Source: Psammoneis japonica (taxonomy: Eukaryota). Taken from it: a DNA stretch of 64,000 nucleotides. Location of the stretch: NCBI GenBank assembly GCA_008632985.1, contig QPGO01000111.1, positions 124,001 through 188,000 of the forward strand, given 5' to 3'. A model generated the notes under the pieces. It had not been told where the DNA came from, did not search any database, and worked only from the letters and a program-made list of their open reading frames with translations. Of the stretch, positions 1 through 64,000 are shown in pieces. The position numbers and the translations under genes are program-made. Numbering within the stretch: the stretch's first letter is position 1; every line of letters begins with the position of its first letter.

Positions 1-2127
1 TCAAGGGTTTGAAGCAGCAGCAGCAAATGCTCCAGTCTAGGTGCTGCATGCACCACAGATTCTTTGGTGGAAAGACAGAACGAACCAGTGCTTGTGCTCT
101 CTGTGCATCTAAAAAAAACTTGCTGAGCAAAGGCAGGCAAGACAAAGGCTGCATCATGCACCTTGGGCACATGATGCCTCAGCTGCCTTTGAACTTTGGC
201 GCCGGGCATGTGCACTGGTTTCTTGCACCCCTCCCATCCCTTGGTGGTGAGAACAAAACCAACTTGACCTGACAGACAAGCTGGAATGGTGCTGTGCCAG
301 CACAAGCATGCCTGAGATTGGTGTGGAGGTGGAGGATGTGGATTGAATCAAGAGATGAATCAAATTGACATGAAGTCACATGCACTCACCTTGTGCACAG
401 ACAATGCTGTCCTTGTGTGGACACCAAGACTTGTTTGGGATTCACTTGGTGACTTGAATGACGCCATCCAACACCAAGAAATTGCTGCAATGGGTGGATT
501 GAAAACACAAGTGCATCTTGAAACTTGGAGTGGCTGTGGTGCAAGACCTTTTTGACTTGCTTGCAATGCCAGCTGCACTGGAAATGTGTTCATTCTCACC
601 TCTTCTTGCTCATGAAGCCAGCCATCAATGACAAGATCCGCGCCACTGTGTCAGGATGCAAGCATGAAGAAGAAACAAAACAGCAAGGAAACAAGCTCAC
701 ATGCATCCTCAGAGCATGCTTTGACTGCCAACTCTGCTTGATGCTGACTGTGGCATGGCATCTGACAACTTGCTTTGGGCCCACGGGAGGATCAGAGCTT
801 TTGGTGCTGCACGTGGTTGTTGTTGTTGGATTGCAGTTGCTGTGTTGTTGCCTTTGACATTGGCACCTCCATGCCACAAAAGATGTGACAAACTCTTTTA
901 GAAACTTGAAACACAAGACTGGTGGGGGATGTCTCCAGCCAGCTGCTGGCTGAAAAAATCTGCCTGTCAATGCATTTGATGACAGACTCTTCCAGCACCA
1001 ATTCTGCACACAAAATTCTTCAGCCAGCAGCTGGCTGGAGACTTCCTCCAAGACAGAGGATCCAGTGATGCAGCTTTGAAGAAGCCCTGCCACATCAAAA
1101 GAAACATGGCGACTCCAAAATTCAAACAGTGAAATGTCTTTGGCCTGTTGGGGGCAAAGGTGCTGGTGGTGGAAGTCTGTGGATTCCCATGGGGATGCTC
1201 AGAGAACATCAGTGCTTTGGTGATTGCACCATGACGATGTGCGATGGAGTGTCAAAAATCAAGAAAAACAGTTGGTGCCACAGCGCTGCAAATTGCTGAG
1301 CAATTGCATGATTCACTGCCTGAAGGTCAAGTGTCATTGCCTGGAGCAACATTCTCCCTTCGTGCAGATGTCCATTCTGCATGGCACATGGCATTGAAAA
1401 TCTCATTGCAGCTGCATGAGGCACAGTCCAGGCAATTTCATCAAATGACCTCTTTGGTGCACTGTGCTGTGTGATCTACACACATCGGACATTCTTGAAT
1501 GCTGGTGCATTTTCTGCAGTCTCCACATGCATGAAGCTCAAATTTTGTGCCTGAAGGAACAACCACCCCCTTTGGGCACGCAAATCACACAATTGTTCAG
1601 CAATTTGTGTTGAGCATTTAAACACCCCACATCACAGAAAGCTGCGCACAGGCAGATGCGTGTCACACTCATTTTCATTTTTCTGGGGATTTTGCCAGTT
1701 GCCCATCTGCCCAAAATCAACCACTGTCAGACCAAGCCCTTCAGCTTCTGTGGTGCTTTTGCAATGACAAGAGCACAAATGCAAAAATTGCCAATGGCAA
1801 AACTGGCACTCATCTCTGTGATGCTCATTTTGAAGACAATCAGCTCCACACCACCAACAACCCCAATCTTGTGACTGACATGCGTCATGACATTGTGGTG
1901 AGAAATTTCATTGTGTTCAGTTGTGTTTGTGCACCACATGGTGCAGCATCATGTTTTGATGTTTTTTGGGGTGTCACCTGTCCTTGTTTTGCTCACAGTC
2001 ATTTGTTTTGTGTCATGTTCTCCAGAGCAAGGTTGATGTTCCATTGTTTGCAGCGTTGAAGCTTCGTGAGCATGATGTGGATTGAGTCATGGATGGGGGG
2101 TGTTCTCAGTGACCACGCAGTGACCCA

Positions 2128-3005
2128 GCTCAGTTTGGATTTGCCCATTTGGAGATTCCCAAAAAATGGCCAGGGTGAGGGGGAGTCACCTCACCCTTCT
2201 GGGAAAGCCCAGGAGAATTGAGGGCAATTTTGTGGGAAGGAATGCCTGAAAGGGCTCAGGGGAGGGGAACAAAAACAAACAGAGTGCAGCAATGTGCAGT
2301 GACTGCAGTCAGGTGGCTGTGCTTTTATCTCCATGACAACCAATGCATGGCACATGACGACGACAATGACCAGTGCATTGATGCATCAACACAAAGCAGC
2401 TCCTTGTGGCAGAACAAGGAAAGAAGAAACTTCACAATTGAGTCAGCCATGTTAACATTGCTCATGTGTGGTGCTGTTTTTGCCTTGTCCTTTGCTCTGG
2501 AGCCCTTGTGGTTTGCACATTTGTGACCACGCGACACAAGAAAGAACACATGATGCACTGCACTCTGCAAATGAGAGACCAACCAAAACAAAAATGAGCA
2601 ACATGCCGTTTGTGGTGTTGGCTTTTGTCAAACAACAATGAAACCAGTCAATCTCATGATCAACAGTGTAAAACACAAAATGCATGGAAGCATGACAGAT
2701 TGTGCTCAAAAAACTGGTGTGTTGACAGATTGTTGCACTTTTTGTTTTGTCACACTGTCGCAAATGCAAGCCATGCAGCATCTGCAGCAAAGTCCAAGGC
2801 AAAAGCAGAGCTGTGCATGGCCAACAATGATGTTGCGGATTGAGCAGTCTTGCTTTTTCTTCAAATTGACACATCTTGTGTGCAGAATGAAGTGGATCAT
2901 CTGGAATCACTCTGTTGTCGTGCAGCTGCAAATGCAAGCCACGAGGCTTCTGGAGCAAAGGCTGAGGCAAAAGCACAACCTCACAAGGCCAATGAAAATG
3001 TGCTC
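2128..3005 (+). repeat. Dispersed repeat (modules A+B), copy 1
   Basis: 2128-2453 aligns with 9282-9613; 2220-2580 aligns with 10228-10585; 2625-3002 aligns as reverse complement with ~10622-11010. Confidence 0.85.
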
Positions 3006-3096
3006 ATTCTTTCCTTTTACTTGATTTGTGAGGTTGTGGGTGGGTCGCGGTTTGGAGTTTCGACTTGCGTTTCCAAAATTTAATTCTGCAATCATC

Positions 3097-3830
3097 ATGC
3101 AGTGCATGCGGTGTTCTTGTTTGACGTCCAGGGCTCGACCTGTCATGTTCGGCGAAGCAATTTGATGCCCTTAAATGTGCTTGAACTGCATTTGACAAAA
3201 CAAGAGGAAACAATTGTGGTTGTTCCAGGTTGTGATTGTGGGCTGCCGGTTGACCGGGTTCAACCAGCCATTGCACCAGAAACAAAAGCAGCAGAGGAAA
3301 CCACTCACTTGCCTTGCAGTTTTGGAATTGACAAGTTGCTCGAGTCAATTGACATTGCCAAAACACAATGCCCAAACTGCCGGTTTGCAATCAAGGACAT
3401 TTTGTTGGAACCCGGCTCTTTGACACTTGCATCAGACTTCTTGGCAGGTGTCCCGGAAGTCATTGCTGTGGATGTTGGCCCCCGCACTGAGTCTTAAAAG
3501 GGTTGTGCAGTTTGATCAACGGCTGCGATTGACAATTGTCAAGAGATGGTAATTGACACAGAGGTGCAACAAGACAATGGAAGCTGTCTAGTTTGCTTTG
3601 CAGCCAATGATGTGATTTCATCTGCGCCCAGCAGACACCACCAACCGGCTTCTCAGACCGCTTCATTGAACCACAGCACCACAGCTGTGTGCTGTTTGCG
3701 CTTGTCAATGTTGTCAATTTTTCATGTGCATCAGAAACCAAAACAGTCACAAAGAGTGCTCTCTCCCCAAGTTCCCTCGCAGTTGTCAAGAGTTGGGCAA
3801 TGGGAAAATTGGCGGGTCCCAACTTGAAGA
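3097..3830 (+). pseudogene. Degraded coding remnant of unknown function
   Basis: ORF 3102-3497 reads as globular protein sequence (DKLLESIDIAKTQCPNCRFAIKDILLEPG) with Tyr absent; family not recognised. Confidence 0.3.
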
Positions 3831-4040
3831 GAAACTGGAATTGTGAAATGTGTGCTCCACGCACTCAGGTGTTGGGACAAAGATCAATCCATTGTCGTGC
3901 CCAGGGTTTTGAGAGCCACTTGTGAATCCATCAACCAATGCACGTCAGTGTCGCACAGTGCTTTCCATGACCTCAGACCTTGGGAACTTCCTCCACTTGC
4001 TGGGATTCTGGGTTGGTTTTGGGGGGGGCTGAAGCATCAA

Positions 4041-5098
4041 TCAACCAATGTCAAGGAGATGCAAGGAAAAGCATGCGCACACCTTGAGAAACAGCAGAAA
4101 GCGCATTTGCGTGCCGACACCTTCATCCTCATCATCAGAAAAGAGTTGTTCCCTGACACATCCAGCAGTCAAGAACATGGTCACAACAAAGCCGTCCCAT
4201 GTTGAAAAGCACAAATTGCCAATGGCTGTGCCTGGGCCATCTCCAAATGTCACGCAGCTGACACCAAAGCAGCACATGGAGAGAAGCAGCACAGACATGA
4301 CAGACTCGCACATGAGGTTTGACATGTCCTTGATTGTCATGATGGACACAACCACAGCAAGCACTGTTCCAATCGCACCAAGACCAATGGCATTCTTGGT
4401 CCTCCTGCACGTGTTGGTTCCGTTGTCACAAACAGACTTGCAGCACCTCGAGCTGGCCACCAAGACAATGACCGATGCGGCAAAGAGTGCCGCCCACATT
4501 GCAGTCTTTTTCGAAGCCTTGGATGCATCCGCCACACCATGATCCTTGGCGAGACTGGCTACAATGCAGAGATTGGCAACAAAGGCGCCCCATGATGAAA
4601 AGTAAAGATTGGTGTTCTCAATGAAAAATGTTGCACCTCCAACTTTGCTTTGCGCCAAACCATTGTTGGGATCCATGATGACGGGCAAGCCAGCTGCCCA
4701 GAGAACAACAAGCAAACCCACAAAGCCAATCTCGACCGCCTTGCCTTCAAAGCTGTCTTGTACCACGAAGCGCGCGACAATGGCAAAAAAGGCAAACAAC
4801 ATGGAAATGGCCATCACAGACAGGACCCACTTGTCCGATGTGCTCTTGTCATCCACGTCACTGTCTGTCTGGAACGCCGTCAGCACGACCCACAACAAAG
4901 AGAATGAGGAGGTACAGAATGGTTCAGAACAGACAAGACTTTCACAGGATTGCAAAAGATCTAGACACGACTTGTGCTTGACACCAGATTTGAAACGAGA
5001 ACATGATCACATTCACAAATCAAAACACTGCAACACACCGCAGAAAAGATGGCCAAGGCGCACCAAGACATGAATCGATTGTTGGGATCGGGGGCCAT
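4041..5098 (-). pseudogene. Multi-pass membrane protein with internally repeated NLYF(S/T)W motif, partly hypermutated
   Basis: Exon 1 5098-5039 (MAPDPNNRFMSWCALAIFSA), GT donor at 5038, exon 2 from 4889 (VVLTAFQTD...) with ~8 hydrophobic segments; the acceptor reads TGG instead of TAG; NLYFSSW versus NLCFSTW. 3' end uncertain. Confidence 0.7.
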
Positions 5099-6053
5099 GG
5101 TGATGCTTCTGTTGGTCAATACAGTAAGAGTTGTTTGATTAGGCTCTTGTTTCTATTCTTGGATACACAAAATGAGTTCTTTCTCGTTCGTGTCGTTCTT
5201 TTCGTTGTGGTTCTCATCCAGAGATTGCGTGATGGCGCCTGATGATTCGTGGATGTCAGGATTCCGTGCAGTAGAAAACGTACTGACTTCTACGTCACGC
5301 CCAAGACTTCAGAGACGTTCTCAGTTCGCTCTCAAATTGAAAATCACCCCGGCGCGAAAATAATTTCACGAACCGCGATGCTGCTAGACTAAATGATCGA
5401 GTAGGAAAAGGCAAAAGCAGACAGCAATTGTTTATTTAAACTGTCCAAGTAGTAACCGGGCGGGCATCCAGTCTACCACCGTCCCGACCGTAGCAGAGTC
5501 TTGGAGGATACTTGAAGTTCTCAATGTGAATTTGGTAGAAGGTCGTCCTCCACGACTCGTCAGCGCTTTGACCGTCAAGGCGTGACATCTTGCGGTCAAA
5601 ACAACAGACACAATGGCAAAAGAAAACAAAGCATTCATTCTTGACATGTTTGCATAAAATGGAAGCGCTTCATCATCCGCTTTCCTCCCGTCCAACTCGC
5701 ACACTAGCTCTTGTCCTCGGATCAGAACTTTAGCCATCTCGAGCCGACTTTGATCAAGTGCTTGTAACTCTTAGTAGGGTCTTCCGAGTGACTCTCTGGC
5801 TCTACAGCCGCCTTTGAATCAGACAAGAGCAACCCTAATTCCTTGTTCAAACAAAAGTAGTGATATGGTTTTCTGTTAATAAAGATATCATGCATGCAAC
5901 ATACTCGTACTATAATATGTAATCCTGTTTCGTTCGAATGTAATGTAGAGAGTTCACCAGTTCTGCGGGAATAGATCCAATCATCTCATCTCTTTTTGGA
6001 GTGCATTCTTTTTGACTTGGAATCCAAACTGAACAATAACGAATATCTGCTTC

Positions 6054-7006
6054 CTAACTAGGAAAGCCACCACCGGAGGAGTAAAAGCCACCACGGGACG
6101 AGTGGAAGCCACCACCAGAGGAAGGGAAGCCACCAACGGAGGAGGAAACGCCACCACCGGAGGAAGGGAAGCCACCACCGGAGGAAGGGAAGTTAGTTCC
6201 CGAACGGCCGGTTGAAGCGAAGCCGACGGAAGAAGGGCCCGTGAAATCCATGCCACCCCCGGTAGGGTTGCTGCTAAGACTGAAGCGGCTTCCGTTGCCA
6301 GCAATACCCATGCCACTATCGTTCGGGTTGCTCAACAGTAAGCCGCTGGAACGGTTCCTGAAGCTGCTTGTACCAGGACTGAAACTGCTTCCGGACACGA
6401 CGTCTGGAGCCAAGTCAGTGGAGATCTGGGTTCCACTACCAGACGTAGGCTTGTCCAACAACTTGAGATGGCGGTCTTGGATGAGGGGGTTGGACCTCAA
6501 TTCAAAGTCCGTATCATTCTTGATGTGTTCGATGGTTCGTTCGACCTGTTTCTTGAGAATGTTATCCGCCATTGAGGGAGCTTTCAAGCCAGCGGCCTCC
6601 ATCGTCTCCTTATTTGTATCCCAACAGCTGTTGGTGACCGGGTTGTATTTGTCAATTTTTCCTTGCATCATGTCACCGACGGTGGCATCCACGGACTGCA
6701 CCTCCCCCATGGTCCAGTTTTTGGACATTTCTTTCGCGTCGACCAAAACCTTGTCACGGTTGTCGCCCTCACCATAGTTCGGGCCGGAATGAATCAAGTA
6801 CTGCTTGCCGCTCTCCGTCGTCACAAGAGTACCGATATGGTCGACGAAGTCCGCCTGTCCTCTCTTTGGACGAGTGCAAGTCTGAGCCGACTTGACGCGC
6901 TCATTGAAAATTTCTGTGAACTCTGTCCTGAGAAAGAAGAGGAGCAATGGGTGAGAGTCGGACGAAGCGTGTGAACGCCAAGAGGTTCCTTCACAATAAC
7001 TTACAT
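6054..7006 (-). CDS. Permuted papain-like (LRAT/PPPDE-like) protein with Gly/Ser-rich C-terminal repeats
   Basis: Motifs DHIG...YLIHSG...KYNPVTNSCW give the His...Cys order of permuted NlpC/P60 enzymes; SSGGGF repeats at the C-terminus. Start codon AT|G is split by intron 7004-6928 (GTAAGT...TTCTCAG). Confidence 0.65.
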
Positions 7007-7324
7007 GTTTCAGGTATCCAAAATTGTGAGCTGTTGTGATGGCGACAACTTCAGTCTAAAAGATCGCCGAGCGGGATCAACCTGAAGATACCGTAGCCAG
7101 GATGACGTCAGAGATGCTTGGCTGCAAACTTACAGTAGGCTCTACTCTCTAGTAGAGCTAGAGTAGAGAGTAGGTTCCTCTCTAGCTAGAGTACATGTTG
7201 CAGGTATCCAAAATTGTGAGCTGCTTGTGATGCAGATGGCGACAACTTCGAGTCTAAAAGATCGCCGAGCGGGATCCACCTGAAGATACCGTAGCCAGGA
7301 TGACGTCAGAGATGCTTGGCTGCA
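7002..7324 (+). repeat. ~125-bp direct duplication (7002-7126 and 7192-7324) separated by CTAG/AG-rich filler
   Basis: Both copies run tacatgtt.caggtatccaaaattgtgagctg...gatgcttggctgca and are nearly identical. Confidence 0.9.
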
Positions 7325-7401
7325 TTGGGTAGGTAAATACCGCGGCCTGCAGCCTAGGGTTAGTGTACTGTATTATTATTTTTGGACTCATACAGTAGAA
7401 A

Positions 7402-8977
7402 ATGTCCCAGCCGCAACGGTCAACCCAATGGAATCATCTGCAAACCGATGATGATATCGTAGTTGAACGAGCATCATGCAGTCTCAAGTTCCCAGAGGGT
7501 TTCCCTCTCGATGTTTGTGTGGGTGGTGACGACGGAGAAAAAGGATTTAAGGAGTTACTAGAGAAAATCAAAGAACACTGTAAAGGTCACAAGGTACATA
7601 TTGCATCAGGAAAAAAAAACAGCAAAAACCAAGGCCATTCCCGGACTATCCAGTGCTCATGGAAAGATGGACCTTTGTGCCCGTGGGCCATCAAAGTCGT
7701 GCAAATCTGGTCTAAAGAGGACGCCAGCGTTGGATGGATCGTTGGAATACCAAGAAGAAAAGCAGTTGAATATGCTGAAAAGCAACGTGCCAAGAATCGT
7801 GGGTTTGAGATGATGGTTGATAACGTTCATACACATGAACTACCAAAGGATGGATCACACGAAGAAGTCGGTTTGGTGCTCGATGGCCAGCAGGAAAGTG
7901 GTAATTTCGAGCAGCTATTGGACGAGCTCGTCGAGTCTAGGGAAGAGCAAATTTCGGATAAAGATCCCGGATTTATTGGCGAGGAGGCGAAGTGTCTCGG
8001 TTATAACAAAGATTTGTGCATTCGGATATCAACAGGATGGCAAAAACAGACCAAAGCAGCGTGGGATGCGAGGAAGAAACTCCACATTGACCAGTGGATG
8101 GAAATTTATGGACCTAAGGTTGAGTGCGGACAACGGCCTTTGGGAGATAAAGCATGCGATAAGGAAACCATCCAAGAATATCTTGAGGATACCTTTTCCA
8201 AAACGTTTGAGCGGTGTCGTGAGAATCCTCGAGCGTGCATGCTGGTGGATGGCATGCGCAAGGTGGACGGTAAACCTCACGAACTCATCGCATTTAGAGC
8301 CATGCTTTTCGTAAAGCAGGGGGGCTCAGAGAGCTTCCCCGATGACGATGACAGTGCCTTGAGTGTCATCAAACACCCAGACGTGGAAAGAGCCATGGGC
8401 CTTGATCAGCACAAAGGCGTTTTCATCGTTTTGCAAGCTGCAAGCAAACTTGATACTACCAGCGATTTCTTGTCAGTTATGCGTTCTGCAGCAGTTGTCA
8501 CCAAGGTGAGTTGTGACAATGAGTTGTGGCCTAAGCCATGCTTTGTAAGAAGTTGACCTTGTAATTCTTCTTCCTCAGGGAGGAACGAGTATATTTTCTG
8601 CTGTGCGGCGTGCAGTTGCCGACGATGATCGTTTTGCTCCCCCCAAGGAAGAAGTGGTATGCACAGTCGAAAATAAAAGGGGTAAGCAAGGTGCATGGGT
8701 AGCATTTCATGTGGCTTCCAATTTTGCTTGTCTCCCGCAGGAGGTGCGGTCCCGCAAGAGGTCGGAGGCAGCGGGTGGACAGGTCGCAGAAGTGAACGAT
8801 GGAGGGGAACAACAAATTGGGTCGCAGGAAAAGACTGGAGAAGATGACGCCAAAGAACCGGCCGTCTCCGGGGAATTCGAAGAATTATTCTCACTGGAGG
8901 AATTAGAGCGGGATGCCGGAGTCATGTTATTTCCACCACACGGCCGGGAGGTGTTCAAACGACTGAAACAGAGATGA
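7402..8977 (+). CDS. ~500-aa protein with N-terminal WRKY/GCM1/FAR1-like C2H2 zinc-finger motif
   Basis: Exons 7402-8505 and 8579-8977 join in frame via intron GTGAGT...TTCCTCAG; QCSWKDGPLCPWAIKV...HTH resembles MULE/FAR1-type DNA-binding fingers. No DDE core recognised. Confidence 0.65.
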
Positions 8978-9281
8978 TATGAATCATATCTCTTCTATCC
9001 CTGCGAACCACCTGCTGGGAGTCGCCTCAAATCTGATGAAACTAGAACAATGCACATCATATGCGTGAATAAATAAATATATTAATGGCAAAAAAAAGTT
9101 TCAACAGACGATGTCATCACCACAATGTCTGAAACTTCATGACTTCACCGTCAATTCAGACGAATTGACGGGAGGTAGAAAATTTTGAGCGGGAGGGACG
9201 CGCGAAGCTCGCAAATTGGCCGGAAATCGCCGGGTGGAGCCGGCGTGCAGAGCGGTCACCCCACGATGGATGATGGATGGA

Positions 9282-11010
9282 CTTAGTTTGGTTTTACCCA
9301 TTTGGGGATTCCCCAAAATGGCCAGGGTGAGGGGGAGTTACCTCACCCGTTTGGGGGAGTCCCGGGAAATGAGGGCAATTTTGCGGGAAGGAATGCCTGA
9401 AAGGGCTCAGGGGAGGGGAACAAAAACGAATGGAGTGCGGCAATGTGCAGCAAACACAGCCAGACAGGTGTGCTTTTATTGCCATGATGACCAAGCTAGC
9501 GAGCGAGCAATGTGACATGACGCACGACAATGATTGCATTGACACATCGACACAAAGCACCCCCTTCTGGCAGAGTGAGGAAAGAAGAAACTTCGCCATT
9601 AAATCTGCCATGTTGAGCTGTGATTCAAGATCAAAGCAAGTGGCTGGGTCACCACGCCATTCAGCAGTCTTTGCAAGAAACAACTTTGGGGTTGCAAAAC
9701 CCTGCCAAACCAATGCCACAATCATTGAAAGTGCAGCCAGTGTTGATTGAGAGGTGAACTCATGTTGAAAATTGTTGGACATGGAAGGCAGCATCGTGCC
9801 CCCACTTTGTGCACCTGCAAATCCCCAGCAAACAAAAATGAGCTTGACCCATGCTCTGCTGGTGCCAGCGCTGTGCATGGTTGAGGGAATGGATGGATGG
9901 AGCAAACAAAATTTTTTGTGTGCATGTCTTCCACAAAGAAAAAGGTCTGCTGCACTGCACGCATGAAACTGGCAGTCCAAACAAACCACATAAAACAAAA
10001 TGCAGAGAACAGCCTGCCAATGAGCATGTGCAGAAGCAAAACTGGAAAACGCCACAGTTGTGCATTGTTGAAAACAATGGGCTGCAAATGACACCCAGCA
10101 ACCCACCAGGCACCGTTTCAGGAGCACCAGAACATGGCATTGTCAGTTCATTCCTGAATCTGTGCCATGAGTGGGAGGGCTCAATGGCAACAACAACAGC
10201 AAAAGACACAGTTGCCACTCTAGGAAATGAGGGCAATTGGAATGCCTGAAAGGGCTCAGGGGACGGGGACAAAAACAAATGGAGTGCAGCAACATGCAGT
10301 GATTGCTTGCAGTCAGGTGGTTGTGCTTTCATCCCTGAGACAACTGATTGATGCATGACGCACGACAATGACAATGACCAATGCATCAACACATCAACAC
10401 AAAGCAGCTCCTTGTGGCAGAGCAAGGAAAGAAGAAACTTTATGATTGAATCAGCCATGTTGACGTTGCTCATGTGTGGTTCTTTTTTTGCCACATCCTT
10501 TGCTCTAGAGCCCTTGTGGTTTGCATTCTTGACCACGCGACACAAGAAAGAACACGTGAAACACTGCATTCTGCAAATGAGACAGATCAAAGGAAAGAAT
10601 GAGCATGACCACTCAAATGCACCACATTTTCATTGGCCTTGTGAGGTTGTGCTTTTGTCTCAGCCTTTGCTCTAGAAGCCTCATGGCTTGCATTTGCAGC
10701 TGCATGACAACAGAGTGATTCCAAATGATCCACTTCATTCTGCACACAAGATGTGTCAATTTGAAGAAAAAGCAAGACTGCTCAATTTGCAACATCATTG
10801 TTGGCCATGCACAGCTCTGCTTTTGCATTGGACTTTGCTGCAGATGCGCATGGCTTGCATTTGTGACAGCACCAAAAAACAACAAGTGCAACAATCTGTC
10901 AACACACCAGTTTTCTGAGCACAATCTGTCATGCTTCCATGCATTTTGTGTTTTACATTGTTGACTGCAATGTTGTTCACAAGATTGACTGGTGTCATTG
11001 TTGTTTGACA
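9282..11010 (+). repeat. Patchwork of repeat modules A, C, A', inverted B
   Basis: Direct alignment to 2128-3005 and to 24703-25349. Confidence 0.85.
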
Positions 11011-12416
11011 AAAGCCATCATAAATGGGGTGTGAACGCTCCATGGCATGTTGCCCATTCTTGTTGTGGTCAGTCAATTGTTGATTTGCATGTCTGGTGTG
11101 GCTCTGCATGTGCCGGCACACAAATGGAGCTTGCAGAAATGCACAAGAGGGGGAGCATGGGGAATTGCCAATGCATTGTTTTTTGTTCATGCATTTGGTG
11201 CACATGTGTGACAAAGCATCGTTTGTGCTTGTTCCCTGGGAACCCTTTTCCATGGAAAAAGTGTGGCAAAAGGTGGCAATCTTGGGGAATTTGGGGCAAC
11301 CCCATGGCAAAACCAAACCAAGCAACCCAGCAGGAAGTGGGGACCACACGTCGATGGTGCACATGTGACAGCTTGACTTTGGGCTCAACAAAATCACCTT
11401 GAATGGCTTTTGTGTGACAATTGAGGGCTGTTGTTGTGTGTCTGAATCATTTGTTTGCTTGTGCTTGCAGTTGAGCATGATCAATCTCACCATGTCTCAT
11501 CTCATTGCAATCTTGGGCATGCCAGAACCATGTTGAGAGGGTTGTTCATGACAGCTCTGCAAGGTGGAACTTTTCAAATCACATGGAATAATTTTCGCAC
11601 AACAGCTGTGGTCTGTTGTGGTGTGCTTGAACTTTGCCTGTCCTTGCATTTCAGGGTGATGAGTCTTGCTTCTCATCATTGTTTGGCGCACTGCATGCTG
11701 GAACCACGTTGTGTTGATTGCACATGACAGCTTGACTTTGATCTCAACAAAAACAGTTGGAACAACTTTTGTGTGAACTGTTTTTCCATGCATCATTTGG
11801 CAACGTGTCCTTGTGGTCCAGCATGATTTGGGTCATGCCCTTGTGGAAGCATCTGCCAGAAGAGCATCAGAGGCCGCAATGTGGTGTTGTTCACTTTCCT
11901 TTGGAAATGTCAGCACATTTAATTTGACAAAAGTGCGCTGTTGTTAGATGAATTTCATTTTTGTTTTGATGGTCAATTTACATTCATTGTTGCCGTTTTA
12001 TGTTGGCAGTTGTTGCCATTTTATTTTGCTTTTAAGTTGCCAAAGAATTTCAATGAGCCCTTTGTTGTTGAACAATGCTTTTTGTTTTGATTAATTTGTC
12101 ACATGTTTGTGGAAACATTGACTTTGACAGTGCTTTTCAACAGCTTCACCGCAGCCTTGCATCACCACAGACAATGGCATTTCTTTCTCGCCCCAGTCGG
12201 CCACGCAATTGCCTCTAGGAACGCCAGCTCATTGTCACCTGCACGCTCCAGTTGTCCAGTCAATGGGTCCCTGCCTCCATTTTGGTGCCTTTTCTACATG
12301 TGCAGTTCTCTGCCCATTTCATGACAGCACACCCTCTCCCCAAAATGCTTTTGACGAGAGGGTGCACTGTCATGAATCCTGTGCATTCTGTGTGAATCGG
12401 CAACTGACTGTTGGCC

Positions 12417-15400
12417 ATGGCATCCAATGACTTTACCCCGTCTGACGACGAGGTCGACCCTGACACTTCTTTCCAAATTACCGAGGACTGCAACTTCAAT
12501 GAAATGGAACATTTCACCAACAGTTTCGGATTCGAATTGTTCCAACCCAAGCTCAAAAGCACAATTGCAACGCGTGCCTCGAAAAAGAAGTTTTTGGAGT
12601 CGACGAATTGGACCCCCTCTCCAGAATTCCTCGCTCTTCCCTTCCTTTGTCACAAGCCGAAGTTACGCCGTGTTCCTCATGTTGCCGAAGTTATCCGCAC
12701 CAACAACGTTGTGAGGAAAACCCTTGGCTGTCCCGACATTTGGTCCTGCATCATGACTCGTGGTTGGTCCATTGAGAAATCCTGCCGTGCAAAAGGCGAG
12801 TGTGTCCCACGACATAAAAATCTCGAGGAGGCTCTGCATTTCTCCAAAACATCCGGAGAGACAGAAAAAGAACAGCAGAACCGCATGCTTCTCCACCGTG
12901 ACATCCAGGCAATGGCAGAATTTGTTTGCACGATCATTGCCGGAGACGACCCAAACGATCCTTTATCCGGCAAGCCTTGTTTCTGATTTTTACGGTGCAA
13001 AAGTCTCCAAAGTTTGATCAACGATCGAGCCCAAGACCTCCACAGTGTCGCTGACATCGTCATGTGTTGCGTTCAGCACAAGCCCAAGGACATGGACCAT
13101 TGGTTCTTGAAGATTTTCCGTCACGTCAAAACCCAAAAGGAATGGCACCTCTTTGTCAACAGCTTTCTGGTTGCATGTGATGCTGACAATCCTGGTGCCC
13201 AGGCGGACAAGATCAAGGGGTTCCTTGCCAACTCAACCGGCAACACAAAGAACACGGTGACAATGCAAGGCGATTCCCTTGCACGCCGTGAGGCTCGTGA
13301 AGAAAAAATCAATTCCATGTTGAATCACGAATTTGGGAAGCGTTGTCCCAAGGAGCAAATTGGTGTCCGACCTGGGCACAGCAAGCAGCTCACAATGCTC
13401 CGTTGCAGAATGTGTGATCAGAGGGCCGACTGCTTGGAAGACGATGACAAACAAATCTGCAACTCCAAAACCAAACGCAAAATTAGGAGGACAAGCAAGG
13501 ATGGCACCTGTTTGCACGATGGCAAGAAACCCCCCCACCTCCCGCCTTCTGCCTTTCCACCTGCATCTGCAGTCTCAACGTCTCTTCTCACACCCCATGA
13601 TTGTTCACGACCCACCAGAGCCTTCCTTGACTGTTCCCAGCAAGAAGGCCAAGCCTGCATCTCGCAACAAACAAGCACCTCCATTGCTTTCTGGCAATGT
13701 TCCGTCGTCTGGGGAGGCGCACCGGACTCTCACCGCCGACCTTCCGTCACTCTCAGAAACCACGGAAAACCTAAAACCTGCTTCTACCTCCAAAGGTCCT
13801 TCGTCCAAACCTCATTCCTCTCCTCCTTCTGTTTCAGCTAATCCTCCCGCGGTTGCGTCTCCTCCTGGTGACCCTGATGACATGTCATGGCTGGACCTGT
13901 CCACACTCCGCGATCACTTTGAACCGTCCAAGTGTCAACCCGCCACCACCGAGGAAGTTTCTTCTCATTTGTCACACCTGCACATCATTGACAAAGCCAC
14001 CGACACTGATCGGGTGCTTCATCATTCTGCCGCCGACTTTTGCCTGGTGGATGACTTGCGGGAAAACTGGCACACGTTCTCAAACAATGCGCCATCATGT
14101 GATTCCGCCGCCGCATCTCGTGTTCGAACCGAGCACCCTCCCAACCTTGACCACTTCTCCGAGGAACTCTCCGTCGCCCGTCAGGCTAACTCTCTGTACA
14201 AAGGGCACTTTGGGTGCCTTCGGGTGTGCATTCCTGCCCTTCTTCCACCCATTTTGTTGAAGGGAGAGTCCGATTTGACACGTGACGGACCGGTTGCAGT
14301 TCAAAACGGCGAAGCACGCAGGACAAAGTTCGGTTGTGCAGGGAGAGCGCATCACCCCAAGATGCCGGGTTCCACCAAACTGGCCAAACCAAAGGCCACT
14401 TACGGACTTGATGTCTTTGAGTCCGACGACAACTTCGACGCCAACGAGACCTCCAAAATCAAGGCGATGGCAGCCGACATCCTTGACTCGATTCAGCTTT
14501 GCAAAAATGAGGTAGAGCTGAAAAAACTGGGCAATCCACCACCACCCAACTGGTCACTTCGGTGCGAGCAATGCTTGCAAAAGTTGGGCAACGAAATGGG
14601 CTGTCTCTTCTTCAAACGTGAGGACGTCACCATGCAGGGATTGTGCATTTCCCGGGGTCAAGACTGTGATGGTCACCATGACAATAAAAACTGCATCTGG
14701 TGTCAATGTGGGAAGACAGCTGCAGGTTGCTTCTTTGTCATGGATGCCTTTGGCAACATCTGGTCCTTCAAGGTTGTTGCCAACAGCAGAAGGACCGTTG
14801 GTGAATGCTGCGACGACCAGCACGACATGAAGCCTGTGCTCACTTGCACGCACCACAGTCAAGCTCAGCTTGATTTTGCACTTAAAGACTTGGACTTGCA
14901 GCACGATGGTCCCACCCACCCCGATGTGTCGCTTTCCAGCATTGCATTCAAGCATCTTTCCCTTGACGACAACAGGCCGTGGGACAAAGTTCTTGTTGGT
15001 GGAGGTGGCGACTCTTCATGTGTCGAGGTGCACATGGATCGACTCAAGTTCCCGACTTTCCCAGTCAGGGACTTCCACTTGTCTGCCCCAGTCACAGTGA
15101 TCCACCGTTTCAAGAACATTGTGTGCTGATCAGGTCCCGACCCAAAACAAGTCATTCGTTTGGCGATCCATGCTGGTCATCCCACCGGATGTCACCGATT
15201 TTACTGCGTGGGGGACAAGTGTCTTCCCAACCTTTGTTGCGAAGGTGCCGACCCATTTGTCAACTTTGCCGATCACTTGCAGAACACATTTGGGGTGCTG
15301 TTCAGTGACCCACAGGTGGGTGGGATCAGCCCCACCAATTTGACGTACGAGAAATTTTGCGACGCATTTCTAGACCCTTGTTACGTCGGAACCGCGAATG

Positions 15401-17570
15401 ACCCAATTGACACAATGGTGGAAGAAATCTATGCTGTGCTTCTCTGGACAAAGGACAACGTCGACACCAACGAGTTCTGTCCCAACTTAATGGAACAATG
15501 GTGCAAGGCAGCGTGTGATGCTTGGGCAGACCGGGGAGCAGATTTCAGTGAGATTCGTCTCATGTTGGTGCTGCAATGTCTGGTGCTGGCAGGTGTCGCA
15601 GTGAAAGACCATCCAAGACTCAACAACATTGTCTGTCCTGTCTTCAATTTGGGAGCTGCCACACAACTGGGGCATGTCCAACCGAAAGAAAGGCCGCTCA
15701 TGCACCAAAGGATGTCATCCGAAACAGGAACCGAAGAGCACGGTTGGAACGGAACCGAGCACAAACTTTGTGAGAATTCAGACAATCGCTGCACCCACAT
15801 TTTTGATTGTGTTTTCTGAGGACCCTGTTCAGGACAAGACCTGTTTGCCTTCTCTCCCTCTGGCCAGCATCTCTGCAAGCCATGTGGGTCAACCAAGCAT
15901 GAAATTTTGGAGTGTGTTGACGACGACCCCAACCTTTGCCAATCACAAGACAACACTGAATTGCGCACATCTGTGTGTGAATCAGCCGGGCTGTCAGATG
16001 GTGCCAGTGTTTTCTCTGTTGTTGATGGACTGCCCGTGGACAATGAACTAAGCTCATTGTCTTCGGAGGAGTCTAGACTCGCCGCAAACAATGAACTGAG
16101 CTCATTGTCTTCGGAGGATTCTCGGCTTGCCGCAGAGAATGAACTGGGCTCAATGGATTTGGAGGAGTCTTGACTCGCCGCAAACAATGAACTAAGCTCA
16201 TTGTCTTTGGAGGATTCTCGACTTGCCGCAGAGAATGAGGGATTCGGATGAGTCTCGACTCGCCGCAAACAATGAACTGAGCAGATTGTCTTTGGAGGAG
16301 TCAGTGTTGTCGGAGGACTGCTCGTGTCTTGATTCGGGCTGCCGCGTTCCAATTGTCGCGATGGATTCTGTTGTCGTTCAGTCGCAGGATCAAGAATCCG
16401 ATGAAGATGATGCAAGCAACGCAACCGCGTACGATCGACCCGAGCCACCTGTCCTTTCACAAGCACAAGATTTTGACTTGGACGAACATGTGAATGCCAT
16501 GTTTGCGCAAGTCTGTCAACAGCCAAAGAACTCCTGCAATTGTTCTGTGGCATGTTTTTCACAAATCTCAACCCACAAAATGACTCATTCTGTGCTTTTG
16601 TTTCACATTGTCATGTCATCCCCAGACAAGACGGAGGTGCAAATGTCCTGTGGCTTTGCATGACTGGGCCCGTCATGGCCGGAAACCTGACATTGGATGA
16701 GATGTGTTCAGACCGTGGCATGGAGGCTGTCCGATCCACTCAGCAAAGAAGAGATGAGGCAAGGTGTCAAGTTGTTGCGGATCTCTGTACAAACTCAAAT
16801 GTTCATGTGTGCACTGTGTCCCTGCAGGATGGTGGCCCAACTTGTCACTTGAATTGCAACATTTCTGCTAAATTTTTGCCCAAAGGGTCAAGACGCGGTT
16901 TGCAAGAGACATCGATTTTAAGAAAAGCGGGTTCACTCAGATTTGCATGGACCACCACTGGATGCAAAAAGGGGAGTGGCAGCAGTCGACATTTGGAAAT
17001 TGCTTCTTTCGTGAAAACCCAAGGGAGGTGATGGAAACGTTGTTTCATCCAAAGCTCCAGAGGTGCCACGTCACAGTCCCGTGCACCATGTGGTCACCAA
17101 CCCAAGTCGCGCGCAATTTGAAATGCATCCAGGAATGTGCACTGGTGCTGGGAATGACACAGGACATGGCATGTGCCGAAGTGACGATTTGCCAGGCTTC
17201 CCAGGAAATTGTCAAGCAGGAACGTGGGGTTTGGCTGGGCAAACCATCTGACCAGGAGGCATTGCATTTGGGAGTCACGGAACAGGAAATTGGGCAAACA
17301 CTGCCAGATGCAGAAGCCAAAGCTGTCCTGGCATTCATCCAAGATTGTGGATTTTGCAATCCAAAGGAACTGTTCCTGCTCCTGTCCTTCGAGAAGAGAG
17401 TGCACAATTGGAGGGACAAGGTCAGCAGATGGCCCAGCAGTTTCTTGCTCTGCTGGTTGCCAGTCGGATTGTTGAGCAGATTTTTAAAGTGGGTGAGTGA
17501 ACGTTGCATCTGTTGGTGTCCTGGTCGTCCCGATCAAGTTTTCTGCTGCTGTTGTCGGATGCTCACATGC
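12417..17570 (+). pseudogene. Large transposon cargo gene with HxDxxN motif and C-terminal helical ExxLCE domain
   Basis: ORFs 12411-12986 and 13014-13841 share one frame; 13333-15129, 15160-15819 and 15907-16173 share another. Each break is a single TGA, consistent with CGA->TGA. Only 2 Tyr in the 598-aa ORF. The downstream part (16.5-17.5 kb) may be further exons or a separate gene. Confidence 0.6.
16041..16300 (+). repeat. Coding 48-bp tandem repeat (NELSSLSSEESRLAAN), about 5 units
   Basis: Repeated aatgaact(a/g)agctcattgtctt(c/t)ggagga...gccgca units. Confidence 0.9.
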
Positions 17571-17573
17571 TTT

Positions 17574-20500
17574 TCACCTGCTTTTGTGAAACAGCTCTCC
17601 CCATGCATTTCTGCGGTCTTGAACTGCCCAAACATGCTTTGTCCCATCGTGTGTTTCAGCAATGCCAGGTTGCTCCTCACACACCAACAATTTGTCGCCA
17701 ACAGCATCGATGGGCACCAAGAAAAGCTTGGGTGAGTGCACTGTTTGTTCAGCAGTGGACAAGTTGTTGTTCTTCACTTGGCCCAATTGCCAGCGACTGA
17801 CCAGGTCGGTGTGTTGCATTCGTTCAACCATGGTGCGCTTGTCAGGCTGTTGCGTGCAAGGGTGAACGACCGCATGCAAGTCACCGTCGCTTTCCCTTTG
17901 GAAGAAACAGCGAAGTCTTGACGGGAAGCACAATTCCCCCCTGGTTGTGCCAAAAGTGAACATTCGCCCAGTCATGAACCGGTCCTTCACTGTTGCAGTC
18001 TGGGTGTGCACGGCAAGTGTCTTTCCCGTTCTTGTTGCAGAATTTGGTTTTGCAAACAAGGTTGATGGTGAGATTGCCTCCTGCTCCAATGCAATCCCTC
18101 CACTTCTTTTGAAAGAAATGGAGCCGGACCGGGTGAGCCTGACATTGTTTTTGCTTCCCGTGCCAGAGAAAGCTCACTGCGTTGTTTGTCGCACTGCAGG
18201 TGATGGAAAAGGCACTGCCACCCAGTGTGTGACTGTCATTGCCACGTGTCACGTCCTTTCGTCCAACTCTCGATGTGATCCATGGGTTGGCCGACAATGC
18301 ACGGTGCACCATCATTTGGTCTTGCATGCGTGACACAACCTGACCCAGGAAGATGTCAAAGCTGCGTTGTTGTGCCGTGGCAGATGGCAATTTGAAAAAA
18401 TCCTCAAGCAAAGATTCCCCAAGACCAGCATCAAAGTTCATGGCATGATGGAAATGACATAGAAAGATTGGAAGGTGAAGAAGCTTGTGAAGTTTTTGCA
18501 GCTTCCACCCAGCCCCTTTGTGTCCAGGGGAGCAATGCACGGTGCGAGACACCAGCAACCGAATTTTCTTTGTGATTTTGGTCAGGTCAGTTGTGTCGGT
18601 CGGTGGGTCGCCGAGTCGACACCAAGCATGGAAGGCAAGCAGGTCTTCCAGCAACTGGGCGTGTTGCCCAACACTGCAACTGAGGGGCTTTCTCTTTTTT
18701 TTCCTTTTCCGTTGATTGTGGCTGTTGCCTTCATCCTCGGACTCGTCCGGTTGGTGTTCCACACAATCGTTGGCATCCGTTTTGCACGGATCATCTGTTC
18801 TGTTGTTGGAATGATGATCGTCGCCATTGTTGCACTCTTCCGGCATGTGACAGCGATTGATTCGGAACCCAGGCATCCCATGCCCTGACGGCAATGGAGG
18901 ATTGTCTTGGTCTTCCTGGAGAAAACAAGATTCGCAGACATCTCTGCCTTCCTTTGTCAGCAGCAACAAATGAAAAACAAAGGCCATCCCCGCCCAATGA
19001 TTTGAGTTGAGGCAGGTGAGTGATGTGGCCCCACCCTTGAAATTGGTTCGTAAGAAAGAATTGCAAGTGGATCGGTGGTTGCCAAACATTTTTTCCACTG
19101 ATCTGTCAACCTCGCTTCTCACTGAGTTTGTCATGCTGTCAACAAAAACACAACCTCCCTTTTTAAAGTTCCGTTTTCAAACAGGTGCATCATGTCGCTT
19201 GCCGTGGAAAGGGTTGCTCCGAATGGCTGTTCTCCGAAATCTGCATTGAGCAAGCTGTTGGCAGGCACATTGTGCTGCTTCATGCAATGAAGCTGCTGCA
19301 GCCAGTGGCTCCTTTCTTGCTTGTCAAGACTGAGATCATTTGCGTGGTTCTGGACCAACAAAATGTCGCCAGCCCTGACGAGTTCGCACTCCTTCCAAGG
19401 GTCGTCAAGCTCATTGCATCCGGTCATGCAAAACCTGGAACAACGTTGGTGACAGTTCTTGGCACCATGCCCACCCACAAGGCAGTCACCACTCTTCGCA
19501 TCTCCGTTGATTGGGATTGTTGTTGGAATGACATGAAGGAAACGCACCTCATCACTGTGTTGAACGCAGCAGCGAAAGCCACCATTTTCCATTGTGTCTG
19601 GCAGAGGCTGGAGCATTGTTGCCAACACCTTGTGATGATCCCGGATGCTTTGGCCCTTCTCCAACTTTCGGGCGTTAGATTGCTGTTTGGCGGCGGAGGA
19701 GGACATTTTTTCTAGGTCGGGAATGCAACCAAGGACACGCCACTTCGCTCTGTCATGCCATTGGTTGCAGGCAACATGAGCCGACGTAACTGTGACGGGT
19801 TCTCTGCAGGAAGACGACATGGAGGCTGTCTTCCCAGTCTTGTCAACGCAAATTGTCAAACATTCGAGGAACTGTTTAAGAGGATCCAAGACCCTGGCTG
19901 TGCATGCACTTCTGCACCACTCTCTGGCCAAAACACACTTGTCGTGCTTTCCCTTTGAGACATGCATTCCGCATGGATGGGCAGTGTCGGCAAGATTGCT
20001 GGGGTTGGCCCATGTGCAAGCATCCAGCATGAACGATTCCCACACATCTTTGAAATTCCATTGCAGAACTCTTGCAGTCGTCTCATCGCGTTCCCCATTG
20101 ACGCTTTCTAGGTTGACTGGAATCATCTCGCATTCCGGACCTGCAAAAGATTCGTGCAGGTTCTCCATTGGTTTGGTCCGGTGAGGGATTTGCGTTCCAA
20201 GATGGAAGGTGCTGCCACAGTGTCTTTCGATGAACTCAGCGATCTTGTCGCACAGGTGAAGCGGTGCTCTGCAGTCGTCCAAGAGCTTGCACAGCTCTGC
20301 ACAAGCACCGCTGAGGTTGCCAAGAGATGGCATGCAGGCAAGTGCATCTTCGGCTGGGCTGCGGCACACCTTGCCCAATCGGCTGTCTTCACTCCGCGAA
20401 TCATCTTTGTCTGAGATGTTTGATTTGTCATGATTTGCAACTTTGGAGCCCTCCATTGTGACATCTGGCAACGCATCAAACGAGTCATCTGGTGACAAGC

Positions 20501-21008
20501 TTGCTTCAGAAGACAAGTCCAGGGACATGTGATGAATTTCCTCATGATGGGATCACGACCCAAGAGCGGAGATGTCATCATCAAACGGTGGTGACCATGG
20601 TTCATCGCTTCTGTCATTTTCGTTGGTGGTGGACCCAAGCCTGATGTTCGCTGCAGACGCACCGCGTCTGGACCGCCTCAGCCTTGGCTGTGACGAGTCA
20701 TCTGATGAGGAGGAAATGTCGAGATCAACCGACCCACGTCTGCGAGAGAATTTGTTGCTGACATTGGAAGTTTTAGCCGCAACCCTTGCTGACAACTCTG
20801 GCAATGGGCAGTTTGTGACTGCCTTGCGACGTGACAAGTTGGACCTCTCTTGAGCAAACGAAAAACACAGCGGGCAGTGATGGAAATGTGTGAGCATCCA
20901 TTTGAAGGATCGTTTGCAACACGGACATGCGACCGCACCATCCCCACCCTGCCAGCCACCGTTTCCTTCCATTTTACATTTCAGCAGGTTTGTGGGCTTC
21001 CCAAACAC
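17574..21008 (-). pseudogene. Plavaka-type transposase, frameshifted and hypermutated
   Basis: Motifs ICVDKTG, WRVLGCIPDL, IRDHHKVL, GDAKSGD, SDMMHLFENG, WKLQKLHKLLH, NFDAGLGE, CRAHPDCNSEGPVHDW match the family as I recall it once Cys/His are read as Tyr; N-terminal CPCCKRSF...H zinc finger; split across ORFs 20553-21008, 19131-20528, 17881-19134 and 17574-18089. Confidence 0.8.
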
Positions 21009-21265
21009 ATGTGTGTTCGAATGGCATCACCGGCTCAGTTCGTGAAAAGTGAAACAGTTCAGGCGGCAAGGAAGAAAAACACGACACGAATTGGCACGAA
21101 AACATTGGTGCATTGTGTTCTTCCCATCAATGAAAACATTGATGGGTGAGAATGAATCGAGTGTGTTGGGATCATTGACAACTTTGAGCATGAACAACTG
21201 ATTGCAAAGGTTGTTTTTCCATGGAAAGGAGAAAATAAGTTGTGACGTGATGCGCCGCAATGCCA

Positions 21266-22442
21266 CATGGCAAGAAGTCCAGGATGGGTGCACCCACACC
21301 TGCTGCAGCAACAGACACAAACGTTGCAATCAACAATGAATGCTGTTGTGCAAAATGACCACTCAATGGCGCATTGGCCAAATGACTGCTGGAGGAGATT
21401 TGAAAGTTTGACAATCATGACAGAAGATGGAAGGTGACAAATCATGGATTCGGAGTGCAACGCGGCTTTTGATGAGTTGGATTGTTTGATGCAATCTTTG
21501 CCACAAGGCAGGATGGTGCATTCTGATGACACGGGCACAGCTTTGATAAAGTTTGAGAGCGGCACACATGCGGTTAACCCGCACCTGCGCCGTGACGTGA
21601 TGGACCTGTGTCGCATGATGAGTGAGGACGACATCCAAGCAGAGGTGCAACCACATGGTTTGGGTGCACCAACATGTGAGTGATTGGAGCACAGAAGCAA
21701 TTGAGTGCATGCACGCCAGCACAGGCATGATCTCAATTCACGACAACCTGAACTGGTTGAATGGCATCGTCAACCGTGGGATTTGTGCTCGCCATTGCCA
21801 GGAGCATTGGGACTGCGTCGCGACTCACCAAGACAGGCAAGGAAGGATGTGCTGTGTCTGCAGCACTTGGCACAATGAAGGAGAGAAAGAGCTGAGGGAT
21901 GAATTTGCAGCGGGTGCGTGTGATGACACAAAACCAGTCATTGACAGTGGAGATGTTTCGAGATTGAGACGGAATTCAAGCATCAGCATGCCGACCCATG
22001 GCATGGATGAGACAGGCACTTGCGGACCGTTGGGAGAAACATCAGCGAGGGGAGGCACTTGCGGAGACTGGCAATGGACAAGAAGGGAATTGTTTGTGAT
22101 GCATTAAAACTGGCGAAGTGGTTCCAGCGTGACATCATGCGAGACAACCATGAAAGACTTTGGTTCTGTGAGCAAATGGAGTTCTTCAGGTTGTCTCCAT
22201 CGACAGTCAATGAATGGATGCGGGACATCATCAGGAAGGAGGATGGTGAGCGGGAGAAATTTCACAGCAGGAGAAAGGAAAGGCGTTGGGTGGAGAGACG
22301 TCGTCGCATTGAAGTTGACGAATTCGTGAGAATGGTCGGAGCGGAGACGAGGGCTTTCACCCACATGACTGACTGTTCCGACAGCGGGCGATGCATCAGT
22401 TTGAGAGTCACCAGGTTAGAGGGAGATGACGAATTGGACTAG
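21266..22442 (+). pseudogene. Degraded transposon cargo ORF, unknown function
   Basis: Successive protein-like ORFs 21444-21683, 21622-22107 and 22020-22442 broken by TGA stops and frameshifts. Confidence 0.4.
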
Positions 22443-22855
22443 AAAAAACGATTTGGCGCCAAAAGGCATGGATGTGCTTGGGCCCCAACCGCAAACCGGA
22501 ATGTTGTTAAAGCAGGTGAGGGGTTTGTTCATTGCAGTAAAAACAACTTTTGTGGGTGCATGTTTCACAATGATGTTTTGAACAAAATGCTTTTGCAAGC
22601 TGTTTACACTGTGGAAGTGGATTTCGACATTGCAGCAAAAGAGAGGTTTGAACTGGAATTCGCAGGGATTCAAAATTTTCGCAAGACAATGAGGAATGGC
22701 AAAATGGATAAATTGCATGTGCATTAAAAATTTTGGTCAATTCTCCATCATGTTGCATTTGAGAAAAAGGAATCATTGGTGGCAACTGTGAGATTTTTAG
22801 CACCAAAGAGAGGTTTGAAAATTTCCCAACGGCGAAAACAACCAGGGACACAAGG

Positions 22856-24120
22856 CATGGAGCCACCCACAATTGGCAACAGTGGCACAGGCAATGGTGA
22901 GGAAGAGGAAGAAAGAAACTGCGGGGGTGGCTGGAGATCAACCAACAAGCCCAAGGCTGGCTGCAGCGTTGGTGCGGGTGGGAGCCACTGGGGATCACCA
23001 GTCCATGAAGAGAGAGGCAGAAGAGGTGGCGCAGAAGGAACTTTTCCCAAAGGCAAAATTCCTTGTCAAGGCGGACATGGCAAGCAGTGGCAAAGTGTCA
23101 CGGCTCATCAGGAAAAAGACAGCCGGCGGCAATTGCAGCAAGCGAGACTCGGCAGGAGCTTGGGAAGACTGGGCAAAGAAGTGCGTCATGCATGCAATTG
23201 GCACGAAAAGGAGCACGGTCACTCAGGCGATCAAGAACAATGCAATGACTGGCAAGTGTTTTGTGGTGCACGGCATGTTAGATGCAGCTGTGCTTGGCAC
23301 AGCTGCACCTTTATTTGCTGAAGTCGTGTTGACAGAGAACGAAGCCAAGGAGATGCGCAGTCAGAAGAAGCTGGCAGCAAAGGGCAGAGGAGGGAAGAAG
23401 AGCAAGAAGCGGAAGAAGAACGATCGTGCGGAAGAGGAAGAGCCGTTCCTGGCGACTTGGGGGGAGGAGACAGTGACAACGATTGTGGAGGACAAGCGCA
23501 AGAACAAGGAAGCACATGCTTGGTTCTATGGAAACATCCTGAAATTCACAAAGAGCACCACCACATGGAGAAGGAAGGCAGAGTCAGGTGAGACGAAGGC
23601 AACCGGTCTGGCCACAGTGAGCGACGAGGCTCTGGCACTGTTGACATTGGAAAACTGCTGGAAGAGTTGGGAGCACAAGGCACGTCATGACAAGACTGTT
23701 GCAGCAGGGGGAGGTTCGGACAAAGAAGATGAGGAAGAGTCGGAACCAACACCCAAGCACACGGACCCGTCGAGGCAACGAGACTCGTGGAAGGATGCAG
23801 GGATTGAGCGATTCAACGAACTGCTTGCGGAAGTAAAGAAAGACAGGTTGAGCAAGGAGGGCATGCAGTTCGACACATGGTGCAGCAAAGGCAAGAAAAG
23901 GAAGAGTGACGAAAGAGACAAGGGATCAAAAAGAAAGAAAAAGCCGGTGGAGGAGGCAAGAACACAGGCAACGACAGAGCTTTCAAGTGACAACGAGGAG
24001 AAGGAGGAAGAGGTGACGGGCGAGAACAGAGGAGACAAGGACAGCAAGGAAGAGGAGGAGGAAAGTGATGCGGGCAGCGATGCGAATGTAGATGCAGATG
24101 ATGAGCGAGCTGCGGCATGA
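22856..24120 (+). pseudogene. Transposon accessory protein (K/E-rich; TVSDEALALLTLEN-W...PK-TD...W-DAGIERFNEL)
   Basis: 415-aa ORF with 1 Tyr; this motif set is one I associate with ORFs next to Plavaka-like transposases; probable intron near 23254-23320. Confidence 0.6.
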
Positions 24121-24702
24121 AAAGGCAGCGGAGGCTTTTGTCAGTGTGACAATGGAAAGAGGACAAGCAAAGCAGTGGGTTTCAATGTCAACAGTTGTGA
24201 GGTTTAACGAAGCATTTCAGGGATCACTGTTTTGTGATCTAACCTTTCATTTGACAACCAGTGCATGCAACAGAAGGTTCTTTAAACCAACACAATGCGG
24301 TGATTGGTGCCAATTTGTTGTCAAACAAAACATTTTGAACATCGCTTTCAAAAGGTAAAAAGTGACGGAATTCTGACAGTTGAGGGAGGGGTCCCACAGG
24401 TGAAGGAGGGGACCCATGGTGAAAAATGTTGTGCTGTGACATGTGATAAAAAATCACGTTCTACACAACTCTCTCAAAAGGATGCCTTTGTTTTTACACA
24501 TGCAACAGTGTTGAAAATTACCCATGAGAAGGGTGGTCAGGATCACCACATTTCGCGCTCTGATGAGCTGCTGCTGCATGGCAAATTTTGCACTGTTGCT
24601 CCACTTGGAACTCAACAACAGTTGGAGTGGCCTTTGTGGGTTGACTTGGTTTGTTTTCACATGTTTGTTTTGTCTGGCCGTGTCATTTTTTTAAGTCAAA
24701 CT

Positions 24703-25349
24703 GGAGCTGTGATTCAAGATCAAAGCAAGTGGCTGGGTCACCATGCCATTCAGCAGTCTTTGCAAGCAACAAATTCAAGGTTGCAAAACCCTGCCAAACC
24801 AACACCACAATCATTGAAAGTGCAGCCAGTGTTGATTGAGTGCTGAACTCATGTTGAAAATTGTTGGACATGGAAGGCAGCATCGTGCCCCCACTTTGTG
24901 CACCTGCAATGCGTGATGGCTGGTGCACGGGGCTGGGGCCCTGGCCATTGAAAAATCCCCAGCAAACAAAAATGAGCTTGACACATGCTCTGCTGGTGCC
25001 AGCACCATGCATGATTGAGAGGATGGATGGATGGAGCAAACAGCAATTTTTGTGTGCATGTCTTCCGCAAATGAGGCCTGCTGCACTGCATGCACGAAAC
25101 TGGCGGTCCAAACAAACCACGCGAAACAAAATGCAAAGAACAGCCCACCAACAAGCATGTGCAGAAGCAAAACTGGAAAATGCCACAGTCGTGCATTGTT
25201 GAAAACAATGGGCTGCAAATGACACCCACCAACCCACCGGACACTGTTTCAGGAGCACCAGAACATGGCATTGTCAGTTCATTCCTAAATCTGTGCCATT
25301 GATGAGTGGGAGGACTCAACAGCAACAGCAAAAGACACAGTCCCCACTC
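24703..25349 (+). repeat. Repeat module C, copy 2
   Basis: Aligns with 9615-10220 (gagctgtgattcaagatcaaagcaag...), with a ~45-bp insertion near 24908-24952. Confidence 0.9.
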
Positions 25350-27419
25350 TCACCATCACTGTCAAGTGATGAAAGCAAAGAGGAAAGTTGCCAACTTTCA
25401 AGAAGAAAGTCAAAAAACTCCATGAAAATGTGTCCCATGGACTCTGACAATGCAAGACATCTTGAAAGCACAGCCAACAAAGGAGAAGCAGAGGAGAGTC
25501 CAGTCAGAGTCAAGTTTGGCCTGGTGAAGGCACATGTGATTAAAGGGGAAGACAAGATCCTTTGTGACAGCAACTGGAAGTGGCACAAAATGGGTTGATG
25601 GGATGAGAATGGGGACAGTGCTCACTGGCAGCAATGGCAATTTTTGCATCCAGTTGTGTCTGTTCTGCCGCATTCATCAGTGTGTGAAGCCAGTGTCGTC
25701 TGGTCCAGACACTGTGGCTCATTGCAAAATGCCTGCTGGAAACTGGCACATTTGCATGACTGTCATCATTTGACAGCAACTGGTGCTCTGCAATTGCACA
25801 GCACTGAATGCCAGATCATGTTGCATCAAGCTGCAACATTTTCCATTTCATGTTTCTGAACTGGAGGCGACAATGCCAAGACAGTCATCTGCCATGCTGG
25901 TTGTTGCAAGTCATTTGCCTCCAATTCAAGAGAGGCAACCTGAGGAAATTGAGCAAATGAGCGGTTGCGGTGGTGACGCTGTTGACAGCATCGAGGTGAC
26001 ACTCAAACCACTGGGTGTTCCCATGTTGCTTCAAGTGCACTGTGCAGCGACCAAACATCATTTCAGTCAGACCCAAATCAGGGCAACACAGAGCAGAACA
26101 GATGATTGCAGCCCCCATGGCTTCAAACACATGTTGACAATGCAGTGCGCACAGTGCACTGGCACATTGTCCAGCACTGTGATCATGGAGGGCCATGCGG
26201 CGGACGTGTTCCAGCCGCACGTGACCAAAGTCGTGCACAAAAATGACATTTGCGCGATTTTTGCATGGTCTCTGACTTGCAAATGGTTTTTCACCACCAA
26301 AAATGTAGATTCATTCAAATTCTAATGTTTTGCAACACTGACAAGACTCGTGTGAGTGTTGCAAAATCATTGTCATCGTGCCATCAATGTTTTTCATTGC
26401 GACAAACGAGTCGCAACACAATGGCTGATTTTTGGCGAAATTGTTGCCGTCATTTGGATGTCAACCAAGTGTGTCTTTCTGTGATGCTTCTTGGTAGATT
26501 TTCCACCCACAAAGAAATCTCAGCATGAAGAGCACTGACGCACAATCAGCATTGAGTCCACTGAGGAAGTTCATGATGCATGTTCCATGAGGACTTCAAT
26601 GCCCCACAAAAAACCATTTAATTCTTCACAATTGTTCACACTCTAGACACCTGTAAAAGCCAATCCGCTTGAGCATTTCACATGAACATGCTCCGTGCAC
26701 TGATGGGCACACAATTTATGTTCAAAATCGATCGTCGTTTTGTGTGTCACCTGGGGCTGGAACACGTGTCGGCGGGGCAGCATCATCGGAGTGCACAGCA
26801 GCAGCATGTTGGTGACTCAAAATTGGAGGCATCCCACCAGAAGGGAGCATGCCATGCAAATCAGCAGAAATGGGAAATGAGGGCGGCTCGGCACACACAT
26901 GGCAGGTGCAGTCGCAAGGTGCTGGGGACGAAGAACGGGAGGTCGTCATGGTCGAGTTGTCAAAAAGCGTGTTTTTTGTGCGGAGAAAAGGAGCTGCCAA
27001 AGCTGCGTTTCTGCACCCCCGGTTTTTGGAGGTCAAAGTTTTAGGGGAGAACATGGCTCTGGATTTTTCCTGTAACTGTTGGCATTTGTCTGCAAATGCA
27101 CAAAGGAATGTTAGGACATTTACATAGAAACATCATGTACAAAATAAGATATAAATCTGCGACGTAACCATGACATCACCACATTCCCGCCTGCCACGCA
27201 CAGGGGTGGCGCAGAAGATGGAAGATGAACGGTGATCACGGTTAGAGGCACTCTCTAGAGTCTAAGCTTTTCCATCTTGACAGCAACGCGAGCACATTCT
27301 CATTACTGTCCTTGTCTTTGTAGTGTCGGTAAAGCGTTGGACCGTGCCGGTTGTCAAGAAAGAACAAGATCTGGCACTGAAGAAAATTGTATGAGAAGAA
27401 ATTGAAAATAGAAAAAACA

Positions 27420-27815
27420 ATGGCCTCACGAAAAGTACCTCCACAATTGGCTCGAGAATTACAACGACACATTGCCAAAAAGACAAGCAGTAGTAACAGT
27501 GGCAGTGGCGGTAATAATTCACGCAATAAGGTCTTGTGGGGATGTCTTGGTTTTACGGGTGTCGCTGCGTCGTTGCCCTTTATCAGTATGCATTGGATTG
27601 GTGGTTTGAACGACAAGGAGGGTGAATTGACCGCGGCACAAGTTCGGCGTGGTGCCTTTATGAATTCTGGTTCGAAGGATGCGGGGCGAGACGAGAATTG
27701 GGACTTTAGTACGGGAACTTACAATAAGGACAATCCGCATTATCGAGATTTGTTTGAACGAGATAATCCGAATGAAGTGGAGCACGGAGAAGAGTTTTTC
27801 AAACGAAGACCATGA
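27420..27815 (+). CDS. Small single-pass membrane hypothetical protein (131 aa)
   Basis: Intact ORF MASRKVPP...; one hydrophobic segment followed by LTAAQVRRGAFMNSGSKD; normal TA content. Confidence 0.75.
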   Translation: MASRKVPPQLARELQRHIAKKTSSSNSGSGGNNSRNKVLWGCLGFTGVAASLPFISMHWIGGLNDKEGELTAAQVRRGAFMNSGSKDAGRDENWDFSTGTYNKDNPHYRDLFERDNPNEVEHGEEFFKRRP

Positions 27816-27857
27816 CACAATATTATTAAATTAGAAAGAAAGCTACTTTTATGTAGT

Positions 27858-30800
27858 CTATTGTGAATTAACAGTCACCATCCACTGCATGGGAAACGTA
27901 TACGTGAGCTTTTCATTGGGTGCTGCAGAAATTGTCAGTCGAACGTGCTGAAGGTTATAGATCCCTCCGGAAGCAATCGAAACTTGGAGCGGAACAGCCA
28001 ATTGATCTCCCCCTTCCAGCTCCCATGCAAACGATTCTGCTCCGATAAATGCAATGCGACCGTCGGAGCTGTGTTCCATGCAAAAGTCAAACTTGACGGC
28101 CGAGCCGACGAGTCGATTCATCAAGGTAATGTCTAGAGCAATGCCCTGTCAAAGATATAGCGGCATCGGGACAAGAGCGTTGGGTACACAAACTTGCAAG
28201 GAATTGCCAATACACCAGTCACAATAAAAGGGTGCACTTACCACTGGACCTTTTGAAAAATCGTGAGTAACCGTTGATGGATGCTTGGCTGTAATGGTGA
28301 TTGGACACCCCAGGTCAATTTCTGCCGGTCTCACCGAAAGCTGCGTCAAGTGATGTTGCCCATGGATATTGTCATGCCCTCCACCATTGCCGTCTTGTTC
28401 TCCACAAGCGTGCCACGAACAAATCACGTTAATCTTGGACAAGAGCGATTCGGGTTCTTGTGGACAGAGACGCGCCAACGATGTTGGATGAACGTTGCTG
28501 GAAGTAGCGTCATTGAGAGATCCAACCTCAGAGGCCCCATCTGATGCAGATCCACCGTTGAAATCGTCGTCGTCACTTGTGCTGACTGAACTCTTGGCTC
28601 TTCTAATGGAACTGATCGAACGAGGATTCCCCGAGTCTTCCTCCTCGGCTGCAATTCTCGCGAGCTCTGCTTCATGATCTTGAAGGTCGTTCTGCAACAA
28701 AGGTGGAGGTGACAGAAGCGTGAAAAGATGGTGAGACCTCCCAAGTCGACGCCCTTCATCATATTTGCAAAGCCCATTGACAGACACGTACCTGAAACTC
28801 ATTATGCGCATGTTCCAAACATATATAGTCGGTTCTGTCCGGGTCCGAGCTGAAATCTTGGACTTCCCGGAACTGGCACTTGCTCAACAGCGCGTTGGTG
28901 GTGGTACCATCTGTGGAAACGGCATCCCGTGGGACAAGGCGGTAGTGCATTGTAATCCGCTCTTGCCATCCAATCTCCGGCGTCGCTGCCGGCCCATTGT
29001 CGGCGACTTGTCCGACGAAACGCTCCAGTTTGTATTGCCGACTCGTGATGCTCAGCGTGTCCAGGGCGACTTCGAGGTTGGTCGGTCTGTCGCTTCGTTG
29101 GTTGGTAATCTGAACAAAGAAAAAATGTTGAGCGCTCACAGGGGACAACAATATTATGAGGAAATTACAAGCTTTCAGACTCACTTCCAGCGACAGCACA
29201 TGTTCTGATGCCTTTCGATACGATGGTATGATAGAAGCCATGAGCGACAAGGACGGATAGACAGGCACATGAACCATTTTCCGCAACCACCGCCTTGCGG
29301 TATATGTCATTGTAGGATCCCACAGCTCGTAACGGTACAGCATGTAAAAGTCCTGCTTGCCGGACCCGCATATTCTTGCCTGAACGGGAATGTCGACTGT
29401 CTCTCCGGGGTAAATGGGACCCTGGTTGCCTTCGCCACCGACGGGTAGAGACATGAGTGTTCCGGATGGTCCCACGCAATTCGACGTGGCATCCGTGATA
29501 GAGGCAACATTATTGTGGACAATATTGATCCACGGAAGATTGGTCTTGAGAGTGATGTTGCATGCGGGAGCTGTTCCCTTGTTGGTCAGACGAAGATTCC
29601 AAGAGCTGATTTGCCCTTCCAAAGCTTGGCCAGTGTAGGCGGTGTTGCTGGGCTCGGTCGACGATGAGCTGTCCGTCCGAAAGGCCTTGACAGTGAGACA
29701 GGGCATGCCTTGCTCGACCTTTGCTTTAAGAAGAACACTCTCACCTCGAACTGTAGAAGGGTGACAGACACAAATTATCATGTGAGTCAGAGTACGACTG
29801 TGAGACAATCAAGACCAACGTGGCTTACTTCGATTCGCTTTTTGATCTCGTGTGTTTTGTAAAAGCGGTCCCTTTATATCAAACGGATGATAGACCCAAA
29901 TGTGATCGAGCAGTTTGAACCGAACTCCCATGATTTCCAAATCGCCCTCGAGCAGCGGACAAATCGAAAGTGACATGTTCTTGGTCGACCCGGGCTCCAA
30001 CGACCGACTGGTCTTGGTCACTACAAAGAAGGGTGTTTCCATCTCACTCATGGGCACCCAGGGTGTCGTCATGGCCTCTTTAGGATTGCTCGTATTCATG
30101 CGACCAAAGTGCGGCACGGTAAAGTCAATGCCGTGAAACGACCAAGTCTTGGCGTCCTGCTGATGAGAGCTACCGCCGACATTGATAGCGTCCTCGCTTG
30201 TACAAATACCTCCATGCCGCACGACATGCCTCGCCACCAACTGTATGCTTTCCAACTGTATCGGAATCGCAAGCGGATTACTAATCTCAAAGCCAACCGA
30301 CAGTGGTTCCATCATGGCTCGCACACGTGGCTTGGCCTTTGAGGATAGCTTGGCAGCCCGCTCGGTTCGTTCCAGGTTTGTGTTTTCCTTATCCATCTCA
30401 TAAATGACTCGCCGAGTCGCAAAATTGTCAATCTTGCCCAAGGCTTGGATCATGCCCAGACTCATTGTGGTTTCTTGTCCAAACTTGTACTGAGGATTGG
30501 CAGCAACCCGCAATTCTGCCTCGACACTGCATTCCAATTGTTTCCAAACCGACTCTGATCCATCGTCGGGAGTGCCAAAGAATTCCAAAGCCAAATGGTC
30601 GTCTTGCTCGGTCTGGGGTTTCTTCTTTTCCGTATCGACACAAATCTGAACCGTCGTGTCTTCAATACACGGCAGGTCCATATTGTGCAATTCCAAAACA
30701 CGCGTCGCACCCGGCGTCACGTCCAACACGTGTTGAATATGTTGGGTCCGTTCCTCGTCGGCTCGACTCGACAAGAGAGCCATGCGGTCCGACCCCACCG

Positions 30801-33287
30801 TGGCATCCGCAACGTGCAGCTTGCAAATATCGGACAAGTGATGAACAAACTTTTCCTGGCTCTTGACGGAAACCTTGCCACCACCCGTGGTGCCCACCAG
30901 TTTGGCATAGAGTTGCACCGAGACTGCCATGCGGTTGAGCGAATACAATTGTGCCGCCAAGGCGGATCGCAAGTGGTTGTGTAATTCGTCCCATTGTCCG
31001 TTTTGGTACACAAACAGCGCACTCGTAAAGCATCGAAAGGCGTGTTGCTCTTGTCCGGTGGAACGGAACATGTGTCCAGACATGAGCATGTGAAAGGCAT
31101 ACTTGCGATACATTCCGGCTCGATAATAATGAGACGAGCTCTGCTCCAACAACACGGCCGCACCCAGAGCGGTTTCATGAGAACTCGCCGATGCCAACAA
31201 ATCGGCCACATCGACATGACGCGAAAAGGAAATTTGTCGTGTCGAAGACATGACCAGACACAGTCTCGTGGCGAGTCGCGTCGCAATGGGCACGGTTGTG
31301 GGACGGGGTGTTGCCGCATCGCCCCGTTCTTCTTCGGCCGCACGTGTATACGTCAAGAGGGCCGTTTCCAAACAACCAAAGACATCCTTGGACCGACTGG
31401 TTGGGTCCAACAAGAAGAGACACAATCCCATCATTTCATGAATGGACGCATAATGGATCAAGGCATTGTCATGCTTGTAATCATCCTTGATTAAACGATA
31501 CGTATTGAGAGCCGCGTCATAATCACGCATTAAAAAGAGCGTGTCGGCCAAGAGCCGAACCTGACTTTCAATCGAATCATAGCGATACGTGACTTCATCC
31601 GACATGGATGCCGACGACGATGTTGTTGTTGTTGTTGGATACGACACGGGCGTTGTGGCATTCGGTGGAACCATCGCATCGCTGGTTGCTTTCGAGGTTC
31701 GTCCGGGCCAAAAGCTTTTCAAGACATTCTTGACACCCTTTTTCTGTACATTCACCATGGTGTTGAGATCGGAAATGCGTCTCTCTAAAGAAGGAAGCAG
31801 ACTGCCGGTAATGAGCGTGGCAATGTACCGCCTCAAGACCAATCGATCCGACATGGACAAACACGCTCCACATTGTCCATTGCCACCCCACGGATCGTGT
31901 GTTTCTTCCTTGATAATTTCTGCCGCTTGCGTCGCATGGACACTGTTGATTCCGAGTACGGCCGATCCACTGCCAAAGGCTTGACGTAAATCCGTCGAGA
32001 GTTGTTCAATGTTCAGGTCGGACGGTCCGTCAATGACGTCGTGCAGGACGAGTGCTTCTTTTCGTAAAAATTGAAAATCCACCAGTCCCTGTTGATACAG
32101 GGACGGCAAGTAGTGCGTATTGTTGGCCAGTTCCGTAAGACACTCTAGTGGCGATTCGACGCTTTCCTTGGAGGCACACACCAAGAGGACAATGGGTGGT
32201 GTCGTTAACAAATCATGCTGCAGTGCATTCGTGCCATCATCCAGAGCGTGACGGAACCGTAGCAGCCACGGCAGTGTCGGTGGAGACGTGAGAGCGTAGG
32301 CATCCTGCGTCACGTGTTCCAACTGGGTGGCTCGTTCTCGATTGGCATCCATGAGTGATAAATTACTCAAATTGTCCTTGTGTTCCTTGTACAATAAATC
32401 ATCCACCTTGTGTTCCAACAATTTCAATTCTTCTTCAATATCCCCGTCATGCGGTTGAACGGTAGCCGCATCCCATAGACTTTTTTGAAAATCGTCCTTA
32501 TCACTCTTGTTGTAATACTCACTCGACACAAAGTGCACTTTGAGTGACGTCCAATCCAACGCAATGGACCGATGGGCCGATCGAAAGGGCGGAAGCGGCA
32601 AGGTGTGTGTGACGGACGTGAGATCTTGCGCCAATCCGTCCAACAACTCGGGCAAATGCAGTGCATTCTTCCACGCCAATTGATTAGCCGCCTCTGTGCA
32701 CAAGACCAAAATGTTAATGTCGGTTTGACGACGAGCCATGGGAGATAAATAGAGGGGCGTTCAAATTTGGATTGGAATTCTCCGTCGTGTATAAACTCAT
32801 CGTCGGTCGATGCCGCTGTTGGAGGTAGTGTCGCGGGTGGTGGAGGGGGTGGCGGTGGGGGAGGAGGTGGCGGAAGAGGAAGCGATGTGACGGTTGTTGC
32901 TGGTGCTATATCATTGGGTGCAACAGAAGGAGCAGTGACGGACATTTTGGGAGGAGGAGGAAGCGGAGCCATGAGAGGGGGCGGTGGTAACGATGCCTCC
33001 TCTGTTGTACGAGTAGCTTCTTTTATGCTCACATCGGGAGAGTAAATCGTGGAGAGCTTGCGCATACGTTCGCTATCATCCTCTTCACTGCTAATCGAAG
33101 GCGTTATATTACCAGATGGCGGCGCGGAAGCCAACGTTGGAATAGTTTCTGTCGTTTCATGAGGTGGAAGTGTTGTTTCCTTTTTCGCTTTAGCTTGCTT
33201 CTTGGGTGGAGGCGGCGGCGGTGGCGGAGGAGGAGGAAACGCCGGTTGATCTGTGTGGTCGCCAGAGTCTGGCTTGGAGACAGGCAT
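27858..33287 (-). CDS. TRAPPC8: Trafficking protein particle complex subunit 8 (Trs85), multi-exon
   Basis: Motifs KKGVKNVLKSFW, ESQVRLLADTLFLMRDY, AAVLLEQ, RKYAFHMLMSGHMF and C-terminal Ig-like domains; introns ~29828-29751, 29184-29110, 28791-28692, 28241-~28140; Pro-rich N-terminus joined through a probable 1-bp frameshift near 32757. Confidence 0.88.
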
Positions 33288-34028
33288 GGTGTTTTGAAAA
33301 ACTTATTCAGAGATCAGCGCTTTGCAAACCGCAAGACACAAAACAAAAGGAGTCAACAAGAGAGAATATGTGCGGCCGCCTGCGTTGTGCTGGTCATTGT
33401 GTTTTATTGCGAGAAGCGATCGCGAATCATCGCGAGATGGATGATGCGATGTTCCTGCGTTTGAGGCGTCTGTTCGTCATGCGAATCAGGGAAAGTTCCG
33501 TTGGGAGAGTTCGCAAGATGCGAACAGCGAAAATTTCAAAAACATTGAAAAAAATATCATAATGCGCATTCAGCTTCACAGGAAGAACGACAATGGCACG
33601 ACGTCCAATCGTTGGAGTATTGTTTGTGCAATGTCGGGTTTTACTTGTGCCACAAAATGTCGGATATTGGATTGTTGCAACACGCTCACTTGATTGTGAT
33701 TGTGTCAATTCGCTTTCAGAGCTCATCTCACAGAGTGCCACAAGAGGAGAATGAATCAAGAGAACAAGAGGGCAATCAACTCGGCGAATGGAGATGAAGC
33801 GTGCGAGAGATGTTGAGGCGAAAATTCCTCTAGTATTATTTTAACTAGTTGATGATGAGCGAGGCCTGTAGTGAGCGGCATTCAGGGCGCGTAAACAGAA
33901 CTTGTTGCAGTATCCGAAAGGGACCGCATGTCGAACTTCAACGAGAAAGATGCCACAAATCAAGCCCCCCCTTTGGCATTTGGGTCTTTTGGAGGACGCG
34001 GTCTTGAGTGCATGAGCTTTGTGTATAC

Positions 34029-37000
34029 TCATGATTGACACGTGCATATCATGCCTTTAACGCCTTTGATAACCTCCGTTCCGCAAGACACATCCCACTT
34101 TCCCCAGCACGTGGCTTTTTTGCTGTTTGTTTCTTTGGCGGATATGCACGTGGCACCTTGTTGCGCACAAAAAGCATCGCAGTTGCTGCCTCTCATATTG
34201 ATATATGCCGAACACTCTGATTCCTTCTCCTCGCATACCGATACATGACCGAAGCTATTATTTTCACAGGATAGAATAGAGGGCTTCTGGAGAGCTTTGT
34301 TTTGAGGAGGAGGAGGAAGCGTGGGCTCTTTAGCATTTCCAATGGAGCAGGTGCATATTGTATCCGTCAATCCATCGCTACACTTTGCTGGCCCTCTGCT
34401 TGCACAAGAGGCGACATCACCCGCATTGGCTTGTGCCGAGATACAGTAGCCGCCTTGCTTGATACAAAAATCGTTGCAGCTGTCACCATTTAATTTGACA
34501 AAGACGGTGCATTCCTTGTTGGTTTCGTCTTCATCGCAAAGGAGTATTCCGTCCTCATATCCTGTGTTGCAAAGTTTCGACTGTTGGACTGGAGCCGTTT
34601 GGCATGTATTGCATGCAACCGGACAAGCCTCGTAGCCCGATTGACTGACGCCTTGACCATTCTTTCCCGTTATCCGGCAGGACGATGGCTTGGTCTCTAG
34701 GTATTTGCAATCCTTTCGTATGAAAAATACATAGCTGTACCAATCTTTGTCATCTTGGCACGGCGTTGTTGGAGCAAGCGTTGGTGATTCTGTTGGCCTA
34801 GCCGTCGGTAGATTTGTCGGAGTGAGCGTTGGAGAATAAGTTGGTCTCGATGTCGGGTGGGTTGTTGGGGCTGTAGTGACCGGCTTTGGAGCTTTGCTTA
34901 GCATCAGAATAGGCTGAATTGTTGGAGATGCAGTCATGCCTGTTGGTGCCGTTGCTTTTTCAGAAATCCTTGGGAGGCTGCATCTGCCACAAGTGACGGG
35001 ACAACCCCTGGACGCCAATACCGAGTTGCCCTCCCCATCTAGGCCAACAAGTTTGCACCGAGCGTCGGGATTCTTAGATACAAATTTGCACTTTTTTGTT
35101 GACCCATTCTTCCTGAAAACCCAGTTACTGTCGTCGATGCATTCTGAGCTACTTTTTTCTGTGTGGAGTGCGTTATTTCCGCGGGTGGTGGTCGGAGTGC
35201 TGGTAACAGATGCTGTAGGACTTGTCGTTGGCGCGGGGGGCAAGGTTGCTGACATTGTCGGCGACGAGGTTTCCGTCACTGTAGGTCGCGACGTCGGCGG
35301 GCGAGATGATGGAGCGTAGGTCGGGTACATGGTGGGTGGCGCCGTTGCTGACCTTGTCGGTGCCGAGATTTCCGTCACTGTAGGCTGCGACGTCGGAGGG
35401 CGAGATGATGGAGCGTAGGTCGGGTACATGGTGGGTGGCGCCGTTGCTGACCTTGTCGGTGCCGAGGTTTCCATCACATCCGTTGTTTGGCAGGTCCCAC
35501 ATGTGAGTGGGCATGCCTCGTAGCCAGAAGCAGAATTTCCAGTTGCATCTTTTCCGATTTGCTTACATCGCGATTCAGGCTTGGCTTTCAAATATCTGCA
35601 TGGCTTGTTCAACCCGCCTTTTGTTGTAAATATCCACAACATATCATCGGCACACTCACCGTTAGGAGTTCGAAACGGTTTCTTTATTATTTCTGCCATT
35701 TGATTTGCCTCGGAAACGGTGGATAGTGGCGTTGGTGAAACCGTTGGCATTGAAGTCGAGGGTGCTGCAGAAGGTTCGGACGTAGTGGTCGAAGATTCTT
35801 GCTTTTTGCTCCCAAATCTTACCTTTTCTATCGGCCCAAAATTTCCACCAACTTTCTCCAGTTGCCCGTCAAAGTAAAGCGAGAAACCCCCTTCGCCATA
35901 GTTGCAACATATGCCATCGCTGCCGCGGTCTCTAATCGCAAAGGTGTATTCATCAACTGGCAAACAGAGCCTCGTGATATAGGCTTTCTCACTACGAAGC
36001 CCATCAGCAGATTCAATAACGCCATTTTTGGAATTCGTTAGAACCCAAGACGTTTCCTCGCCCCACTCATCGGTCGTCAGATTGAGCATGAAGGCCTTAC
36101 CATCACAAAGGAATTCTGTGGGTGAAGGTGTTGGAGGTTGAGTGTAAAGAGGGTCTTGCTTACAACCACCAAAAGCTCCATCCGAAAGTGGCTGTGGGGA
36201 AACGTCGCCGGCTATGCATCCATCGCGTTTTAACCGATCGTAGGCTGCCTTTGCTTGAACCATCCCAAATCCGGACTCGGTATCACAACCATCTTCACCT
36301 ATGTCCCTGGCACTTCGTATCAGCACGTTTCTTATTTGGTGGTTCGTGCATTCTTGAAAGTGAGACCAAACCAACGCAGCAATGCCTGTTACAAAGGGTG
36401 TCGCCATTGAAGTCCCTTTCGGAGAAAGAATGGAAAAATGAGCTTTCATGTAATGATGATAACGCTTGAGTTTATCTGCAGACCTACCAGTCCAGCTACT
36501 GTAGCCATAATCTGTTTTATCAAACTTTGGTACTTTTGATGCAACGTCTTGTCCGGGAGCGGGAACGGAGTTTCCTTCATAGCAAGAACTCAGAAATGAT
36601 TGAGGCATTCATGAAAAGTTCAGAAAGATTGGCTTATCTGAAGACGTACCTCTCCACCTATCATTACCATGCTGTTTCCCATCAAACTTTGGCACGGTTG
36701 ATACAATATCGATTCCGGGAGCAGAAATCTCTACTTGGTCATTGTACTGAGAAAAGTATGCAACTGCTTCATCTCGTCCGGTTGCAGCTACCGACATAAC
36801 GGAAGGAAAAGATGCAGGAAAGTCGTAGGAAGTGTCACCTCCATTCCCAGAAGCCGCAATCAGTAAAGCGCCTTCATCGTATGCTTTTTGGAATGCGGTG
36901 CGAGCTAGATCACTTTTTCCTTCTCCACCGATGCTCATACTGATGACCTTGGACCCAGCCGTGAGACAGCCATCAAGTGCCCTCAGGACAAGGAACTCAG

Positions 37001-37793
37001 AGCCTTCACCTTTCCCGTCCAAAGCTTTAGCAATATGGAAATTGAAGCCTGGTTTTTGATTTCCAACAACACCCACAACTCCAATGTCGTTGTTTCCTAG
37101 CGCCCCGATGGTTCCCATGCAGTGTGTGCCGTGGCCATAGTCATCCACCTTCCAATCACCAGTCCCAGTGTTTGTCCCGGTGACGCTTTCGGTAGGGAGA
37201 TCAGGATGCCCCAAAGCCATGCCACTGTCAATAATGCATATCGTCATATTCCCGTTTTGCAAAGGGTCCCTTGGAATATCCCACATTTGATCCGCTTGAA
37301 CCAATTTCATGCCATATCCGACGTGTTCAAGAACGCGACGGCGTTGCTCTTCCGGTGTGAGTGGTTTCTTGGTTCGCTGTTGCGGTTGCAGTGCATGTAC
37401 TTTGTGATTGAGCTCGACGAAATCTATATCAGGATCGTCTAGCAACGCACGGATTGCCTCTCTGTCTCTAGTCTGAATCGACATTATGGGGTGGCGGGGT
37501 AGTTTCTTGAAATCGCGCGACAACTTCTTCGTTAAAGACTTCCCTTTTCCATTTTTGTACCTTACAAACAATGATAGTTCTTCTGGCAAGTCCTTGTTGT
37601 CGTCGACTGCGATTTGAAGAATTTCCGAGCTCCCCGCGGACTGTTTTACCCATTTCTTCTTCTTGCTTCTCCTTCTGAGCATCTCCGCTAAAGGATCAGT
37701 CTCGTTTGAAGGCAATTGGCAATCGCAAAACTGCACCACAGCGAGGGATAGAAATGCCACAATCCATGGTGTGAAAATGAAAGAGAGCGTCAT
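34029..37793 (-). CDS. Secreted subtilisin-like S8 protease with Cys-rich modules and PT repeats (copy 1)
   Basis: Signal peptide, propeptide, catalytic IIDSG / HGTHC / GTSMA, AASGNGG; introns 36649-36575 and 36487-36416; ShK-like Cys modules; 117-bp internal repeat at ~35275-35470. Confidence 0.9.
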
Positions 37794-38316
37794 GATCGCT
37801 TTAAAAGAGAAGGATTTACTCTCTTTCTCGCTTTCATTTAGCCTAATGTTGGTACAGTAAACCTGTCCCCCTTTTTCACTGCCCTTTCATTGCGGGTCAC
37901 AGAAGATGATTATCATCATGAAAAAATTCCAAAATCGCCTGTATTGTTTCGGTGGTACTGTACTGCATAGTAGAGTCATTGTTATTAAATAGATGTCTGA
38001 TGTGACCAAAGTGCGTTGAAAAAGAATGTCCTGTACATAGGCCTTTTCTGTTCGATTGGTCACAACATACAAGAGAAATTTATTGTTGTGATAGATCGCG
38101 AAAGTTTAAGCCCTAATTATGTCCTGACTTTTCAGTTGGAATGACTATATATTTTCAATTAAGCCCTTAGAATCTCACAGATGGTACTGTACAGTACCGG
38201 GCACGCAACCTGAATTTTCTTCCCTTTCAATCATACCTATCAACGTGATCCATCGTCAATACTCACATTTATCCCACGGTGTGGTCAGACGATTTTGAGT
38301 GCCGCCGATCAATACG

Positions 38317-41300
38317 ATGGTGCACACGCCAGCGGTCAAAATATATTGCTAGTTCTTGGGATGTTAGGGCTAGTAGTTGCTTTTTTGCCAATCACCGAGT
38401 GAAAAAGATCCGCTGGAGAGACTACTATGGAAAAAGCAGAAGGACAAATGGCGCCGAGAGACCGCAGGTAGTGCTGAAATCCTTCAAATCGCAGTCGACG
38501 ACAACAAGGACTTGCCAGAGGAACTATCATTGTTCGTTACGTACAAGAACCGGAAAGGAAAGTCGTTTGTGAAGAAGGTGTCAAGTAATTTCAACAGACT
38601 CCCAAAAAAGAAAATTGTATCGATCAAAACAAGAGAAAAAATGGTCATGCGTTCTTTATTGGATGATCCTAATATCGATTTCGTTGAGGTTAACCACAAT
38701 ATGCATGCGTTAAACTATTCCATGCTGCCGTTGTATCCCGAAGAACACAATCGTCATCTGATGGAAATTGTCGGGTACGGCATCAAAATGGTTCAGGCAG
38801 ACCAAATTTGGGACATTCCGAGAAGCTCCCGCCAAGCCGAAAATTTGACAATATGTATTATCGACAGTGGTATTGCATTTGGACATCCTGATCTCCCGAC
38901 CGAAGGCGTCACCGGGACAAACACCGGAATGGGCGATTGGAAGGTCGATGAGTACGGCCATGGCTCCCATTGCTTGGGAACCATCGCAGCGATTGGAAAT
39001 AACGATCTTGGTGTCACTGGTGTGATCAAAAATTTAACTGGTTTTCACCTGCATATCAGCAAGGCATTGAATCAGAGAGGTGATGGCTCTGAATATCACA
39101 TATTGAGAGCCCTTGATGGCTGTCTCGCGGCTGGGTCCAAGGTCATAAGCATGAGTATTGGGGGTCCGAGAACGAGTGATGTCACGCGCGATGCATTCCA
39201 GAAGGCGTACGATGCCGGTGTATTAGTTATAGGTGCTTCCGGGAATTCTGGTGACACTGCATACTCTTTTCCGGGCTCATTTCCTACGGTCATGTCGGTG
39301 TCTGCGGTTGGGCGAGATGAAGATGTTGCAGCCTTTTCCCAATACAACGACCAAGTGGAGATTGCTGCTCCTGGTGTTAGCATTTTGTCCACAGTCCCTG
39401 TATCCGGGGGACGATATGGCATTGCTTCCTGGAGTGGTGCGTAAGCTGAATTCAAAGTGGTTTCGTATTTTGAAAACAAAGTCTCACACCCACTTTTCTT
39501 TCGCCTTCCCACCAGGTTCCAGCATGGCAACACCTTTTGTAGCTGGCATTGCTGCCTTGCTGTGGTCTCATTTTGAAGAATGCACCAACCACCAAATCAG
39601 AAACGTTTTGATCCGAACTGCAAGAGACTTGGGAGAATCAGGTTGCGACGACAAATCTGGTTTCGGGGTTGTGCAAGCAAAGGCGGCATACGACCTCTTG
39701 AAACGTGACGGATGTACAGCAGGTGGTGTTGCCCCCGATCCACTTTCCAACGGAGCTTTTGGTGGTTGCCAGCAAGACCCTCTCTATACCCCGCCTCCCA
39801 CACCATCACCGACCGAATTTCCTTGTGATGAAAAGGTCTTTATGCTCAATCTGACGACAGATGAGTGGGGTGAGGAGACTTCTTGGACTCTCGCTACTAC
39901 GAAAAACGATGTCTTTGATGAATCACGGTTTCGTGGTAAAACGGCTTACATTACGAGGCTTTGTTTGCCCCTTGATAGCTACATTTTTACAATCAAAGAC
40001 AGAGAGGGCGATGGAATATGTTGTGAATATGGATTTGGCAGCTACTCCCTGTACTTTGATGGTGAGCTTGTGAAAACTGGTGGCGCATTTGGATCGATGG
40101 AAGAAGTCAGGTTTGGAATAATAGATGAAGAAAGTTCATCTTCCACAACTCCGATACCAACACTGCCGCCAACTCTATCGCCTACGATCCCAGTTGCTGA
40201 TTCGAGCTCAAACGTAAGGGTGCGAGAAAAGGGAGATGGTTGCAGTGACGATAAGCTCTGGGAATTTACTACTAAGAACGGGGCGAGCAAGTCATGCAGG
40301 TATTTGAAAGTCAAATCTGAGTCCCGATGCCTTATAGTCGGAACAGATGCATACGGAATACAAGTATCGGGCTACAAGGCGTGTCCACTCACTTGTGGGT
40401 CTTGTCCTCCACCTGATGCAGTCGTCACGTCTGTAGCTCCAAGCGAGTCGCCTTCGCATCCATCAGCATCTGCTACCAATTTCCCGACGAAAACTCTCGA
40501 AAATGAGACTCAAGGCCCAGAAAAAGCTGCATCAGAATGCAGCGACGACAGCAACTGGGTCTTGAAGACTAATCCATCGAAGAAGTGTAAGTATGTCGCC
40601 AAAAATCCAGATACTCGGTGCAAGCTCATGGGGGTTGATGGCAATAACGAATCCGTGTCTGGTCTGGCTGGTTGCCGCCTAAGTTGTGGAGGTTGCAGCG
40701 CTTTACGGTCAGAGCAGACACCTCAAACAAGTGACCTTTCGTCGCTGCCGACGAGTCACCAGCCTACTAAATCACCAACAAGAAGCCCTACAACCGCATC
40801 GCCAACCATGTATCCTACTTCAAAATCAAATAGTCAGCCGTCGGACTCACCAACAAAGGCCCCGACCCCGTCGCCTACGAAAAAAGCTACAGCCGATCCA
40901 ACCAAGTCCCCGACCTCATCGCCTACGAAACAGGCTACAGCCGAACCAACTCAACGAACGCTGTCGCCCTCAATGGTTCCCTCCCCACGTCCCACCAACT
41001 CTGCAACTGACGGACCCACGACAGCTCCGTCACCGCCACCAACAACATTTCCAACAGTGCATCCTACTACACGACCAACAAATCGATCAACGGACTCGCC
41101 AACAAAGGCTCCATCGCCGTTGCCCACGAAACCGCCAACGAGTTATCCTACTACACGACCAACAAATCGATCAACGGACTCGCCAACAAAGGCTCCAACG
41201 CCGTTGCCTACGAAACCTCCAACGAGTTATCCTACTACACGACCAACAAATCGATCAACGGCAACGCCGACACGTTTGCCTGCGATAGAATCAAGGACAG

Positions 41301-41827
41301 GACCAGTCGAGGCATCTTGTACCGGTGGAAACTACATTGGAGGAATTCGTGTATGCGAACAGAGCAAATCAAGTTGCAAGGCGCATGTTGAACTAGCAGG
41401 CGATAGTTGTGATGACTTTTGTGCCCACCAGGGTGGAACTTGCGTTTCATCAGAATCGACCAATGGACACGTCAGCTGCCGGGGAAAATGGAAAAAGTCT
41501 TGTGGTGAGAAACGGAGCGATAGCCTGTGCACGTGTTCCATCACTGGCAACACGCAGACCTCGAGCAGAATACCACCAGCACCAGCCGGACTCTCATGTG
41601 AAAGCACCAACTACGATGATATACTTCTGTGCAATGAGAGTGGATCTCAGTGCTCCGCATTTGTCATGCTAAAAGGTGATAGCTGCGACGATTATTGTAA
41701 TCAACAAGGTGCAACCTGCCTTTCCGCCAAGTCAACCAACGGTAAACGTACCTGTAGTGCCAAATGGACTAAGCGTTGCAGCGAATCAGTGCGGAATGGA
41801 TTCCTGTGCACCTGTGGGTGGCCATGA
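38317..41827 (+). CDS. Secreted subtilisin-like S8 protease (copy 2), divergent paralog; 5' end frameshifted
   Basis: IIDSG / HGSHC / GSSMA; intron 39437-39515; clear identity to copy 1 (EILQIAVDDNKDLPEELSLFV); 81-bp PT repeats at ~41061-41260; signal peptide ILLVLGMLGLVVAF lies in a shifted frame at 38343-38385. Confidence 0.85.
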
Positions 41828-42204
41828 TGACACGTAGTAGAATGTGTAAGTGCCACCAATTTTTGAATTCAGTCCCTCTCTTTAGTTAGCGAGGAGTAGA
41901 GACTAGCAGTCCTGCGCCCGCATATTGGAGCTCTCATCCGAATGGATTTGTCTTTCGCCAGGACTGCGCCCGTTTGATTTCCCTTTATTTGTTTTCTTCA
42001 TTAGCCACATACGTGCAGAACTTCTGCTCGAGATTGTTTCATAAAAGATTGAATGCCTTAACAATGTCGACAACTCGTCAACTCGTCGCACTGTTTTTCT
42101 TGATTTGTGCGTCGTGTGAGGTGTTTGAAGATTTCTAAGCTAGGCCCTCTAGATTATTTCAACGTCGTGGTTTTTGCTTGCAGCCAGCTGTCACCACGGT
42201 TCGT

Positions 42205-42352
42205 CCTTGCTAGCTAGCTACTCTAGTAGAGCTAGCTAGCTACTCTCTCTAGTAGCTACTACTACTCTCGAGTAGTAGCTGCTCTCTCTCTACTACTAGC
42301 TAGTAGTAGAAGTAGAGAGAGAGCTACTCTCTACTCTAGAGCTCTAGTAAAG
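42205..42352. repeat. Low-complexity CTAG/TAG/CT/AG tract
   Basis: tagctagctactctagtagagctagctagc...ctactctagagctctagtaa. Confidence 0.9.
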
Positions 42353-42358
42353 TAGCAA

Positions 42359-42779
42359 CCCCACACTCCCAGCGCGAACCATGCAGTGGTTCGCCGCGCG
42401 AAATGACGGATGCGCGCGATTCTTGCCCCGAACCACCGACTGGTTCGCGGTGCGCCAAAAACGACCCGACAAACGATGGGAAAAGCAAAGTGAAAGACAA
42501 CGAGGTGTCTGTGGTAACTTTACATATAAATCGATACAGTGACGTTTGTTTGACACGATGTATGCTTTATTTTAGTACTTTGCTGGATTCTTAAAAGACT
42601 CCGTACTGCTGCCGTGTTGTTCATCATCGAACCACATTTTTCTGGTGAATTTTGGCATTTGACCCTCTGGTGCAAATTGCACGTAGATTTCTACGCACGT
42701 CCTCCCGAACCACATCATGGTTCGACAATGCTGCGGGGTTCTTGGTGCTTATCTGCGCAGCGAACCATTGAGTGGTTCG
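42359..42779. mobile_element. Probable DNA-transposon end with four CGAACCA-N5-TGGTTCG palindromes
   Basis: Perfect sites at 42375-42393, 42429-42447, 42706-42724 and 42761-42779; begins CCCCACACTCCCAG at the edge of the TA-depleted domain. Confidence 0.55.
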
Positions 42780-45700
42780 ATGGTGTCTTCTGGTGCTGTT
42801 CTGTGGTGGTTTCTGCAGGGTGACAAAATCACCGCCAACGACCATGACGGTGATTTCATGGCGACCGTGCTTCACACACGAGTGGTTGCTGACAACACAC
42901 AGCGCATTGACAACGATGGCTTTTTGACTCTGTTAAAAGGTCATGTGTGTGCAGGTGCTGCTTCATTGTGTCAGTCATGAGTTTCATGTTGCACAAGTTG
43001 TGAACCACTGAGACCCGAATTCGGGGTGCAATTTGGGGGTGCAAAAACGAGCACTGTGCGAATTTGCGCCCCAAAATTGCACCCGATTTTCTCACGACTG
43101 TGAGAGTGTGAAATTGGATGTCTGTGATTCTGTGAGAAATTGCACATGCATCAAACACACACTCCTCAAAAATTGTTGACAGCCAAGCAGGAACAACTCC
43201 ACATCTCCAATTTCAATCAACTTGTTTGTGCGCGAAGCTGGACATTCTGTTGACAGCATGTCAAAACACCACGGTGTTCAGTGGCTCCTCTGCAACCTTG
43301 CGCACATCAAATCATTGTTCTGACAAGTCTGGTTCATTTGCAATGACGTGGCTGGCATCACATGTCACTGTTGCATCCACAGCCAAGGTTTCAGCGACTG
43401 TGTGACGCATTTTTCTTCTGAAATGGCACGAACTTGCGTTCATTTTGTTGTCCGTTGATGGCAATCTCGTCGTTTTTTGCCATTGTTTCTTTCACAAACA
43501 TGTCACAATGGCTCGCCATCAATGAGTTCTTGCATCTCTTGCTGGTTGAAGTTCGTCGTTGATTGTTGGTTGCCATTGGCCTGTTCCAGCTCCAGGTGCT
43601 CCGCGCGGGTTCGATTCCCATCATTTGGAAATTTGTGCATTTGGCGCAATTAACTTTTTCCAAATCCATTTTTTGCCAAATCAAAGGGTGAGTGTGCACT
43701 TTACATGTGTTTTCGGGTGTACACTCACCTTTCGATTTTCGAAACGATCAAAATTGAAGGAGTTGGTTGCGCCAAACTCCGCAGAAAATCGGCCTCTCGC
43801 GTGATGAAAAGCAGATGCGATTGAACTCTGCGACATCACATGCCAGCAACCTGCACAACATTGTCACAGCCGGCATGTGCAGGAACCACGGTTGGGTCAA
43901 GAGCACTTTTTGAATTTCAACACCAGACAACATGTGGATTTCCATGAGCCAGAAATGACCCTCCAGTGTCATGTCATGTGCATCGCTCACTCCGGGAACA
44001 CAAAGGCTGGTTCCCAGAATGCTGGCACATGCCTGCGTGCTTCTATGGCGGGAATGGGCCAAAGTCATCAAATTCGCCTGCTCTGGTTCTGACGGTTGGA
44101 ATGAGACAAAATTCAAATGTTGGCTCCCACCCGTGTGCCAAGTTCCCATGCAGCTTCTTCACAACCGCCAAAATCATCAATGTCAGCCCAACAACTGACA
44201 GGTTCCACCCCGAATTGCACCCCTTCATCATGGCTGCGACGGGTTTGAGTGGTTCAACTTTTTGCCTGAGTGGGGCCAATGGCAGGCGAGTTGTGCACAC
44301 ATGACAGATCGCATGCTGTTTGTGATGCATCTGACATTGTCCGTTGTGGCCAAAAGACGACACAGAAAGATGCGAGATGGGAGAGAACAAATGTCAAGAT
44401 GAGAGAGCGCAACATGGGAAACGGTCGCGTTTCAATCGCCAATGTCGAGTGGTCAATCACAGTGACAACAACCTGCAGCAACAACAACCTGCAAGGCGTG
44501 GTTGCTGTTGCCTGTTCACATCATTTGAGGGATGCAGCAAAAATTGGTGGCGACACAGAGAAGATCTTGTGCTCAAGAAAAAAGAGAAAAAGACATGGCT
44601 TGAAGCTCATGGAATGATGTGAACACCCGAGCTTCTAGAGAGAAATGCCCAATTGTGAGGTCCAGTGATTGTCACGAGGGTTTGAAGTCATCATTCCAGG
44701 ATTTCGTCATCTCTGTGCCGCAACACAGTGCAGCACAAACAGCGGCTCATTGAAGCATGGTTTTGCATGATCCCTCACGACATGAACCAACAGACGAACA
44801 AACACAAATGAACGGCTTTCACATTCACGGCCGGGTTGATCTCTGCACCTTGATGAGGAGTCCCACACATCACATCGTGACACGCTTTGATTGGGTGACC
44901 AAAGGAAGAGTTGTGTGTCCTCAGGATGTCCTTCTTGCCCAATCAAGAATCATGAGAACAAAAAGGTGTCACATTGCTCCACCATGACCCGCGCTTTCTG
45001 CATTCACGAGTGTCACAAGAAAACCATGCTTTTCACAGTCCCGCCCCAACCTGTGATTGTCATTCGTGAGTGTCATGAGAAAACCATGCCTTTCACATTG
45101 CTTGGTCCCGCGTCACAATGAAACCATGATGCTCAAGACCTGTGAAGGTGTCTTCAAGGTGTCATGCTGATCGTCCCATTCACGAGTGTCACCAGGGAGT
45201 GTCTTCAAGGTGTCCCTTCCCATTGTAAAATGAGAACCAATGCTTTCTGTTCACGAGCACCTTCACGGATGTCCGCCGCAATTGTGCACTCACGAGGGTC
45301 ACAAGGCATCTGCACTTTGCACTGCATTTCAGTCATGATGGGTGTGCAGAGTTTTCATTCTTTGCTCACAAAGCATTGATGGTGTCCTTTTGCAAGAGCT
45401 GCTTTCTCAGCTGAGACCAAAATGATCATGTTCATCATTCCCGTCCTTCTTGTTCTGCTTGCTGCTCCCAGCAGTGGCAAGAACAATGCCACAATTTTGG
45501 CAACCACTGCCACTTGCGTCCGCTGGCGGTGAGTGGCCCAGTCCAGCTGTCCATTGATGCTGACAAAATTGTTGGTCAAGACACGAGTGACAGCAGGCAC
45601 AGCTTCTGCAGCAAAGGGTGGCAACAGTGGACATCAAATGACCTTCGCTGCAAGAAACAAGAAATGGTCGTTTGATGGACATTGTCCACTGTGTTGACAC

Positions 45701-46339
45701 TGGAGAGCTTTCCATGCAGCAGACCAAAATGCCAAGGGCCCCCCTTGGAATCATCAGACCAATCCTTTCTGGCTGACTTTGCGGATGCCTTGGAAGCGGC
45801 ATCCGGTGTGAACACTGGCAGCACCGGAGTGATGGGGACCACCGCCAGCATGTGTTCTGCATGTCTCACATTGTGGCAGATTGGCCAGAAGCCGCAGAGC
45901 TCCTGGAGTGTGATGGATGCCGCTCCATCTTCAGCACCCAGTCCCTCTGTTCTGACCTCAACTCTTTTGTTGCCGTGATGCACGACCATGTCAACAAGCC
46001 TGATGGTCCAAGCTTTGATGAATGAACCTGCAAGGCACACATCTCAATGACCCCTTCAGGGCCCTGCTTTGATGGAACTTGTTTTCCCTTCAAGCCAAGT
46101 GGACCCTGGGAATGCCATGAACTGGATCATTCAGCCACAGAAGAGCACGCATGCAGAAACTGTTTTGGACAATGCAGACCTGGCGGGCAGAGTGGATGCA
46201 GTGATGGCGCAGTGCACCCCAGTTTGTGCAAGCATGCGCCAATCATGACTCTTGTGTTCGCTTTGGTCGCAACACTCTTGATTTGGCCTGTTGCGATGCT
46301 GAACTTGTCACCGCAGGCTTTGATTGTCTGAGCGCCCCA

Positions 46340-47160
46340 AACTGCAATGAGGCCATTGTGGAGTCGTGAATCCAGTGCTCGATCTGACAAAATGTGTGGA
46401 AATCAAGCCCGATTGGAGCAACGCAGGCATGGGAGAGTGTGATCACAGCGTGAATCAGCACTTTTGGCACAACTTTGAGTCACTTCAGATCTCAAGCCCG
46501 GATGATTGGACCAAATGCCTCATGTGGAACACCAGTGCAAACAACGTGGAAATGGCTGAGAGCATCACCGGTTCAGAGGCAAGGATGAATGGAGGTGCGA
46601 GCCCACCACAAAGCGTTTCAAGTCCTTGCACGCGTCAAATTGGTGTGTCTGCCACAACCAGTTTCAAGGAAATCTCCACATGAACACTTGTGCGGACAAC
46701 GATGGGCCCAACATCCAGCTTGAGTTCAGTTTTGATTTTTGGACTTACGCACAGACTCAGGATGCAGACAAAATCAAATCGGTGCTCGATTCAACCAAGT
46801 GCATGGAAGTGGATGAACCCTTGGGCAATGTTGTCATGGGAGGCTGTTGATCTGGCGTGCTCCAGCAATTTCAGCATGATTCAGAGACAAAGCATGTCTC
46901 TCATCAAGGTGACCATGACGAATGTCTCATGTGGAACACAGGGACAAACAACGTTGAAATGGCAGACTGTTCATCTGGAAGAGAGGGCAAGAATCAATGA
47001 AAGTGCAACACAAGCACAAAATGCTTCAAATCCTTGCACTCTGAGAACTGGTGCATCTGTTACAACCAGTTCCATGGCAATCTCCACATGAACACTTGTG
47101 CAGACAATGATGGGCCCAATGTCCAGTTTGACTTCCCTGACAGCTTCTGGACTCAATGGC
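46340..47160 (+). pseudogene. Ricin-B (beta-trefoil) lectin-like tandem repeats, degraded
   Basis: Two ~420-bp units encoding VLD.TKC.E...C...NQ.F...CLMWNT..NNVEMA.C...NLHMNTCADNDGPN.Q; frameshifts and TGA stops; a signal-peptide-like start lies upstream near 45428. Confidence 0.6.
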
Positions 47161-47840
47161 GGGTTCATGGCTTTCTTGATGCGTTCTTTGCGTGTTCCAC
47201 ATTGCTGCACAGGGCAAAATGAGTTGCGTGCTTCATTTCATTGCATGTTGGGGATGGCAAGCTTGTTGCCACAATGCATTGTTGGTCATTGAATTGCAAG
47301 CTGTGGCGTCGGGTCATCCATGGGTGAGCGGTTGCTGTCGCAGGATGCTGCAAGTTGCTGGATTTTTTTTGAAGCACATGTGATTGGCCCCCAGCAGCAC
47401 CAGCAATTGCTTGCTTCTAAATTAAACAGATGGCAGCCGACCTTTCCTTTTGTGAATGGTGAAGGCCTTTCTCTGGTCTTGCACTCTCACGTGTTGCCAA
47501 GAAAGAGGATGTCAACGCCGAGGTGCAATCGGGGCACCCGCATGCAGAGCAGATTGCTTTGTTCCATCACAGTGCATCACATCCACAACAGGAACAGCCT
47601 TCAGCAAGATCACTGTCACAGTCAACCAGCAGCATGTCCAAGAACAGCAGATCACATGGACCCATTAGAGTGCTCCTCAAATCAAGGAAAAACCCTGTGC
47701 AGCCAGAGCAAAAAACAGGATTGCACAGAGGGGACAGTTGGTTTGTGAGCACATCTGACTGGAGGATTGACATCAGATCATGTGTGTGGTCAGTTGAGAT
47801 TGACTGCATTGGAGAATGTTCTTTGTGTTGTGTGTGGCCC

Positions 47841-48449
47841 TGAGTGAGTCTCGTGGTCTTTCTGTGGACATGGTGGTTGTTGCAGCTGAGCTGCAAAAGT
47901 CAACTCCACTGTCTGCTCATTCTTGTGATGTTGTTTGAAGAGGAGAGAGTGCAGCCACAGCATTTTTTGCTGTGCCAGAGCTGTGTCATTGCTGTGGTCA
48001 TTTGATGATGCTCACTTGGTCAACCTCAAATGAAAATGGCACTGGACAGCTCACATCAATGACTGTCATTGTTGCGTGGGTTGTGGGAAGAATGACCACA
48101 GCTGCCCACAACCTGAGCATGCATTTTCATCCCCCAGTGTGACTGAGTGAGTTTCGTGGTCTTTCTGTGGACATGGTGGTTGTTGCAGCTGAGCTGCAAA
48201 AGTCAACTCCACTGTCTGCTCATTCTTGTGATGTTGTTTGAAGAGGAGAGAGTGCAGCCACAGCATTTTTTGCTGTGCCAGAGCTGTGTCATTGCTGTGG
48301 TCATTTGATGATGCTCACTTGGTCAACCTCAAATGAAAATGGCACTGGACAGCTCACATCAATGACTGTCATTGTTGCGTGGGTTGTGGGAAGAATGACC
48401 ACAGCTGCCCACAACCTGAGCATGCATTTTCATCCCCCAGTGTGACTGC
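47841..48449 (+). repeat. Near-perfect ~303-bp tandem duplication
   Basis: 47841-48143 versus 48144-48449; the only differences I saw are a C/T and a 3-bp indel near the start. Confidence 0.92.
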
Positions 48450-49830
48450 ATGGCACAGTGCTTGCAATGGTGTCTCTCTTTGCCTGAGTGGCATGCAAGT
48501 GTCTGCCATGGCATGGTTGAGCATTGTGCTTGGGCATGCCTGCAACTCAACAAAGTGGCATCAGGTCAGCCACCCAAGCTTGTTGACAGCCCAAGTGGAA
48601 CCATTGCCACAACACTTGAGGAGTGCAAGTTCTCCTGCATGTGCACACATTGCCCCCATGTGACAACTCCCATGCAGGAAGTTTGCACCTTGACTTGTTT
48701 GCGACCCTTGTGACAGCAATCATGGCAGCCACACTGGCTCAGCTTCTGATGCTGACCCAGTTTTCCAAGTCTGTGGTGTTGGTGATGCAGCAGGAAAAAA
48801 GGCTTGGGGGGAGTGACGGCAAAGAGCTTGCAACCCTGGAAATGCCAAGGCAGCAAAAGCTTTGACATGACTCTGTCATCACTTGAATGGCCAAGAGAGC
48901 CAGTGGGCAGGCACACCAGCAATTGACAAGAATGTGCACATGATGCAACTGATTTTCATCAACTGTTAAATCCCACTTGGAAGGTTCTGACAATTGTCAA
49001 ACTCCCTTTGTCAACAATTGTTGCGGACTTGTTAAAAGAAGAACACAGGATTCTTAACAAGAGAACATGAACTCTGATCAAGAGCCACAGCATTTTCCAG
49101 ATGACTCATGTGATTGCATCAATCATGGCCAGCCCTTGAGCTCAACAGAGGAGGAGTGGGGTCAAGAACCACAGAGCTGTTGCACACAGCTGGGCAGTCA
49201 AAACATGTTGAAAAGGAGCTTGTTGACTTGGGCACCTCTGTGCCAGCACAGCAGACTTGTCAAGTTCAAGCCAGCCTGAAGACTTTGTGACCTCCCCTCT
49301 GTGAGATGATGCACCTCTGATGGTGCAACACATGGTGTGACTGCATGGCACGGCACTTGCGATGGTGTCTCTCCTTGCATGCATGGTGTGCAAAGAGGGT
49401 GCAAGCACCCACCTGCCATGGCATGATTGAGCACTGTGCTTTTGACCACTCACCAAAACTCAACAAAGTGACATCAGGTCAGCCACCCAAACATGTTGGC
49501 AGACCAAGTGGACCCATTGCCATGACACTTGTGGAGTGCAAGTTCTCCCATCCATGATGCACACAGCCCCACTTGTGACAACTCCCATGTGGGAAGTTTG
49601 CACCTTGATTTGTTTGTGACCCCCTTGTGACAAGCATGGCAGCACACTGGCAGCTCCTGATGCTCACACAGTGCTCCAAGTCTGTGGTGTTGATGTTTTG
49701 GGCAAAATGGTGGGGGGTGATGGTGAGGGGCTTACAACCCTGGAAGAGATGCTGAGACAGTGCAACTTCTCTGACATGACTCCATCATTGCGAAATGGCC
49801 AAGAGGGCCAGCAGCTGGATGTGCCAGCTG
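48440..49830 (+). repeat. Diverged ~500-bp direct repeat (48440-48940 / 49335-49830)
   Basis: Shared gtgtgactgcatggcac...catcaggtcagccacccaa...gaatggccaagag.gccag. Confidence 0.8.
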
Positions 49831-50358
49831 TTGCTTGCCAGCCCTTGAGCACAGCAAAATGAGGTCAAGAGCTGCAGAGCTGCTGTGCACAGCTGGGCAG
49901 CCAAAACTCATTGAAAAGGAGCATGTTGACTTCTGATGCAGTTGAGCCACACTCATCCTGAGCTGGACTTCCTTCACAGAAGCTGGGTGTGCTGTCATGC
50001 AACCCTCTCCATCCATTGTTGCATGTGGTGTTAGCAGCTGCTGCTGTTTGGGCTGGAGTTTGAGCAGGACAACCACCTGCTCTTTTGTTTGTTGAAGGAG
50101 TGCCTTTTCTGGTGTCGTGCAGAAAAAGGTTTGGCCCCAGCATCAAGAACGACGGACGATCGACTGGCGGGGGCGCGAGTAAGTCGCGCGCGGTCTCCGC
50201 TCGCTCGAGGTTCGAGGTCGACCGATAGATGCGATGCGTCATGCGTCAATCATAGGACAATATCATCATGATGCTTGTGTTGTTGCTGTTGCTTTCTCAA
50301 GCGCGGACGTTCATTGCTCATGTTACCGGTGTTATTCAAACTAGAGACAACGAGAAAC

Positions 50359-51545
50359 ATGACTCATACATTGGTTGCAGTTTTAATTGTCGTTTTTTGT
50401 ATTCTCCATGATGCTCTTTCCTTTCTTGTCGTCTCGCCGCCCCATAAACCGCTCTCGACATCATGCTCGCTTCTGTTCATGGGAAAGGGATTCAACCGCG
50501 GAAACAAGCAGGCAGACTTGATGAAGAAAATGAAGCAAGCCAAACAACAAAAACAGGGCTTACCGGCGGAGAAAAAGAAGGAATTGTCCGAGGAAGAAAT
50601 CAAGCGACGAAACGATCGATTGAGATTTGACGAGCTGCTCGAGAGTGCCAAGAGTGCGAGTGCCTATTCGGACGATGGGTATTTGAGTCAGGTAAGATGA
50701 TGCTGATCATGTTTTTGTAGTTTAGAAACGTTATTTTGTTTGTCTTATACAGGTCTTTCGTTTGATTCTTCAGGCGCAAGAGGAAGAAGAAATCACAGCG
50801 GCTCGTAAGTTACAACATTTGTGTGTAGTTCAGGTGGTCCGCACATCCATGATGATTCTGGCATTGTCGCTCCCTCACTCTCACTTCCTATATTCTAATA
50901 CTACAGGTTCTGGTGTAGAACGGCTGTTTGAAGGCGATCCAATGCCCGATATTGCCATTTTCAAAGAGCTGATTGCGTCAGACACTGGGCTACCGCTGCA
51001 AAATGCTCAACAAAAACTAGATCGGAATGGCTACCTTGTCCTCTTGACGGATCCTCGACCAAAATCCTACGAGTTTCGACAACTGATTCAACAAGTTTGT
51101 GTCGATCTCTCTCAAGAAATTGTGAGGGAAAAGCTAATTATTGTCAATGCCGATACTCCAGCAGAAAACAAAAGGTAAGAGAAAAAGAATGCAAAGTCGT
51201 TTGCTTGCAACGAGAGAGTAAAGGCTGACGCTCTCGTCTTGCACTTGTGTTACCCAGATGGGCGAAAAAGAGCGGCTTGTCAAAAGCATCTCTATTTTCT
51301 GACGTTGATATGGCATTTATGAAGGAATACTCTGCTCTTGGTGACAAGGTAAGTTTGTCGTCGTGAAGTGTATGGGGATGAGTTTTGAGAAACTCAGTGT
51401 GGCTAATCCATTCATCTCTCTCTAGCGCTGGGCTGTTTGTATGTTTATCATTGCCAAGGGACGTGTTCAAAAGATTGCTCGTGAAGTTAATCCTATTGTA
51501 GCGTCTCGTGTGATTCAGAATGCTATCCAGACACTTGACATTTAG
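50359..51545 (+). CDS. Plastid-targeted hypothetical protein, multi-exon, possibly thioredoxin/AhpC-like C-terminus
   Basis: Signal peptide ending ALS-F then a transit peptide; GT-AG introns (e.g. caggtaag at ~50692, aggtaag at ~51175 and ~51348); stop TAG at 51543-51545. Confidence 0.7.
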
Positions 51546-51747
51546 ATTGACGAGAAGATACGGCGGGCGAAAATAGGTGAAACCGACAGCAAGTCAAGAA
51601 AACTGCGACAATCTTGAAGTTTGTCCTACAGTACCCATAGATTGCCACTCCTACAAGCAAAACGTAACTACAAAACACTTTAAGATCAATCTAGAGACAC
51701 ATCCTACATAACTATCTTCTCGATTAAACCTATTCCCAAGCTGTAGT

Positions 51748-53309
51748 CTACTCGTAAACCTTGGTCACGATACCGGTTCCAACAGTCCGACCACCTTCAC
51801 GCATATTGAATCGCAATCCTGCTTCAAGTGGAATGGGAGCAAGGAGTTCGACATCCAACGTTGTGTTGTCGCCTGGCATTACCATTTCCGTTCCCTCCTT
51901 GAGCACCAAGTCACCGGTAATGTCGGCAGTCCTGAAGAAGAATTGAGGACGGTAGTGGGAGAAAAAGGGAGTATGGCGCCCACCTTCATCCTGTGAAAGA
52001 GCGTACAACTCGGCTTCAAACTTCTTTCCCGTCGAGACGGTGCCCGGAGCGCACAAGACTTGTCCGCGCTTGACATCTTCCTTCTTCAAACCACGAAGCA
52101 ACGCACCAATGTTGTCACCTGCCATACCATAGTCCAAGAGCTTTTTAAACATCTCTACACCAGTGCATGTCGTCTTGGTATCCATATCCAAACCAACCAC
52201 TTCCAAATCATCGCCCACTTCAATCTTTCCTTGCTCGACACGCCCCGTCACGACGGTACCGCGACCCGCAATCGAAAAGACATCCTCCACAGGCATCAAA
52301 AAGGGCTTGTCCAAATCACGTACCGGTTCCGGAATATTCTCGTCCACAGCCGCCATGAGTTCCAACACCTTGTCGTGACCCAACTCTGGATTGTTACCCT
52401 CCGCAGCAGCCAGGGCGGAACCACGGATAATGGGAGTGTTATCTCCGTCGAATTCATAAAAGTCAAGCAACTCACGAACCTCCATCTCCACCAATTCCAA
52501 AAGCTCTTCGTCATCGACCATGTCACACTTGTTCAAAAAGACGACAAGGTTGGGGATACCAACCTGCTTGGCTAGCAAAATGTGCTCACGCGTCTGGGGC
52601 ATGGGACCATCCGTCGCGGCCACAACGAGAATACCACCGTCCATCTGAGCAGCGCCTGTAATCATGTTTTTGACATAATCCGCGTGACCCGGACTGATAG
52701 AAGAACAATAAGATCAATATAATTGAGAATCAATGATATGAGGTTTCGTTCTCTCAGTCAATATAATCAAAACACAAAACTCACCAATCAATGTGTCCGT
52801 AGTGACGATTTTCAGTTTCGTATTCAATGTGAGATGTATTGATTGTAATTTTACGAGCCTTTTCTTCGGGTGCCTTGTCAATATCCTCGTACGTCATGCT
52901 TTCGGACCAACCCTTTTCGGCCAACACCTTGGTAATAGCTTGTGTGAGAGTCGTCTTGCCGTGATCAACATGCCCAATCGTACCGATATTCACATGGGGT
53001 TTGGTACGTTCATAGGCGTCGGTAGCAAAGGCTCTCTTGAGAACATACAAGCCACTGTTTCTTGTAGTAGTGCTGATGCGGCTTACTCGTGGCAAGACAC
53101 GCGTCAGGGAAACTGCGGACTGGATTCAACAAACCACAACAAAATGTGAGAGGACGCCACTTTGTGGTCAGTCGTTCAATCCAGCTACAAAACATTCAAT
53201 TCTTCACAAGAAAAAAAACAATCAATTCAAGATAAAACAACTTTACATCACAACATCACATATATAGTGGAAGTCAGATAAGAGCGTCGCCACAACGACT
53301 TACCATCAT
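51748..53309 (-). CDS. TUFM: Mitochondrial elongation factor Tu
   Basis: [29 protein letters not shown]; exons 53309-53304 (ATGATG), 53119-52785, 52693-51748; Arg/Ser-rich presequence. Confidence 0.96.
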
Positions 53310-53341
53310 GGTTGCTGACTAATTTAGGCTTTGGAGAACCG

Positions 53342-54132
53342 CAGGATCCAAGCTAATGGAGTGGCGTACTTTCAAAAATTCGGTGCGCATACCTGATCTA
53401 CACAAAATATACGTACGTAAAAATGTACTACAAAATTCGTAGAGATGTTTATTTGAATTCACTTCACACACAAACATCACGGCAACGACGCCGCGACATC
53501 GGCAATGGACGCACACAACAACGACAGCGGACTGGGAGGTTATGATGCACCGAGACAACAACTGATATGATAAGAAATGAGATATCAATGTCAAATGACA
53601 ATGATCGAGTTGTTTTGGGAGCTGGTTGAGCCATTGGTGACGAAGGGTTTTTGGCACGTACAACTTGGTACTGAAATCACGTAGAGGTTTTGGCCGCGGT
53701 GGGACTGTTGTTTTTCACTTTTTTTGGGGTGTATTTTGTGTTTTCTCGGTCGATCGCATTGATGAAGCACTGAAGTGAGCACGCGACAACAGATTTTGAC
53801 GAAAAGTTGGATTTTCATTCATNAGGATTAGCACGGGGTTTTTAACACGGTGAAGCACGGGGGGACGATTTTTTCACCAGATTTGCAAGATCCTGTATCC
53901 CATCCAATTCGCATGCGTAATATTAGTGGATTGATGTATTTTTTATACGCAAGAAGCGCAATAACGTCGATATACCCGACATGATAGACTTCCCGTGCTG
54001 TTGTCGTAATGAAGTGAAATCTTGTTGTGTTCGGTGCGTAGAGTCTAGTACTATTTGTCCGTATGTAGACGAGTACTGCGCACCGCACTTTTGGAAAGTA
54101 CGCCACTCCATGGTCCGACCAGGATCCGCCAC
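53342..54132. mobile_element. Possible MITE / non-autonomous element with imperfect terminal inverted repeats
   Basis: ggatcc...atggagtggcgtactttc.aaaa.t.cggtgcgca at ~53344-53389 recurs inverted at ~54077-54128; an N at 53823 marks an assembly uncertainty. Confidence 0.45.
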
Positions 54133-54306
54133 GTAGATTGCTAGAAGTCACTTCAAAGATTCCTGATTCTCAGTTCCGTCAATTGCATTCCGCTGAGTCA
54201 GAACATCCGGGTTATCCAATTTGTCGCTGACGTCGCAGGTCGCAGTTTTGGCGGGAAATCGAAAACGCTTTCTCACTCATTTTTTTCAACCTTGATACTA
54301 CCCACC

Positions 54307-54830
54307 ATGAAGCTTTTCAACTCCTCTTGTTGCCCGTTGCGGCATCGTATGCCTTTGTGGCTCCAAACAGCAAGCTCGGAGTAAACCCCAAGACCGTCTT
54401 GTCCGCTCGCCCTCCGGAATTCAACGCCGACACGCAATTGTGGGAATACACGGATGAATCTCAATATCCCGACCAAGGCTACGACATTATTGGACCGTCT
54501 TGAGGCATGGTCCTCTCCCGTTTTTCAACCGTCTCTTAGACAACCAGAGTTATGAACAAAGTGTTTTGAAGTACATGGCTGTCGAAAAAGTGGATCGTCT
54601 CACGGCACAGGGCAACATGGATGCCTTTTTGGCAAACCCCAACGATTGGCTCTATTATCGTCAGCAGGAAAAGATTACCGGAAAGCTCCCGATTATACCG
54701 TTCTTAATGAGAAGCAAGCTGCGCTTTCCGTCTTTTGGGGAGTGAGCATTACATACCTCATTGCTGTGTTTGGGTATTCCATGGCCACCCAAACGTCGTT
54801 CAATGACAATGTTTTCCCTTTTTAAGAGAG
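54307..54830 (+). CDS. Small plastid-targeted hypothetical protein, several apparent frameshifts
   Basis: Presequence ...VAASYA-FVAP; core YEQSVLKYMAVEKVDRLTAQGNMDAFLANPNDW; frames are discontinuous; end approximate. Confidence 0.55.
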
Positions 54831-55192
54831 CGGTTGTGCTGATAGCAATTGGTTGTACGATGATTGAAATCAATGGCAAGTTGAGAAACAAATATCCTTA
54901 ATGTGCCGGCACCATTGAAGACACAAGCACAATTGACTTACACGTGTGGAGAGCGAATTCGCTTGTGGTGCCATAGAAAGACGCAGCAACTAGCATTTCT
55001 CAAAATACATAGAATATCTGTTGCGACAGCTGAGACTACCGTAGCTTTATGCTTTAAACTTTCTGTCTTGTCGGCTTATGCTGTCCACAAAAGTCTTTCA
55101 GTTTAGCGTACACAAGAAAATCAGCAACGCAATGCGCTGAGAGCAAAGCCAAAAAATCCATGAACAAAAACACGCTCTTGTCGACATCAATG

Positions 55193-56046
55193 CTATATTG
55201 GATGCGGTGATGCCTTCTCATACTCCGACAGGATACCAACAAAGCAAATTACCAGGCATGGGTCCATTCCAGGGGCAATGTGAACGGTAAACGATGGCCC
55301 CGCAAGGGGGTTTTCTCGCTTTCGCTCCGTGACAAATGCCACGAAACTACCATCCGTTCTTTTAAACGACATGGGGGAAACTGAGTCTTGAGTGCCATGA
55401 TCCCACCCTTGGGAAGATGGGGCTCCGAACATAGGTCTCCACGTATTCTCCGCCGCCGTCCTTGTGTGAGAACATTTCAACTTTGAGCACCTTGCTATGG
55501 AAGTTATCCCCACCCACCTTGGCCCAGCTAAAAAAGCAATGCCCTTTGCAACGGTCCTAGACGGTAAAGGCTTTTGTCCCTTGTGAAATGGTTTTGTGGC
55601 GCAGATTTGATAGTGTTCGTGTGCTCCAAGCTTCCCCCCTTCTTTGAAGACCTTCGCAAGCACCTTGCCGTTTCCGTCTTCGAGATATAGATGGGATTGA
55701 AATCGCTTTCCTTTGAGACACACTCCCCAGCATATGGTTTTCCGTCTTCCAAGTTGGTGACAACAAATGAATCGGCTTTAGTGGACCCGGGGTTGTGACA
55801 CCCATTGAAACTGCAATGTCAATGTTTTCCCGCTTGTTTCAATGGAACCGCGTCTGCCATTGTGAATCATTATTTGAAAAAGAAAAAAGCGGACGACATG
55901 TTTGTGGGTGAGTATTTCCCCATTGAAATAAGTGGGTCGAGAAGCCAATAAAGGTGGCACGTACCAGTGCCATCTCCGAGATTCGGTTCGCCAGCAGCGC
56001 GTTTGATCAGGTGGCGGAACTCATTGGCGGAGGGAACAGACGTCAT
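55193..56046 (-). CDS. LURP-one / tubby-C-terminal-like protein, with intron and apparent frameshifts
   Basis: C-terminal FTVHIAPGMDPCLVICFVGIL motif; ATG at 56046; probable intron ~55963-55865. Confidence 0.55.
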
Positions 56047-57649
56047 GCTTTTCGACGTAGAATTTTGTTATTTTAGTACTCAAAATGGAGAAAAGGATCA
56101 AGGAACAAGAATAGACAAGCTATGCATTCGATTTTAGGGCAACACTCGCCGGTGGGTCGCCGTGAAGTTGATTGATTGGTTGAATGAAAAGAGAGAGAGA
56201 AATACGATGCATGCGATGCATGTGGCGCCGTAAATCTTTCTATGAGACCCGGAAGTTAAAGTTCATGGGCATTCCGGGTCATCTACCGGCACACTTCCAC
56301 AACATTTTGAGCAACTCGCCTCTGCGATTCCCGCTTTTCAACCAATCGATCAATCCTGTAAATTGCAGGACTCTTAGAGCTGCTGCTTTGTGGCGAGCTT
56401 AGTCATGCCTGGGTGTCCTTTCTGGACAGGGTTCAGAGCATCGTGCTACAAAACCAAGCACAAAATGGCGCCTGCACAGTGTGCTGCAAGCGGGGTTCAA
56501 TCAGCATCTTCTTCATCATGCAGCTGCTGGCTGTTGTCAGTTAAAGTCAGCACATCTCTGCCTCTGTGGTTTGTACCCTGTCAGTCAGCCAGTGCCCCAC
56601 CCCCTGCTCTGGGGCCGGGATCCAATTTAAAGCAAATCAAGCACACAAAGAGATGGGGCGCGGTTTTTGCAGCCTCGGTGCATGTGCAGTGCAGGTGTGT
56701 GACACCTTCTGACAATGGTTGTTGTGTGGCACAGGAGATCTGGCAACTGTTCTTACAGTGGTGACAAGAGCTGTTCCATTTTGGACTTGGCAACAAAAAA
56801 TCTGAGAACTTGTTTTGCGATTGCTCTGCACCTGTTTTTTGTGCTTTTTGTTCCGGTGGCCCACTCATTTGACATCTGCCCAAAACATGCAAATGCAAGT
56901 GACAAACCAACTGAGCACTTTCCAAGCCATTGTTGACAACAAGACAATGTCCGTTGAGGCAGCCCTGGGAGTTGCAGCTGCCTCCTCATCTTCAGCGGCT
57001 TTCACATTCATCTTCTTTGTGTGTTCTTCCTCATCCTCTGCATGCTCATGTGCTGTTGTTTCTTCCTTGGATGCTCTGGGCTCATCACCTTCTCTTCTTG
57101 TGGCTGCTGCTCAAATTGTTGCAGGCTGCTGCATGTTTGTCCTCAACATTGCTTTCATCAGCTGAGCCAATTGTCTTGTCCAAACCTGGTGCACATTGTC
57201 AGACATTGTATCATCCTCTTCTGAAGAGCTCATCATTGGAGTGAATGCAACATTGACTTTTCCGCAAAAACAATGAATTGTGTTGAATTTGCAGCCCACA
57301 TGTGGGTCACAAAAATTTGCAATGAGGGATTTTGCAGTCCAGCCATTTGCTGCCAAACCAAGACTTGCACAGAGGTGTGCAGAAAATGCACTGAGCTCCT
57401 CAATTTTCAATTTTTGGGTGCTCTGGTTGCAATCAAAAAAGTGCCAAAAGACCAAAGCAATTAAACACCAGTGCTTTTGTGGAAAATGGCGCAACACATG
57501 ACAGATCTTTGGGAAAAGAAACCAGGTTAAAATTGATGGCTACACTGAACTCATCGAGTGGAACACAAAGCACACTTGGTGGCCCAAAAAAGCACAGGTG
57601 TCATCCACTCGACCGGCGACTCAGCAAAGGTCAGAGGTGAGATGCCTTT

Positions 57650-59750
57650 GCCACTCTTGCTCTTTCGATGTGTTGAGCTCCCGCCACCACAACTTTTTCA
57701 ACCCCTTGGTCACAATTGCTCAACAAATGTGGAGAGAGGCAACTGTCCATCATTCATCAAAAGACTCAAAATGAGCCGCAAGTGGTCGTTCGGTGGTGAA
57801 GTCATCAACAACAAGTCCCGGTGATGACCAAAGTTTGCCGGGGCAAACCAAGACATCTTCAACAAGATGGCAGACTTTGTGTTTCATGACAACAGCTTTT
57901 GCTCCAAGCAGCTGGCCAGTCAACATCAAGCACCGTTTCTTTGTCCAATGCAGAGGGGGGAAACAAGCCTGCTCATGCTGGCCAATGTGATGCACAACAA
58001 GAACGACAGTCAAGAGTCAAAGGTTGCATTCCAGCCTCATGATGCCAAATCAATGTTCACATTGAGCATTGACTTTCTGGAAGTGATGGCTGGGAACAAT
58101 GCACAGGCTGTGGGGATGGTGAAGTGAGAGAATGCGTGAAAAACAGCATCCATGATTCTTTTTTGACCTTGAGTCCAGAACTCCAACAACACTGCAAGGA
58201 ACCCACCATGATGGATGCCACTTGTGACAAGCACATCGTGGCGGCAGCAAAAGCAGTGTCAGCACATGGTCTTTTGAAAGAAGTCAATGAGAGACAATTG
58301 TTTTGGGTGCTCGTTGATGAGTGCGACAAGCCTGCACGTGAGTTGCTGCTTGGTTTTGTTGGTGAGGGGGATGACTCTCATTGGCAAGGGGCAAAAGCAG
58401 ACCTCAAGAACTGCCAAGGCTTTTTTGCTTCATGCAAGATCATTGCTGCTGGTGGAATTAAGAAGAAAAACCAAGGGTTGCAACAAGCAAAAGTTTGGGT
58501 CACTGGTGTGTTCCCTGTTGCCTTGAAACTTGTCAGCGACTTCAGCCCTGAAGTGTTCACATTTTGCCCAATCTTTGCTGGTGCCATTGGTCCACTTGAT
58601 GAAGATGTTGATCACATGCTCAATGCTGTTGACAGGTGCTTTCCGTTTTGGGCTGGTGGTCAAGAGAAGGTGCGTGTGCGGGCTGCCATTGGCAAATTGG
58701 CAAATCGGCAAATCGTCTCTACTTTGTTTTGGAAACTCCACTCTGCCACACAAGGGTGGTCAACAGCACAATGAATGCCCTTCTTGCAAATCAAAGCCAA
58801 AGCGCATGGTTGCAAAATCTTTCTGTGCTTCCTGTTGGGGCTGAGTTTCAGCACATGCCATCTGTGGCATGTGATGTCATCTGAAAGCAGAGTGCCCTCC
58901 ATGGCATTGCCCATGACTTGAGTTCAAACAAGGAGATTGTTTCAGAGCTCAAGGAAACCCTTGACCTTGGCGACGTTCCACACACAATCCCATGTGCCCG
59001 GCGGATTATCTCACTCTGCTTGTCCACCTTGGAATGGCGTCCATGCACCAACTTTGTGGCCAAATGGTCTTTCAGGCAACAAACACGTGCTTCCACATTC
59101 CCTTTTTCACGCGTTTGTTGGAAAACTGTCTTCAACCTCTGTTTGGTGCAGAATCGTTGAATGCACTGCACCTGATCGGGGCAACGCAAATCGGAGATTT
59201 TATGCAAACACTGCCAAAGTCGGGCAGCATGTCATCTTCAGTCCAATGGGCAGAGAAGGCAAGAAGCAATGGAGTGTTGGAGCTTCAGTTTCAAGGATTT
59301 TTGATTGGAGAACTGGCAAATGTGCTCTGGTCTGAAGATGCAGCAACAACTCAAGAGGATGTCATGAACTCTGGCCTGGCCGCACAGACGCGAGAGTTGC
59401 AGGAAAAGGGACAGCTCTTCTTTTGGAGTTGAAACAGAAGCCAATGACTGCCAGTCCAGCAAGTGCAGAAATGACAAACTGTCACCAACAACTCCACAAG
59501 CACATGGAAGAGCTGGTCCAAAGCAAACACATGAATCCTGTGCTGGTGCGGAGACAAGTGGCTGGCTTTGTTGTCGAGATGTGCAACAATGGAAAGTCAT
59601 TCAAGGTCAAGCGCACAACCCACACCAATGCTTGACATTGTCACCGATTGGTTCAGTGCAATTAATTCATTCACAGTTGTCCAGGACTTGGCAACCAGGA
59701 CAAGTGGCCAACTCTCCTGGCTCAATTGAGCAATGCAATTGTGTGAGTCA
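57650..59750 (+). pseudogene. AAA-ATPase-like (PF09820-type) gene remnant, copy 1
   Basis: Degenerate Walker A FLCPMQRGETSLL (cf. RPRRxGKS), Walker B VLVDECDKP (cf. DEYDxP), KVWVTGV (cf. FxTGV). Confidence 0.65.
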
Positions 59751-61924
59751 CACTTCACCACTCTGGCGCGACTCTTTTATTTTGTCCAGCTAAAAAAAGC
59801 TGCCAGCGGCAGGCATTGATGCACACACAGCAGCCTGTTTGCAAGTGAATGGCCGCCATCCACAACACAACCAAATGGCATGTCACTGTTTGAGAGTCAT
59901 TGCAACAGATGGCACCCCCATGCCATGCGGTGTGATCGTTGACATGTGAGGTCTGTTGCGACAGCTTGGTTTGGTTTGTTGTTGTGTTGGGGTTGTTTTT
60001 CACATCTTGCTCACCTCCTGCTCTCTTGTGTTGGCATTTCTTGCATCACAACAGGTGTGACCGACTGCCGCCAACAGAATCGGCGTTGTCATTTTCATCA
60101 TTGGCAGGTTGGAATCTGGTGGAATGTCAAACGATGGGCAAGCATGCACCACAATGCCATTGTCATGTTGCGTCAGATTGTCCTTTTTCAAATTTCACAT
60201 TCCCTCAGCCAACCCTTGCTTTTCGTGCTGCTGTTTTCTGCTTTCAATGCAAAGTTGCGGTTGTTGATGGCATGAGCATGATGGGTGGGACAATGGCAAG
60301 CATGTCTCTGTGCCTGCCTTAATTTCCCTCAATGCAGCCACAAAGGATGCTGATTTGGAGTCCTGGGTGGCTCCTGCAGCTGCCAATTTACCTCCAGCAC
60401 CGTCAGAAATTTGTGGCTGTTTCACCCATCGCTTCTTGTGCTGATCAGATCAAAGAAAACAAGGCAAGCTTCCACTGGTTGCATTTGCATCCATTTGCAG
60501 GAGACTGGCACTTTGCCAATTGTCCACTGAAAACCATTTTCTCCTTGGTCATTCACGCAAGTTCATCGGCCTCATATTTTCCTGCATCGCGATCCTCACC
60601 ACAGAGTTCTTGACGAGGAAGTCGCAGAGATGTCCAAGTGGACAAGGCTCTCCCAGCCAAAGAGACAAAAATGTTGAGCAGAAGACTGCCAATGCATTTT
60701 GAGGGTGCTGCTGTCAATGCACATCCAAACCATGTGTTGAGCCAAACAAACTGTGACAACCACCAGTGTGGTTGGTGACTCACTTGTCTGTCACATGTTG
60801 TGCATGCACTGCTCTCTGCTCTGGCTTAGATTTGACAGCACTGGCCTCATTGCAGAAGGCACTGCTGTGTCTGTTGCCATTCCATCTGGCTTGCACTGCA
60901 AAAAATCTGTTGTGTGACAATGCACATTGCAACAGACAACAACACAACTTGCTTTGACGCCGAAACAATGCTCAGCTGCTGGCTGCATCTTTTTTGCCCC
61001 CCATCCACAATCAAAGCCTCTCTCAAACACAGTGCCTGTTTCCAAATGTTCTTTCTGAACAAATGAAGAGTGCTTGACATCTGCGTGCATCATCCTCAGA
61101 ACTCCCATGCAGCATCAGCACTGGTGTCTGAATCGGAGCGACAGATGGTGCTGCAACACCGGCGACGCCATCAGCGGCACTGTCAATGAACTCTGATGCA
61201 ATGAATGAGTGCAAAGACTGAAAATGATGGGTTGGCATGCAATGCAAAGCATTGCATGCAGGGAGCAGCACACAACAATGAATGCAAGAGACAACAATGT
61301 GCCCTGCTCACACTTTGATGTGGAAAAAAGCCTGTGTGATCTGCTTTGCCACTTGCCCCGCACAAACAATTCAAAGCAAGAGTTTCTCAAACAACACCAA
61401 CTCTAAATGCTTTTCCAAATGAAGAGCAATGTTTCATCAGCATGTGTCATCTGCAACAATGGTGAAGACAACACTGTTGTGGCTCTTGGCATCACCGACC
61501 TGTGGTGTGTCATGGCAAAAAAATCTGCGTGCATCCAACAAGTGAAAAAAATCCACATTGACCAGTTCTGGCAAACAAAGAGTTAACATTGATGATGGGA
61601 ATCTGGGTCATCTGCAGCATCAACATTTCCAATTTTGAACATCTCGCTTCTACAAAACCGTGTTTCACCCATCAGTCACATCCGGGTTTTTCCCTGCACA
61701 ATGTGTGCTGTGAACTGTGCAGGAGATGATTTTCATGTGCGGCTTTGACTGAGCAAGAGTCAGTCAGACAGAGAGCAGATTGAAATGCAGCAGCAATTTG
61801 GAAGCAACAAGCCACCGGAGTGTGGATGTGAACAACAAACAAACAGCAGGAACAGAACAAATGCCCATTGACAACACCACTTGACCAACTCAGCAACAGC
61901 AGCAGAGGTCACACCTTGTGACAC

Positions 61925-63940
61925 CTTTGCCACTCTTGCTCTTTGACATGTTGAGCTCCTGCCACCACAACTCTTTTGACCCCTTGGCCTCAATTGCTTG
62001 CCAAATGTTGCAGAAGAGGCGACAGTCCATCACTCATCAAAAAATGCAAAATGACCAACAAGCTGACACAATCTGGCAGTCATGATGTCTTCAAGAGCAA
62101 GTCACAGCATGGCCAAAGTTCGCTTTGCCAACCAAGATGCCTTTGATGAGATGGCAGACTTTGTGTTTTGTGACAACAGCTTTTGCTTGGAGCAGCTTGC
62201 CAGTCAACATCAAGTGCTGTTTCTTTGCCTAGGCAGAGGGGGGAAACAAGCCCACTTGCTCTGGCCAATGTGGCGCACAGCAAGAATGACAGCCAAGAGC
62301 CAAAGGTTGCATTTCAGCCTCATGATGCCAAACCAATTTGCATCAAGCATTGACTTTCTGGAAGTGACGGCTGGGAACAATGCACAGTTGTGGGTGGCAA
62401 AGTGAGAGAATGCGTGAAAAATGGCGTCCATGATTTTTTGACCTTGAGTCCAGAACTCGTCCAACAACACTGCAAGGAACCTGCCAAGATGGACGCTGCT
62501 TGCAACAAGCACATCATGGCAGCAGCAAAAGCATTGTCAACATGTGGTCTTTTGAAAGAAGTCAATGAGAAACAATCTTTTTTGGTGCTCTCATTGATGA
62601 GTGCAACAAGCCTGTGCATGAGCTGCTGCTTGATTTCATTGGTGAGGGGGGCAACTCTTGTTGGCAAGGGGCAAAAGCAGACCTCAAGAACCAACAAGCT
62701 CTTCTTTTTTGTGCAACATTGTTGCTGCCAGAGGCTTTAAAAAAAAAGGAAAAAAACAGGGGTTGCAACAAGCAAAAGTTTGGGTCACTGGTGTGCTCCC
62801 CATTGCTTTGAAATGCGCCAGTGATTTCAACCCTGAACTGCTCATGTTTCAGTTGATCTTTGCCACTGCCATCAGCCCACTGGATGAAGATGTCAATTGT
62901 GTGCTGAATGCTGTTGATGGGTGCTTTCCATTTTGGGATGGAGGCCAAGAGAAAGCATGTGTGCCGGCTGCCATTGGCGAATTGGCGAGTTGTCTCTGCT
63001 TTGTTTTGGAAACTCCACTCTGCCAGCACACAAGGGTGGTCAACAGCATGACAAATGCCCTTCTTGCAGATCAAAGCAGAAGTGCGTCGTTGCAAATGCT
63101 GTTCATGCTTCTTGTTGAGACTGAGGCCCCCAGCACATGCCATCTGCAGTGTGTGATGTCATGCAAAAGCAGAGTGCCCTTCATGACATTGCCCATGACT
63201 TGAGTTTAAACAAGCAGATTGTTTGAGAGCTCATGGAAACCCTTGACCTTGGCAACATTCCACACAATCCCATTCACCTGGCAGATTGTCTCACTCTGCT
63301 TGTCCACCTTAAAACAGCATCTGTGCGCCAACTTTGTAGCCAGGTGGTCTTCCAGGCAACAAGCACGCACTTGCTTTCGCACTCCCTTTTTCATGTGACT
63401 TTTGGAAAACTCTCTTCAAGAACCTCTGTTTTGTGCAGAATTGTTGAGTGCACTCCACCTGGTATGCAACACACAAATCAGAGATTTCATGCAAACGCTG
63501 CTCAAGTTGGGCATGTCTCTTTGGTCTGATGGGAAGAGATGGCAAGAAGAAGCAACAGAACACTGGAGCTTAGTTTTGAGGATTTTTGATTGGAGAACTG
63601 GCAAATTTGCTCTGGTCTGAAGATGCAGCAATGACTTGAGAGAATGTTGTGAACTCTGGCCATGCCAATGTGAGAGTTGCAGGAAAAGGGACAGTTCTTC
63701 TTTTGGATTTGAAACAAAAGCCGATGACTGCTGCACCGGTGTGGAGACAATTGGCTGACTTTGTTGTCATGATGTGCAACAATGGAAAGTCGTTCAAGGT
63801 CAAGTCGTGACCTGTGGCAATGCTTGACACATTGTCGCCGACTGGTTCAGTGCAATTAATTTCATTCACAGTTGTCCAGAACTCAGAGGCCAGGACAACA
63901 CAGTTGACTTCCTTTCACTTGAGCAATGCAACTGCAATTG
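61925..63940 (+). pseudogene. AAA-ATPase-like gene remnant, copy 2 (direct repeat of copy 1)
   Basis: Collinear with 57650-59750 over ~2 kb; more degraded. Confidence 0.65.
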
Positions 63941-64000
63941 TGATTTTTCATTGTTGTTTTGATGCGCAACACTGCTCTCATGCAACTCTTTTTTTTTCAG

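What the first reader, a model, noticed from the sequence alone, without database searches (positions are those of the whole stretch)
1..64000. Surviving TpA sites in mutated domains are biased to CTAG and TTA/TAA contexts
Residual TAs repeatedly sit in CTAG (~37, 3588, 4961, 9496, 10220, 10505, 10672, 12215, 15370, 16073, 19712, 20108, 22439, 26643, 44635, 62228) or in T/A runs (TTAA, TTTA), while RTAY contexts are nearly gone. This suggests an extended motif preference (roughly TAY/RTA favoured, YTAR disfavoured) that could fingerprint the enzyme; bacterial TadA's natural target is UAC(G). The preference is not absolute: TTAG->TCAG occurs at 9284 versus 2131.
Basis: partly seen in the sequence, partly recalled or inferred. 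Interest (0 to 1): 0.72.

Follow-up and report, generated by a model that had tools for sequence, protein, structure and literature searches.

The report
Sequence fingerprint of diatom TA mutator
In this diatom-like genome, jumping genes have had nearly every TA step rewritten to TG or CA, and the bases around each TA decide how fast it is hit (fastest when the A is followed by T or C, slower next to runs of T or a CG), which gives a usable fingerprint for finding the still unknown mutating enzyme.

Summary
The bias is real. Of 159 TpA left in 37.6 kb of TA-poor DNA, 81 are YTAR and 10 RTAY (normal DNA: 162 and 311 of 988). TTAA (40) dominates; CTAG is only 16. In 79 of 85 testable cases the survivor is an old TA shared with sister copies, not a new one. 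Alignments of seven transposon families (1,109 sites) give a two-strand rule. Each strand's adenine goes A>G about 2.6-fold faster before a pyrimidine, faster after A at -2/-3, slower after T at -3 or a directly preceding CpG (0.37). YTAR survives because both strands are slow. TAT equals TAC, and TACG is no hot spot, so the match is to engineered TadA's YAY/TAT bias, not to TadA's tRNA target. AA>AG is about 100-fold rarer than TA>TG, against Pol eta. Hits are not strand-clustered. Best reading: a distributive DNA adenine deaminase acting on transposon chromatin (inferred); a Pol iota-like gene in this genome is the main rival. Closest known: TpA hypermutation in Bigelowiella (2026 preprint). 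This scan already noted the process and the YTAR bias on other DNA of this genome; strand polarity, the wider motif and the CpG effect were not in the notes I saw.

The parts
1..5119 (.). TA-poor domain 1 (19 TA); holds a repeat copy at ~2130-2560 and a diatom-type membrane-protein ORF
   Evidence: HMM segmentation
9340..27041 (.). TA-poor domain 2 (96 TA)
11865..24565 (.). 12.7-kb Plavaka-type DNA element with short imperfect inverted ends, 13 copies at 87-94% compared; main source of the in-window context test (407 TA sites)
19131..20552 (-). ORF with Plavaka transposase-like features (atlas score 0.95, 183 shared features; no Pfam hit by hmmscan)
9283..9614 (+). Repeat copy at the domain edge that keeps its terminal TTAG (TA at 9284); sister copy at 2129-2453 has TCAG
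42751..50179 (.). TA-poor domain 3 (17 TA)
43019..43579 (+). MITE-like element, 0 TA here; unmutated sister copies carry 34-43 TA and served as references
43819..44179 (+). Second small repeat with unmutated sister copies (17-18 TA vs 1 here)
56629..64000 (.). TA-poor domain 4 (27 TA), with a local 1.8-kb duplication at 80% identity
27042..42750 (.). Normal gene block (TRAPPC8, two subtilases), 572 TA; control
50180..56628 (.). Normal gene block (EF-Tu), 259 TA; control

Best explanation
Transposon DNA in this genome is hit after insertion by a mutator that turns the A of TpA into G, on either strand, one site at a time. Each TA step holds two target adenines, so a site survives only if both are slow. 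The rate per adenine is about 2.6-fold higher with a pyrimidine at +1, higher with A at -2/-3 and C at +2, and lower with T at -3/-2, A at +1/+2, or a CpG directly 5' of the T. YTAR sites, above all TTAA and TCTAGA inside T/A runs, are slow on both strands and are what remains. Shown: the rule, its polarity, its transfer between families (confidence about 0.95). Inferred: the chemistry is deamination of adenine to hypoxanthine in chromosomal DNA by a TadA/ADAT-fold enzyme brought to silent, CpG-methylated transposon chromatin, fixed as G at replication (about 0.55). The CpG effect may be shielding by 5-methylcytosine (about 0.4). Sequence alone cannot say whether the lesion is on the A or on the paired T.
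For: Retention in six mutated families pooled (717 sites): CTAA/TTAG 0.50, CTAG 0.51, TTAA 0.50, down to ATAC 0.14, ATAT 0.04. Site-level retention RTAY 0.126 (291 sites), mixed 0.259 (501), YTAR 0.46 (167), p 1e-21. Polarity 353 vs 108 sites. Competing-risk fit on 1,109 sites, 11,557 states: +1 Y/R 2.6, bootstrap 2.4-3.0; with CpG terms: +1 A 0.53, C 1.74, G 0.64, T 1.68; -2 A 1.48, T 0.70; -3 A 1.38, T 0.53; +2 A 0.63, C 1.37; CG-TA* 0.37 (0.27-0.52); TA*CG 0.64 (0.49-0.79); each CpG 4-8 bases away 0.83 (0.76-0.93); GpC control 1.08 (0.97-1.23). A model trained on copia elements predicts retention (rho -0.53) and polarity (rho 0.48) in the Plavaka element. A young, barely hit copia family shows the same +1 bias without saturation: 59/1980 vs 15/1155, p 0.002. 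Non-coding MITEs agree: TAC 151/276, TAT 274/570, TAG 52/153, TAA 93/317. 79 of 85 survivors are shared or polymorphic in sister copies. Outcome is a clean transition: 7,491 TG/CA vs 41 single A>T or A>C states. No strand clustering at 2-1000 bases, no bias to the element's strand. Engineered TadA has the same bias: ABE7.10 5'YAY and ABE8e off-target TAT (PMC11983105, passages), ABE8e-YA YAY > YAR (PMC12528748, passages).
Against: No enzyme is identified. The deaminase-fold genes found look ordinary by my reading of their sequences: a TadA-like protein with a signal-like N-terminus (L141), an ADAT2-like exon (L145), dCMP deaminase (L142/L143), a deaminase-oxygenase fusion (L144), two PF02137 loci. 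Natural eukaryotic Tad2/3 editing favours a purine at +1 (PMC11156358, passages), the opposite of this rule. No hairpin-loop preference was found (fold 0.93-1.34), although TadA-fold enzymes need single-stranded or looped substrate. Copies are not fully independent (median product agreement 0.63, one pair 0.84) and copia copies may have been under selection. The within-site test of CpG shielding points the right way but is not significant (43 vs 49.6, z -1.76). The CpG term was picked from 24 offsets and 32 dinucleotide terms; TC and CC at the same place also deviate.
Confidence: 0.6

Rival explanations
1. Very short error-prone gap filling by a Pol iota-type polymerase puts G opposite template T at TA steps in transposon chromatin; the flanks reflect polymerase or glycosylase preference.
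For: The genome encodes a Y-family protein whose best solved-structure matches are all Pol iota (E 2e-26, next family 2e-14). Human Pol iota inserts dGTP opposite T 5.3-fold better than dATP in Mn2+ (PMC3031609, passages). One-base patches would leave no strand clusters.
Against: A>T and A>C at TA are at background (41 vs 7,491; 36/1316 at TA vs 0.016-0.037 at other A; 2/3135), whereas Pol iota is recalled to make other errors at T too (from memory, not checked). A roughly 100-fold need for a 5' T is more than I know for a polymerase; my search for a Pol iota TA hot spot found 0 papers. A trigger lesion would still be needed.
Confidence: 0.18
2. A modification comes first (for example adenine methylation at TAY by a methyltransferase-like protein, by analogy with RID in RIP) and the modified base is then deaminated or miscopied.
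For: A footprint from -4 to +3 and sensitivity to a neighbouring CpG fit a protein that binds double-stranded DNA; no hairpin or single-strand signature.
Against: No candidate was sought or found. ApT, the recalled eukaryotic 6mA context, is not erased (O/E 0.91 overall), and TAC is hit as fast as TAT.
Confidence: 0.15
3. Pol eta patch synthesis as in somatic hypermutation (WA motif).
For: Two Pol eta-like genes are present. AAY is the most frequent non-TA A>G context in the Plavaka family (AAT 14.8, AAC 9.9 per 1000).
Against: AA>AG 75/1859 vs TA>TG 570/1316 (saturated) in MITEs; 16/5016 vs 74/3135 in young copia, with GA at 13/5390; about 1% per copy where TA is 82-88% lost. No strand-coordinated clusters.
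Confidence: 0.04
4. Artefact: survivors are new TA made by ordinary mutation or slippage in T/A runs, target-site duplications, or an effect of comparing with coding DNA.
For: 6 of 85 testable survivors are private, 2 of them CTAG. In short MITEs the inverted ends keep TA regardless of context (GTAG, GTAA retained 0.42 and 0.24).
Against: 79 of 85 are old sites; the bias holds against each element's own TA sites, in seven families, and predicts which strand mutates.
Confidence: 0.03

Closest known systems
TpA hypermutation of integrated NCLDV and virophage DNA in Bigelowiella natans (Mettrop et al., bioRxiv 10.64898/2026.01.13.699255; read parts 1-4 of 5 of the main text; figures and supplements not seen)
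   Same: A:T>G:C transitions at TpA giving TpG or CpA, local, aimed at foreign DNA; adenine deaminase proposed, none shown.
   Different: Different supergroup branch; here it is close to saturation in many transposon classes with sharp edges. The main text holds no flank analysis (0 hits for flanking, context, trinucleotide, CpG, diatom), though its Fig. 2B motif panel and Table S2 may show flanks.
Engineered TadA DNA deaminases (ABE7.10, ABE8e, ABE8e-YA)
   Same: 5' T and 3' pyrimidine preference (YAY, TAT, YAY > YAR; PMC11983105 and PMC12528748, passages); clean A>G.
   Different: Laboratory enzymes on single-stranded DNA that accept 5' C well; here 5' T is about 100-fold preferred, there is no hairpin signal, and no enzyme is known.
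Fungal Tad2/Tad3-Ame1 mRNA editing and ADAR
   Same: 5' U preference; A read as G.
   Different: RNA; favour a purine at +1 (PMC11156358, passages; ADAR2 UAG in PMC10661471, passage), the slow class here.
Repeat-induced point mutation (RIP) of ascomycetes
   Same: Repeat-directed, dinucleotide-specific, context-graded mutation of chromosomal DNA.
   Different: Opposite direction (RIP makes TpA from CpA/TpG; recalled). This process erases TpA and cannot create new stop codons (inference from the code).

Membership tests
Bigelowiella-type TpA hypermutation | Almost only A:T>G:C transitions | tested here: met
   7,491 TG/CA vs 41 single transversion states at TA sites (sites filtered for at least 85% TA/TG/CA); unfiltered 570 vs 36, 74 vs 2
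Bigelowiella-type TpA hypermutation | Restricted to TpA, both TpG and CpA products | tested here: met
   TG 3,992, CA 3,499; other adenines about 1% or less
Bigelowiella-type TpA hypermutation | Local, on foreign or mobile DNA, genes spared | tested here: met
   Four domains at 4 TA/kb vs 37 TA/kb in gene blocks; one host-type ORF lies inside a domain
Bigelowiella-type TpA hypermutation | Ongoing, about 1000-fold raised rate in mutation-accumulation lines | not testable with these tools
   Young copia copies with 1-32 hits suggest recent activity, no rate measured
Bigelowiella-type TpA hypermutation | Same enzyme (same flank preference) | not testable with these tools
   The preprint's mutation table is in closed supplements
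TadA-like deaminase fingerprint | T at -1 and pyrimidine at +1 | tested here: met
TadA-like deaminase fingerprint | UACG best target (natural bacterial TadA; recalled) | tested here: not met
   TAT equals TAC; TA*CG term 0.64; TACG/CGTA sites kept more often
TadA-like deaminase fingerprint | Loop or single-strand substrate | tested here: inconclusive
   No consistent hairpin effect, no strand clustering; simple stem score only
TadA-like deaminase fingerprint | Deoxyinosine intermediate; enzyme identity | not testable with these tools
   Only ordinary-looking candidates
Tad2/3-Ame1 or ADAR editing | Purine favoured at +1 | tested here: not met
   +1 A 0.53, G 0.64 vs C 1.74, T 1.68
Pol eta WA mutagenesis | AA>AG comparable with TA>TG; clustered, strand-coordinated | tested here: not met
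Pol iota mutagenesis | G opposite T plus other errors at T; gene present | tested here: inconclusive
   Gene present; no excess transversions
RIP | C>T at CpA, gain of TpA | tested here: not met
   CA C>T 47/1478, at background; TpA lost
RIP | Dependence on RID and on pairing of repeats | not tested
   No search for RID was made

The most novel reading that the evidence does not exclude
Diatoms have a dedicated natural DNA adenine deaminase system, an A>G counterpart of RIP, that works distributively on both strands of transposon chromatin with the motif (A/not T)-(A)-T-A*-Y-(C), leaks about 1% onto other AY adenines, and is locally hindered by methylated CpG; the same system may act in Bigelowiella.
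Probability: 0.45. Interest if true: 0.9.

Novelty: new variant of a known kind. Interest (0 to 1): 0.7.

Why it matters
A genome-wide A>G defence has been measured in one preprint and has no known enzyme. A strand-resolved rate table turns 'which enzyme?' into a direct test: any candidate can be assayed for the predicted motif, and the Bigelowiella mutations can be checked for the same flanks to ask whether the two algae share one system. A natural deaminase that edits adenine in chromosomal DNA would also matter for base-editor design. The rule also lets copies be dated by exposure rather than by raw divergence.

Tried and rejected
Comparison with normal DNA alone: kept only as a first look, since coding DNA and CTAG clusters bias it. 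A model with only the -2 base: far worse than +1 (logL -8759 vs -8347, null -8829). Survivors as new TA or target-site duplications: rejected. CTAG as Helitron ends: considered, not supported, since the tested sites lie inside the Plavaka element. Processive single-strand action: no strand clustering, z between -2.1 and 1.2 over 7 distance bins, tested in the Plavaka family only. Editing tied to transcription or reverse transcription: TG share matches the model within 0.06 in all 9 alignments. Hairpin loops: no consistent effect. Pfam found nothing in the 16 of 19 ORFs tested, including all from TA-poor DNA. The 1.8-kb duplication in domain 4 has no unmutated copy. Rows left out: 8 of 70 copia loci that fell in no family of 3 or more; L047-L063 (partial or diverged Plavaka copies); L221 (interrupted); near-identical twins L098, L127, L125; MITE sites (7 and 14) left out of the likelihood fit but counted; the ~440-bp repeat family used only for the 9284 site. 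Literature: 10 searches; 'diatom' plus 'TpA depletion' gave one unrelated paper. The library lacks most subscription journals, so absence from print is not shown.
Full report
Setting. The window alternates between gene blocks (TpA O/E 0.4-0.75) and domains with TpA O/E mostly 0.02-0.2 and high TG/CA. A two-state HMM gives four TA-poor domains, 37,622 bp with 159 TA, against 26,378 bp with 988 TA. The genome is 91 Mb in 597 contigs. It is diatom-like: an ORF at 4041-5006 is nearest to Bacillariophyta clusters in the atlas; that is a lead, not a placement. The domains are made of mobile DNA: a 12.7-kb Plavaka-type element at 11865-24565 and several small repeats.

Observation. The listed CTAG are there (15 exact, one off by one) and are all 16 CTAG of the domains. 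The spectrum differs from normal DNA (p 2e-29). YTAR makes up 81 of 159 survivors and RTAY 10, against 162 and 311 of 988. TTAA, not CTAG, is the leading survivor (40). Of the 16 CTAG, 14 have a T 5' on one strand and 7 are TCTAGA (normal DNA: 29 and 5 of 48), a first sign that bases further out count.

Are survivors old? For the 85 of 159 survivors covered by three or more sister copies, 79 are shared or show both TG and CA in sisters; 6 are private. Some are kept in nearly all copies (16919: 13/13; 19877: 15/15; 20109: 14/15), mostly beside T or A runs. Against the element's own TA sites the window copy keeps 21/86 YTAR, 22/220 mixed and 3/101 RTAY.

Direction and specificity. Unmutated copies of two small repeats exist (34-43 and 17-18 TA vs 0-1 in the window). 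Against them, A>G per strand is 570/1316 at TA, 75/1859 at AA, 85/1459 at CA, 42/1277 at GA. In 11 young copia copies, 98-99% alike, it is 74/3135 at TA, 16/5016 AA, 6/5082 CA, 13/5390 GA; CpG C>T is 23/3773. TA loss thus runs ahead of CpG decay, and Pol eta's WA pattern is absent.

The rule. I pooled TA sites from six copia families (62 loci) and three segments of the Plavaka element (13, 8 and 9 copies): 1,109 sites, 11,557 states. Retention falls from 0.50 in all three YTAR classes to 0.04 in ATAT. Since a TA step has an adenine on each strand, the product tells which was hit. In YTAY/RTAR sites the strand whose A is followed by a pyrimidine wins at 353 sites, loses at 108, ties at 112. A competing-risk model with per-copy exposure and a correction for undetectable sites gives +1 Y/R 2.6 (100 site bootstraps, 2.4-3.0). 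With CpG terms the relative rates are: +1 A 0.53, C 1.74, G 0.64, T 1.68; +2 A 0.63, C 1.37; +3 G 1.30, T 0.74; -2 A 1.48, T 0.70; -3 A 1.38, T 0.53; -4 G 1.22, T 0.85. Copia-trained rates predict the Plavaka element's retention (rho -0.53) and polarity (rho 0.48). The unsaturated young family agrees (59/1980 vs 15/1155). Likelihood ratios are inflated because copies share history, so I rely on site counts and bootstraps.

CpG neighbours. A CpG directly 5' of the T lowers the rate to 0.37 (0.27-0.52), TA*CG to 0.64 (0.49-0.79), each CpG 4-8 bases off to 0.83 (0.76-0.93); farther CpG (1.06) and GpC (1.08) do nothing. Raw counts agree: CGTAY sites mutate on that strand 271 times vs 485 on the other, DGTAY 786 vs 910. 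It was the largest of 56 terms tried, but TC (0.57) and CC (1.57) at the same place also deviate after CG is fitted. Copies whose CpG has decayed keep the TA a little less often (43 vs 49.6, z -1.76), which is not significant. Diatom transposons are silenced through DNMT5 methylation in Phaeodactylum (PMC9998398, abstract), so shielding by 5mC is plausible but untested.

Leak. Non-TA adenines show the same +1 bias: in the Plavaka family AAY 74/602 sites vs AAR 22/808, GAY 42/556 vs GAR 22/678; transversions 33 vs 31. The RAY/RAR ratio is 1.3-7.4 in heavily hit alignments and 1.4 (8 vs 6) in the barely hit family. This suggests a 1% leak of the same process, but I had no genic control, so ordinary context bias is not excluded.

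Mode of action. Products within a copy are not strand-coordinated at any distance, there is no bias to the element's strand and no hairpin effect. Transversions at TA are at background (41 vs 7,491). This fits scattered single hits on both strands of integrated DNA.

Which enzyme? A 5' T with a 3' pyrimidine matches engineered TadA enzymes (PMC11983105, PMC12528748; passages). It is opposite to fungal Tad2/3 editing (A or G at +1; PMC11156358, passages) and ADAR2 (UAG; PMC10661471, passage). It does not match the recalled UACG target of bacterial TadA. The genome's deaminase-fold genes look ordinary; my family labels for them rest on reading the sequences. It has five Y-family loci, one best matching Pol iota, two Pol eta; human Pol iota favours G opposite T (PMC3031609, passages). 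I put deamination at about 0.55-0.6, Pol iota 0.18, a modification-first route 0.15.

Known or new. The process matches the Bigelowiella preprint (parts 1-4 of 5 read), whose main text has no flank analysis; its figures and supplements were not visible and may bear on this. My searches found no diatom report. The scan has noted the process and the YTAR/TAY bias many times on other contigs of this genome; a word search for the CpG and polarity results found nothing, but I saw only short summaries. Verdict: a real, graded, strand-resolved fingerprint of a known but unexplained kind of mutator; interest 0.7.

Noticed in passing
window 4041-5006 (-): A diatom-type membrane-protein ORF lies inside TA-poor domain 1 with only four TA left; a host-type gene copy appears to have been hit.
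   Followed up: partly
L164 (G000:C388:8598-12281): One young copia copy has 32 TA hits, 29 of them in the last third of the alignment, while sisters have 1-11: looks like spreading from a neighbouring domain.
   Followed up: no
copia loci: Many TA-poor copia copies keep open frames of 1,400-2,200 aa. TA>TG/CA cannot make new stops; it removes stops and tyrosine codons, so any defence works by missense.
   Followed up: no
L237 (G000:C22:251128-254793): Pol iota-like gene; the genome also has two Pol eta-like loci.
   Followed up: partly
L233/L234 (G000:C79): A second adenosine-deaminase (PF02137) locus besides the one on C40; family not resolved.
   Followed up: partly
window 43019-44179: Three small repeats abut (43019-43579, 43579-43816, 43819-44179). 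In sister copies of the first, the inverted ends keep TA longer than the middle.
   Followed up: partly
window 47840-48448: Tandem 306-bp duplication at 99.7% identity with no TA, so younger than the mutation of this domain.
   Followed up: no
window 42140-42344 and 7149-7186: Clusters of 12 and 4 CTAG in normal DNA.
   Followed up: no
window 34029-41827: Two related subtilase genes with Pro/Thr-rich repeats in opposite orientation, about 70-73% alike, untouched by the mutator.
   Followed up: no
L041/L042 (G000:C123): Two nearby inverted Plavaka copies share TG/CA products more than other pairs (0.84 vs median 0.63): late duplication or gene conversion.
   Followed up: no

What the first reader, a model, noticed from the sequence alone, without database searches (positions are those of the whole stretch)
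2128..2300. Direct before/after pair: interior repeat copy versus domain-edge copy
The copy at the edge of domain 2 keeps TA at 9284-85, 9295-96 and 9339-40. The interior copy has CA (2131-32), TG (2142-43) and CA (2187-88) at the same aligned sites. CG->TG/CA changes also occur (ttgcggga/ttgtggga, aaacgaa/aaacaaa, gtgcggc/gtgcagc). This indicates direction (TA ancestral), action on both strands, and weaker mutation at domain edges.
Basis: seen in the sequence. Interest (0 to 1): 0.8.

Follow-up and report, generated by a model that had tools for sequence, protein, structure and literature searches.

The report
TA-erasing hypermutation of diatom repeat domains
In this diatom-like genome, kilobase-long silent transposon-rich stretches have had almost every TA (and many CG) step rewritten to TG or CA, a targeted mutation process that resembles the fungal repeat-killing system RIP but runs on different bases and seems not to have been described.

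Summary
The edge copy has TA at 9284, 9295 and 9339. The interior copy has CA, TG and CA at 2131, 2142 and 2187, and the three CG-to-TG/CA sites also hold.

It is one instance of a window-wide pattern. Four domains (1-~4950, ~9600-27042, ~42935-50032, ~56755-64000) have TA O/E 0.06, CG 0.44 and TG/CA about 1.73. Gene regions have 0.56, 0.97 and 1.19, with identical base composition.

The direction was tested with outgroups:
- In two transposon ORF relics, 0 of 12 conserved Tyr columns keep Tyr and 9 of 12 are Cys or His.
- Against the closest relatives, 9 of 14 and 8 of 11 Tyr are Cys or His.

Copies mutated independently: 55 CA-versus-TG sites in a 1797-bp pair, against 5 in 1531 bp of gene paralogs. 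The process is context-specific: TTAA survives at 0.71 and RTAY at 0.02.

Independent contigs reproduce the sequence at equal depth, so it is not an artefact. Thirty-six metagenomic Plavaka loci keep normal TA.

The "before/after" framing is too clean, because the edge copy is itself partly mutated. The edge gradient is only moderately supported. The enzyme is unknown. Seven paper searches that ran found no description.

The parts
2100..2620 (+). Interior copy of a ~0.5-kb non-coding repeat; the finding's 2128-2300 lies inside it. Heavily converted: 4 of 28 variable TA/CG sites kept.
9255..9616 (+). Truncated copy of the same repeat, lying in the left transition zone of domain 2. Partly converted: keeps 5 TA and 7 CG of 28 variable sites.
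10110..10625 (+). Second interior copy of the repeat. Supplies the three-state site (TG at 10213).
1..4950 (.). TA-erased domain 1, which runs off the window's left end. Graded right edge at about 4400-5200.
9601..27042 (.). TA-erased domain 2. Graded left edge at about 9176-9600 and abrupt right edge near 27042. CG is nearly gone at 9600-12000 and 24500-26000, and partly kept at 12500-24000.
42935..50032 (.). TA-erased domain 3. Graded left edge at about 42600-42935 and abrupt right edge near 50032.
56755..64000 (.). TA-erased domain 4, which runs off the window's right end. Graded left edge at about 56400-56760.
17884..20552 (-). Relic of a Plavaka/KDZ-type DNA-transposon transposase: two ORFs (19134-20552 and 17884-19176) joined by one frameshift. 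It has 0% Tyr and excess His and Cys. Contig depth is about 1000-2400 against about 57 for single-copy DNA, so it is a high-copy element.
13324..15126 (+). Second long ORF relic of the same repeat block (601 aa, 0.3% Tyr), with two database relatives. Function unknown.
57622..59741 (+). First unit of a ~2.1-kb direct duplication. Its partner is at 61900-63934, at about 80% identity.
61900..63934 (+). Second unit of the duplication. The pair has 55 CA-versus-TG sites in 1797 aligned bases.

Best explanation
The pair in the finding is a local view of a real, heritable, domain-restricted hypermutation in a diatom-like nuclear genome. Inside transposon-rich, apparently silent domains, two palindromic steps are driven to the same end products.
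- TpA becomes TpG or CpA: an A:T to G:C transition on either strand.
- CpG becomes TpG or CpA: a C:G to T:A transition.

Shown here:
- The direction of change.
- Independence of the changes between copies after amplification.
- No strand coordination.
- Very high specificity. All excess transitions lie in these dinucleotides.
- Strong flank dependence. RTAY is erased, T- or A-flanked TA is slower, and TTAA is nearly immune.
- TA loss runs ahead of CpG loss.
- GC content stays unchanged.
- Transposon ORFs are destroyed by Tyr to Cys/His and Arg to Cys/His/Gln/Trp changes.

Inferred:
- The TA part is enzymatic and targeted to silenced or repeated chromatin, so in effect it is RIP-like.
- The simplest chemistry is hydrolytic deamination of adenine to hypoxanthine at 5'-TA-3' (poor at TAA) on either strand.
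- It runs alongside ordinary deamination of methylated CpG.
- Its intensity falls off over a few hundred bases at some domain borders. That is why the edge copy keeps its slow-context TAs.

The confidence given is for the whole statement, including the inferred enzymatic, targeted nature. For the shown part alone (a real TA and CG to TG/CA conversion in these domains) I would put it near 0.9. For adenine deamination as the specific chemistry I would put it at about 0.3.
For: Composition. The domains (35.4 kb) have TA O/E 0.06, CG 0.44, TG 1.74 and CA 1.72. Gene regions (25.8 kb) have 0.56, 0.97, 1.20 and 1.18, with the same base frequencies. Per kb, TA falls by 33.7 and CG by 29.9, while TG+CA rises by 67.9. 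Sums over the four YR steps are roughly conserved for most flank pairs.

Direction. 0 of 12 conserved Tyr columns keep Tyr, and 9 of 12 are Cys or His. Against the closest relative P0121, 9 of 14 Tyr are Cys or His. In the second ORF the figures are 8 of 11 and 8 of 13. Five of 13 conserved Arg columns are Q, C, W or H.

Independence between copies. There are 55 CA/TG sites in the 1797-bp pair. These dinucleotide classes account for 158 of 310 mismatches, and the remaining 152 split about evenly between transitions and transversions, as in the gene control (p=2e-10). Other genomic copies in X1 carry TA, CG, CA or TG where the window copy has another of the four.

Context. There are 37 TTAA in the domains against 38 in the gene regions, but 8 RTAY against 309 (survival by flank).

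Not an artefact. X1 contigs match TA-less and normal parts with 0-2 differences per 0.3-2 kb, at the same depth (58.8-65.6 against 56.5).

Not a property of the element, and not an automatic result of CpG decay. All 36 metagenomic Plavaka loci have TA O/E 0.39-0.72, including L036 with CG O/E 0.01.

Edge gradient.
Against: - No enzyme, base modification or timing was observed. The adenine-deamination chemistry is inference only. A thymine-modification route gives the same sequence outcome.
- No whole genome was held. Repeat dependence, genome-wide extent and the edge gradient therefore rest on one 64-kb window, six boundaries and one edge copy.
- Parts of the TA-less domains lie at single-copy depth at 90% likeness or more (bins 1-667 and 4003-4669). 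A strictly repeat-induced trigger is therefore not shown.
- The rule that the A in TAA is refractory predicts which product forms. It fits 6 of 6 one-side-protected sites among the X1 variants but only 2 of 4 outcomes at the finding's own sites. The tetranucleotide excesses are mixed.
- X1 may be the sample the assembly was made from, so it excludes an assembly or strand-misreading artefact but is not an independent isolate.
- The domain and gene-region limits used for the statistics were set from the TA profile itself.
Confidence: 0.55

Rival explanations
1. Same targeted hypermutation, but through thymine rather than adenine. A TET/JBP-type dioxygenase oxidises T at TpA (5-hydroxymethyl- or 5-formyl-uracil) in silenced domains. 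The oxidised base mispairs with G and gives T to C.
For: The sequence outcome is identical to the adenine route. The best-characterised element in the domain is a Plavaka/KDZ transposon, and Plavaka/Kyakuja-type DNA transposons of fungi encode TET/JBP dioxygenases (PMC12730594, search listing and abstract only). From memory, not from any call: 5-hydroxymethyluracil in dinoflagellates and base J in kinetoplastid telomeres sit preferentially at T before A.
Against: None of the 134 domain ORFs hit any Pfam family significantly, TET/JBP included. The transposase itself was also missed, so this is weak evidence. Mutagenicity of oxidised T at this efficiency is not established. Nothing in the sequence separates this route from adenine deamination.
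Confidence: 0.2
2. There is no dedicated system. A passive regional mutation bias of heterochromatin, from repair or polymerase error, has slowly removed TA and CG over a long time.
For: CpG decay in methylated diatom transposons is expected (DNA methylation on diatom transposons: PMC9998398, passages read). Domains differ in CG loss as if by age.
Against: TA loss is near-complete while the same sequences diverged only about 8.5% at other sites between two copies. Long ORFs survive with Phe, Gly and Trp largely conserved. TA loss outruns loss of (presumably methylated) CpG: -ln survival is 2.2 against 0.8. AA steps are not depleted (O/E 1.22 against 1.17), unlike a WA-type polymerase signature. 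Some borders are abrupt. The 36 Plavaka loci from other organisms show CpG decay without TA loss.
Confidence: 0.15
3. Sequencing or assembly artefact. A modified base in these domains is misread, so TA and CG are called as TG or CA.
For: Modified DNA can cause systematic miscalls. A base misread on each strand would give CA from one strand and TG from the other.
Against: k-mer contigs of run X1 reproduce the interleaved CA/TG pattern with 0-2 differences per contig. They do so at full depth, not half depth (58.8-65.6 in TA-less parts against 56.5 in gene parts). Repeat copies differ from one another at these sites but each is internally consistent. A 306-bp tandem duplicate is 99.7% identical.
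Confidence: 0.03
4. Selection against TA in these domains (for example avoidance of a TA-cutting nuclease or of TA/TTAA-targeting transposons), or foreign DNA that was always TA-poor.
For: Survival depends on context, and TTAA behaves differently from other TAs.
Against: The relic ORFs have lost conserved Tyr to Cys or His, so TA was present and its loss destroyed function. Different copies resolved the same site differently. Non-coding repeats and borders are affected alike. TTAA, the classic target of TTAA-specific transposons, is the context that is kept, not avoided.
Confidence: 0.02

Closest known systems
Repeat-induced point mutation (RIP) of Neurospora and other fungi
   Same: Dense transition-only mutation confined to transposon or repeat blocks. 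It has dinucleotide context specificity, acts on both strands, resolves independently in each copy, destroys ORFs, and tapers or leaks at the borders of the affected block.
   Different: RIP is C to T, mainly at CpA. It creates TpA and AT-rich DNA. Here TpA is destroyed (O/E 0.06), A:T pairs become G:C, and GC content is unchanged. The organism is diatom-like, whereas RIP is described as fungus-specific (abstracts of PMC2621366 and PMC7882544, listings). Homology dependence and premeiotic timing are untested.
Methylation-driven CpG decay (5mC deamination), including RIP-like TCG hypermutation of basidiomycetes
   Same: The CG to TG/CA half of the signal, its slower and age-like progress, and its occurrence in transposons.
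   Different: It cannot remove TA. TA loss supplies about half of the TG/CA surplus. CpG-decayed Plavaka loci elsewhere keep normal TA.
Editing-type hypermutation of mobile elements (ADAR A-to-I with a 5' U preference; APOBEC C-to-U)
   Same: An A to G outcome with a T (U) required 5' of the edited A.
   Different: Those act on RNA or single-stranded intermediates and give strand-coordinated clusters in retroelements. Here a DNA transposon, non-coding repeats and inter-element DNA are all affected, with CA and TG outcomes randomly interleaved. The neighbour preferences of ADAR are recalled from memory, not tested.
Diatom DNMT4, the relative of the fungal RIP factor RID
   Same: Many diatoms encode DNMT4 enzymes that group with RID, and their function is unknown (PMC9998398, passages read). 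This is a candidate for the C to T arm.
   Different: No DNMT4 gene was seen in this window and no genome was available to search. A cytosine methyltransferase fold does not explain changes at A:T pairs.

Membership tests
Fungal RIP | C:G to T:A transitions with CpA preference, leaving TpA excess and AT-rich DNA | tested here: not met
   TA O/E is 0.06 in the domains against 0.56 outside. GC fraction is the same (0.487 against 0.481 from the base frequencies). The outgroup test shows TA to TG/CA.
Fungal RIP | Transition-only mutation on both strands, independent in each repeat copy | tested here: met
   There are 55 CA/TG sites in 1797 bp. YR classes explain 158 of 310 mismatches, and the rest have transitions about equal to transversions. 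The runs test shows no strand clustering.
Fungal RIP | Triggered by sequence duplication (homology-dependent) | tested here: inconclusive
   Most of domain 2 is high-copy (contig depth 1000-2400). However, bins 1-667 and 4003-4669 are TA-less at single-copy depth at 90% likeness or more. Old diverged repeats would look the same.
Fungal RIP | Premeiotic timing and dependence on RID/DIM-2 | not testable with these tools
   No genome and no experimental data.
Methylation-driven CpG decay | CG to TG/CA with low CG O/E in transposons | tested here: met
   CG O/E is 0.03-0.7 in the domains. There are 42 CG-versus-TG/CA sites in the 1797-bp pair. Conserved Arg columns changed to Q, C, W or H in 5 of 13.
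Methylation-driven CpG decay | Accounts for the whole compositional shift | tested here: not met
   TA falls by 33.7 per kb, about as much as CG (29.9 per kb), against a TG+CA rise of 67.9 per kb. L036 has CG O/E 0.01 but TA O/E 0.59.
ADAR/APOBEC-type editing of retroelement intermediates | Strand-coordinated clusters confined to retrotranscribed elements | tested here: not met
   26 runs against 28.0 +/- 3.6 expected. The affected DNA includes a Plavaka-type DNA transposon and whole domains.
Plavaka/KDZ DNA transposon (for the relic 17884-20552) | Transposase homologous to PF18759 proteins | tested here: met
   The evidence is indirect. The window ORFs match 531 proteins (E<=1e-3). The N-terminal ORF matches 65 of the 70 relatives of 900 aa or more that were tested. 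Of 8 relatives scanned, 3 pass the PF18759 cut-off and 1 lies below it. The mutated window ORFs themselves give no Pfam hit.
Plavaka/KDZ DNA transposon (for the relic 17884-20552) | Terminal inverted repeats and target-site duplication | tested here: inconclusive
   No convincing terminal inverted repeat among the 14 weak pairs in 11000-27500. Hypermutation may have erased them.

The most novel reading that the evidence does not exclude
This diatom lineage has a dedicated genome-defence mutator that acts on A:T pairs of double-stranded DNA. It would be a natural, chromatin-targeted DNA adenine deaminase or thymine modifier with the specificity 5'-TA-3' but not TTAA. Together with CpG deamination it erases transposons without changing GC content. 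That would be the first RIP-like system outside fungi and the first natural targeted A:T to G:C DNA hypermutation.
Probability: 0.45. Interest if true: 0.95.

Novelty: new variant of a known kind. Interest (0 to 1): 0.85.

Why it matters
Targeted point-hypermutation of repeats is known only as fungal RIP, which works on cytosine. If the TA-erasing process here is enzymatic, several things follow.
- RIP-like genome defence evolved independently in the diatom lineage.
- There would be a natural activity that converts A:T to G:C in DNA with a defined sequence context. So far that chemistry is known only from engineered base editors (recalled from memory).
- It would give a possible role to orphan diatom enzymes such as DNMT4.

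There is also a practical point. These domains keep normal GC content, so GC-based or RIP-index scans miss them. Their transposon proteins also escape Pfam, so repeat annotation of such genomes will be badly incomplete.

Tried and rejected
Searches and look-ups that gave nothing:
- Whole-genome search: no genome is held for this window.
- tRNA and Rfam scans of the window: nothing.
- Pfam on 134 stop-to-stop ORFs of 100 aa or more inside the domains: no significant family, only four weak DUF matches below cut-off. Pfam on 36 of the 78 ORFs of 90 aa or more in gene regions: only EF-Tu.
- Word-indexed protein search with the N-terminal transposase ORF: nothing. The exhaustive search with the C-terminal ORF then found the family.
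- Metagenome scan with the single mutated ORF: 109 pattern matches, none confirmed. The alignment-based scan gave 36 loci, none of them a close copy of the window element, so no DNA-level ancestor was obtained.
- nhmmer for further copies of the finding's repeat: only the three copies plus short fragments.
- Inverted-repeat search for transposon ends: nothing convincing.
- Sequencing runs: no RNA holder listed. Run X2 gave no cover over 9339-20000 and little over 1-5000, but covered 5904-9032 unevenly with a T-run loose end. It may be RNA, but this was not established and is not used as evidence.
- Earlier notes of this scan: nothing on this genome, these words or this sequence.
- Papers: seven searches ran. 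They covered diatom, transposon, hypermutation, TpA, RIP-like, A-to-G and 5-hydroxymethyluracil. None found a description of TA to TG/CA hypermutation. Subscription journals are not covered.

Ideas considered and dropped:
- Polymerase-eta-type WA mutagenesis secondary to CpG deamination. AA is not depleted, and TA loss outruns CG loss.
- UV photoproducts. These form at dipyrimidine contexts, not at TA or CG.
- GC-biased gene conversion. It has no TA specificity.
- Amplification of an already TA-less master copy. Other genomic copies carry TA, or the alternative product, at the same sites.

Full report
WHAT THE WINDOW IS

The gene-bearing parts encode a TRAPP Trs85 subunit (29809-32739, minus strand), two divergently oriented subtilase genes (34029-37793 and 38377-41827) and an EF-Tu (51751-53125, minus strand). 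The Trs85 protein finds 120 relatives. Every named one is a diatom (Seminavis, Mayamaea, Nitzschia, Fistulifera, Cylindrotheca, Cyclotella), at 42-52% identity. This is therefore nuclear DNA of a diatom or a close relative. No tRNA or Rfam family is present, and no whole genome is held.

THE OBSERVATION

- TA at 9284, 9295 and 9339 in the copy at 9255-9616.
- CA, TG and CA at 2131, 2142 and 2187 in the copy at 2100-2620.
- The three CG-versus-TG/CA sites.

A self-comparison finds three copies of this repeat: 2100-2620, 9255-9616 and 10110-10625. The pair named in the finding has 50 mismatches in 320 aligned columns, 34 of them transitions. Seven sites are CA-versus-TG double differences. The subtilase paralogs used as control have 5 such sites in 1531 bases (p=0.0016).

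THE WIDER PATTERN

A 500-bp dinucleotide profile shows four domains with sharp limits: 1-~4950, ~9600-27042, ~42935-50032 and ~56755-64000.
- In the domains TA is almost absent, with 0-8 TA per 500 bp against 10-36 outside.
- CG is reduced and TG+CA is nearly doubled.
- Pooled over 35.4 kb of domain against 25.8 kb of gene regions, O/E is TA 0.06 against 0.56, CG 0.44 against 0.97, TG 1.74 against 1.20 and CA 1.72 against 1.18. Base frequencies are identical.
- Per kb, TA drops by 33.7 and CG by 29.9, while TG+CA rises by 67.9. The sum of the four YR steps is roughly conserved for most flank pairs.

The surplus of TG/CA therefore equals the missing TA plus the missing CG. I set the limits of the pooled regions from the TA profile itself.

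IS IT REAL DNA?

Contigs of public run X1 hold 86% of the sampled words of window 1-10000. They match TA-less stretches with 0, 2, 1, 0 and 1 differing letters (1-727, 1019-2198, 3990-4851, 10126-10440 and 11166-11891). They match gene stretches 5154-7109 and 7295-9311 with 0. Mean word depth is equal: 58.8-65.6 against 56.5.

A modified base misread on each strand would give two half-depth paths, one all-CA and one all-TG. That is not what is seen, so the interleaved CA/TG sequence is real. X1 may be the assembly's own sample. It therefore rules out an assembly or misreading artefact but is not a second isolate.

Depth of 1000-2400 over 12000-20000 shows that this block is a high-copy element. 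Differences from the other copies are 213 transitions against 36 transversions in X1.

DIRECTION

Three lines of evidence agree.

1. The site 2187 / 9339 / 10213 reads CA / TA / TG. This needs two changes from TA and three from either alternative.

2. The transposase relic.
- ORF 17884-19176 (minus strand) has 531 relatives in the exhaustive protein library. The adjoining ORF 19134-20552 matches the preceding part of the same proteins, in 65 of the 70 relatives of 900 aa or more that were tested.
- Of 8 relatives scanned, 3 pass the Pfam cut-off for the Plavaka transposase (PF18759), 1 is just below it and 4 have nothing. The block is therefore a Plavaka/KDZ-type DNA-transposon relic with one frameshift.
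- The window ORFs have 0% Tyr, with His 5.5-6.3% and Cys 4.6-5.7%. Relatives have Tyr 1.5-3.6%, His about 3% and Cys about 2%.
- For the C-terminal half I aligned 31 of the 150 listed relatives, picked by hand from across the list. In columns where at least 60% of them have Tyr, the window has C, C and H (3 of 3). Phe is kept in 10 of 12 such columns, Gly in 10 of 12 and Trp in 4 of 6.
- For the N-terminal half I aligned 20 of the 65 matching relatives with a threshold of 50%. The 9 Tyr columns read C4, H2, S, K and R. The 13 Arg columns read R5, Q2, C, W, H, G2 and S.
- Pooled, 0 of 12 Tyr columns are kept against 16 of 24 Phe columns (p=0.0002). Against the closest relative (P0121, 53% identity), 14 Tyr align to C5, H4 and 5 others.

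3. A second ORF (13324-15126, 0.3% Tyr) has two relatives. Against P0271, 11 Tyr align to C5, H3, F2 and Y1. Against P0272, 13 Tyr align to H6, C2 and 5 others.

Tyr codons are TAY, Cys codons are TGY and His codons are CAY. TA was therefore ancestral and became TG or CA.

HOW THE PROCESS BEHAVES

Copies mutate independently after amplification.
- The 1797-bp pair 57622-59451 / 61900-63731 has 55 CA-versus-TG sites, 42 CG-versus-TG/CA sites and 6 TA-versus-TG/CA sites. Together these make 158 of 310 mismatches. The other 152 are about half transitions, as in the gene control (p=2e-10).
- Other genomic copies in X1 show TA, CG, CA or TG where the window has another of the four. Examples are 19849 (CA here, TA elsewhere), 12815 (TA here, CA elsewhere) and 13364-65 (TG here, CA in 7 contigs).

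Both strands are hit without coordination. TG is about equal to CA in every 1-kb bin, and the 55 outcomes form 26 runs against 28.0 +/- 3.6 expected.

The TA arm has a strong flank dependence.
- Survival relative to gene regions is 0.71 for TTAA.
- It is 0.2-0.3 for CTAA/TTAG, CTAG and TTAC.
- It is about 0.1 for ATAA/TTAT.
- It is 0.00-0.01 for ATAC, ATAG and ATAT.
- Counts are 37 against 38 for TTAA and 8 against 309 for RTAY (p=8e-16).

A rule that the A of TAA (equivalently the T of TTA) is refractory predicts which product forms.
- It fits 6 of 6 one-side-protected variants.
- It fits only 2 of 4 outcomes at the finding's own sites.
- The tetranucleotide excesses are mixed.
I treat this as a tendency, not a law.

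TA loss runs ahead of CG loss. In 12500-24000 TA is gone while CG O/E is 0.4-1.0, whereas older-looking parts have CG at 0.03-0.3. Pooled, -ln survival is 2.2 for TA and 0.8 for CG, against 8.5% divergence at other sites between the two copies of the pair.

The effect is specific to this lineage. All 36 Plavaka loci recovered from metagenomes have TA O/E 0.39-0.72, whatever their CG O/E (0.01-1.04).

THE EDGE QUESTION

The edge copy is not a 'before' state. It differs from the interior copies at many CA/TG sites. The interior copy keeps TA at 2326 and at 2453, where the edge copy has TG.

The edge copy is nevertheless less converted.
- Of the sites that vary among TA, CG, TG and CA, it keeps 5 TA and 7 CG, which is 12 of 28.
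- The interior copies keep 4 of 28 and 3 of 26 (hand count; p=0.005).
- Where only one of the finding's two copies keeps the palindromic step, it is the edge copy in 11 of 14 sites (p=0.03).
- Six of the seven TAs left in 9170-9610 are in slow contexts (TTAG, TTAC twice, TTAT, CTAG, TTAA); the seventh is GTAG, and none is RTAY.

Of the six borders in the window, four are graded over 200-600 bp and two are abrupt (near 27042 and 50032). Across my six hand-picked transition zones, 18 of 30 surviving TAs are T- or A-flanked, against 366 of 972 in gene regions (p=0.02). RTAY makes up 4 of 30 against 308 of 972 (p=0.04). This fits a lower dose near some borders, but it rests on one window and one edge copy.

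MECHANISM

Shown: a heritable, domain-restricted, context-specific conversion of TA and CG to TG/CA that ruins transposon ORFs.

Inferred: the TA arm is enzymatic and targeted to silenced or repeated chromatin. The simplest chemistry is adenine deamination at 5'-TA-3' on either strand, running next to deamination of methylated CpG. A thymine-oxidation route (TET/JBP type) gives the same sequence and cannot be separated from it here. It is made somewhat attractive because Plavaka/Kyakuja-type transposons of fungi carry such enzymes (PMC12730594, abstract only). Diatom DNMT4 enzymes group with the fungal RIP factor RID and have no known function (PMC9998398, passages read). They are candidates for the C to T arm only.

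The rivals are a passive regional bias, selection against TA, and an artefact. They are argued against in their own sections.

COMPARISON AND NOVELTY

In effect this works like fungal RIP, but it fails RIP's defining chemistry, because TpA is destroyed rather than made. It is not explained by CpG decay, and it lacks the strand coordination of ADAR/APOBEC-type editing.

Seven paper searches ran. None found a description of TA to TG/CA hypermutation in diatoms or elsewhere. The scan's earlier notes hold nothing similar.

I rate it a new variant of a known kind (targeted repeat hypermutation). There is a substantial chance that the underlying activity is categorically new.

Noticed in passing
window 42200-42400 and 7138-7173: There are CTAG/CTAC-rich low-complexity tracts (28 TA in 200 bp at 42200-42400) in normal DNA. 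One lies only about 500 bp outside the left border of domain 3, and it is untouched by the TA-erasing process.
   Followed up: partly
window 34029-37793 (-) and 38377-41827 (+): Two divergently oriented subtilase (Peptidase_S8) paralogs, about 71-73% identical at the DNA level. Each reads as two ORFs (an intron or a frameshift), with internal short tandem repeats at 35245-35477 and 41040-41272.
   Followed up: no
window 47840-48448: A 306-bp tandem duplication at 99.7% identity inside a TA-free and CG-free stretch. The duplication therefore happened after the hypermutation.
   Followed up: partly
window 1975-1976: A single-copy-depth contig of run X1 reads TG where the assembly reads CA. This could be an allelic CA/TG pair, which would mean the process acted after the haplotypes split.
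   Followed up: no
window 5904-9032: Run X2 (same sample as X1) covers only this gene region, with very uneven depth (8-211) and a T-run loose end at 7540. It looks like RNA, but its kind is not on record.
   Followed up: no
window 22819-24117 (+): A 433-aa Lys/Glu-rich ORF inside the Plavaka block with strong purine skew (GC skew +0.27 and AT skew +0.41 at 23001-24000). It has no family assigned.
   Followed up: no
window 53823: A single N in the assembly.
   Followed up: no
L036, L018, L020 (metagenome Plavaka loci): These loci show strong CpG depletion (O/E 0.01-0.30) with normal TA. This is ordinary methylation-type decay of the same transposon family in other organisms.
   Followed up: partly

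Follow-up and report, generated by a model that had tools for sequence, protein, structure and literature searches.

The window, a 64-kb stretch of contig QPGO01000111.1 from the diatom Psammoneis japonica, alternates between domains that are almost devoid of the TA dinucleotide and gene islands of normal TA content (Table 1). Among the repeats of domain 2 is the decayed gene of a Plavaka-type DNA transposon, and the domain has repeats in common with domain 1: positions 2215–2600 match 10224–10605, and 2616–3002 is inverted relative to 10623–11020 at 91% identity. Domain 3 includes a tandem duplication of 303 bp (47840–48448), and in domain 4 a minus-strand ORF (56584–56985) encodes the remnant of a HIT domain (...LVCHLHLHVLG...; 23.7 bits against a cut-off of 21.5). 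The island that serves as internal control carries a TRAPPC8-like gene, whose ORF (29812–32760, minus strand) has its best hits in diatoms, and two subtilisin-like protease genes.

Table 1. Features of the 64-kb window (dinucleotide values are observed/expected)
Feature	Coordinates	Strand	Remarks
TA-poor repeat domain 1	1..4990		TA 0.06, CG 0.31, TG 1.89, CA 1.77; extends past window start
TA-poor repeat domain 2	9435..26975		TA 0.09, CG 0.56, TG 1.64, CA 1.64
Repeat copy A	9615..10221	+	pairs with copy B, 84% identity, 15.1 kb apart
Plavaka/KDZ-type transposase remnant	17580..20927	-	tblastn with 161 family proteins; frameshifted, Tyr-free
Repeat copy B	24704..25350	+	second copy of the 9615–10221 repeat
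Gene island (internal control)	26976..42742		TA 0.56, CG 0.97
TA-poor repeat domain 3	42743..50111		TA 0.04, CG 0.38
TA-poor repeat domain 4	56551..64000		TA 0.06, CG 0.29; extends past window end
HIT (histidine-triad) domain remnant	56869..56955	-	inside domain 4; Pfam PF01230, E = 8e-5
Old paralogue pair	57622..59451 and 61900–63731	+ (57622..59451)	80% identity

Composition and borders of the TA-poor domains

The four domains together hold 162 TA in 37,350 bp (4.3/kb), whereas the three gene islands hold 988 in 26,650 bp (37.1/kb; Fisher p = 1e-216). TA observed/expected is 0.04–0.09 in the domains and 0.54–0.56 in the islands, and TG and CA in the four domains reach 1.64–1.89. The interval 9350–27030, on which a preliminary description of this DNA had centred, contains 96 TA (observed/expected 0.085). 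Coordinates and counts agree with that description, which had reported four multi-kb TA-poor domains, and confirm that in repeat and transposon DNA nearly all TA has become TG or CA while the adjoining genes are spared. Among dinucleotides, the loss is limited to TpA and CpG. The domain/island ratios are 1.04 for AA, 1.03 for TT and 0.89 for AT, AA observed/expected in the domains is 1.13–1.30, the TC, CC and TT steps do not change, and GC content stays at ∼0.48–0.50. The TpA specificity proposed earlier is thus borne out, and both strands are affected.

The domain borders are sharp, given as <150 bp wide, and fall at junctions between repeat and unique sequence. For domain 2, the change in TA density takes place within 9339–9477 on one side and within 26717–27042 on the other; contigs of unique depth from sequencing run X1 break off at 9311 and begin again at 27006, beside these compositional borders. 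The narrow boundaries and the restriction of the loss to repeat DNA were likewise as first described. Summed k-mer depth across domain 2 in run X1 is ∼75–7600, compared with ∼57 for single-copy sequence. Repeat copies A and B are both poor in TA and in CpG (CG observed/expected 0.2–0.28). Copy B has an X1 depth of only ∼75–90, that is, a low copy number at ≥90% identity, and its TA observed/expected is still 0.03–0.04.

Tyrosine loss in a Plavaka-type transposase remnant

The transposase remnant shares 51–75% identity with the relative P0002. A Pfam search of the window’s own transposase ORFs gave no match; seven of ten full-length relatives match Pfam Plavaka (PF18759), six of them above the cut-off. 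The transposase label applied in the preliminary description therefore holds through the relatives and not through the ORFs themselves.

As had been noted, the 465-aa and 417-aa ORFs contain no Tyr, nor does the adjoining 171-aa ORF (1006 aa in all; P = 7e-14 at the family median of 2.97%). Tyr content is 1.1–4.7% in 150 of 150 relatives among those listed, and likewise in 12 of 12 checked separately. At the seven family-conserved Tyr columns, the remnant reads TGY four times and CAY three times, and of the 33 Tyr in two relatives, 17 are aligned with Cys (12) or His (5); the proposed direction, TAY to TGY or CAY, is upheld, and all six peptide motifs quoted in the preliminary description are present. 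Other conserved residues are retained (His 9/9, Trp 10/11, Cys 6/7 and Val 12/14). The transposase sense strand contains 310 TG, 354 CA and nine TA.

CpG decay and the context of surviving TAs

CpG is also depleted: its observed/expected is 0.29–0.56 in the TA-poor domains and 0.86–1.01 in the islands (26.2/kb versus 55.9/kb), and it drops to 0.06–0.08 at 48–50 kb in domain 3. Per kb, the domains have lost 32.8 TA and 29.7 CG, together 62.5, and have gained 67.5 TG + CA; this balance also closes context by context. The excess of TG and CA reported earlier is therefore present, but ordinary CpG decay, which had been overlooked, contributes roughly half of it.

TA has been lost independently of CpG. 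Windows of 1 kb with CG observed/expected of 0.75–0.86 already have TA at 0.07–0.13. Conversely, in a control set of 47 environmental loci of the same transposon family, TA observed/expected is 0.35–0.74, and relatives with CG as low as 0.02–0.3 keep TA at 0.52–0.66. None of the 47 loci was a TA-free copy, although one of the two search patterns included Tyr and so biased the scan against mutated copies. TA loss appears to have come early and quickly, and CpG decay to be slow and still under way: TA is already gone from segments whose CpG is close to normal, and most differences between near-identical copies lie at CpG sites.

The loss depends on flanking bases: R-TA-Y has been erased and Y-TA-R, above all TTAA, has been spared. 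TTAA makes up 41 of the 163 residual TAs in the domains, a 6.4-fold enrichment. Domain versus island counts are 1 versus 97 for ATAT, 0 versus 77 for ATAC, 1 versus 59 for ATAG and 2 versus 67 for GTAT. This bias among surviving TAs suggests an enzyme. As to which flank or strand is read, the patterns were indistinct or contrary: symmetric contexts show no excess of sites with TG in one paralogue and CA in the other (0.59 versus 0.57–0.64), and at 21 ‘polarised’ paralogue sites the 3′ neighbour of the changed A was better ranked in 3, worse in 10 and tied in 8.

Candidate mechanisms and precedents

The preliminary description knew of nothing like this in algae, but Mettrop et al. have since described, in Bigelowiella natans, a hypermutation confined to TpA that affects integrated viral and foreign DNA (bioRxiv 10.64898/2026.01.13.699255). 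According to the preprint’s text, two viral regions of mutation-accumulation lines collected 231 mutations, of which 230 were A→G or T→C, each of these at TpA; the mutation rate of silent viral insertions is ∼1000-fold that of the remaining genome, with TpA as the sole target; and 324 coding sequences are TpA-depleted, with DDE and RT domains enriched (bioRxiv 10.64898/2026.01.13.699255). We infer that the process in the diatom is the one measured in those lines.

We consider it probable that a TpA-specific A:T→G:C process has run nearly to completion in the diatom repeats, with methylated-CpG decay superimposed. At the level of sequence, the direction of change, its dinucleotide specificity, its strand symmetry and its restriction to repeat DNA are established. 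Transitions at TpA on either strand would convert TA into TG or CA, methylated CpG would decay to TG/CA on top of this, and a chromatin- or RNA-guided enzyme may act in situ on silenced mobile DNA. Destruction of Tyr codons and of TAA and TAG stops would thereby inactivate the elements permanently. The leading candidate for the chemistry, which we advance tentatively, is conversion of adenine to hypoxanthine at 5′-TA by an ADAT2/TadA-like or other deaminase. A→I is read as G. To our knowledge, tRNA A34 deaminases always meet U33 ahead of A34, which would match the 5′-TA requirement; we know of no natural eukaryotic enzyme that edits TpA in domains of chromosomal dsDNA.

Thymine oxidation is an unlikely alternative, in which a TET/JBP-type dioxygenase would oxidise T at TpA to 5-hydroxymethyl- or 5-formyluracil, which mispairs with G and yields T→C. 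Sequence cannot separate T→C from A→G on the opposite strand, and the context bias reads equally as 5′-R-T-A (T→C) or 5′-T-A-Y (A→G). In its favour, dinoflagellates carry an excess of 5hmU at TpA, 5-formyluracil promotes mutation to C, and fungal KDZ/Plavaka transposons are linked to TET/JBP genes; against it, 5hmU forms good pairs with A and has only weak mutagenic activity. The B. natans authors also prefer a deaminase, itself a proposal (bioRxiv 10.64898/2026.01.13.699255).

Comparison of repeat copies bears on whether the TA-free state could have arisen a single time in each family, either ahead of its amplification or in an earlier host, with no TpA mutator active now. Copies of ≥90% identity have the TA-free state largely in common, and the 303-bp tandem duplicates, 99.7–100% identical, were already TA-free. 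The 38 grouped differences between the window and such ≥90% copies (drawn from the 40 listed of 284 places) include 16 of CpG type and seven that involve TA or TG↔CA; the window has TG/CA against CG in 13 of the 38 and against TA in three, and two are TG↔CA. Because only seven involve TA or TG↔CA, the TA-free state of this young family is mostly common to its copies, which fits amplification of an already mutated copy too. However, several unrelated repeat families and the HIT-domain remnant are equally TA-free across the four domains, and the context filter on residual TAs looks like a steady state. Moreover, the 1865 aligned columns of the old paralogue pair include 54 sites with TG in one copy and CA in the other. 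TA-poor paralogues differ most often by TG↔CA, which accounts for 99 of 219 both-position differences, compared with 5 of 124 in control gene duplicates (the subtilisin-like protease paralogues); a CpG-only model expects ∼59 (range ∼47–78), so that the size of the excess is model-dependent. We therefore regard a single gain per family as very unlikely. Orientation of neighbouring TG/CA sites in the old pair is random (28 of 53 adjacent pairs alike versus 26.3 expected, P = 0.37); strand-coordinated clustering of the type that a processive single-strand deaminase might leave is absent, and saturation would erase it.

The dinucleotide table largely refutes an untargeted process in silent chromatin, whether Pol-eta-type WA→WG synthesis, ADAR-like editing of transposon RNA that is then reverse-transcribed, or UV damage left unrepaired at TpA, and we give it scarcely any weight. 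Each option yields A→G or acts at or near TA, and transcription-coupled repair is absent from silent repeats. Nonetheless, AA is not depleted, which contradicts the Pol-eta candidate of the preliminary description and, given that the 5′ preference of ADAR is U∼A, also counts against ADAR-like editing. The best-characterised element is, in addition, a DNA transposon without an RNA intermediate, both strands are affected, and the dipyrimidine steps that are the more frequent targets of UV are unchanged. The preliminary description had raised a base-calling artefact, but it is hardly credible that a modified base at TpA in heterochromatin was miscalled and the true DNA keeps TA: although the matching runs share one sample and study and are possibly the assembly’s own data, X1 contigs at single-copy depth (55–73; islands 56–59) reproduce the TA-free sequence with 0–3 differences over 291–1004 nt, which demands accurate reads, miscalling that depends on strand would leave a mixture of TA, CG, TG and CA calls rather than clean loss of TA and CG, and Illumina mutation-accumulation data from another alga carry the same signature.

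Among known systems, fungal RIP resembles the diatom process in that repeated or mobile DNA is irreversibly hypermutated by transitions on both strands, with sharp borders beside normal genes, destroyed coding capacity and a diagnostic dinucleotide skew. RIP changes C→T, mainly at CpA, and makes TpA and AT-rich isochores; the diatom pattern is the opposite, with TpA destroyed and GC content maintained. For the diatom, the repeat-induced recognition and the defence role put forward in the preliminary description are hypothetical. Base editing that inactivates mobile elements is also the concept behind animal deaminase restriction (APOBEC3/AID and ADAR). However, APOBEC3/AID produce C→T by C→U editing and not A:T→G:C, and ADAR acts on dsRNA, requires an RNA intermediate and edits after A as well. 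Decay of methylated CpG in silenced transposons contributes CpG→TpG/CpA changes here and still separates near-identical copies; it cannot remove TA, which has been lost completely where CpG is nearly intact. Diatom transposable elements are reported to be CpG-methylated, with DNMT5a present in Phaeodactylum and a diatom DNMT4 related to RID (PMC9998398).

The closest likeness is to B. natans. In both algae the sole change is A:T→G:C and the sole target TpA, with TpG or CpA as the product according to strand; the change is confined to separate regions that derive from mobile or foreign DNA, next to a genome that mutates normally, and leaves long-term TpA depletion with a gain of CpA + TpG. The differences are several. 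B. natans is a chlorarachniophyte (Rhizaria) and the present host a diatom (Stramenopila); the diatom targets are transposons present in many copies, those of B. natans single-copy viral inserts; and mutation was followed in lines in B. natans, whereas here the process is known from its end state alone. The diatom domains also combine TpA loss with CpG decay and a flanking-base filter (RTAY lost, TTAA kept), while the terms ‘CpG’, ‘context’, ‘flanking’ and ‘trinucleotide’ are absent from the main text of the B. natans preprint. Finally, the diatom footprint is saturated, in contrast to the NCLDV region of B. natans (Rho 0.45). Since TpA-only A:T→G:C hypermutation was first reported in 2026 from that unrelated alga, the diatom case is not categorically new; it is a saturated instance of the same signature.

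Composition and borders of the TA-poor domains

Sliding-window and segmentation analysis resolves the window into four TA-poor domains and three gene islands (see table). TA observed/expected is 0.04–0.09 in the domains vs 0.54–0.56 in the islands, with 162 TAs in 37,350 bp of domain sequence and 988 in 26,650 bp of island sequence (Fisher p = 1e-216). TG and CA observed/expected reach 1.64–1.89 in the domains; TG stands at 109.2 per kb and CA at 107.0 per kb, indicating that both strands are affected. GC content is nearly equal in the two compartments (0.47–0.50 in domains, 0.46–0.49 in islands). Borders of the four domains are <150 bp wide and adjoin repeat/unique junctions, and the shift in TA density falls within 9339–9477 and within 26717–27042. 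Segmentation, counts and switch points thus confirm the four sharply bordered, TA-poor and TG/CA-rich domains of the preliminary description. The sequence is complete except for a lone N.

Features of the window and their positions
Feature	Position	Strand	Remark
Domain 1	1-4990		TA-poor
Domain 2	9435-26975		TA-poor
Domain 3	42743-50111		TA-poor
Domain 4	56551-64000		TA-poor
X1 contigs matching the window	9791-10089, 10126-10440, 20774-21064, 24880-25220, 25257-26260, 11166-11891		
ORFs with sub-threshold DUF matches	12263-12649 (-), 22011-22439 (+), 56806-57162 (+)		
Transposase gene remnant	17580-20927	-	
HIT/HINT-like gene remnant	56584-57440	-	inside domain 4
ORF with Pfam HIT match	56584-56985	-	HIT at residues 11-39
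48-bp tandem repeat	15986-16310		∼6 units, TA-poor
303-bp tandem duplication	47840-48448		99.7-100% identical
TRAPPC8-like ORF	29812-32760	-	
Subtilisin-like protease genes	34029-37886 (-), 38377-41827 (+)		paralogous, divergent
Inverted similarity of the protease genes	36013-37686 vs 38415-39918		71-77%
99-bp tandem repeat	35235-35432		89% identical
Lone N	53823		

The islands carry long, nearly intron-free genes. A TRAPPC8-like ORF has its best named relatives, 46–48% identical, among raphid pennate diatoms (Seminavis, Mayamaea, Nitzschia, Cylindrotheca and Bacillariaceae), which marks the host as a diatom and not as Bigelowiella. Two paralogous subtilisin-like protease genes both encode repeated modules rich in Cys and long linkers rich in Pro, Thr and Ser; a 99-bp tandem repeat lies within one Pro/Thr-rich linker. 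In the TA-poor DNA, a 48-bp tandem repeat lies in a long ORF on the minus strand, with Ser, Leu and Ala as abundant residues.

Public sequencing runs argue that the TA-free bases are real. There are three, from one sample and study and available as contigs, and the assembly itself may have been built from them. Contigs of run X1, which has a k-mer depth of 56–59 on unique sequence, were compared with the window over 8001–28000. Inside the TA-poor domain, X1 contigs of depth 55–73 differ from the window at 0–3 positions over 291–1004 nt. Such a match needs accurate reads, and it puts the TA-free DNA in one genome with the genes, at an equal copy level. Because gene-depth contigs match the TA-free sequence, a base-calling artefact is unlikely, with the proviso as to the origin of the runs. 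Contamination or a chimera is rejected since low-copy TA-poor contigs occur at gene-island depth. The unique-depth contigs stop at 9311 and restart at 27006, adjoining the compositional borders. Between these points the summed depth, which is not equal to copy number, is ∼75–7600, indicating that most of domain 2 is multi-copy.

Direction and target of the change

The ORFs of 465, 417 and 171 aa are fragments of a single frameshifted transposase gene that is 51–75% identical to its relative P0002. A search with P0002 retrieved 1105 proteins, with full-length forms of 1100–1450 aa, and seven of ten full-length relatives found in this way match the Plavaka transposase profile PF18759, six of them above the gathering score. 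Pfam searches of the window ORFs, P0002 and a second relative, P0001, returned no Plavaka match. By transitive homology (the relatives match PF18759, the window ORFs themselves do not) the element is a putative degraded Plavaka/KDZ-type DNA transposon. Likewise, Pfam searches of seven and then 84 ORFs of the TA-poor domains, with P0001 and P0002, yielded no transposon domain and no class for the other repeat families there. The sole matches in domain ORFs are a HIT remnant together with three DUFs below threshold (DUF6739, DUF6969 and DUF7914; 16–19 bits, cut-off 27). The ORFs with DUF matches may be what is left of additional element genes that the mutation has blurred.

The window gene contains no Tyr in ∼1000 aa (P = 7e-14). 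Its 150 best relatives contain 1.1–4.7% Tyr (median 3.0), and 12 relatives checked separately are alike. The preliminary description had noted the missing Tyr in the 465-aa and 417-aa ORFs, which is borne out and extends to the adjoining 171-aa ORF; the peptide motifs that it quoted were all found. In seven of seven conserved Tyr columns of the family, the window codon is TGY or CAY (TGC in three, CAT in two, TGT and CAC in one each). The window has Cys at 12 and His at five of the 33 Tyr sites of P0001/P0002 (17/33). Other conserved residues are mostly kept (His 9/9, Trp 10/11, Cys 6/7, Val 12/14 and Asp 17/22). From this end state we infer that TA was changed to TG and to CA, i.e., by A:T→G:C transitions on both strands, the direction proposed beforehand. 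We also sought TA-free relatives in searches biased against mutated copies, and found none among the 150 best proteins (minimum Tyr 1.1%) or among 47 metagenome loci.

The change is confined to particular dinucleotides. The domain/island ratio is 0.12 for TA (an 8-fold depletion), 1.04 for AA, 1.03 for TT and 0.89 for AT. Together with the direction of change and the discrete domains, this TpA specificity supports the core of the preliminary description, a domain-restricted mutator that converts TpA to TpG/CpA; its RIP-like trigger and defence role stand as hypotheses. Several alternatives do not account for these data. ADAR enzymes, which prefer U∼A>C>G as the 5′ neighbour, could hyper-edit an RNA that is then reverse transcribed, which would leave changes on the sense strand only. 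However, AA is not depleted, both strands are changed, and the element is of a DNA transposon type, a class without an RNA stage. Pol-eta-type synthesis with its WA→WG bias, previously listed as a candidate, is contradicted: AA observed/expected is 1.13–1.30 in the domains vs 1.17–1.19 in the islands, and unchanged AA, TT and AT rule out a WA motif. Horizontal arrival of intrinsically TA-free DNA is rejected as Tyr and TA are normal in relatives of the family, and selection against UpA is rejected as the encoded proteins are destroyed.

The loss of TA also reshapes coding potential. In six frames, the TA-poor domains contain 1833 TGA stops vs 159 TAA and 74 TAG (233). With TAA and TAG erased, TGA is almost the sole stop, and many long, meaningless ORFs result. 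The ∼37 kb of TA-poor DNA contain 112 ORFs of at least 110 aa, with 0.15% Tyr, 5.8% Cys and 4.9% His, and gene callers may annotate such spurious ORFs as orphan genes or proteins.

Domain 4 includes a HIT/HINT-like gene remnant, with a CIFC-containing stretch further upstream in the same frame. Its triad region reads LVCHLHLHVLG; canonical HINT proteins carry Tyr at the position of the remnant's Cys. Either the mutated domain has caught a gene of host type, or the remnant is a fragment of a captured gene; the remnant's presence in domain 4 indicates that embedded non-transposon coding sequence is affected too.

CpG decay, copy comparisons and the flanking-base rule

CpG is also depleted in the domains (observed/expected 0.29–0.56, with a minimum of 0.06–0.08 at 48–50 kb). 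Per kb, the 32.8 TA and 29.7 CG lost sum to 62.5, close to the 67.5 TG+CA gained, and the balance also closes context by context. Diatom transposons are reported to be CpG-methylated (PMC9998398), so CpG→TG/CA decay is expected. The gain in TG/CA had been ascribed to TA conversion, which holds in part; CpG decay is behind approximately half of it, and the preliminary description did not mention the CpG depletion.

TA loss is a process separate from CpG loss, since some DNA is near-intact in CpG yet TA-poor and some relatives are CpG-poor yet TA-normal. In 1-kb windows with CG observed/expected of 0.75–0.86, TA is already at 0.07–0.13. Conversely, 47 environmental loci encoding transposase relatives have TA observed/expected of 0.35–0.74, also where CG is 0.02–0.3. 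Seven of the metagenome loci (L030, L033–L036, L042 and L044) lie on low-GC contigs (0.35–0.46) with CpG observed/expected of 0.02–0.29 and normal TA; their hosts presumably have heavy CpG methylation without the TpA process.

Comparisons between copies bear on the timing of the two processes. Across 4649 aligned positions of TA-poor paralogues in the window, TG↔CA is the commonest dinucleotide difference and accounts for 99 of the 219 cases in which both positions differ. In the protease duplicates, which serve as a normal-DNA control for the spectrum of paralogue differences, it makes up five of 124. An excess of TG↔CA is the product expected from independent resolution of ancestral TA or CG. 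A simple CpG-only model predicts ∼59 such sites (47–78 for CG/CG counts of 12 or 20), and part of the TA loss thus probably followed duplication, a conclusion that depends on the model.

Between the window copy and X1 copies at least 90% identical, 238 of 284 differences are transitions. We tallied dinucleotide classes on 40 listed places of the 284 (38 after grouping). The window has TG/CA vs CG in the copy at 13, and the reverse at three; TG/CA vs TA at three, and the reverse at two; two are TG↔CA and 15 are other differences. The TA-free state is therefore mostly common to this young family, and CpG decay still separates its copies. It is possible that copies were mutated beforehand and then amplified. 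In timing, the loss of TA appears to have come early and quickly, and the decay of CpG to proceed slowly. The 303-bp tandem duplication, TA-free already, arose recently and locally from mutated DNA.

The surviving TAs reveal a flanking-base rule: R-TA-Y is erased and Y-TA-R is spared. TTAA makes up 41 of the surviving TAs (n = 163), 6.4-fold over its island share, and the domains retain one ATAT (97 in islands), no ATAC (77), one ATAG (59) and two GTAT (67). Per 10 kb and strand-symmetrised, ATAT falls from 36.4 in islands to 0.3 in domains, and TTAA from 14.6 to 11.0. By arithmetic on the context table, the effects of the two flanks are roughly multiplicative, which fits each strand being hit independently by an agent that reads one neighbour.

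The table of products (e.g., CTAC→CTGC, GTAA→GCAA and ATAG→ACAG) suggests 5′-TAY as the target, with A→G. Two further tests did not bear out the 5′-TAY reading. Symmetric contexts held no excess of TG↔CA sites, and 21 paralogue sites run contrary to it: the changed A had the better-ranked 3′ neighbour at 3, the worse at 10 and a tie at 8. These 21 sites may be newly created TAs. We found no strand coordination of neighbouring conversions (28 of 53 vs 26.3 expected), and the variance of local TG-vs-CA skew is not raised (1.28 in TA-poor DNA vs 2.12 in islands).

Relation to known hypermutation and significance

The closest known system is in the chlorarachniophyte Bigelowiella natans. In its mutation-accumulation lines, 231 of 302 nuclear mutations are reported in integrated NCLDV and virophage regions; 230 of these 231 are A→G or T→C, all 230 at TpA, at ∼6e-7 per site per generation (bioRxiv 10.64898/2026.01.13.699255). 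The same preprint describes 124 TpA-poor, CpA+TpG-rich clusters and 324 TpA-depleted CDS in which DDE and RT domains are over-represented, and its authors propose an ADAT2-like adenine deaminase. Our arithmetic on the reported rate, with TpA as 3.3% of dinucleotides, puts the half-life of a TpA there at a few tens of thousands of generations. Saturation as in the window would then be quick on evolutionary time.

The window agrees with the B. natans type in every feature that sequence can test, although only the end state is read here. Both involve A:T→G:C transitions, seen as TGY/CAY in Tyr columns here and as observed mutations there. Both are restricted to TpA (the window also loses CpG, independently), hit both strands (in the window, Cys 12, His 5 and 99 TG↔CA paralogue sites) and affect discrete mobile or foreign regions, here the four domains and the Plavaka-type transposase remnant. 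They differ in host lineage, a diatom here and a rhizarian there. In the window the footprint is saturated, CpG decay accompanies TA loss, and a flank rule is seen that the main text of the preprint does not address. The target here is a multi-copy DNA transposon and other repeats, every TA-poor stretch being repetitive or having a paralogue in the window, whereas the B. natans target is single-copy. Fungal RIP runs in the opposite direction: its C→T changes (CpA→TpA) raise TpA and AT, whereas TA is down 8-fold in the TA-poor domains. RIP is set off by sequence duplication and depends on a homologue of the RID/DNMT4-type methyltransferases and on a premeiotic stage.

The preliminary description knew of no such process in algae, a statement overtaken by the B. 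natans preprint of 2026 (bioRxiv 10.64898/2026.01.13.699255). In full-text literature searches this preprint was the only directly relevant work; for diatoms and the remaining stramenopiles they turned up neither repeats free of TpA nor a hypermutation specific to it. TpA-only hypermutation is thus already known from one chlorarachniophyte.

We tentatively propose, as a reading that falls a little short of probable, that diatoms may possess a pathway of DNA editing, specific to TpA and favouring R-TA-Y, that rapidly and completely sterilises transposons. Such a pathway would be a counterpart of RIP with opposite chemistry, acting ahead of CpG-methylation decay. The enzyme behind it, which would either deaminate adenine or oxidise thymine in DNA, would amount to a natural A:T→G:C base editor. 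Given the same signature in a rhizarian alga, it could represent an old genome-defence system, possibly SAR-wide.

The same signature in diatom transposons shows that the process extends beyond a single rhizarian and beyond viral inserts. The flanking rule (RTAY erased, TTAA spared) constrains any candidate enzyme. Transformation and CRISPR are available in model diatoms, and a lineage with working genetics makes the enzyme, a natural A:T→G:C DNA editor, findable. The window suggests that the TpA process can be the dominant route to inactive mobile DNA in diatoms, one of the major groups of primary producers in the sea.

What the first reader, a model, noticed from the sequence alone, without database searches (positions are those of the whole stretch)
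12417..24120. TpA loss is uncoupled from CpG decay in the youngest element
Inside the Plavaka element CG is plentiful (e.g. gacgacgaggtcgacc at ~12444) and reading frames are largely intact, yet TA is nearly exhausted. The older-looking domains 1 and 4 have lost both. Inference: TpA mutation is much faster than 5mC deamination and separate from it, pointing to an active process rather than slow drift or biased gene conversion.
Basis: partly seen in the sequence, partly recalled or inferred. Interest (0 to 1): 0.85.

Follow-up and report, generated by a model that had tools for sequence, protein, structure and literature searches.

The report
TpA-erasing hypermutation of diatom transposons
In this diatom genome piece a young transposon has had nearly all of its TA dinucleotides turned into TG or CA while its CG dinucleotides are still intact, which is the footprint of a targeted mutation process so far reported only once, in an unrelated alga.

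Summary
In 12417-24120, TpA O/E is 0.082 (58 sites) and CpG O/E is 0.66 (497 sites). Gene blocks have TpA 0.55 and CpG 0.86-1.0; older repeats have TpA 0.03-0.07 and CpG 0.13-0.56. The direction is shown: of 18 Tyr columns conserved in homologues, the window has Cys 8, His 5 and Tyr 2, while other conserved residues are kept in 324 of 444 columns. Eleven metagenomic relatives of the transposase have normal TpA (0.50-0.66) and CpG 0.42-0.88. Against them the element has lost about 87% of its TpA and almost no CpG. Non-ORF DNA beside genes keeps TpA at 0.71, so the loss is aimed at repeats.

The host is a diatom. The element is a nested Plavaka-type DNA transposon of about 12.8 kb. Both in-frame stops in its accessory gene are CGA>TGA. 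Long ORFs are partly an artefact of TAA/TAG loss.

The signature matches the TpA>TpG/CpA hypermutation measured in Bigelowiella natans (2026 preprint). I found no diatom report. The enzyme is inferred, not shown, and copy-by-copy divergence could not be measured.

The parts
11779..24583 (.). Young Plavaka-type DNA transposon of about 12.8 kb, nested in an older repeat. TpA O/E is 0.095 and CpG O/E 0.64.
   Evidence: One contig of run X1 joins 11778 to 24584 (skips 12805 nt, ends TG..CA). Another joins 11863 to 24587. Other copies of the host repeat therefore lack the insert (tables 5 and 5c). Composition. No terminal inverted repeat was confirmed.
12417..24120 (.).
   Evidence: CpG per 200 nt rises from 2-5 to 7-13 at about 12400 and falls back at about 24200. 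TpA O/E 0.082, CpG O/E 0.659.
13855..15936 (+). Accessory gene of unknown family, in one frame with two in-frame TGA stops at 15127 and 15817.
   Evidence: tblastn of P0001 (52% identity over 541 aa, 14317-15936) and P0002 (33%, 13855-15879). No Pfam family. Both stops lie opposite Arg in P0001, i.e. CGA>TGA. Of 23 Tyr in P0001 the window has Cys 11, His 5, Tyr 4, Phe 3.
15986..16310 (.). Tandem array with a 48-nt period inside the element.
   Evidence: Family D1, start-to-start spacing 48 nt.
17589..20930 (-). Plavaka-type transposase pseudogene, read in frames -3, -2, -3. It has two frameshifts, near 19150 and 17940, and one stop near 20553.
   Evidence: The phmmer search found 320 homologues. 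10 of 13 tested hit Pfam PF18759 Plavaka at E<=0.001, 7 of 13 above the curated cut-off. The Atlas also names Plavaka for homologue P0127. Frames from tblastn. The window ORFs themselves hit no Pfam family. In run X1 most depth at 19150 carries an extra C and about half at 17952 lacks one base, so the frameshifts are not shared by all copies (table 4).
9101..11778 (.). Left part of the older host repeat. It is poor in both TpA and CpG.
   Evidence: TpA O/E 0.068 and CpG O/E 0.25 for 9300-11778. 9615-10221 is 84% identical to 24704-25350. A 726-nt X1 contig matches 11166-11891 with one difference (table 8).
24584..27000 (.). Right part of the older host repeat. It is poor in both TpA and CpG.
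   Evidence: TpA O/E 0.043 and CpG O/E 0.32 for 24584-26600. A 1004-nt X1 contig matches 25257-26260 with three differences (table 8).
1..5100 (.). Old TpA-poor, CpG-poor repeat block.
   Evidence: No Pfam family in its ORFs.
42701..50200 (.). TpA-poor block. 43001-47000 keeps CpG at 0.56 and 47001-50000 has CpG 0.13.
   Evidence: No Pfam family in its ORFs.
56401..64000 (.). TpA-poor, CpG-poor block holding a direct repeat pair (57622-59741 and 61900-63934, 80-82% identical).
27001..42700 (.). Control: a gene block with normal TpA and CpG. It holds Trs85 (29812-32760, minus strand) and two inverted subtilase genes.
   Evidence: Pfam hits. TpA O/E 0.55, CpG O/E 0.97. Non-ORF stretches across all gene blocks have TpA O/E 0.71.

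Best explanation
The window is nuclear DNA of a diatom. Its repeats, 59% of the window, have been hit by a mutation process that converts TpA to TpG or CpA. These are A:T to G:C transitions on either strand, confined to the TpA dinucleotide. The process runs almost to completion. It acts on repeat or transposon DNA and not on neighbouring genes or their spacers. It is distinct from the slower CpG to TpG/CpA decay expected from 5-methylcytosine deamination, and much faster than it. Repeats therefore follow an L-shaped path: TpA goes first and GC rises slightly, then CpG goes and GC falls back. The 12.8-kb Plavaka-type DNA transposon at about 11779-24583 sits at the corner of that path: TpA about 87% gone, CpG untouched relative to unmutated relatives, and few other lesions. 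What is shown: the dinucleotide states, the direction of change, the symmetry between strands, the restriction to repeats, and the relative age from nesting. What is inferred: that an enzyme does it. The two candidates are a nuclear DNA adenine deaminase of the TadA/ADAT2 kind acting on T-A, with a preference for a 3' pyrimidine, and a modification of the T of T-A that mispairs with G. Because TpA is its own reverse complement, sequence alone cannot tell these apart. Also inferred: that the process serves as a genome defence, like fungal RIP but in the opposite chemical direction.
For: 1) Depletion and mass balance. TpA O/E is 0.082 in 12417-24120 and 0.55 in genes. Against 11 relatives' loci, TpA is 5.4 versus 40.3 per kb and CpG 41.1 versus 41.4 per kb. 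The TpG+CpA gain of 29.4 per kb is close to the TpA loss of 34.9 per kb. GC is 0.50-0.51 in the young element. It is 0.445-0.502 in those relatives (mean about 0.476 by my arithmetic) and 0.47-0.50 in old repeats.
2) Direction. In columns where homologues conserve Tyr (n=18), the window has Cys 8, His 5, Tyr 2, Phe 1, Pro 1, and one further residue that the call's top-five list does not show. All other conserved residues are kept in 324 of 444 columns (Fisher p 1.4e-7). Against the two closest homologues, 41 Tyr align with Cys 17, His 9, Phe 5, Tyr 4 and other 6.
3) Both strands. TpG O/E is 1.53 and CpA O/E 1.51, and both Tyr>Cys and Tyr>His occur in genes on either strand.
4) Targeting. Edges are sharp. 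Non-ORF stretches in gene blocks have TpA O/E 0.71, 266 sites in 4877 nt. The TpA-poor edges at about 9100 and 27000 fall where summed contig depth rises to multi-copy levels, at 600-nt resolution (table 2).
5) Relative age. Contigs that skip 11779-24583 show the element is nested in the older repeat, whose CpG O/E is 0.25-0.32.
6) Few other lesions. Both stops in the accessory gene are CGA>TGA. The two transposase frameshifts are absent from much of the depth of other copies (table 4).
7) Independent sequence agrees. X1 contigs match TpA-poor DNA with 1 difference in 726 nt and 3 in 1004 nt (table 8).
8) Precedent. Mutation-accumulation lines of Bigelowiella natans gained 230 of 231 mutations as A>G or T>C in two integrated viral regions, and all the A>G/T>C ones fell on TpA, at about 6e-7 per site per generation. 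TpA-poor coding sequences there were enriched in DDE and RT domains (bioRxiv 10.64898/2026.01.13.699255; Results and Discussion read).
Against: No other full copy of the element could be aligned, because no genome is held and the read tool lists only 40 of 1869 variable places. So divergence at non-TA/non-CG sites, and whether the TpA changes arose in this copy or were inherited from an already mutated master copy, remain unmeasured. Of the 25 listed places inside the young element, 13 are neither TpA-type nor CpG-type. That list is a biased sample, but it warns that ordinary divergence between copies is not negligible. TpG<>CpA doublets between repeat pairs are common, 61 in 1997 nt against 1-4 in the gene paralogues. 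They can be explained by CpG decay alone, so they do not prove independent TpA mutation. The CpG baseline rests on relatives only 33-54% identical in protein. Against the window's own genes the element would have lost about a third of its CpG. The element's methylation state is unknown, so retained CpG could mean it is unmethylated rather than young. Only 54% of sampled words of 18001-28000 are in run X1. No deaminase or other enzyme was found or sought in the genome.
Confidence: 0.8

Rival explanations
1. There is a genome-wide mutational bias and no targeting. TpA>TpG/CpA is simply the dominant neutral mutation in this species. Genes keep TpA by selection, and all neutral DNA drifts to a TpA-free state.
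For: Gene ORFs are under selection, and TpA is also somewhat low in them (O/E 0.52).
Against: Stretches of the gene blocks covered by no ORF of 100 aa or more, a proxy for spacers and introns, have TpA O/E 0.71. That is higher than in ORFs and about ten times the repeat value. The edges are sharp at 100 bp.
Confidence: 0.05
2. It is an assembly or base-calling artefact. A modified base at TpA in heterochromatin is misread as TG or CA by a long-read base-caller, so the real DNA still has TA.
For: The sequencing technology of the assembly is unknown. Only 0.54 of sampled words of 18001-28000 are found in run X1. An artefact would also mimic Tyr>Cys/His.
Against: Contigs of run X1 agree with TpA-poor sequence: 1 difference in 726 nt at 11166-11891 and 3 in 1004 nt at 25257-26260, where about 25-35 TA would be expected at the gene level (table 8). 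X1 may come from the same sample as the assembly, so this is a check of the reads, not of another strain.
Confidence: 0.04
3. The composition is inherited. The element, or all these repeats, arrived with a natively TpA-poor composition, for example from a donor or a virus with that bias, and nothing happened in this genome.
For: No unmutated copy from this genome was seen.
Against: Conserved Tyr is replaced by Cys or His at 13 of 18 columns, which is damage and not native composition. Eleven relatives have TpA O/E 0.50-0.66. Unrelated repeat blocks in the window share the state.
Confidence: 0.03
4. It is RNA-level A-to-I editing. Transposon transcripts are edited in an ADAR-like way with a 5' U preference and copied back into DNA.
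For: U-A is the preferred ADAR context. This is stated in the Discussion of the B. natans preprint.
Against: The element encodes a Plavaka-type DDE transposase. By established knowledge of cut-and-paste DNA transposons it has no RNA-to-DNA step. Products are symmetric on the two strands (TpG 1.53, CpA 1.51), and non-coding ends and old repeats are affected alike.
Confidence: 0.03
5. GC-biased gene conversion among repeat copies drives A:T>G:C.
For: The family is multi-copy: 5834 contigs of X1 lie on 9001-27000 at 80% likeness or more.
Against: The change is confined to TpA. TA/AT is 0.09 against 0.56-0.61 in genes, while ApA and TpT remain at O/E 1.0-1.8 and GC is the same as in genes.
Confidence: 0.02

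Closest known systems
TpA-targeted hypermutation of integrated viral DNA in Bigelowiella natans (Mettrop et al., bioRxiv 10.64898/2026.01.13.699255, 2026; abstract, Results and Discussion read)
   Same: Both give only A:T>G:C transitions, only at TpA, with TpG and CpA as products on the two strands. Both are confined to foreign or mobile DNA, and both leave TpA-poor, TpG+CpA-rich clusters in the genome. In both, TpA-poor coding sequences include transposon domains.
   Different: The host here is a diatom (Stramenopiles), not a chlorarachniophyte (Rhizaria). The targets here are transposons and old repeats, and depletion is near complete (O/E 0.03-0.10), whereas the B. natans giant-virus region has Rho 0.45. 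Here the evidence is only a footprint, with no measured rate. The timing relative to CpG decay, and a flanking-base bias (RTAY lost, YTAR kept), are not reported there in the parts I read.
Repeat-induced point mutation (RIP) of filamentous fungi
   Same: Both are dinucleotide-specific transition hypermutation of repeats and transposons. Both have sharp edges, destroy coding capacity and act on both strands.
   Different: The chemistry is opposite. RIP turns CpA/TpG into TpA, which raises TpA and lowers GC. Here TpA is turned into TpG/CpA: (TpG+CpA)/(ApC+GpT) is 1.6-2.0 and TpA/ApT 0.03-0.11, the reverse of RIP indices. Dependence on duplication was not shown here. Two inverted subtilase paralogues about 72-77% identical are not affected.
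CpG decay by 5-methylcytosine deamination in methylated transposons
   Same: It yields the same products (TpG/CpA), and it is present in the older repeats of this window. CpG O/E and TpG+CpA O/E correlate at -0.88.
   Different: It cannot remove TpA. In the young element CpG is at the level of unmutated relatives while TpA is 87% gone.
Plavaka transposons (Pfam PF18759; recalled as first described in basidiomycete fungi)
   Same: Homologues of the element's large minus-strand gene match the Plavaka transposase model. The Atlas places homologue P0127 with Plavaka clusters and one Transposase_21 cluster.
   Different: The host is a diatom. The window's own ORFs do not reach any Pfam model. Terminal repeats and target-site duplication were not identified.

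Membership tests
TpA>TpG/CpA targeted hypermutation (B. natans type) | Changes are A:T>G:C transitions at TpA, with TpG and CpA as products. | tested here: met
   Conserved Tyr (TAY) became Cys (TGY) 8 times and His (CAY) 5 times in 18 columns. The TpA loss of 34.9 per kb is matched by a TpG+CpA gain of 29.4 per kb.
TpA>TpG/CpA targeted hypermutation (B. natans type) | Both strands are hit. | tested here: met
   TpG O/E 1.53 and CpA O/E 1.51. Tyr>Cys and Tyr>His occur in genes on both strands.
TpA>TpG/CpA targeted hypermutation (B. natans type) | It is confined to foreign or mobile DNA and the rest of the genome is spared. | tested here: met
   TpA-poor blocks have sharp edges. Non-ORF DNA in gene blocks has TpA O/E 0.71. 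Only 64 kb could be examined.
TpA>TpG/CpA targeted hypermutation (B. natans type) | The mutation rate in the target is orders of magnitude above background, and activity is episodic. | not testable with these tools
   This needs mutation-accumulation lines or pedigrees. Only a lower bound on the TpA:CpG loss ratio (at least 5-11) can be derived.
Fungal RIP | C:G>T:A at CpA/TpG, giving high TpA/ApT, low (CpA+TpG)/(ApC+GpT) and AT enrichment. | tested here: not met
   TpA/ApT is 0.03-0.11, (CpA+TpG)/(ApC+GpT) is 1.6-2.0, and GC is 0.47-0.51. The direction is the opposite.
5mC-deamination decay alone | Only CpG is lost. | tested here: not met
   In the young element CpG is 41.1 per kb against 41.4 in relatives, but TpA is 5.4 against 40.3.
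Plavaka transposon (PF18759) | The transposase matches the Plavaka model. | tested here: inconclusive
   The window ORFs have no Pfam hit. Of their homologues, 10 of 13 hit at E<=0.001 and 7 of 13 are above the curated cut-off of 26.3 bits. The Atlas score for P0127 is 0.97 with Plavaka clusters.
Plavaka transposon (PF18759) | Terminal inverted repeats and a target-site duplication are present. | tested here: inconclusive
Only a weak 30-nt, 80% inverted match (11857-11886 with 24544-24573) was found.
ADAR-type RNA editing fixed through retrotransposition | There is an RNA intermediate and a strand-asymmetric A>G. | tested here: not met
   The element has a DDE-type transposase and its products are symmetric.

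The most novel reading that the evidence does not exclude
Diatoms have a RIP-like genome defence with the opposite chemistry. An enzyme, most simply a nuclear TadA/ADAT2-type DNA adenine deaminase with a T-A-pyrimidine preference, is directed at transposon chromatin and erases TpA within a time that is short compared with CpG decay. Because the same footprint was measured experimentally in a rhizarian alga, the system would be old and widespread in the SAR supergroup. It would be a major, overlooked shaper of repeat composition, of gene-finder errors (false long ORFs) and of transposon death in marine phytoplankton.
Probability: 0.45. Interest if true: 0.9.

Novelty: new member of a known kind. 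Interest (0 to 1): 0.78.

Why it matters
A dinucleotide-specific A:T>G:C hypermutation aimed at mobile DNA has been reported once, in a 2026 preprint on a chlorarachniophyte. If the same footprint is at saturation in a diatom's transposons, the process is not a curiosity of one species. It would be a second family of RIP-like defences, with adenine (or thymine) rather than cytosine as the target.

The nested young element gives something the experimental paper does not: the order of events. TpA is erased before CpG methylation decay, frameshifts or stops accumulate.

There are practical consequences. TpA-free repeats have almost no TAA or TAG stops, so they throw up long false ORFs. Damaged transposases escape Pfam, as they did here. 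Dating of repeats from Kimura distance or CpG decay will be wrong.

It also points to a natural DNA adenine-editing activity with a defined sequence context, which can be tested by ordinary expression and assay.

Tried and rejected
- Whole genome: none is held, so per-family copy alignments were impossible.
- Read laying: three runs of one sample, possibly the source. No RNA holder is listed. Only 40 of 1869 variable places are printed, too few and too selected for a context spectrum.
- TpG<>CpA doublets in within-window repeat pairs. They are far commoner than in gene paralogues. A simple two-class estimate showed that CpG decay alone could produce them, so they are not used as evidence.
- Transition:transversion ratio between repeat pairs is 499:192. 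This is uninformative on context because TpA is gone in both copies.
- Pfam on 126 ORFs of 9000-26700 and 122 ORFs of the other TpA-poor blocks. No credible transposon family was found. The only hit is a HIT domain at 56584-56985, at a block edge.
I used ORF pieces instead.
- Accessory protein: no Pfam family, no PDB sequence match (best E 0.68), and the AlphaFold model is unusable (mean pLDDT 36), so no fold search was run. A conserved H-x-D motif made me consider a TET/JBP-like dioxygenase, but nothing supports it.
- Rfam: no family in the window.
- Earlier-findings index: nothing for this genome, these words or this sequence.
- Literature. Searches for TpA with transposable elements, hypermutation and fungi; TpA/TpG/CpA/repeats/A-to-G; 'TpA depletion'; diatom with TpA; diatom with RIP; diatom with TA dinucleotide. 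Only the B. natans preprint is relevant. The Rhizoctonia paper PMC7884421 (passages read) concerns ordinary RIP indices. The preprint's supplements were not seen.
- Terminal inverted repeats of the element: not found convincingly.
Full report
WHAT IS THERE. A 1-kb sliding profile shows that the window has two sharply different states. Gene blocks (about 5101-9100, 27001-42700 and 50201-56400) have TpA O/E 0.4-0.75 and CpG O/E 0.8-1.26. Repeat blocks have TpA O/E 0.02-0.18 and TpG and CpA O/E 1.4-2.2, with GC unchanged at 0.45-0.53. A two-state segmentation on TpA counts per 100 nt puts 37.9 of the 64 kb in the TpA-poor state, in blocks with sharp edges.

Older repeat blocks have TpA 0.027-0.068 and CpG 0.13-0.56. 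The quoted CpG-rich motif is at 12444.

WHAT THE ORGANISM AND THE ELEMENT ARE. The intron-free 983-aa Trs85 ORF has its best named relatives in raphid pennate diatoms: Seminavis, Mayamaea, Nitzschia, Cylindrotheca and Bacillariaceae MAGs, at 46-52% identity over 99% of the query. The host is therefore a diatom, not a fungus.

None of the element's ORFs reaches a Pfam model. However, the 473-aa minus-strand ORF has 320 homologues in the exhaustive search. Of the 13 I scanned, 10 match Pfam PF18759 (Plavaka transposase) at E<=0.001 and 7 exceed the curated cut-off. The Atlas places homologue P0127 with Plavaka clusters. The transposase runs from about 20930 to 17589 on the minus strand, in frames -3, -2, -3, which means two frameshifts.

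A second gene on the plus strand (13855-15936) has two homologues of unknown family, is in a single frame, and has two in-frame TGA stops.

Contigs of a public run that skip from 11778 to 24584 (ends TG..CA), and from 11863 to 24587, show that other copies of the surrounding repeat lack the insert. The element is thus about 12.8 kb and is nested in an older repeat, and therefore younger than it. The same call laid 5834 contigs on 9001-27000 at 80% likeness or more (805 at 99% or more). Summed depth is 1100-5200 over the element, while the long near-identical contigs listed have depth about 60-75. The family is therefore multi-copy.

DIRECTION OF THE CHANGE. Tyr codons must contain TA. Against the closest homologues (P0001 and P0124, 51-52% identity), 41 aligned Tyr correspond in the window to Cys 17, His 9, Phe 5, Tyr 4 and other 6.

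I then used three alignments with 33, 12 and 2 homologues, including nine translated metagenome loci. Of 18 columns where homologues conserve Tyr, the window keeps 2 and has Cys 8 and His 5. All other conserved residues are kept in 324 of 444 columns (Fisher p 1.4e-7). Ile is the next worst kept (4 of 13, going to Thr, Val or Met), as expected for ATA. So TAY became TGY and CAY, which means TpA>TpG and TpA>CpA. Both occur in genes on both strands, and TpG and CpA are equally enriched (1.53 and 1.51).

SEPARATION FROM CpG DECAY. Twelve metagenome loci encode relatives of the transposase. Eleven of them have TpA O/E 0.50-0.66 and CpG O/E 0.42-0.88. The twelfth has CpG 0.02.

Against the pooled eleven, the young element has TpA 5.4 versus 40.3 per kb and CpG 41.1 versus 41.4 per kb. 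Its TpG+CpA gain (29.4 per kb) nearly balances its TpA loss (34.9 per kb). GC fits the same budget: 0.50-0.51 in the young element, 0.445-0.502 in the relatives, and 0.47-0.50 again in old repeats that have since lost CpG. Within TpA-poor DNA, CpG O/E and TpG+CpA O/E correlate at -0.88.

From, -ln(survival) is about 1.9 for TpA and 0.18-0.39 for CpG, depending on the baseline. The ratio is at least 5-11. This is a lower bound because TpA is near its floor. TpA and CpG are still weakly correlated among TpA-poor windows (Spearman 0.39, p 0.019), as expected if both record age.

TARGETING. Stretches of the gene blocks covered by no ORF of 100 aa or more (4.9 kb, a proxy for spacers and introns) have TpA O/E 0.71. 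That is higher than ORF-covered DNA (0.52) and about ten times the repeat value. This rules out a genome-wide neutral bias that selection masks in genes. The two inverted subtilase paralogues (about 72-77% identical) are not depleted.

HOW DAMAGED THE ELEMENT IS. TAA+TAG density is 6.9 per kb, against 30.3 per kb in genes. Random sequence with the element's dinucleotide content gives a mean of 8.9 ORFs of 150 aa or more, against 2.2 with gene-block content, so many long ORFs are an artefact. The element has 24, the longest 601 aa, which is more than any of 200 simulations, so real coding signal remains.

Both stops in the accessory gene lie opposite Arg and are CGA>TGA. In the read data, most depth at 19150 carries an extra C and about half at 17952 lacks one base. 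These are the two frameshift sites, so other copies have the frame open there (table 4). This suggests low ordinary decay, but it is an inference. No genome is held, and only 40 of 1869 variable places are printed. Of the 25 printed places inside the element, 13 are neither TpA-type nor CpG-type.

ARTEFACT CHECK. Contigs of run X1 match TpA-poor sequence with 1 difference in 726 nt (11166-11891) and 3 in 1004 nt (25257-26260) (table 8). X1 may be from the source sample and holds only 54% of the sampled words of 18001-28000. It therefore checks the reads, not an independent strain.

CONTEXT BIAS (secondary, small numbers). Of the 151 TpA that survive in repeats, 38 are TTAA, 6.6 times their share in genes. 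YTAR contexts are over-represented and RTAY contexts (ATAT, ATAC/GTAT) are nearly absent. A rough mass balance against relatives suggests that TAC and TAT mostly became TGC and TGT, while TAA mostly became CAA. In adenine-target terms this is a preference for a 3' pyrimidine. From memory, not tested here, this resembles the U-A-C context of the natural TadA substrate and of early adenine base editors.

COMPARISON WITH WHAT IS KNOWN. The only matching report I found is a 2026 bioRxiv preprint on Bigelowiella natans (10.64898/2026.01.13.699255). I read its abstract, Results and Discussion and did not see its supplements. It reports that 231 of 302 new mutations in 15 mutation-accumulation lines fell in two integrated viral regions. 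Of these, 230 were A>G or T>C, and all the A>G/T>C ones were at TpA. The rate was about 6e-7 per site per generation. TpA-poor, CpA+TpG-rich clusters and coding sequences were enriched in DDE and RT domains. An ADAT2-like deaminase was proposed.

The footprint here is the same, but the host is a diatom, the targets are transposons, and depletion is at saturation. Six literature searches found nothing on this in diatoms. Fungal RIP is the nearest classical analogue but runs in the opposite chemical direction, and its indices are inverted here.

VERDICT. The process belongs to a kind that has just been described elsewhere, so I rate it a new member of a known kind, of high interest. The enzyme, the trigger (repetition, chromatin or small RNA) and whether the process is still active remain inferred.

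Noticed in passing
All TpA-poor blocks (1-4900, 9300-26600, 43001-50000, 56800-64000): Surviving TpA are not random. TTAA makes up 38 of 151 survivors, 6.6 times its share in genes. YTAR contexts are kept and RTAY contexts are nearly gone. A product balance suggests TAY>TGY and TAA>CAA, which would be a 3'-pyrimidine preference if adenine is the target.
   Followed up: partly
window 12315-12375: There is a 21-nt inverted repeat (hairpin) just upstream of the first ATG of the element's core. Its two arms differ only by a CA versus TG doublet, as if one palindromic TA or CG had been resolved differently on the two arms. I read this from the sequence printed.
   Followed up: no
window 19150 and 17952: The two frameshifts of the transposase in this copy coincide with places where much of the depth from other copies has one base more (19150) or one base less (17952). 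Copies with an open transposase frame probably exist elsewhere in the genome.
   Followed up: partly
window 34032-37886 (-) and 38377-41824 (+): Two head-to-head subtilase (Peptidase_S8) genes with long C-terminal extensions are 71-77% identical in DNA. Their TpA and CpG are normal, so this duplication is not hit by the process.
   Followed up: partly
window 47840-48442: An exact tandem duplication (two 300-nt copies with start-to-start spacing 303, 100% identical) lies in the most CpG-poor block. It is therefore much younger than the DNA it sits in.
   Followed up: no
window 11779-12416 and 24121-24583: The non-coding ends of the young element are AT-richer (GC 0.44-0.45). They keep more TpA (O/E 0.20-0.22), mostly in TTA contexts, and have lower CpG (0.37-0.38) than the core.
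   Followed up: partly
window 13855-15936 (+); proteins P0001 and P0002: The accessory gene of the transposon belongs to no Pfam family. It has only two homologues in the word-indexed search, and it did not fold (pLDDT 36). A conserved H-x-D motif is the only lead.
   Followed up: partly
L012 (metagenome locus): A distant relative of the transposase (24% identity) sits on a contig with CpG O/E 0.02 but normal TpA (0.55). This is the opposite pattern to the young element here.
   Followed up: no
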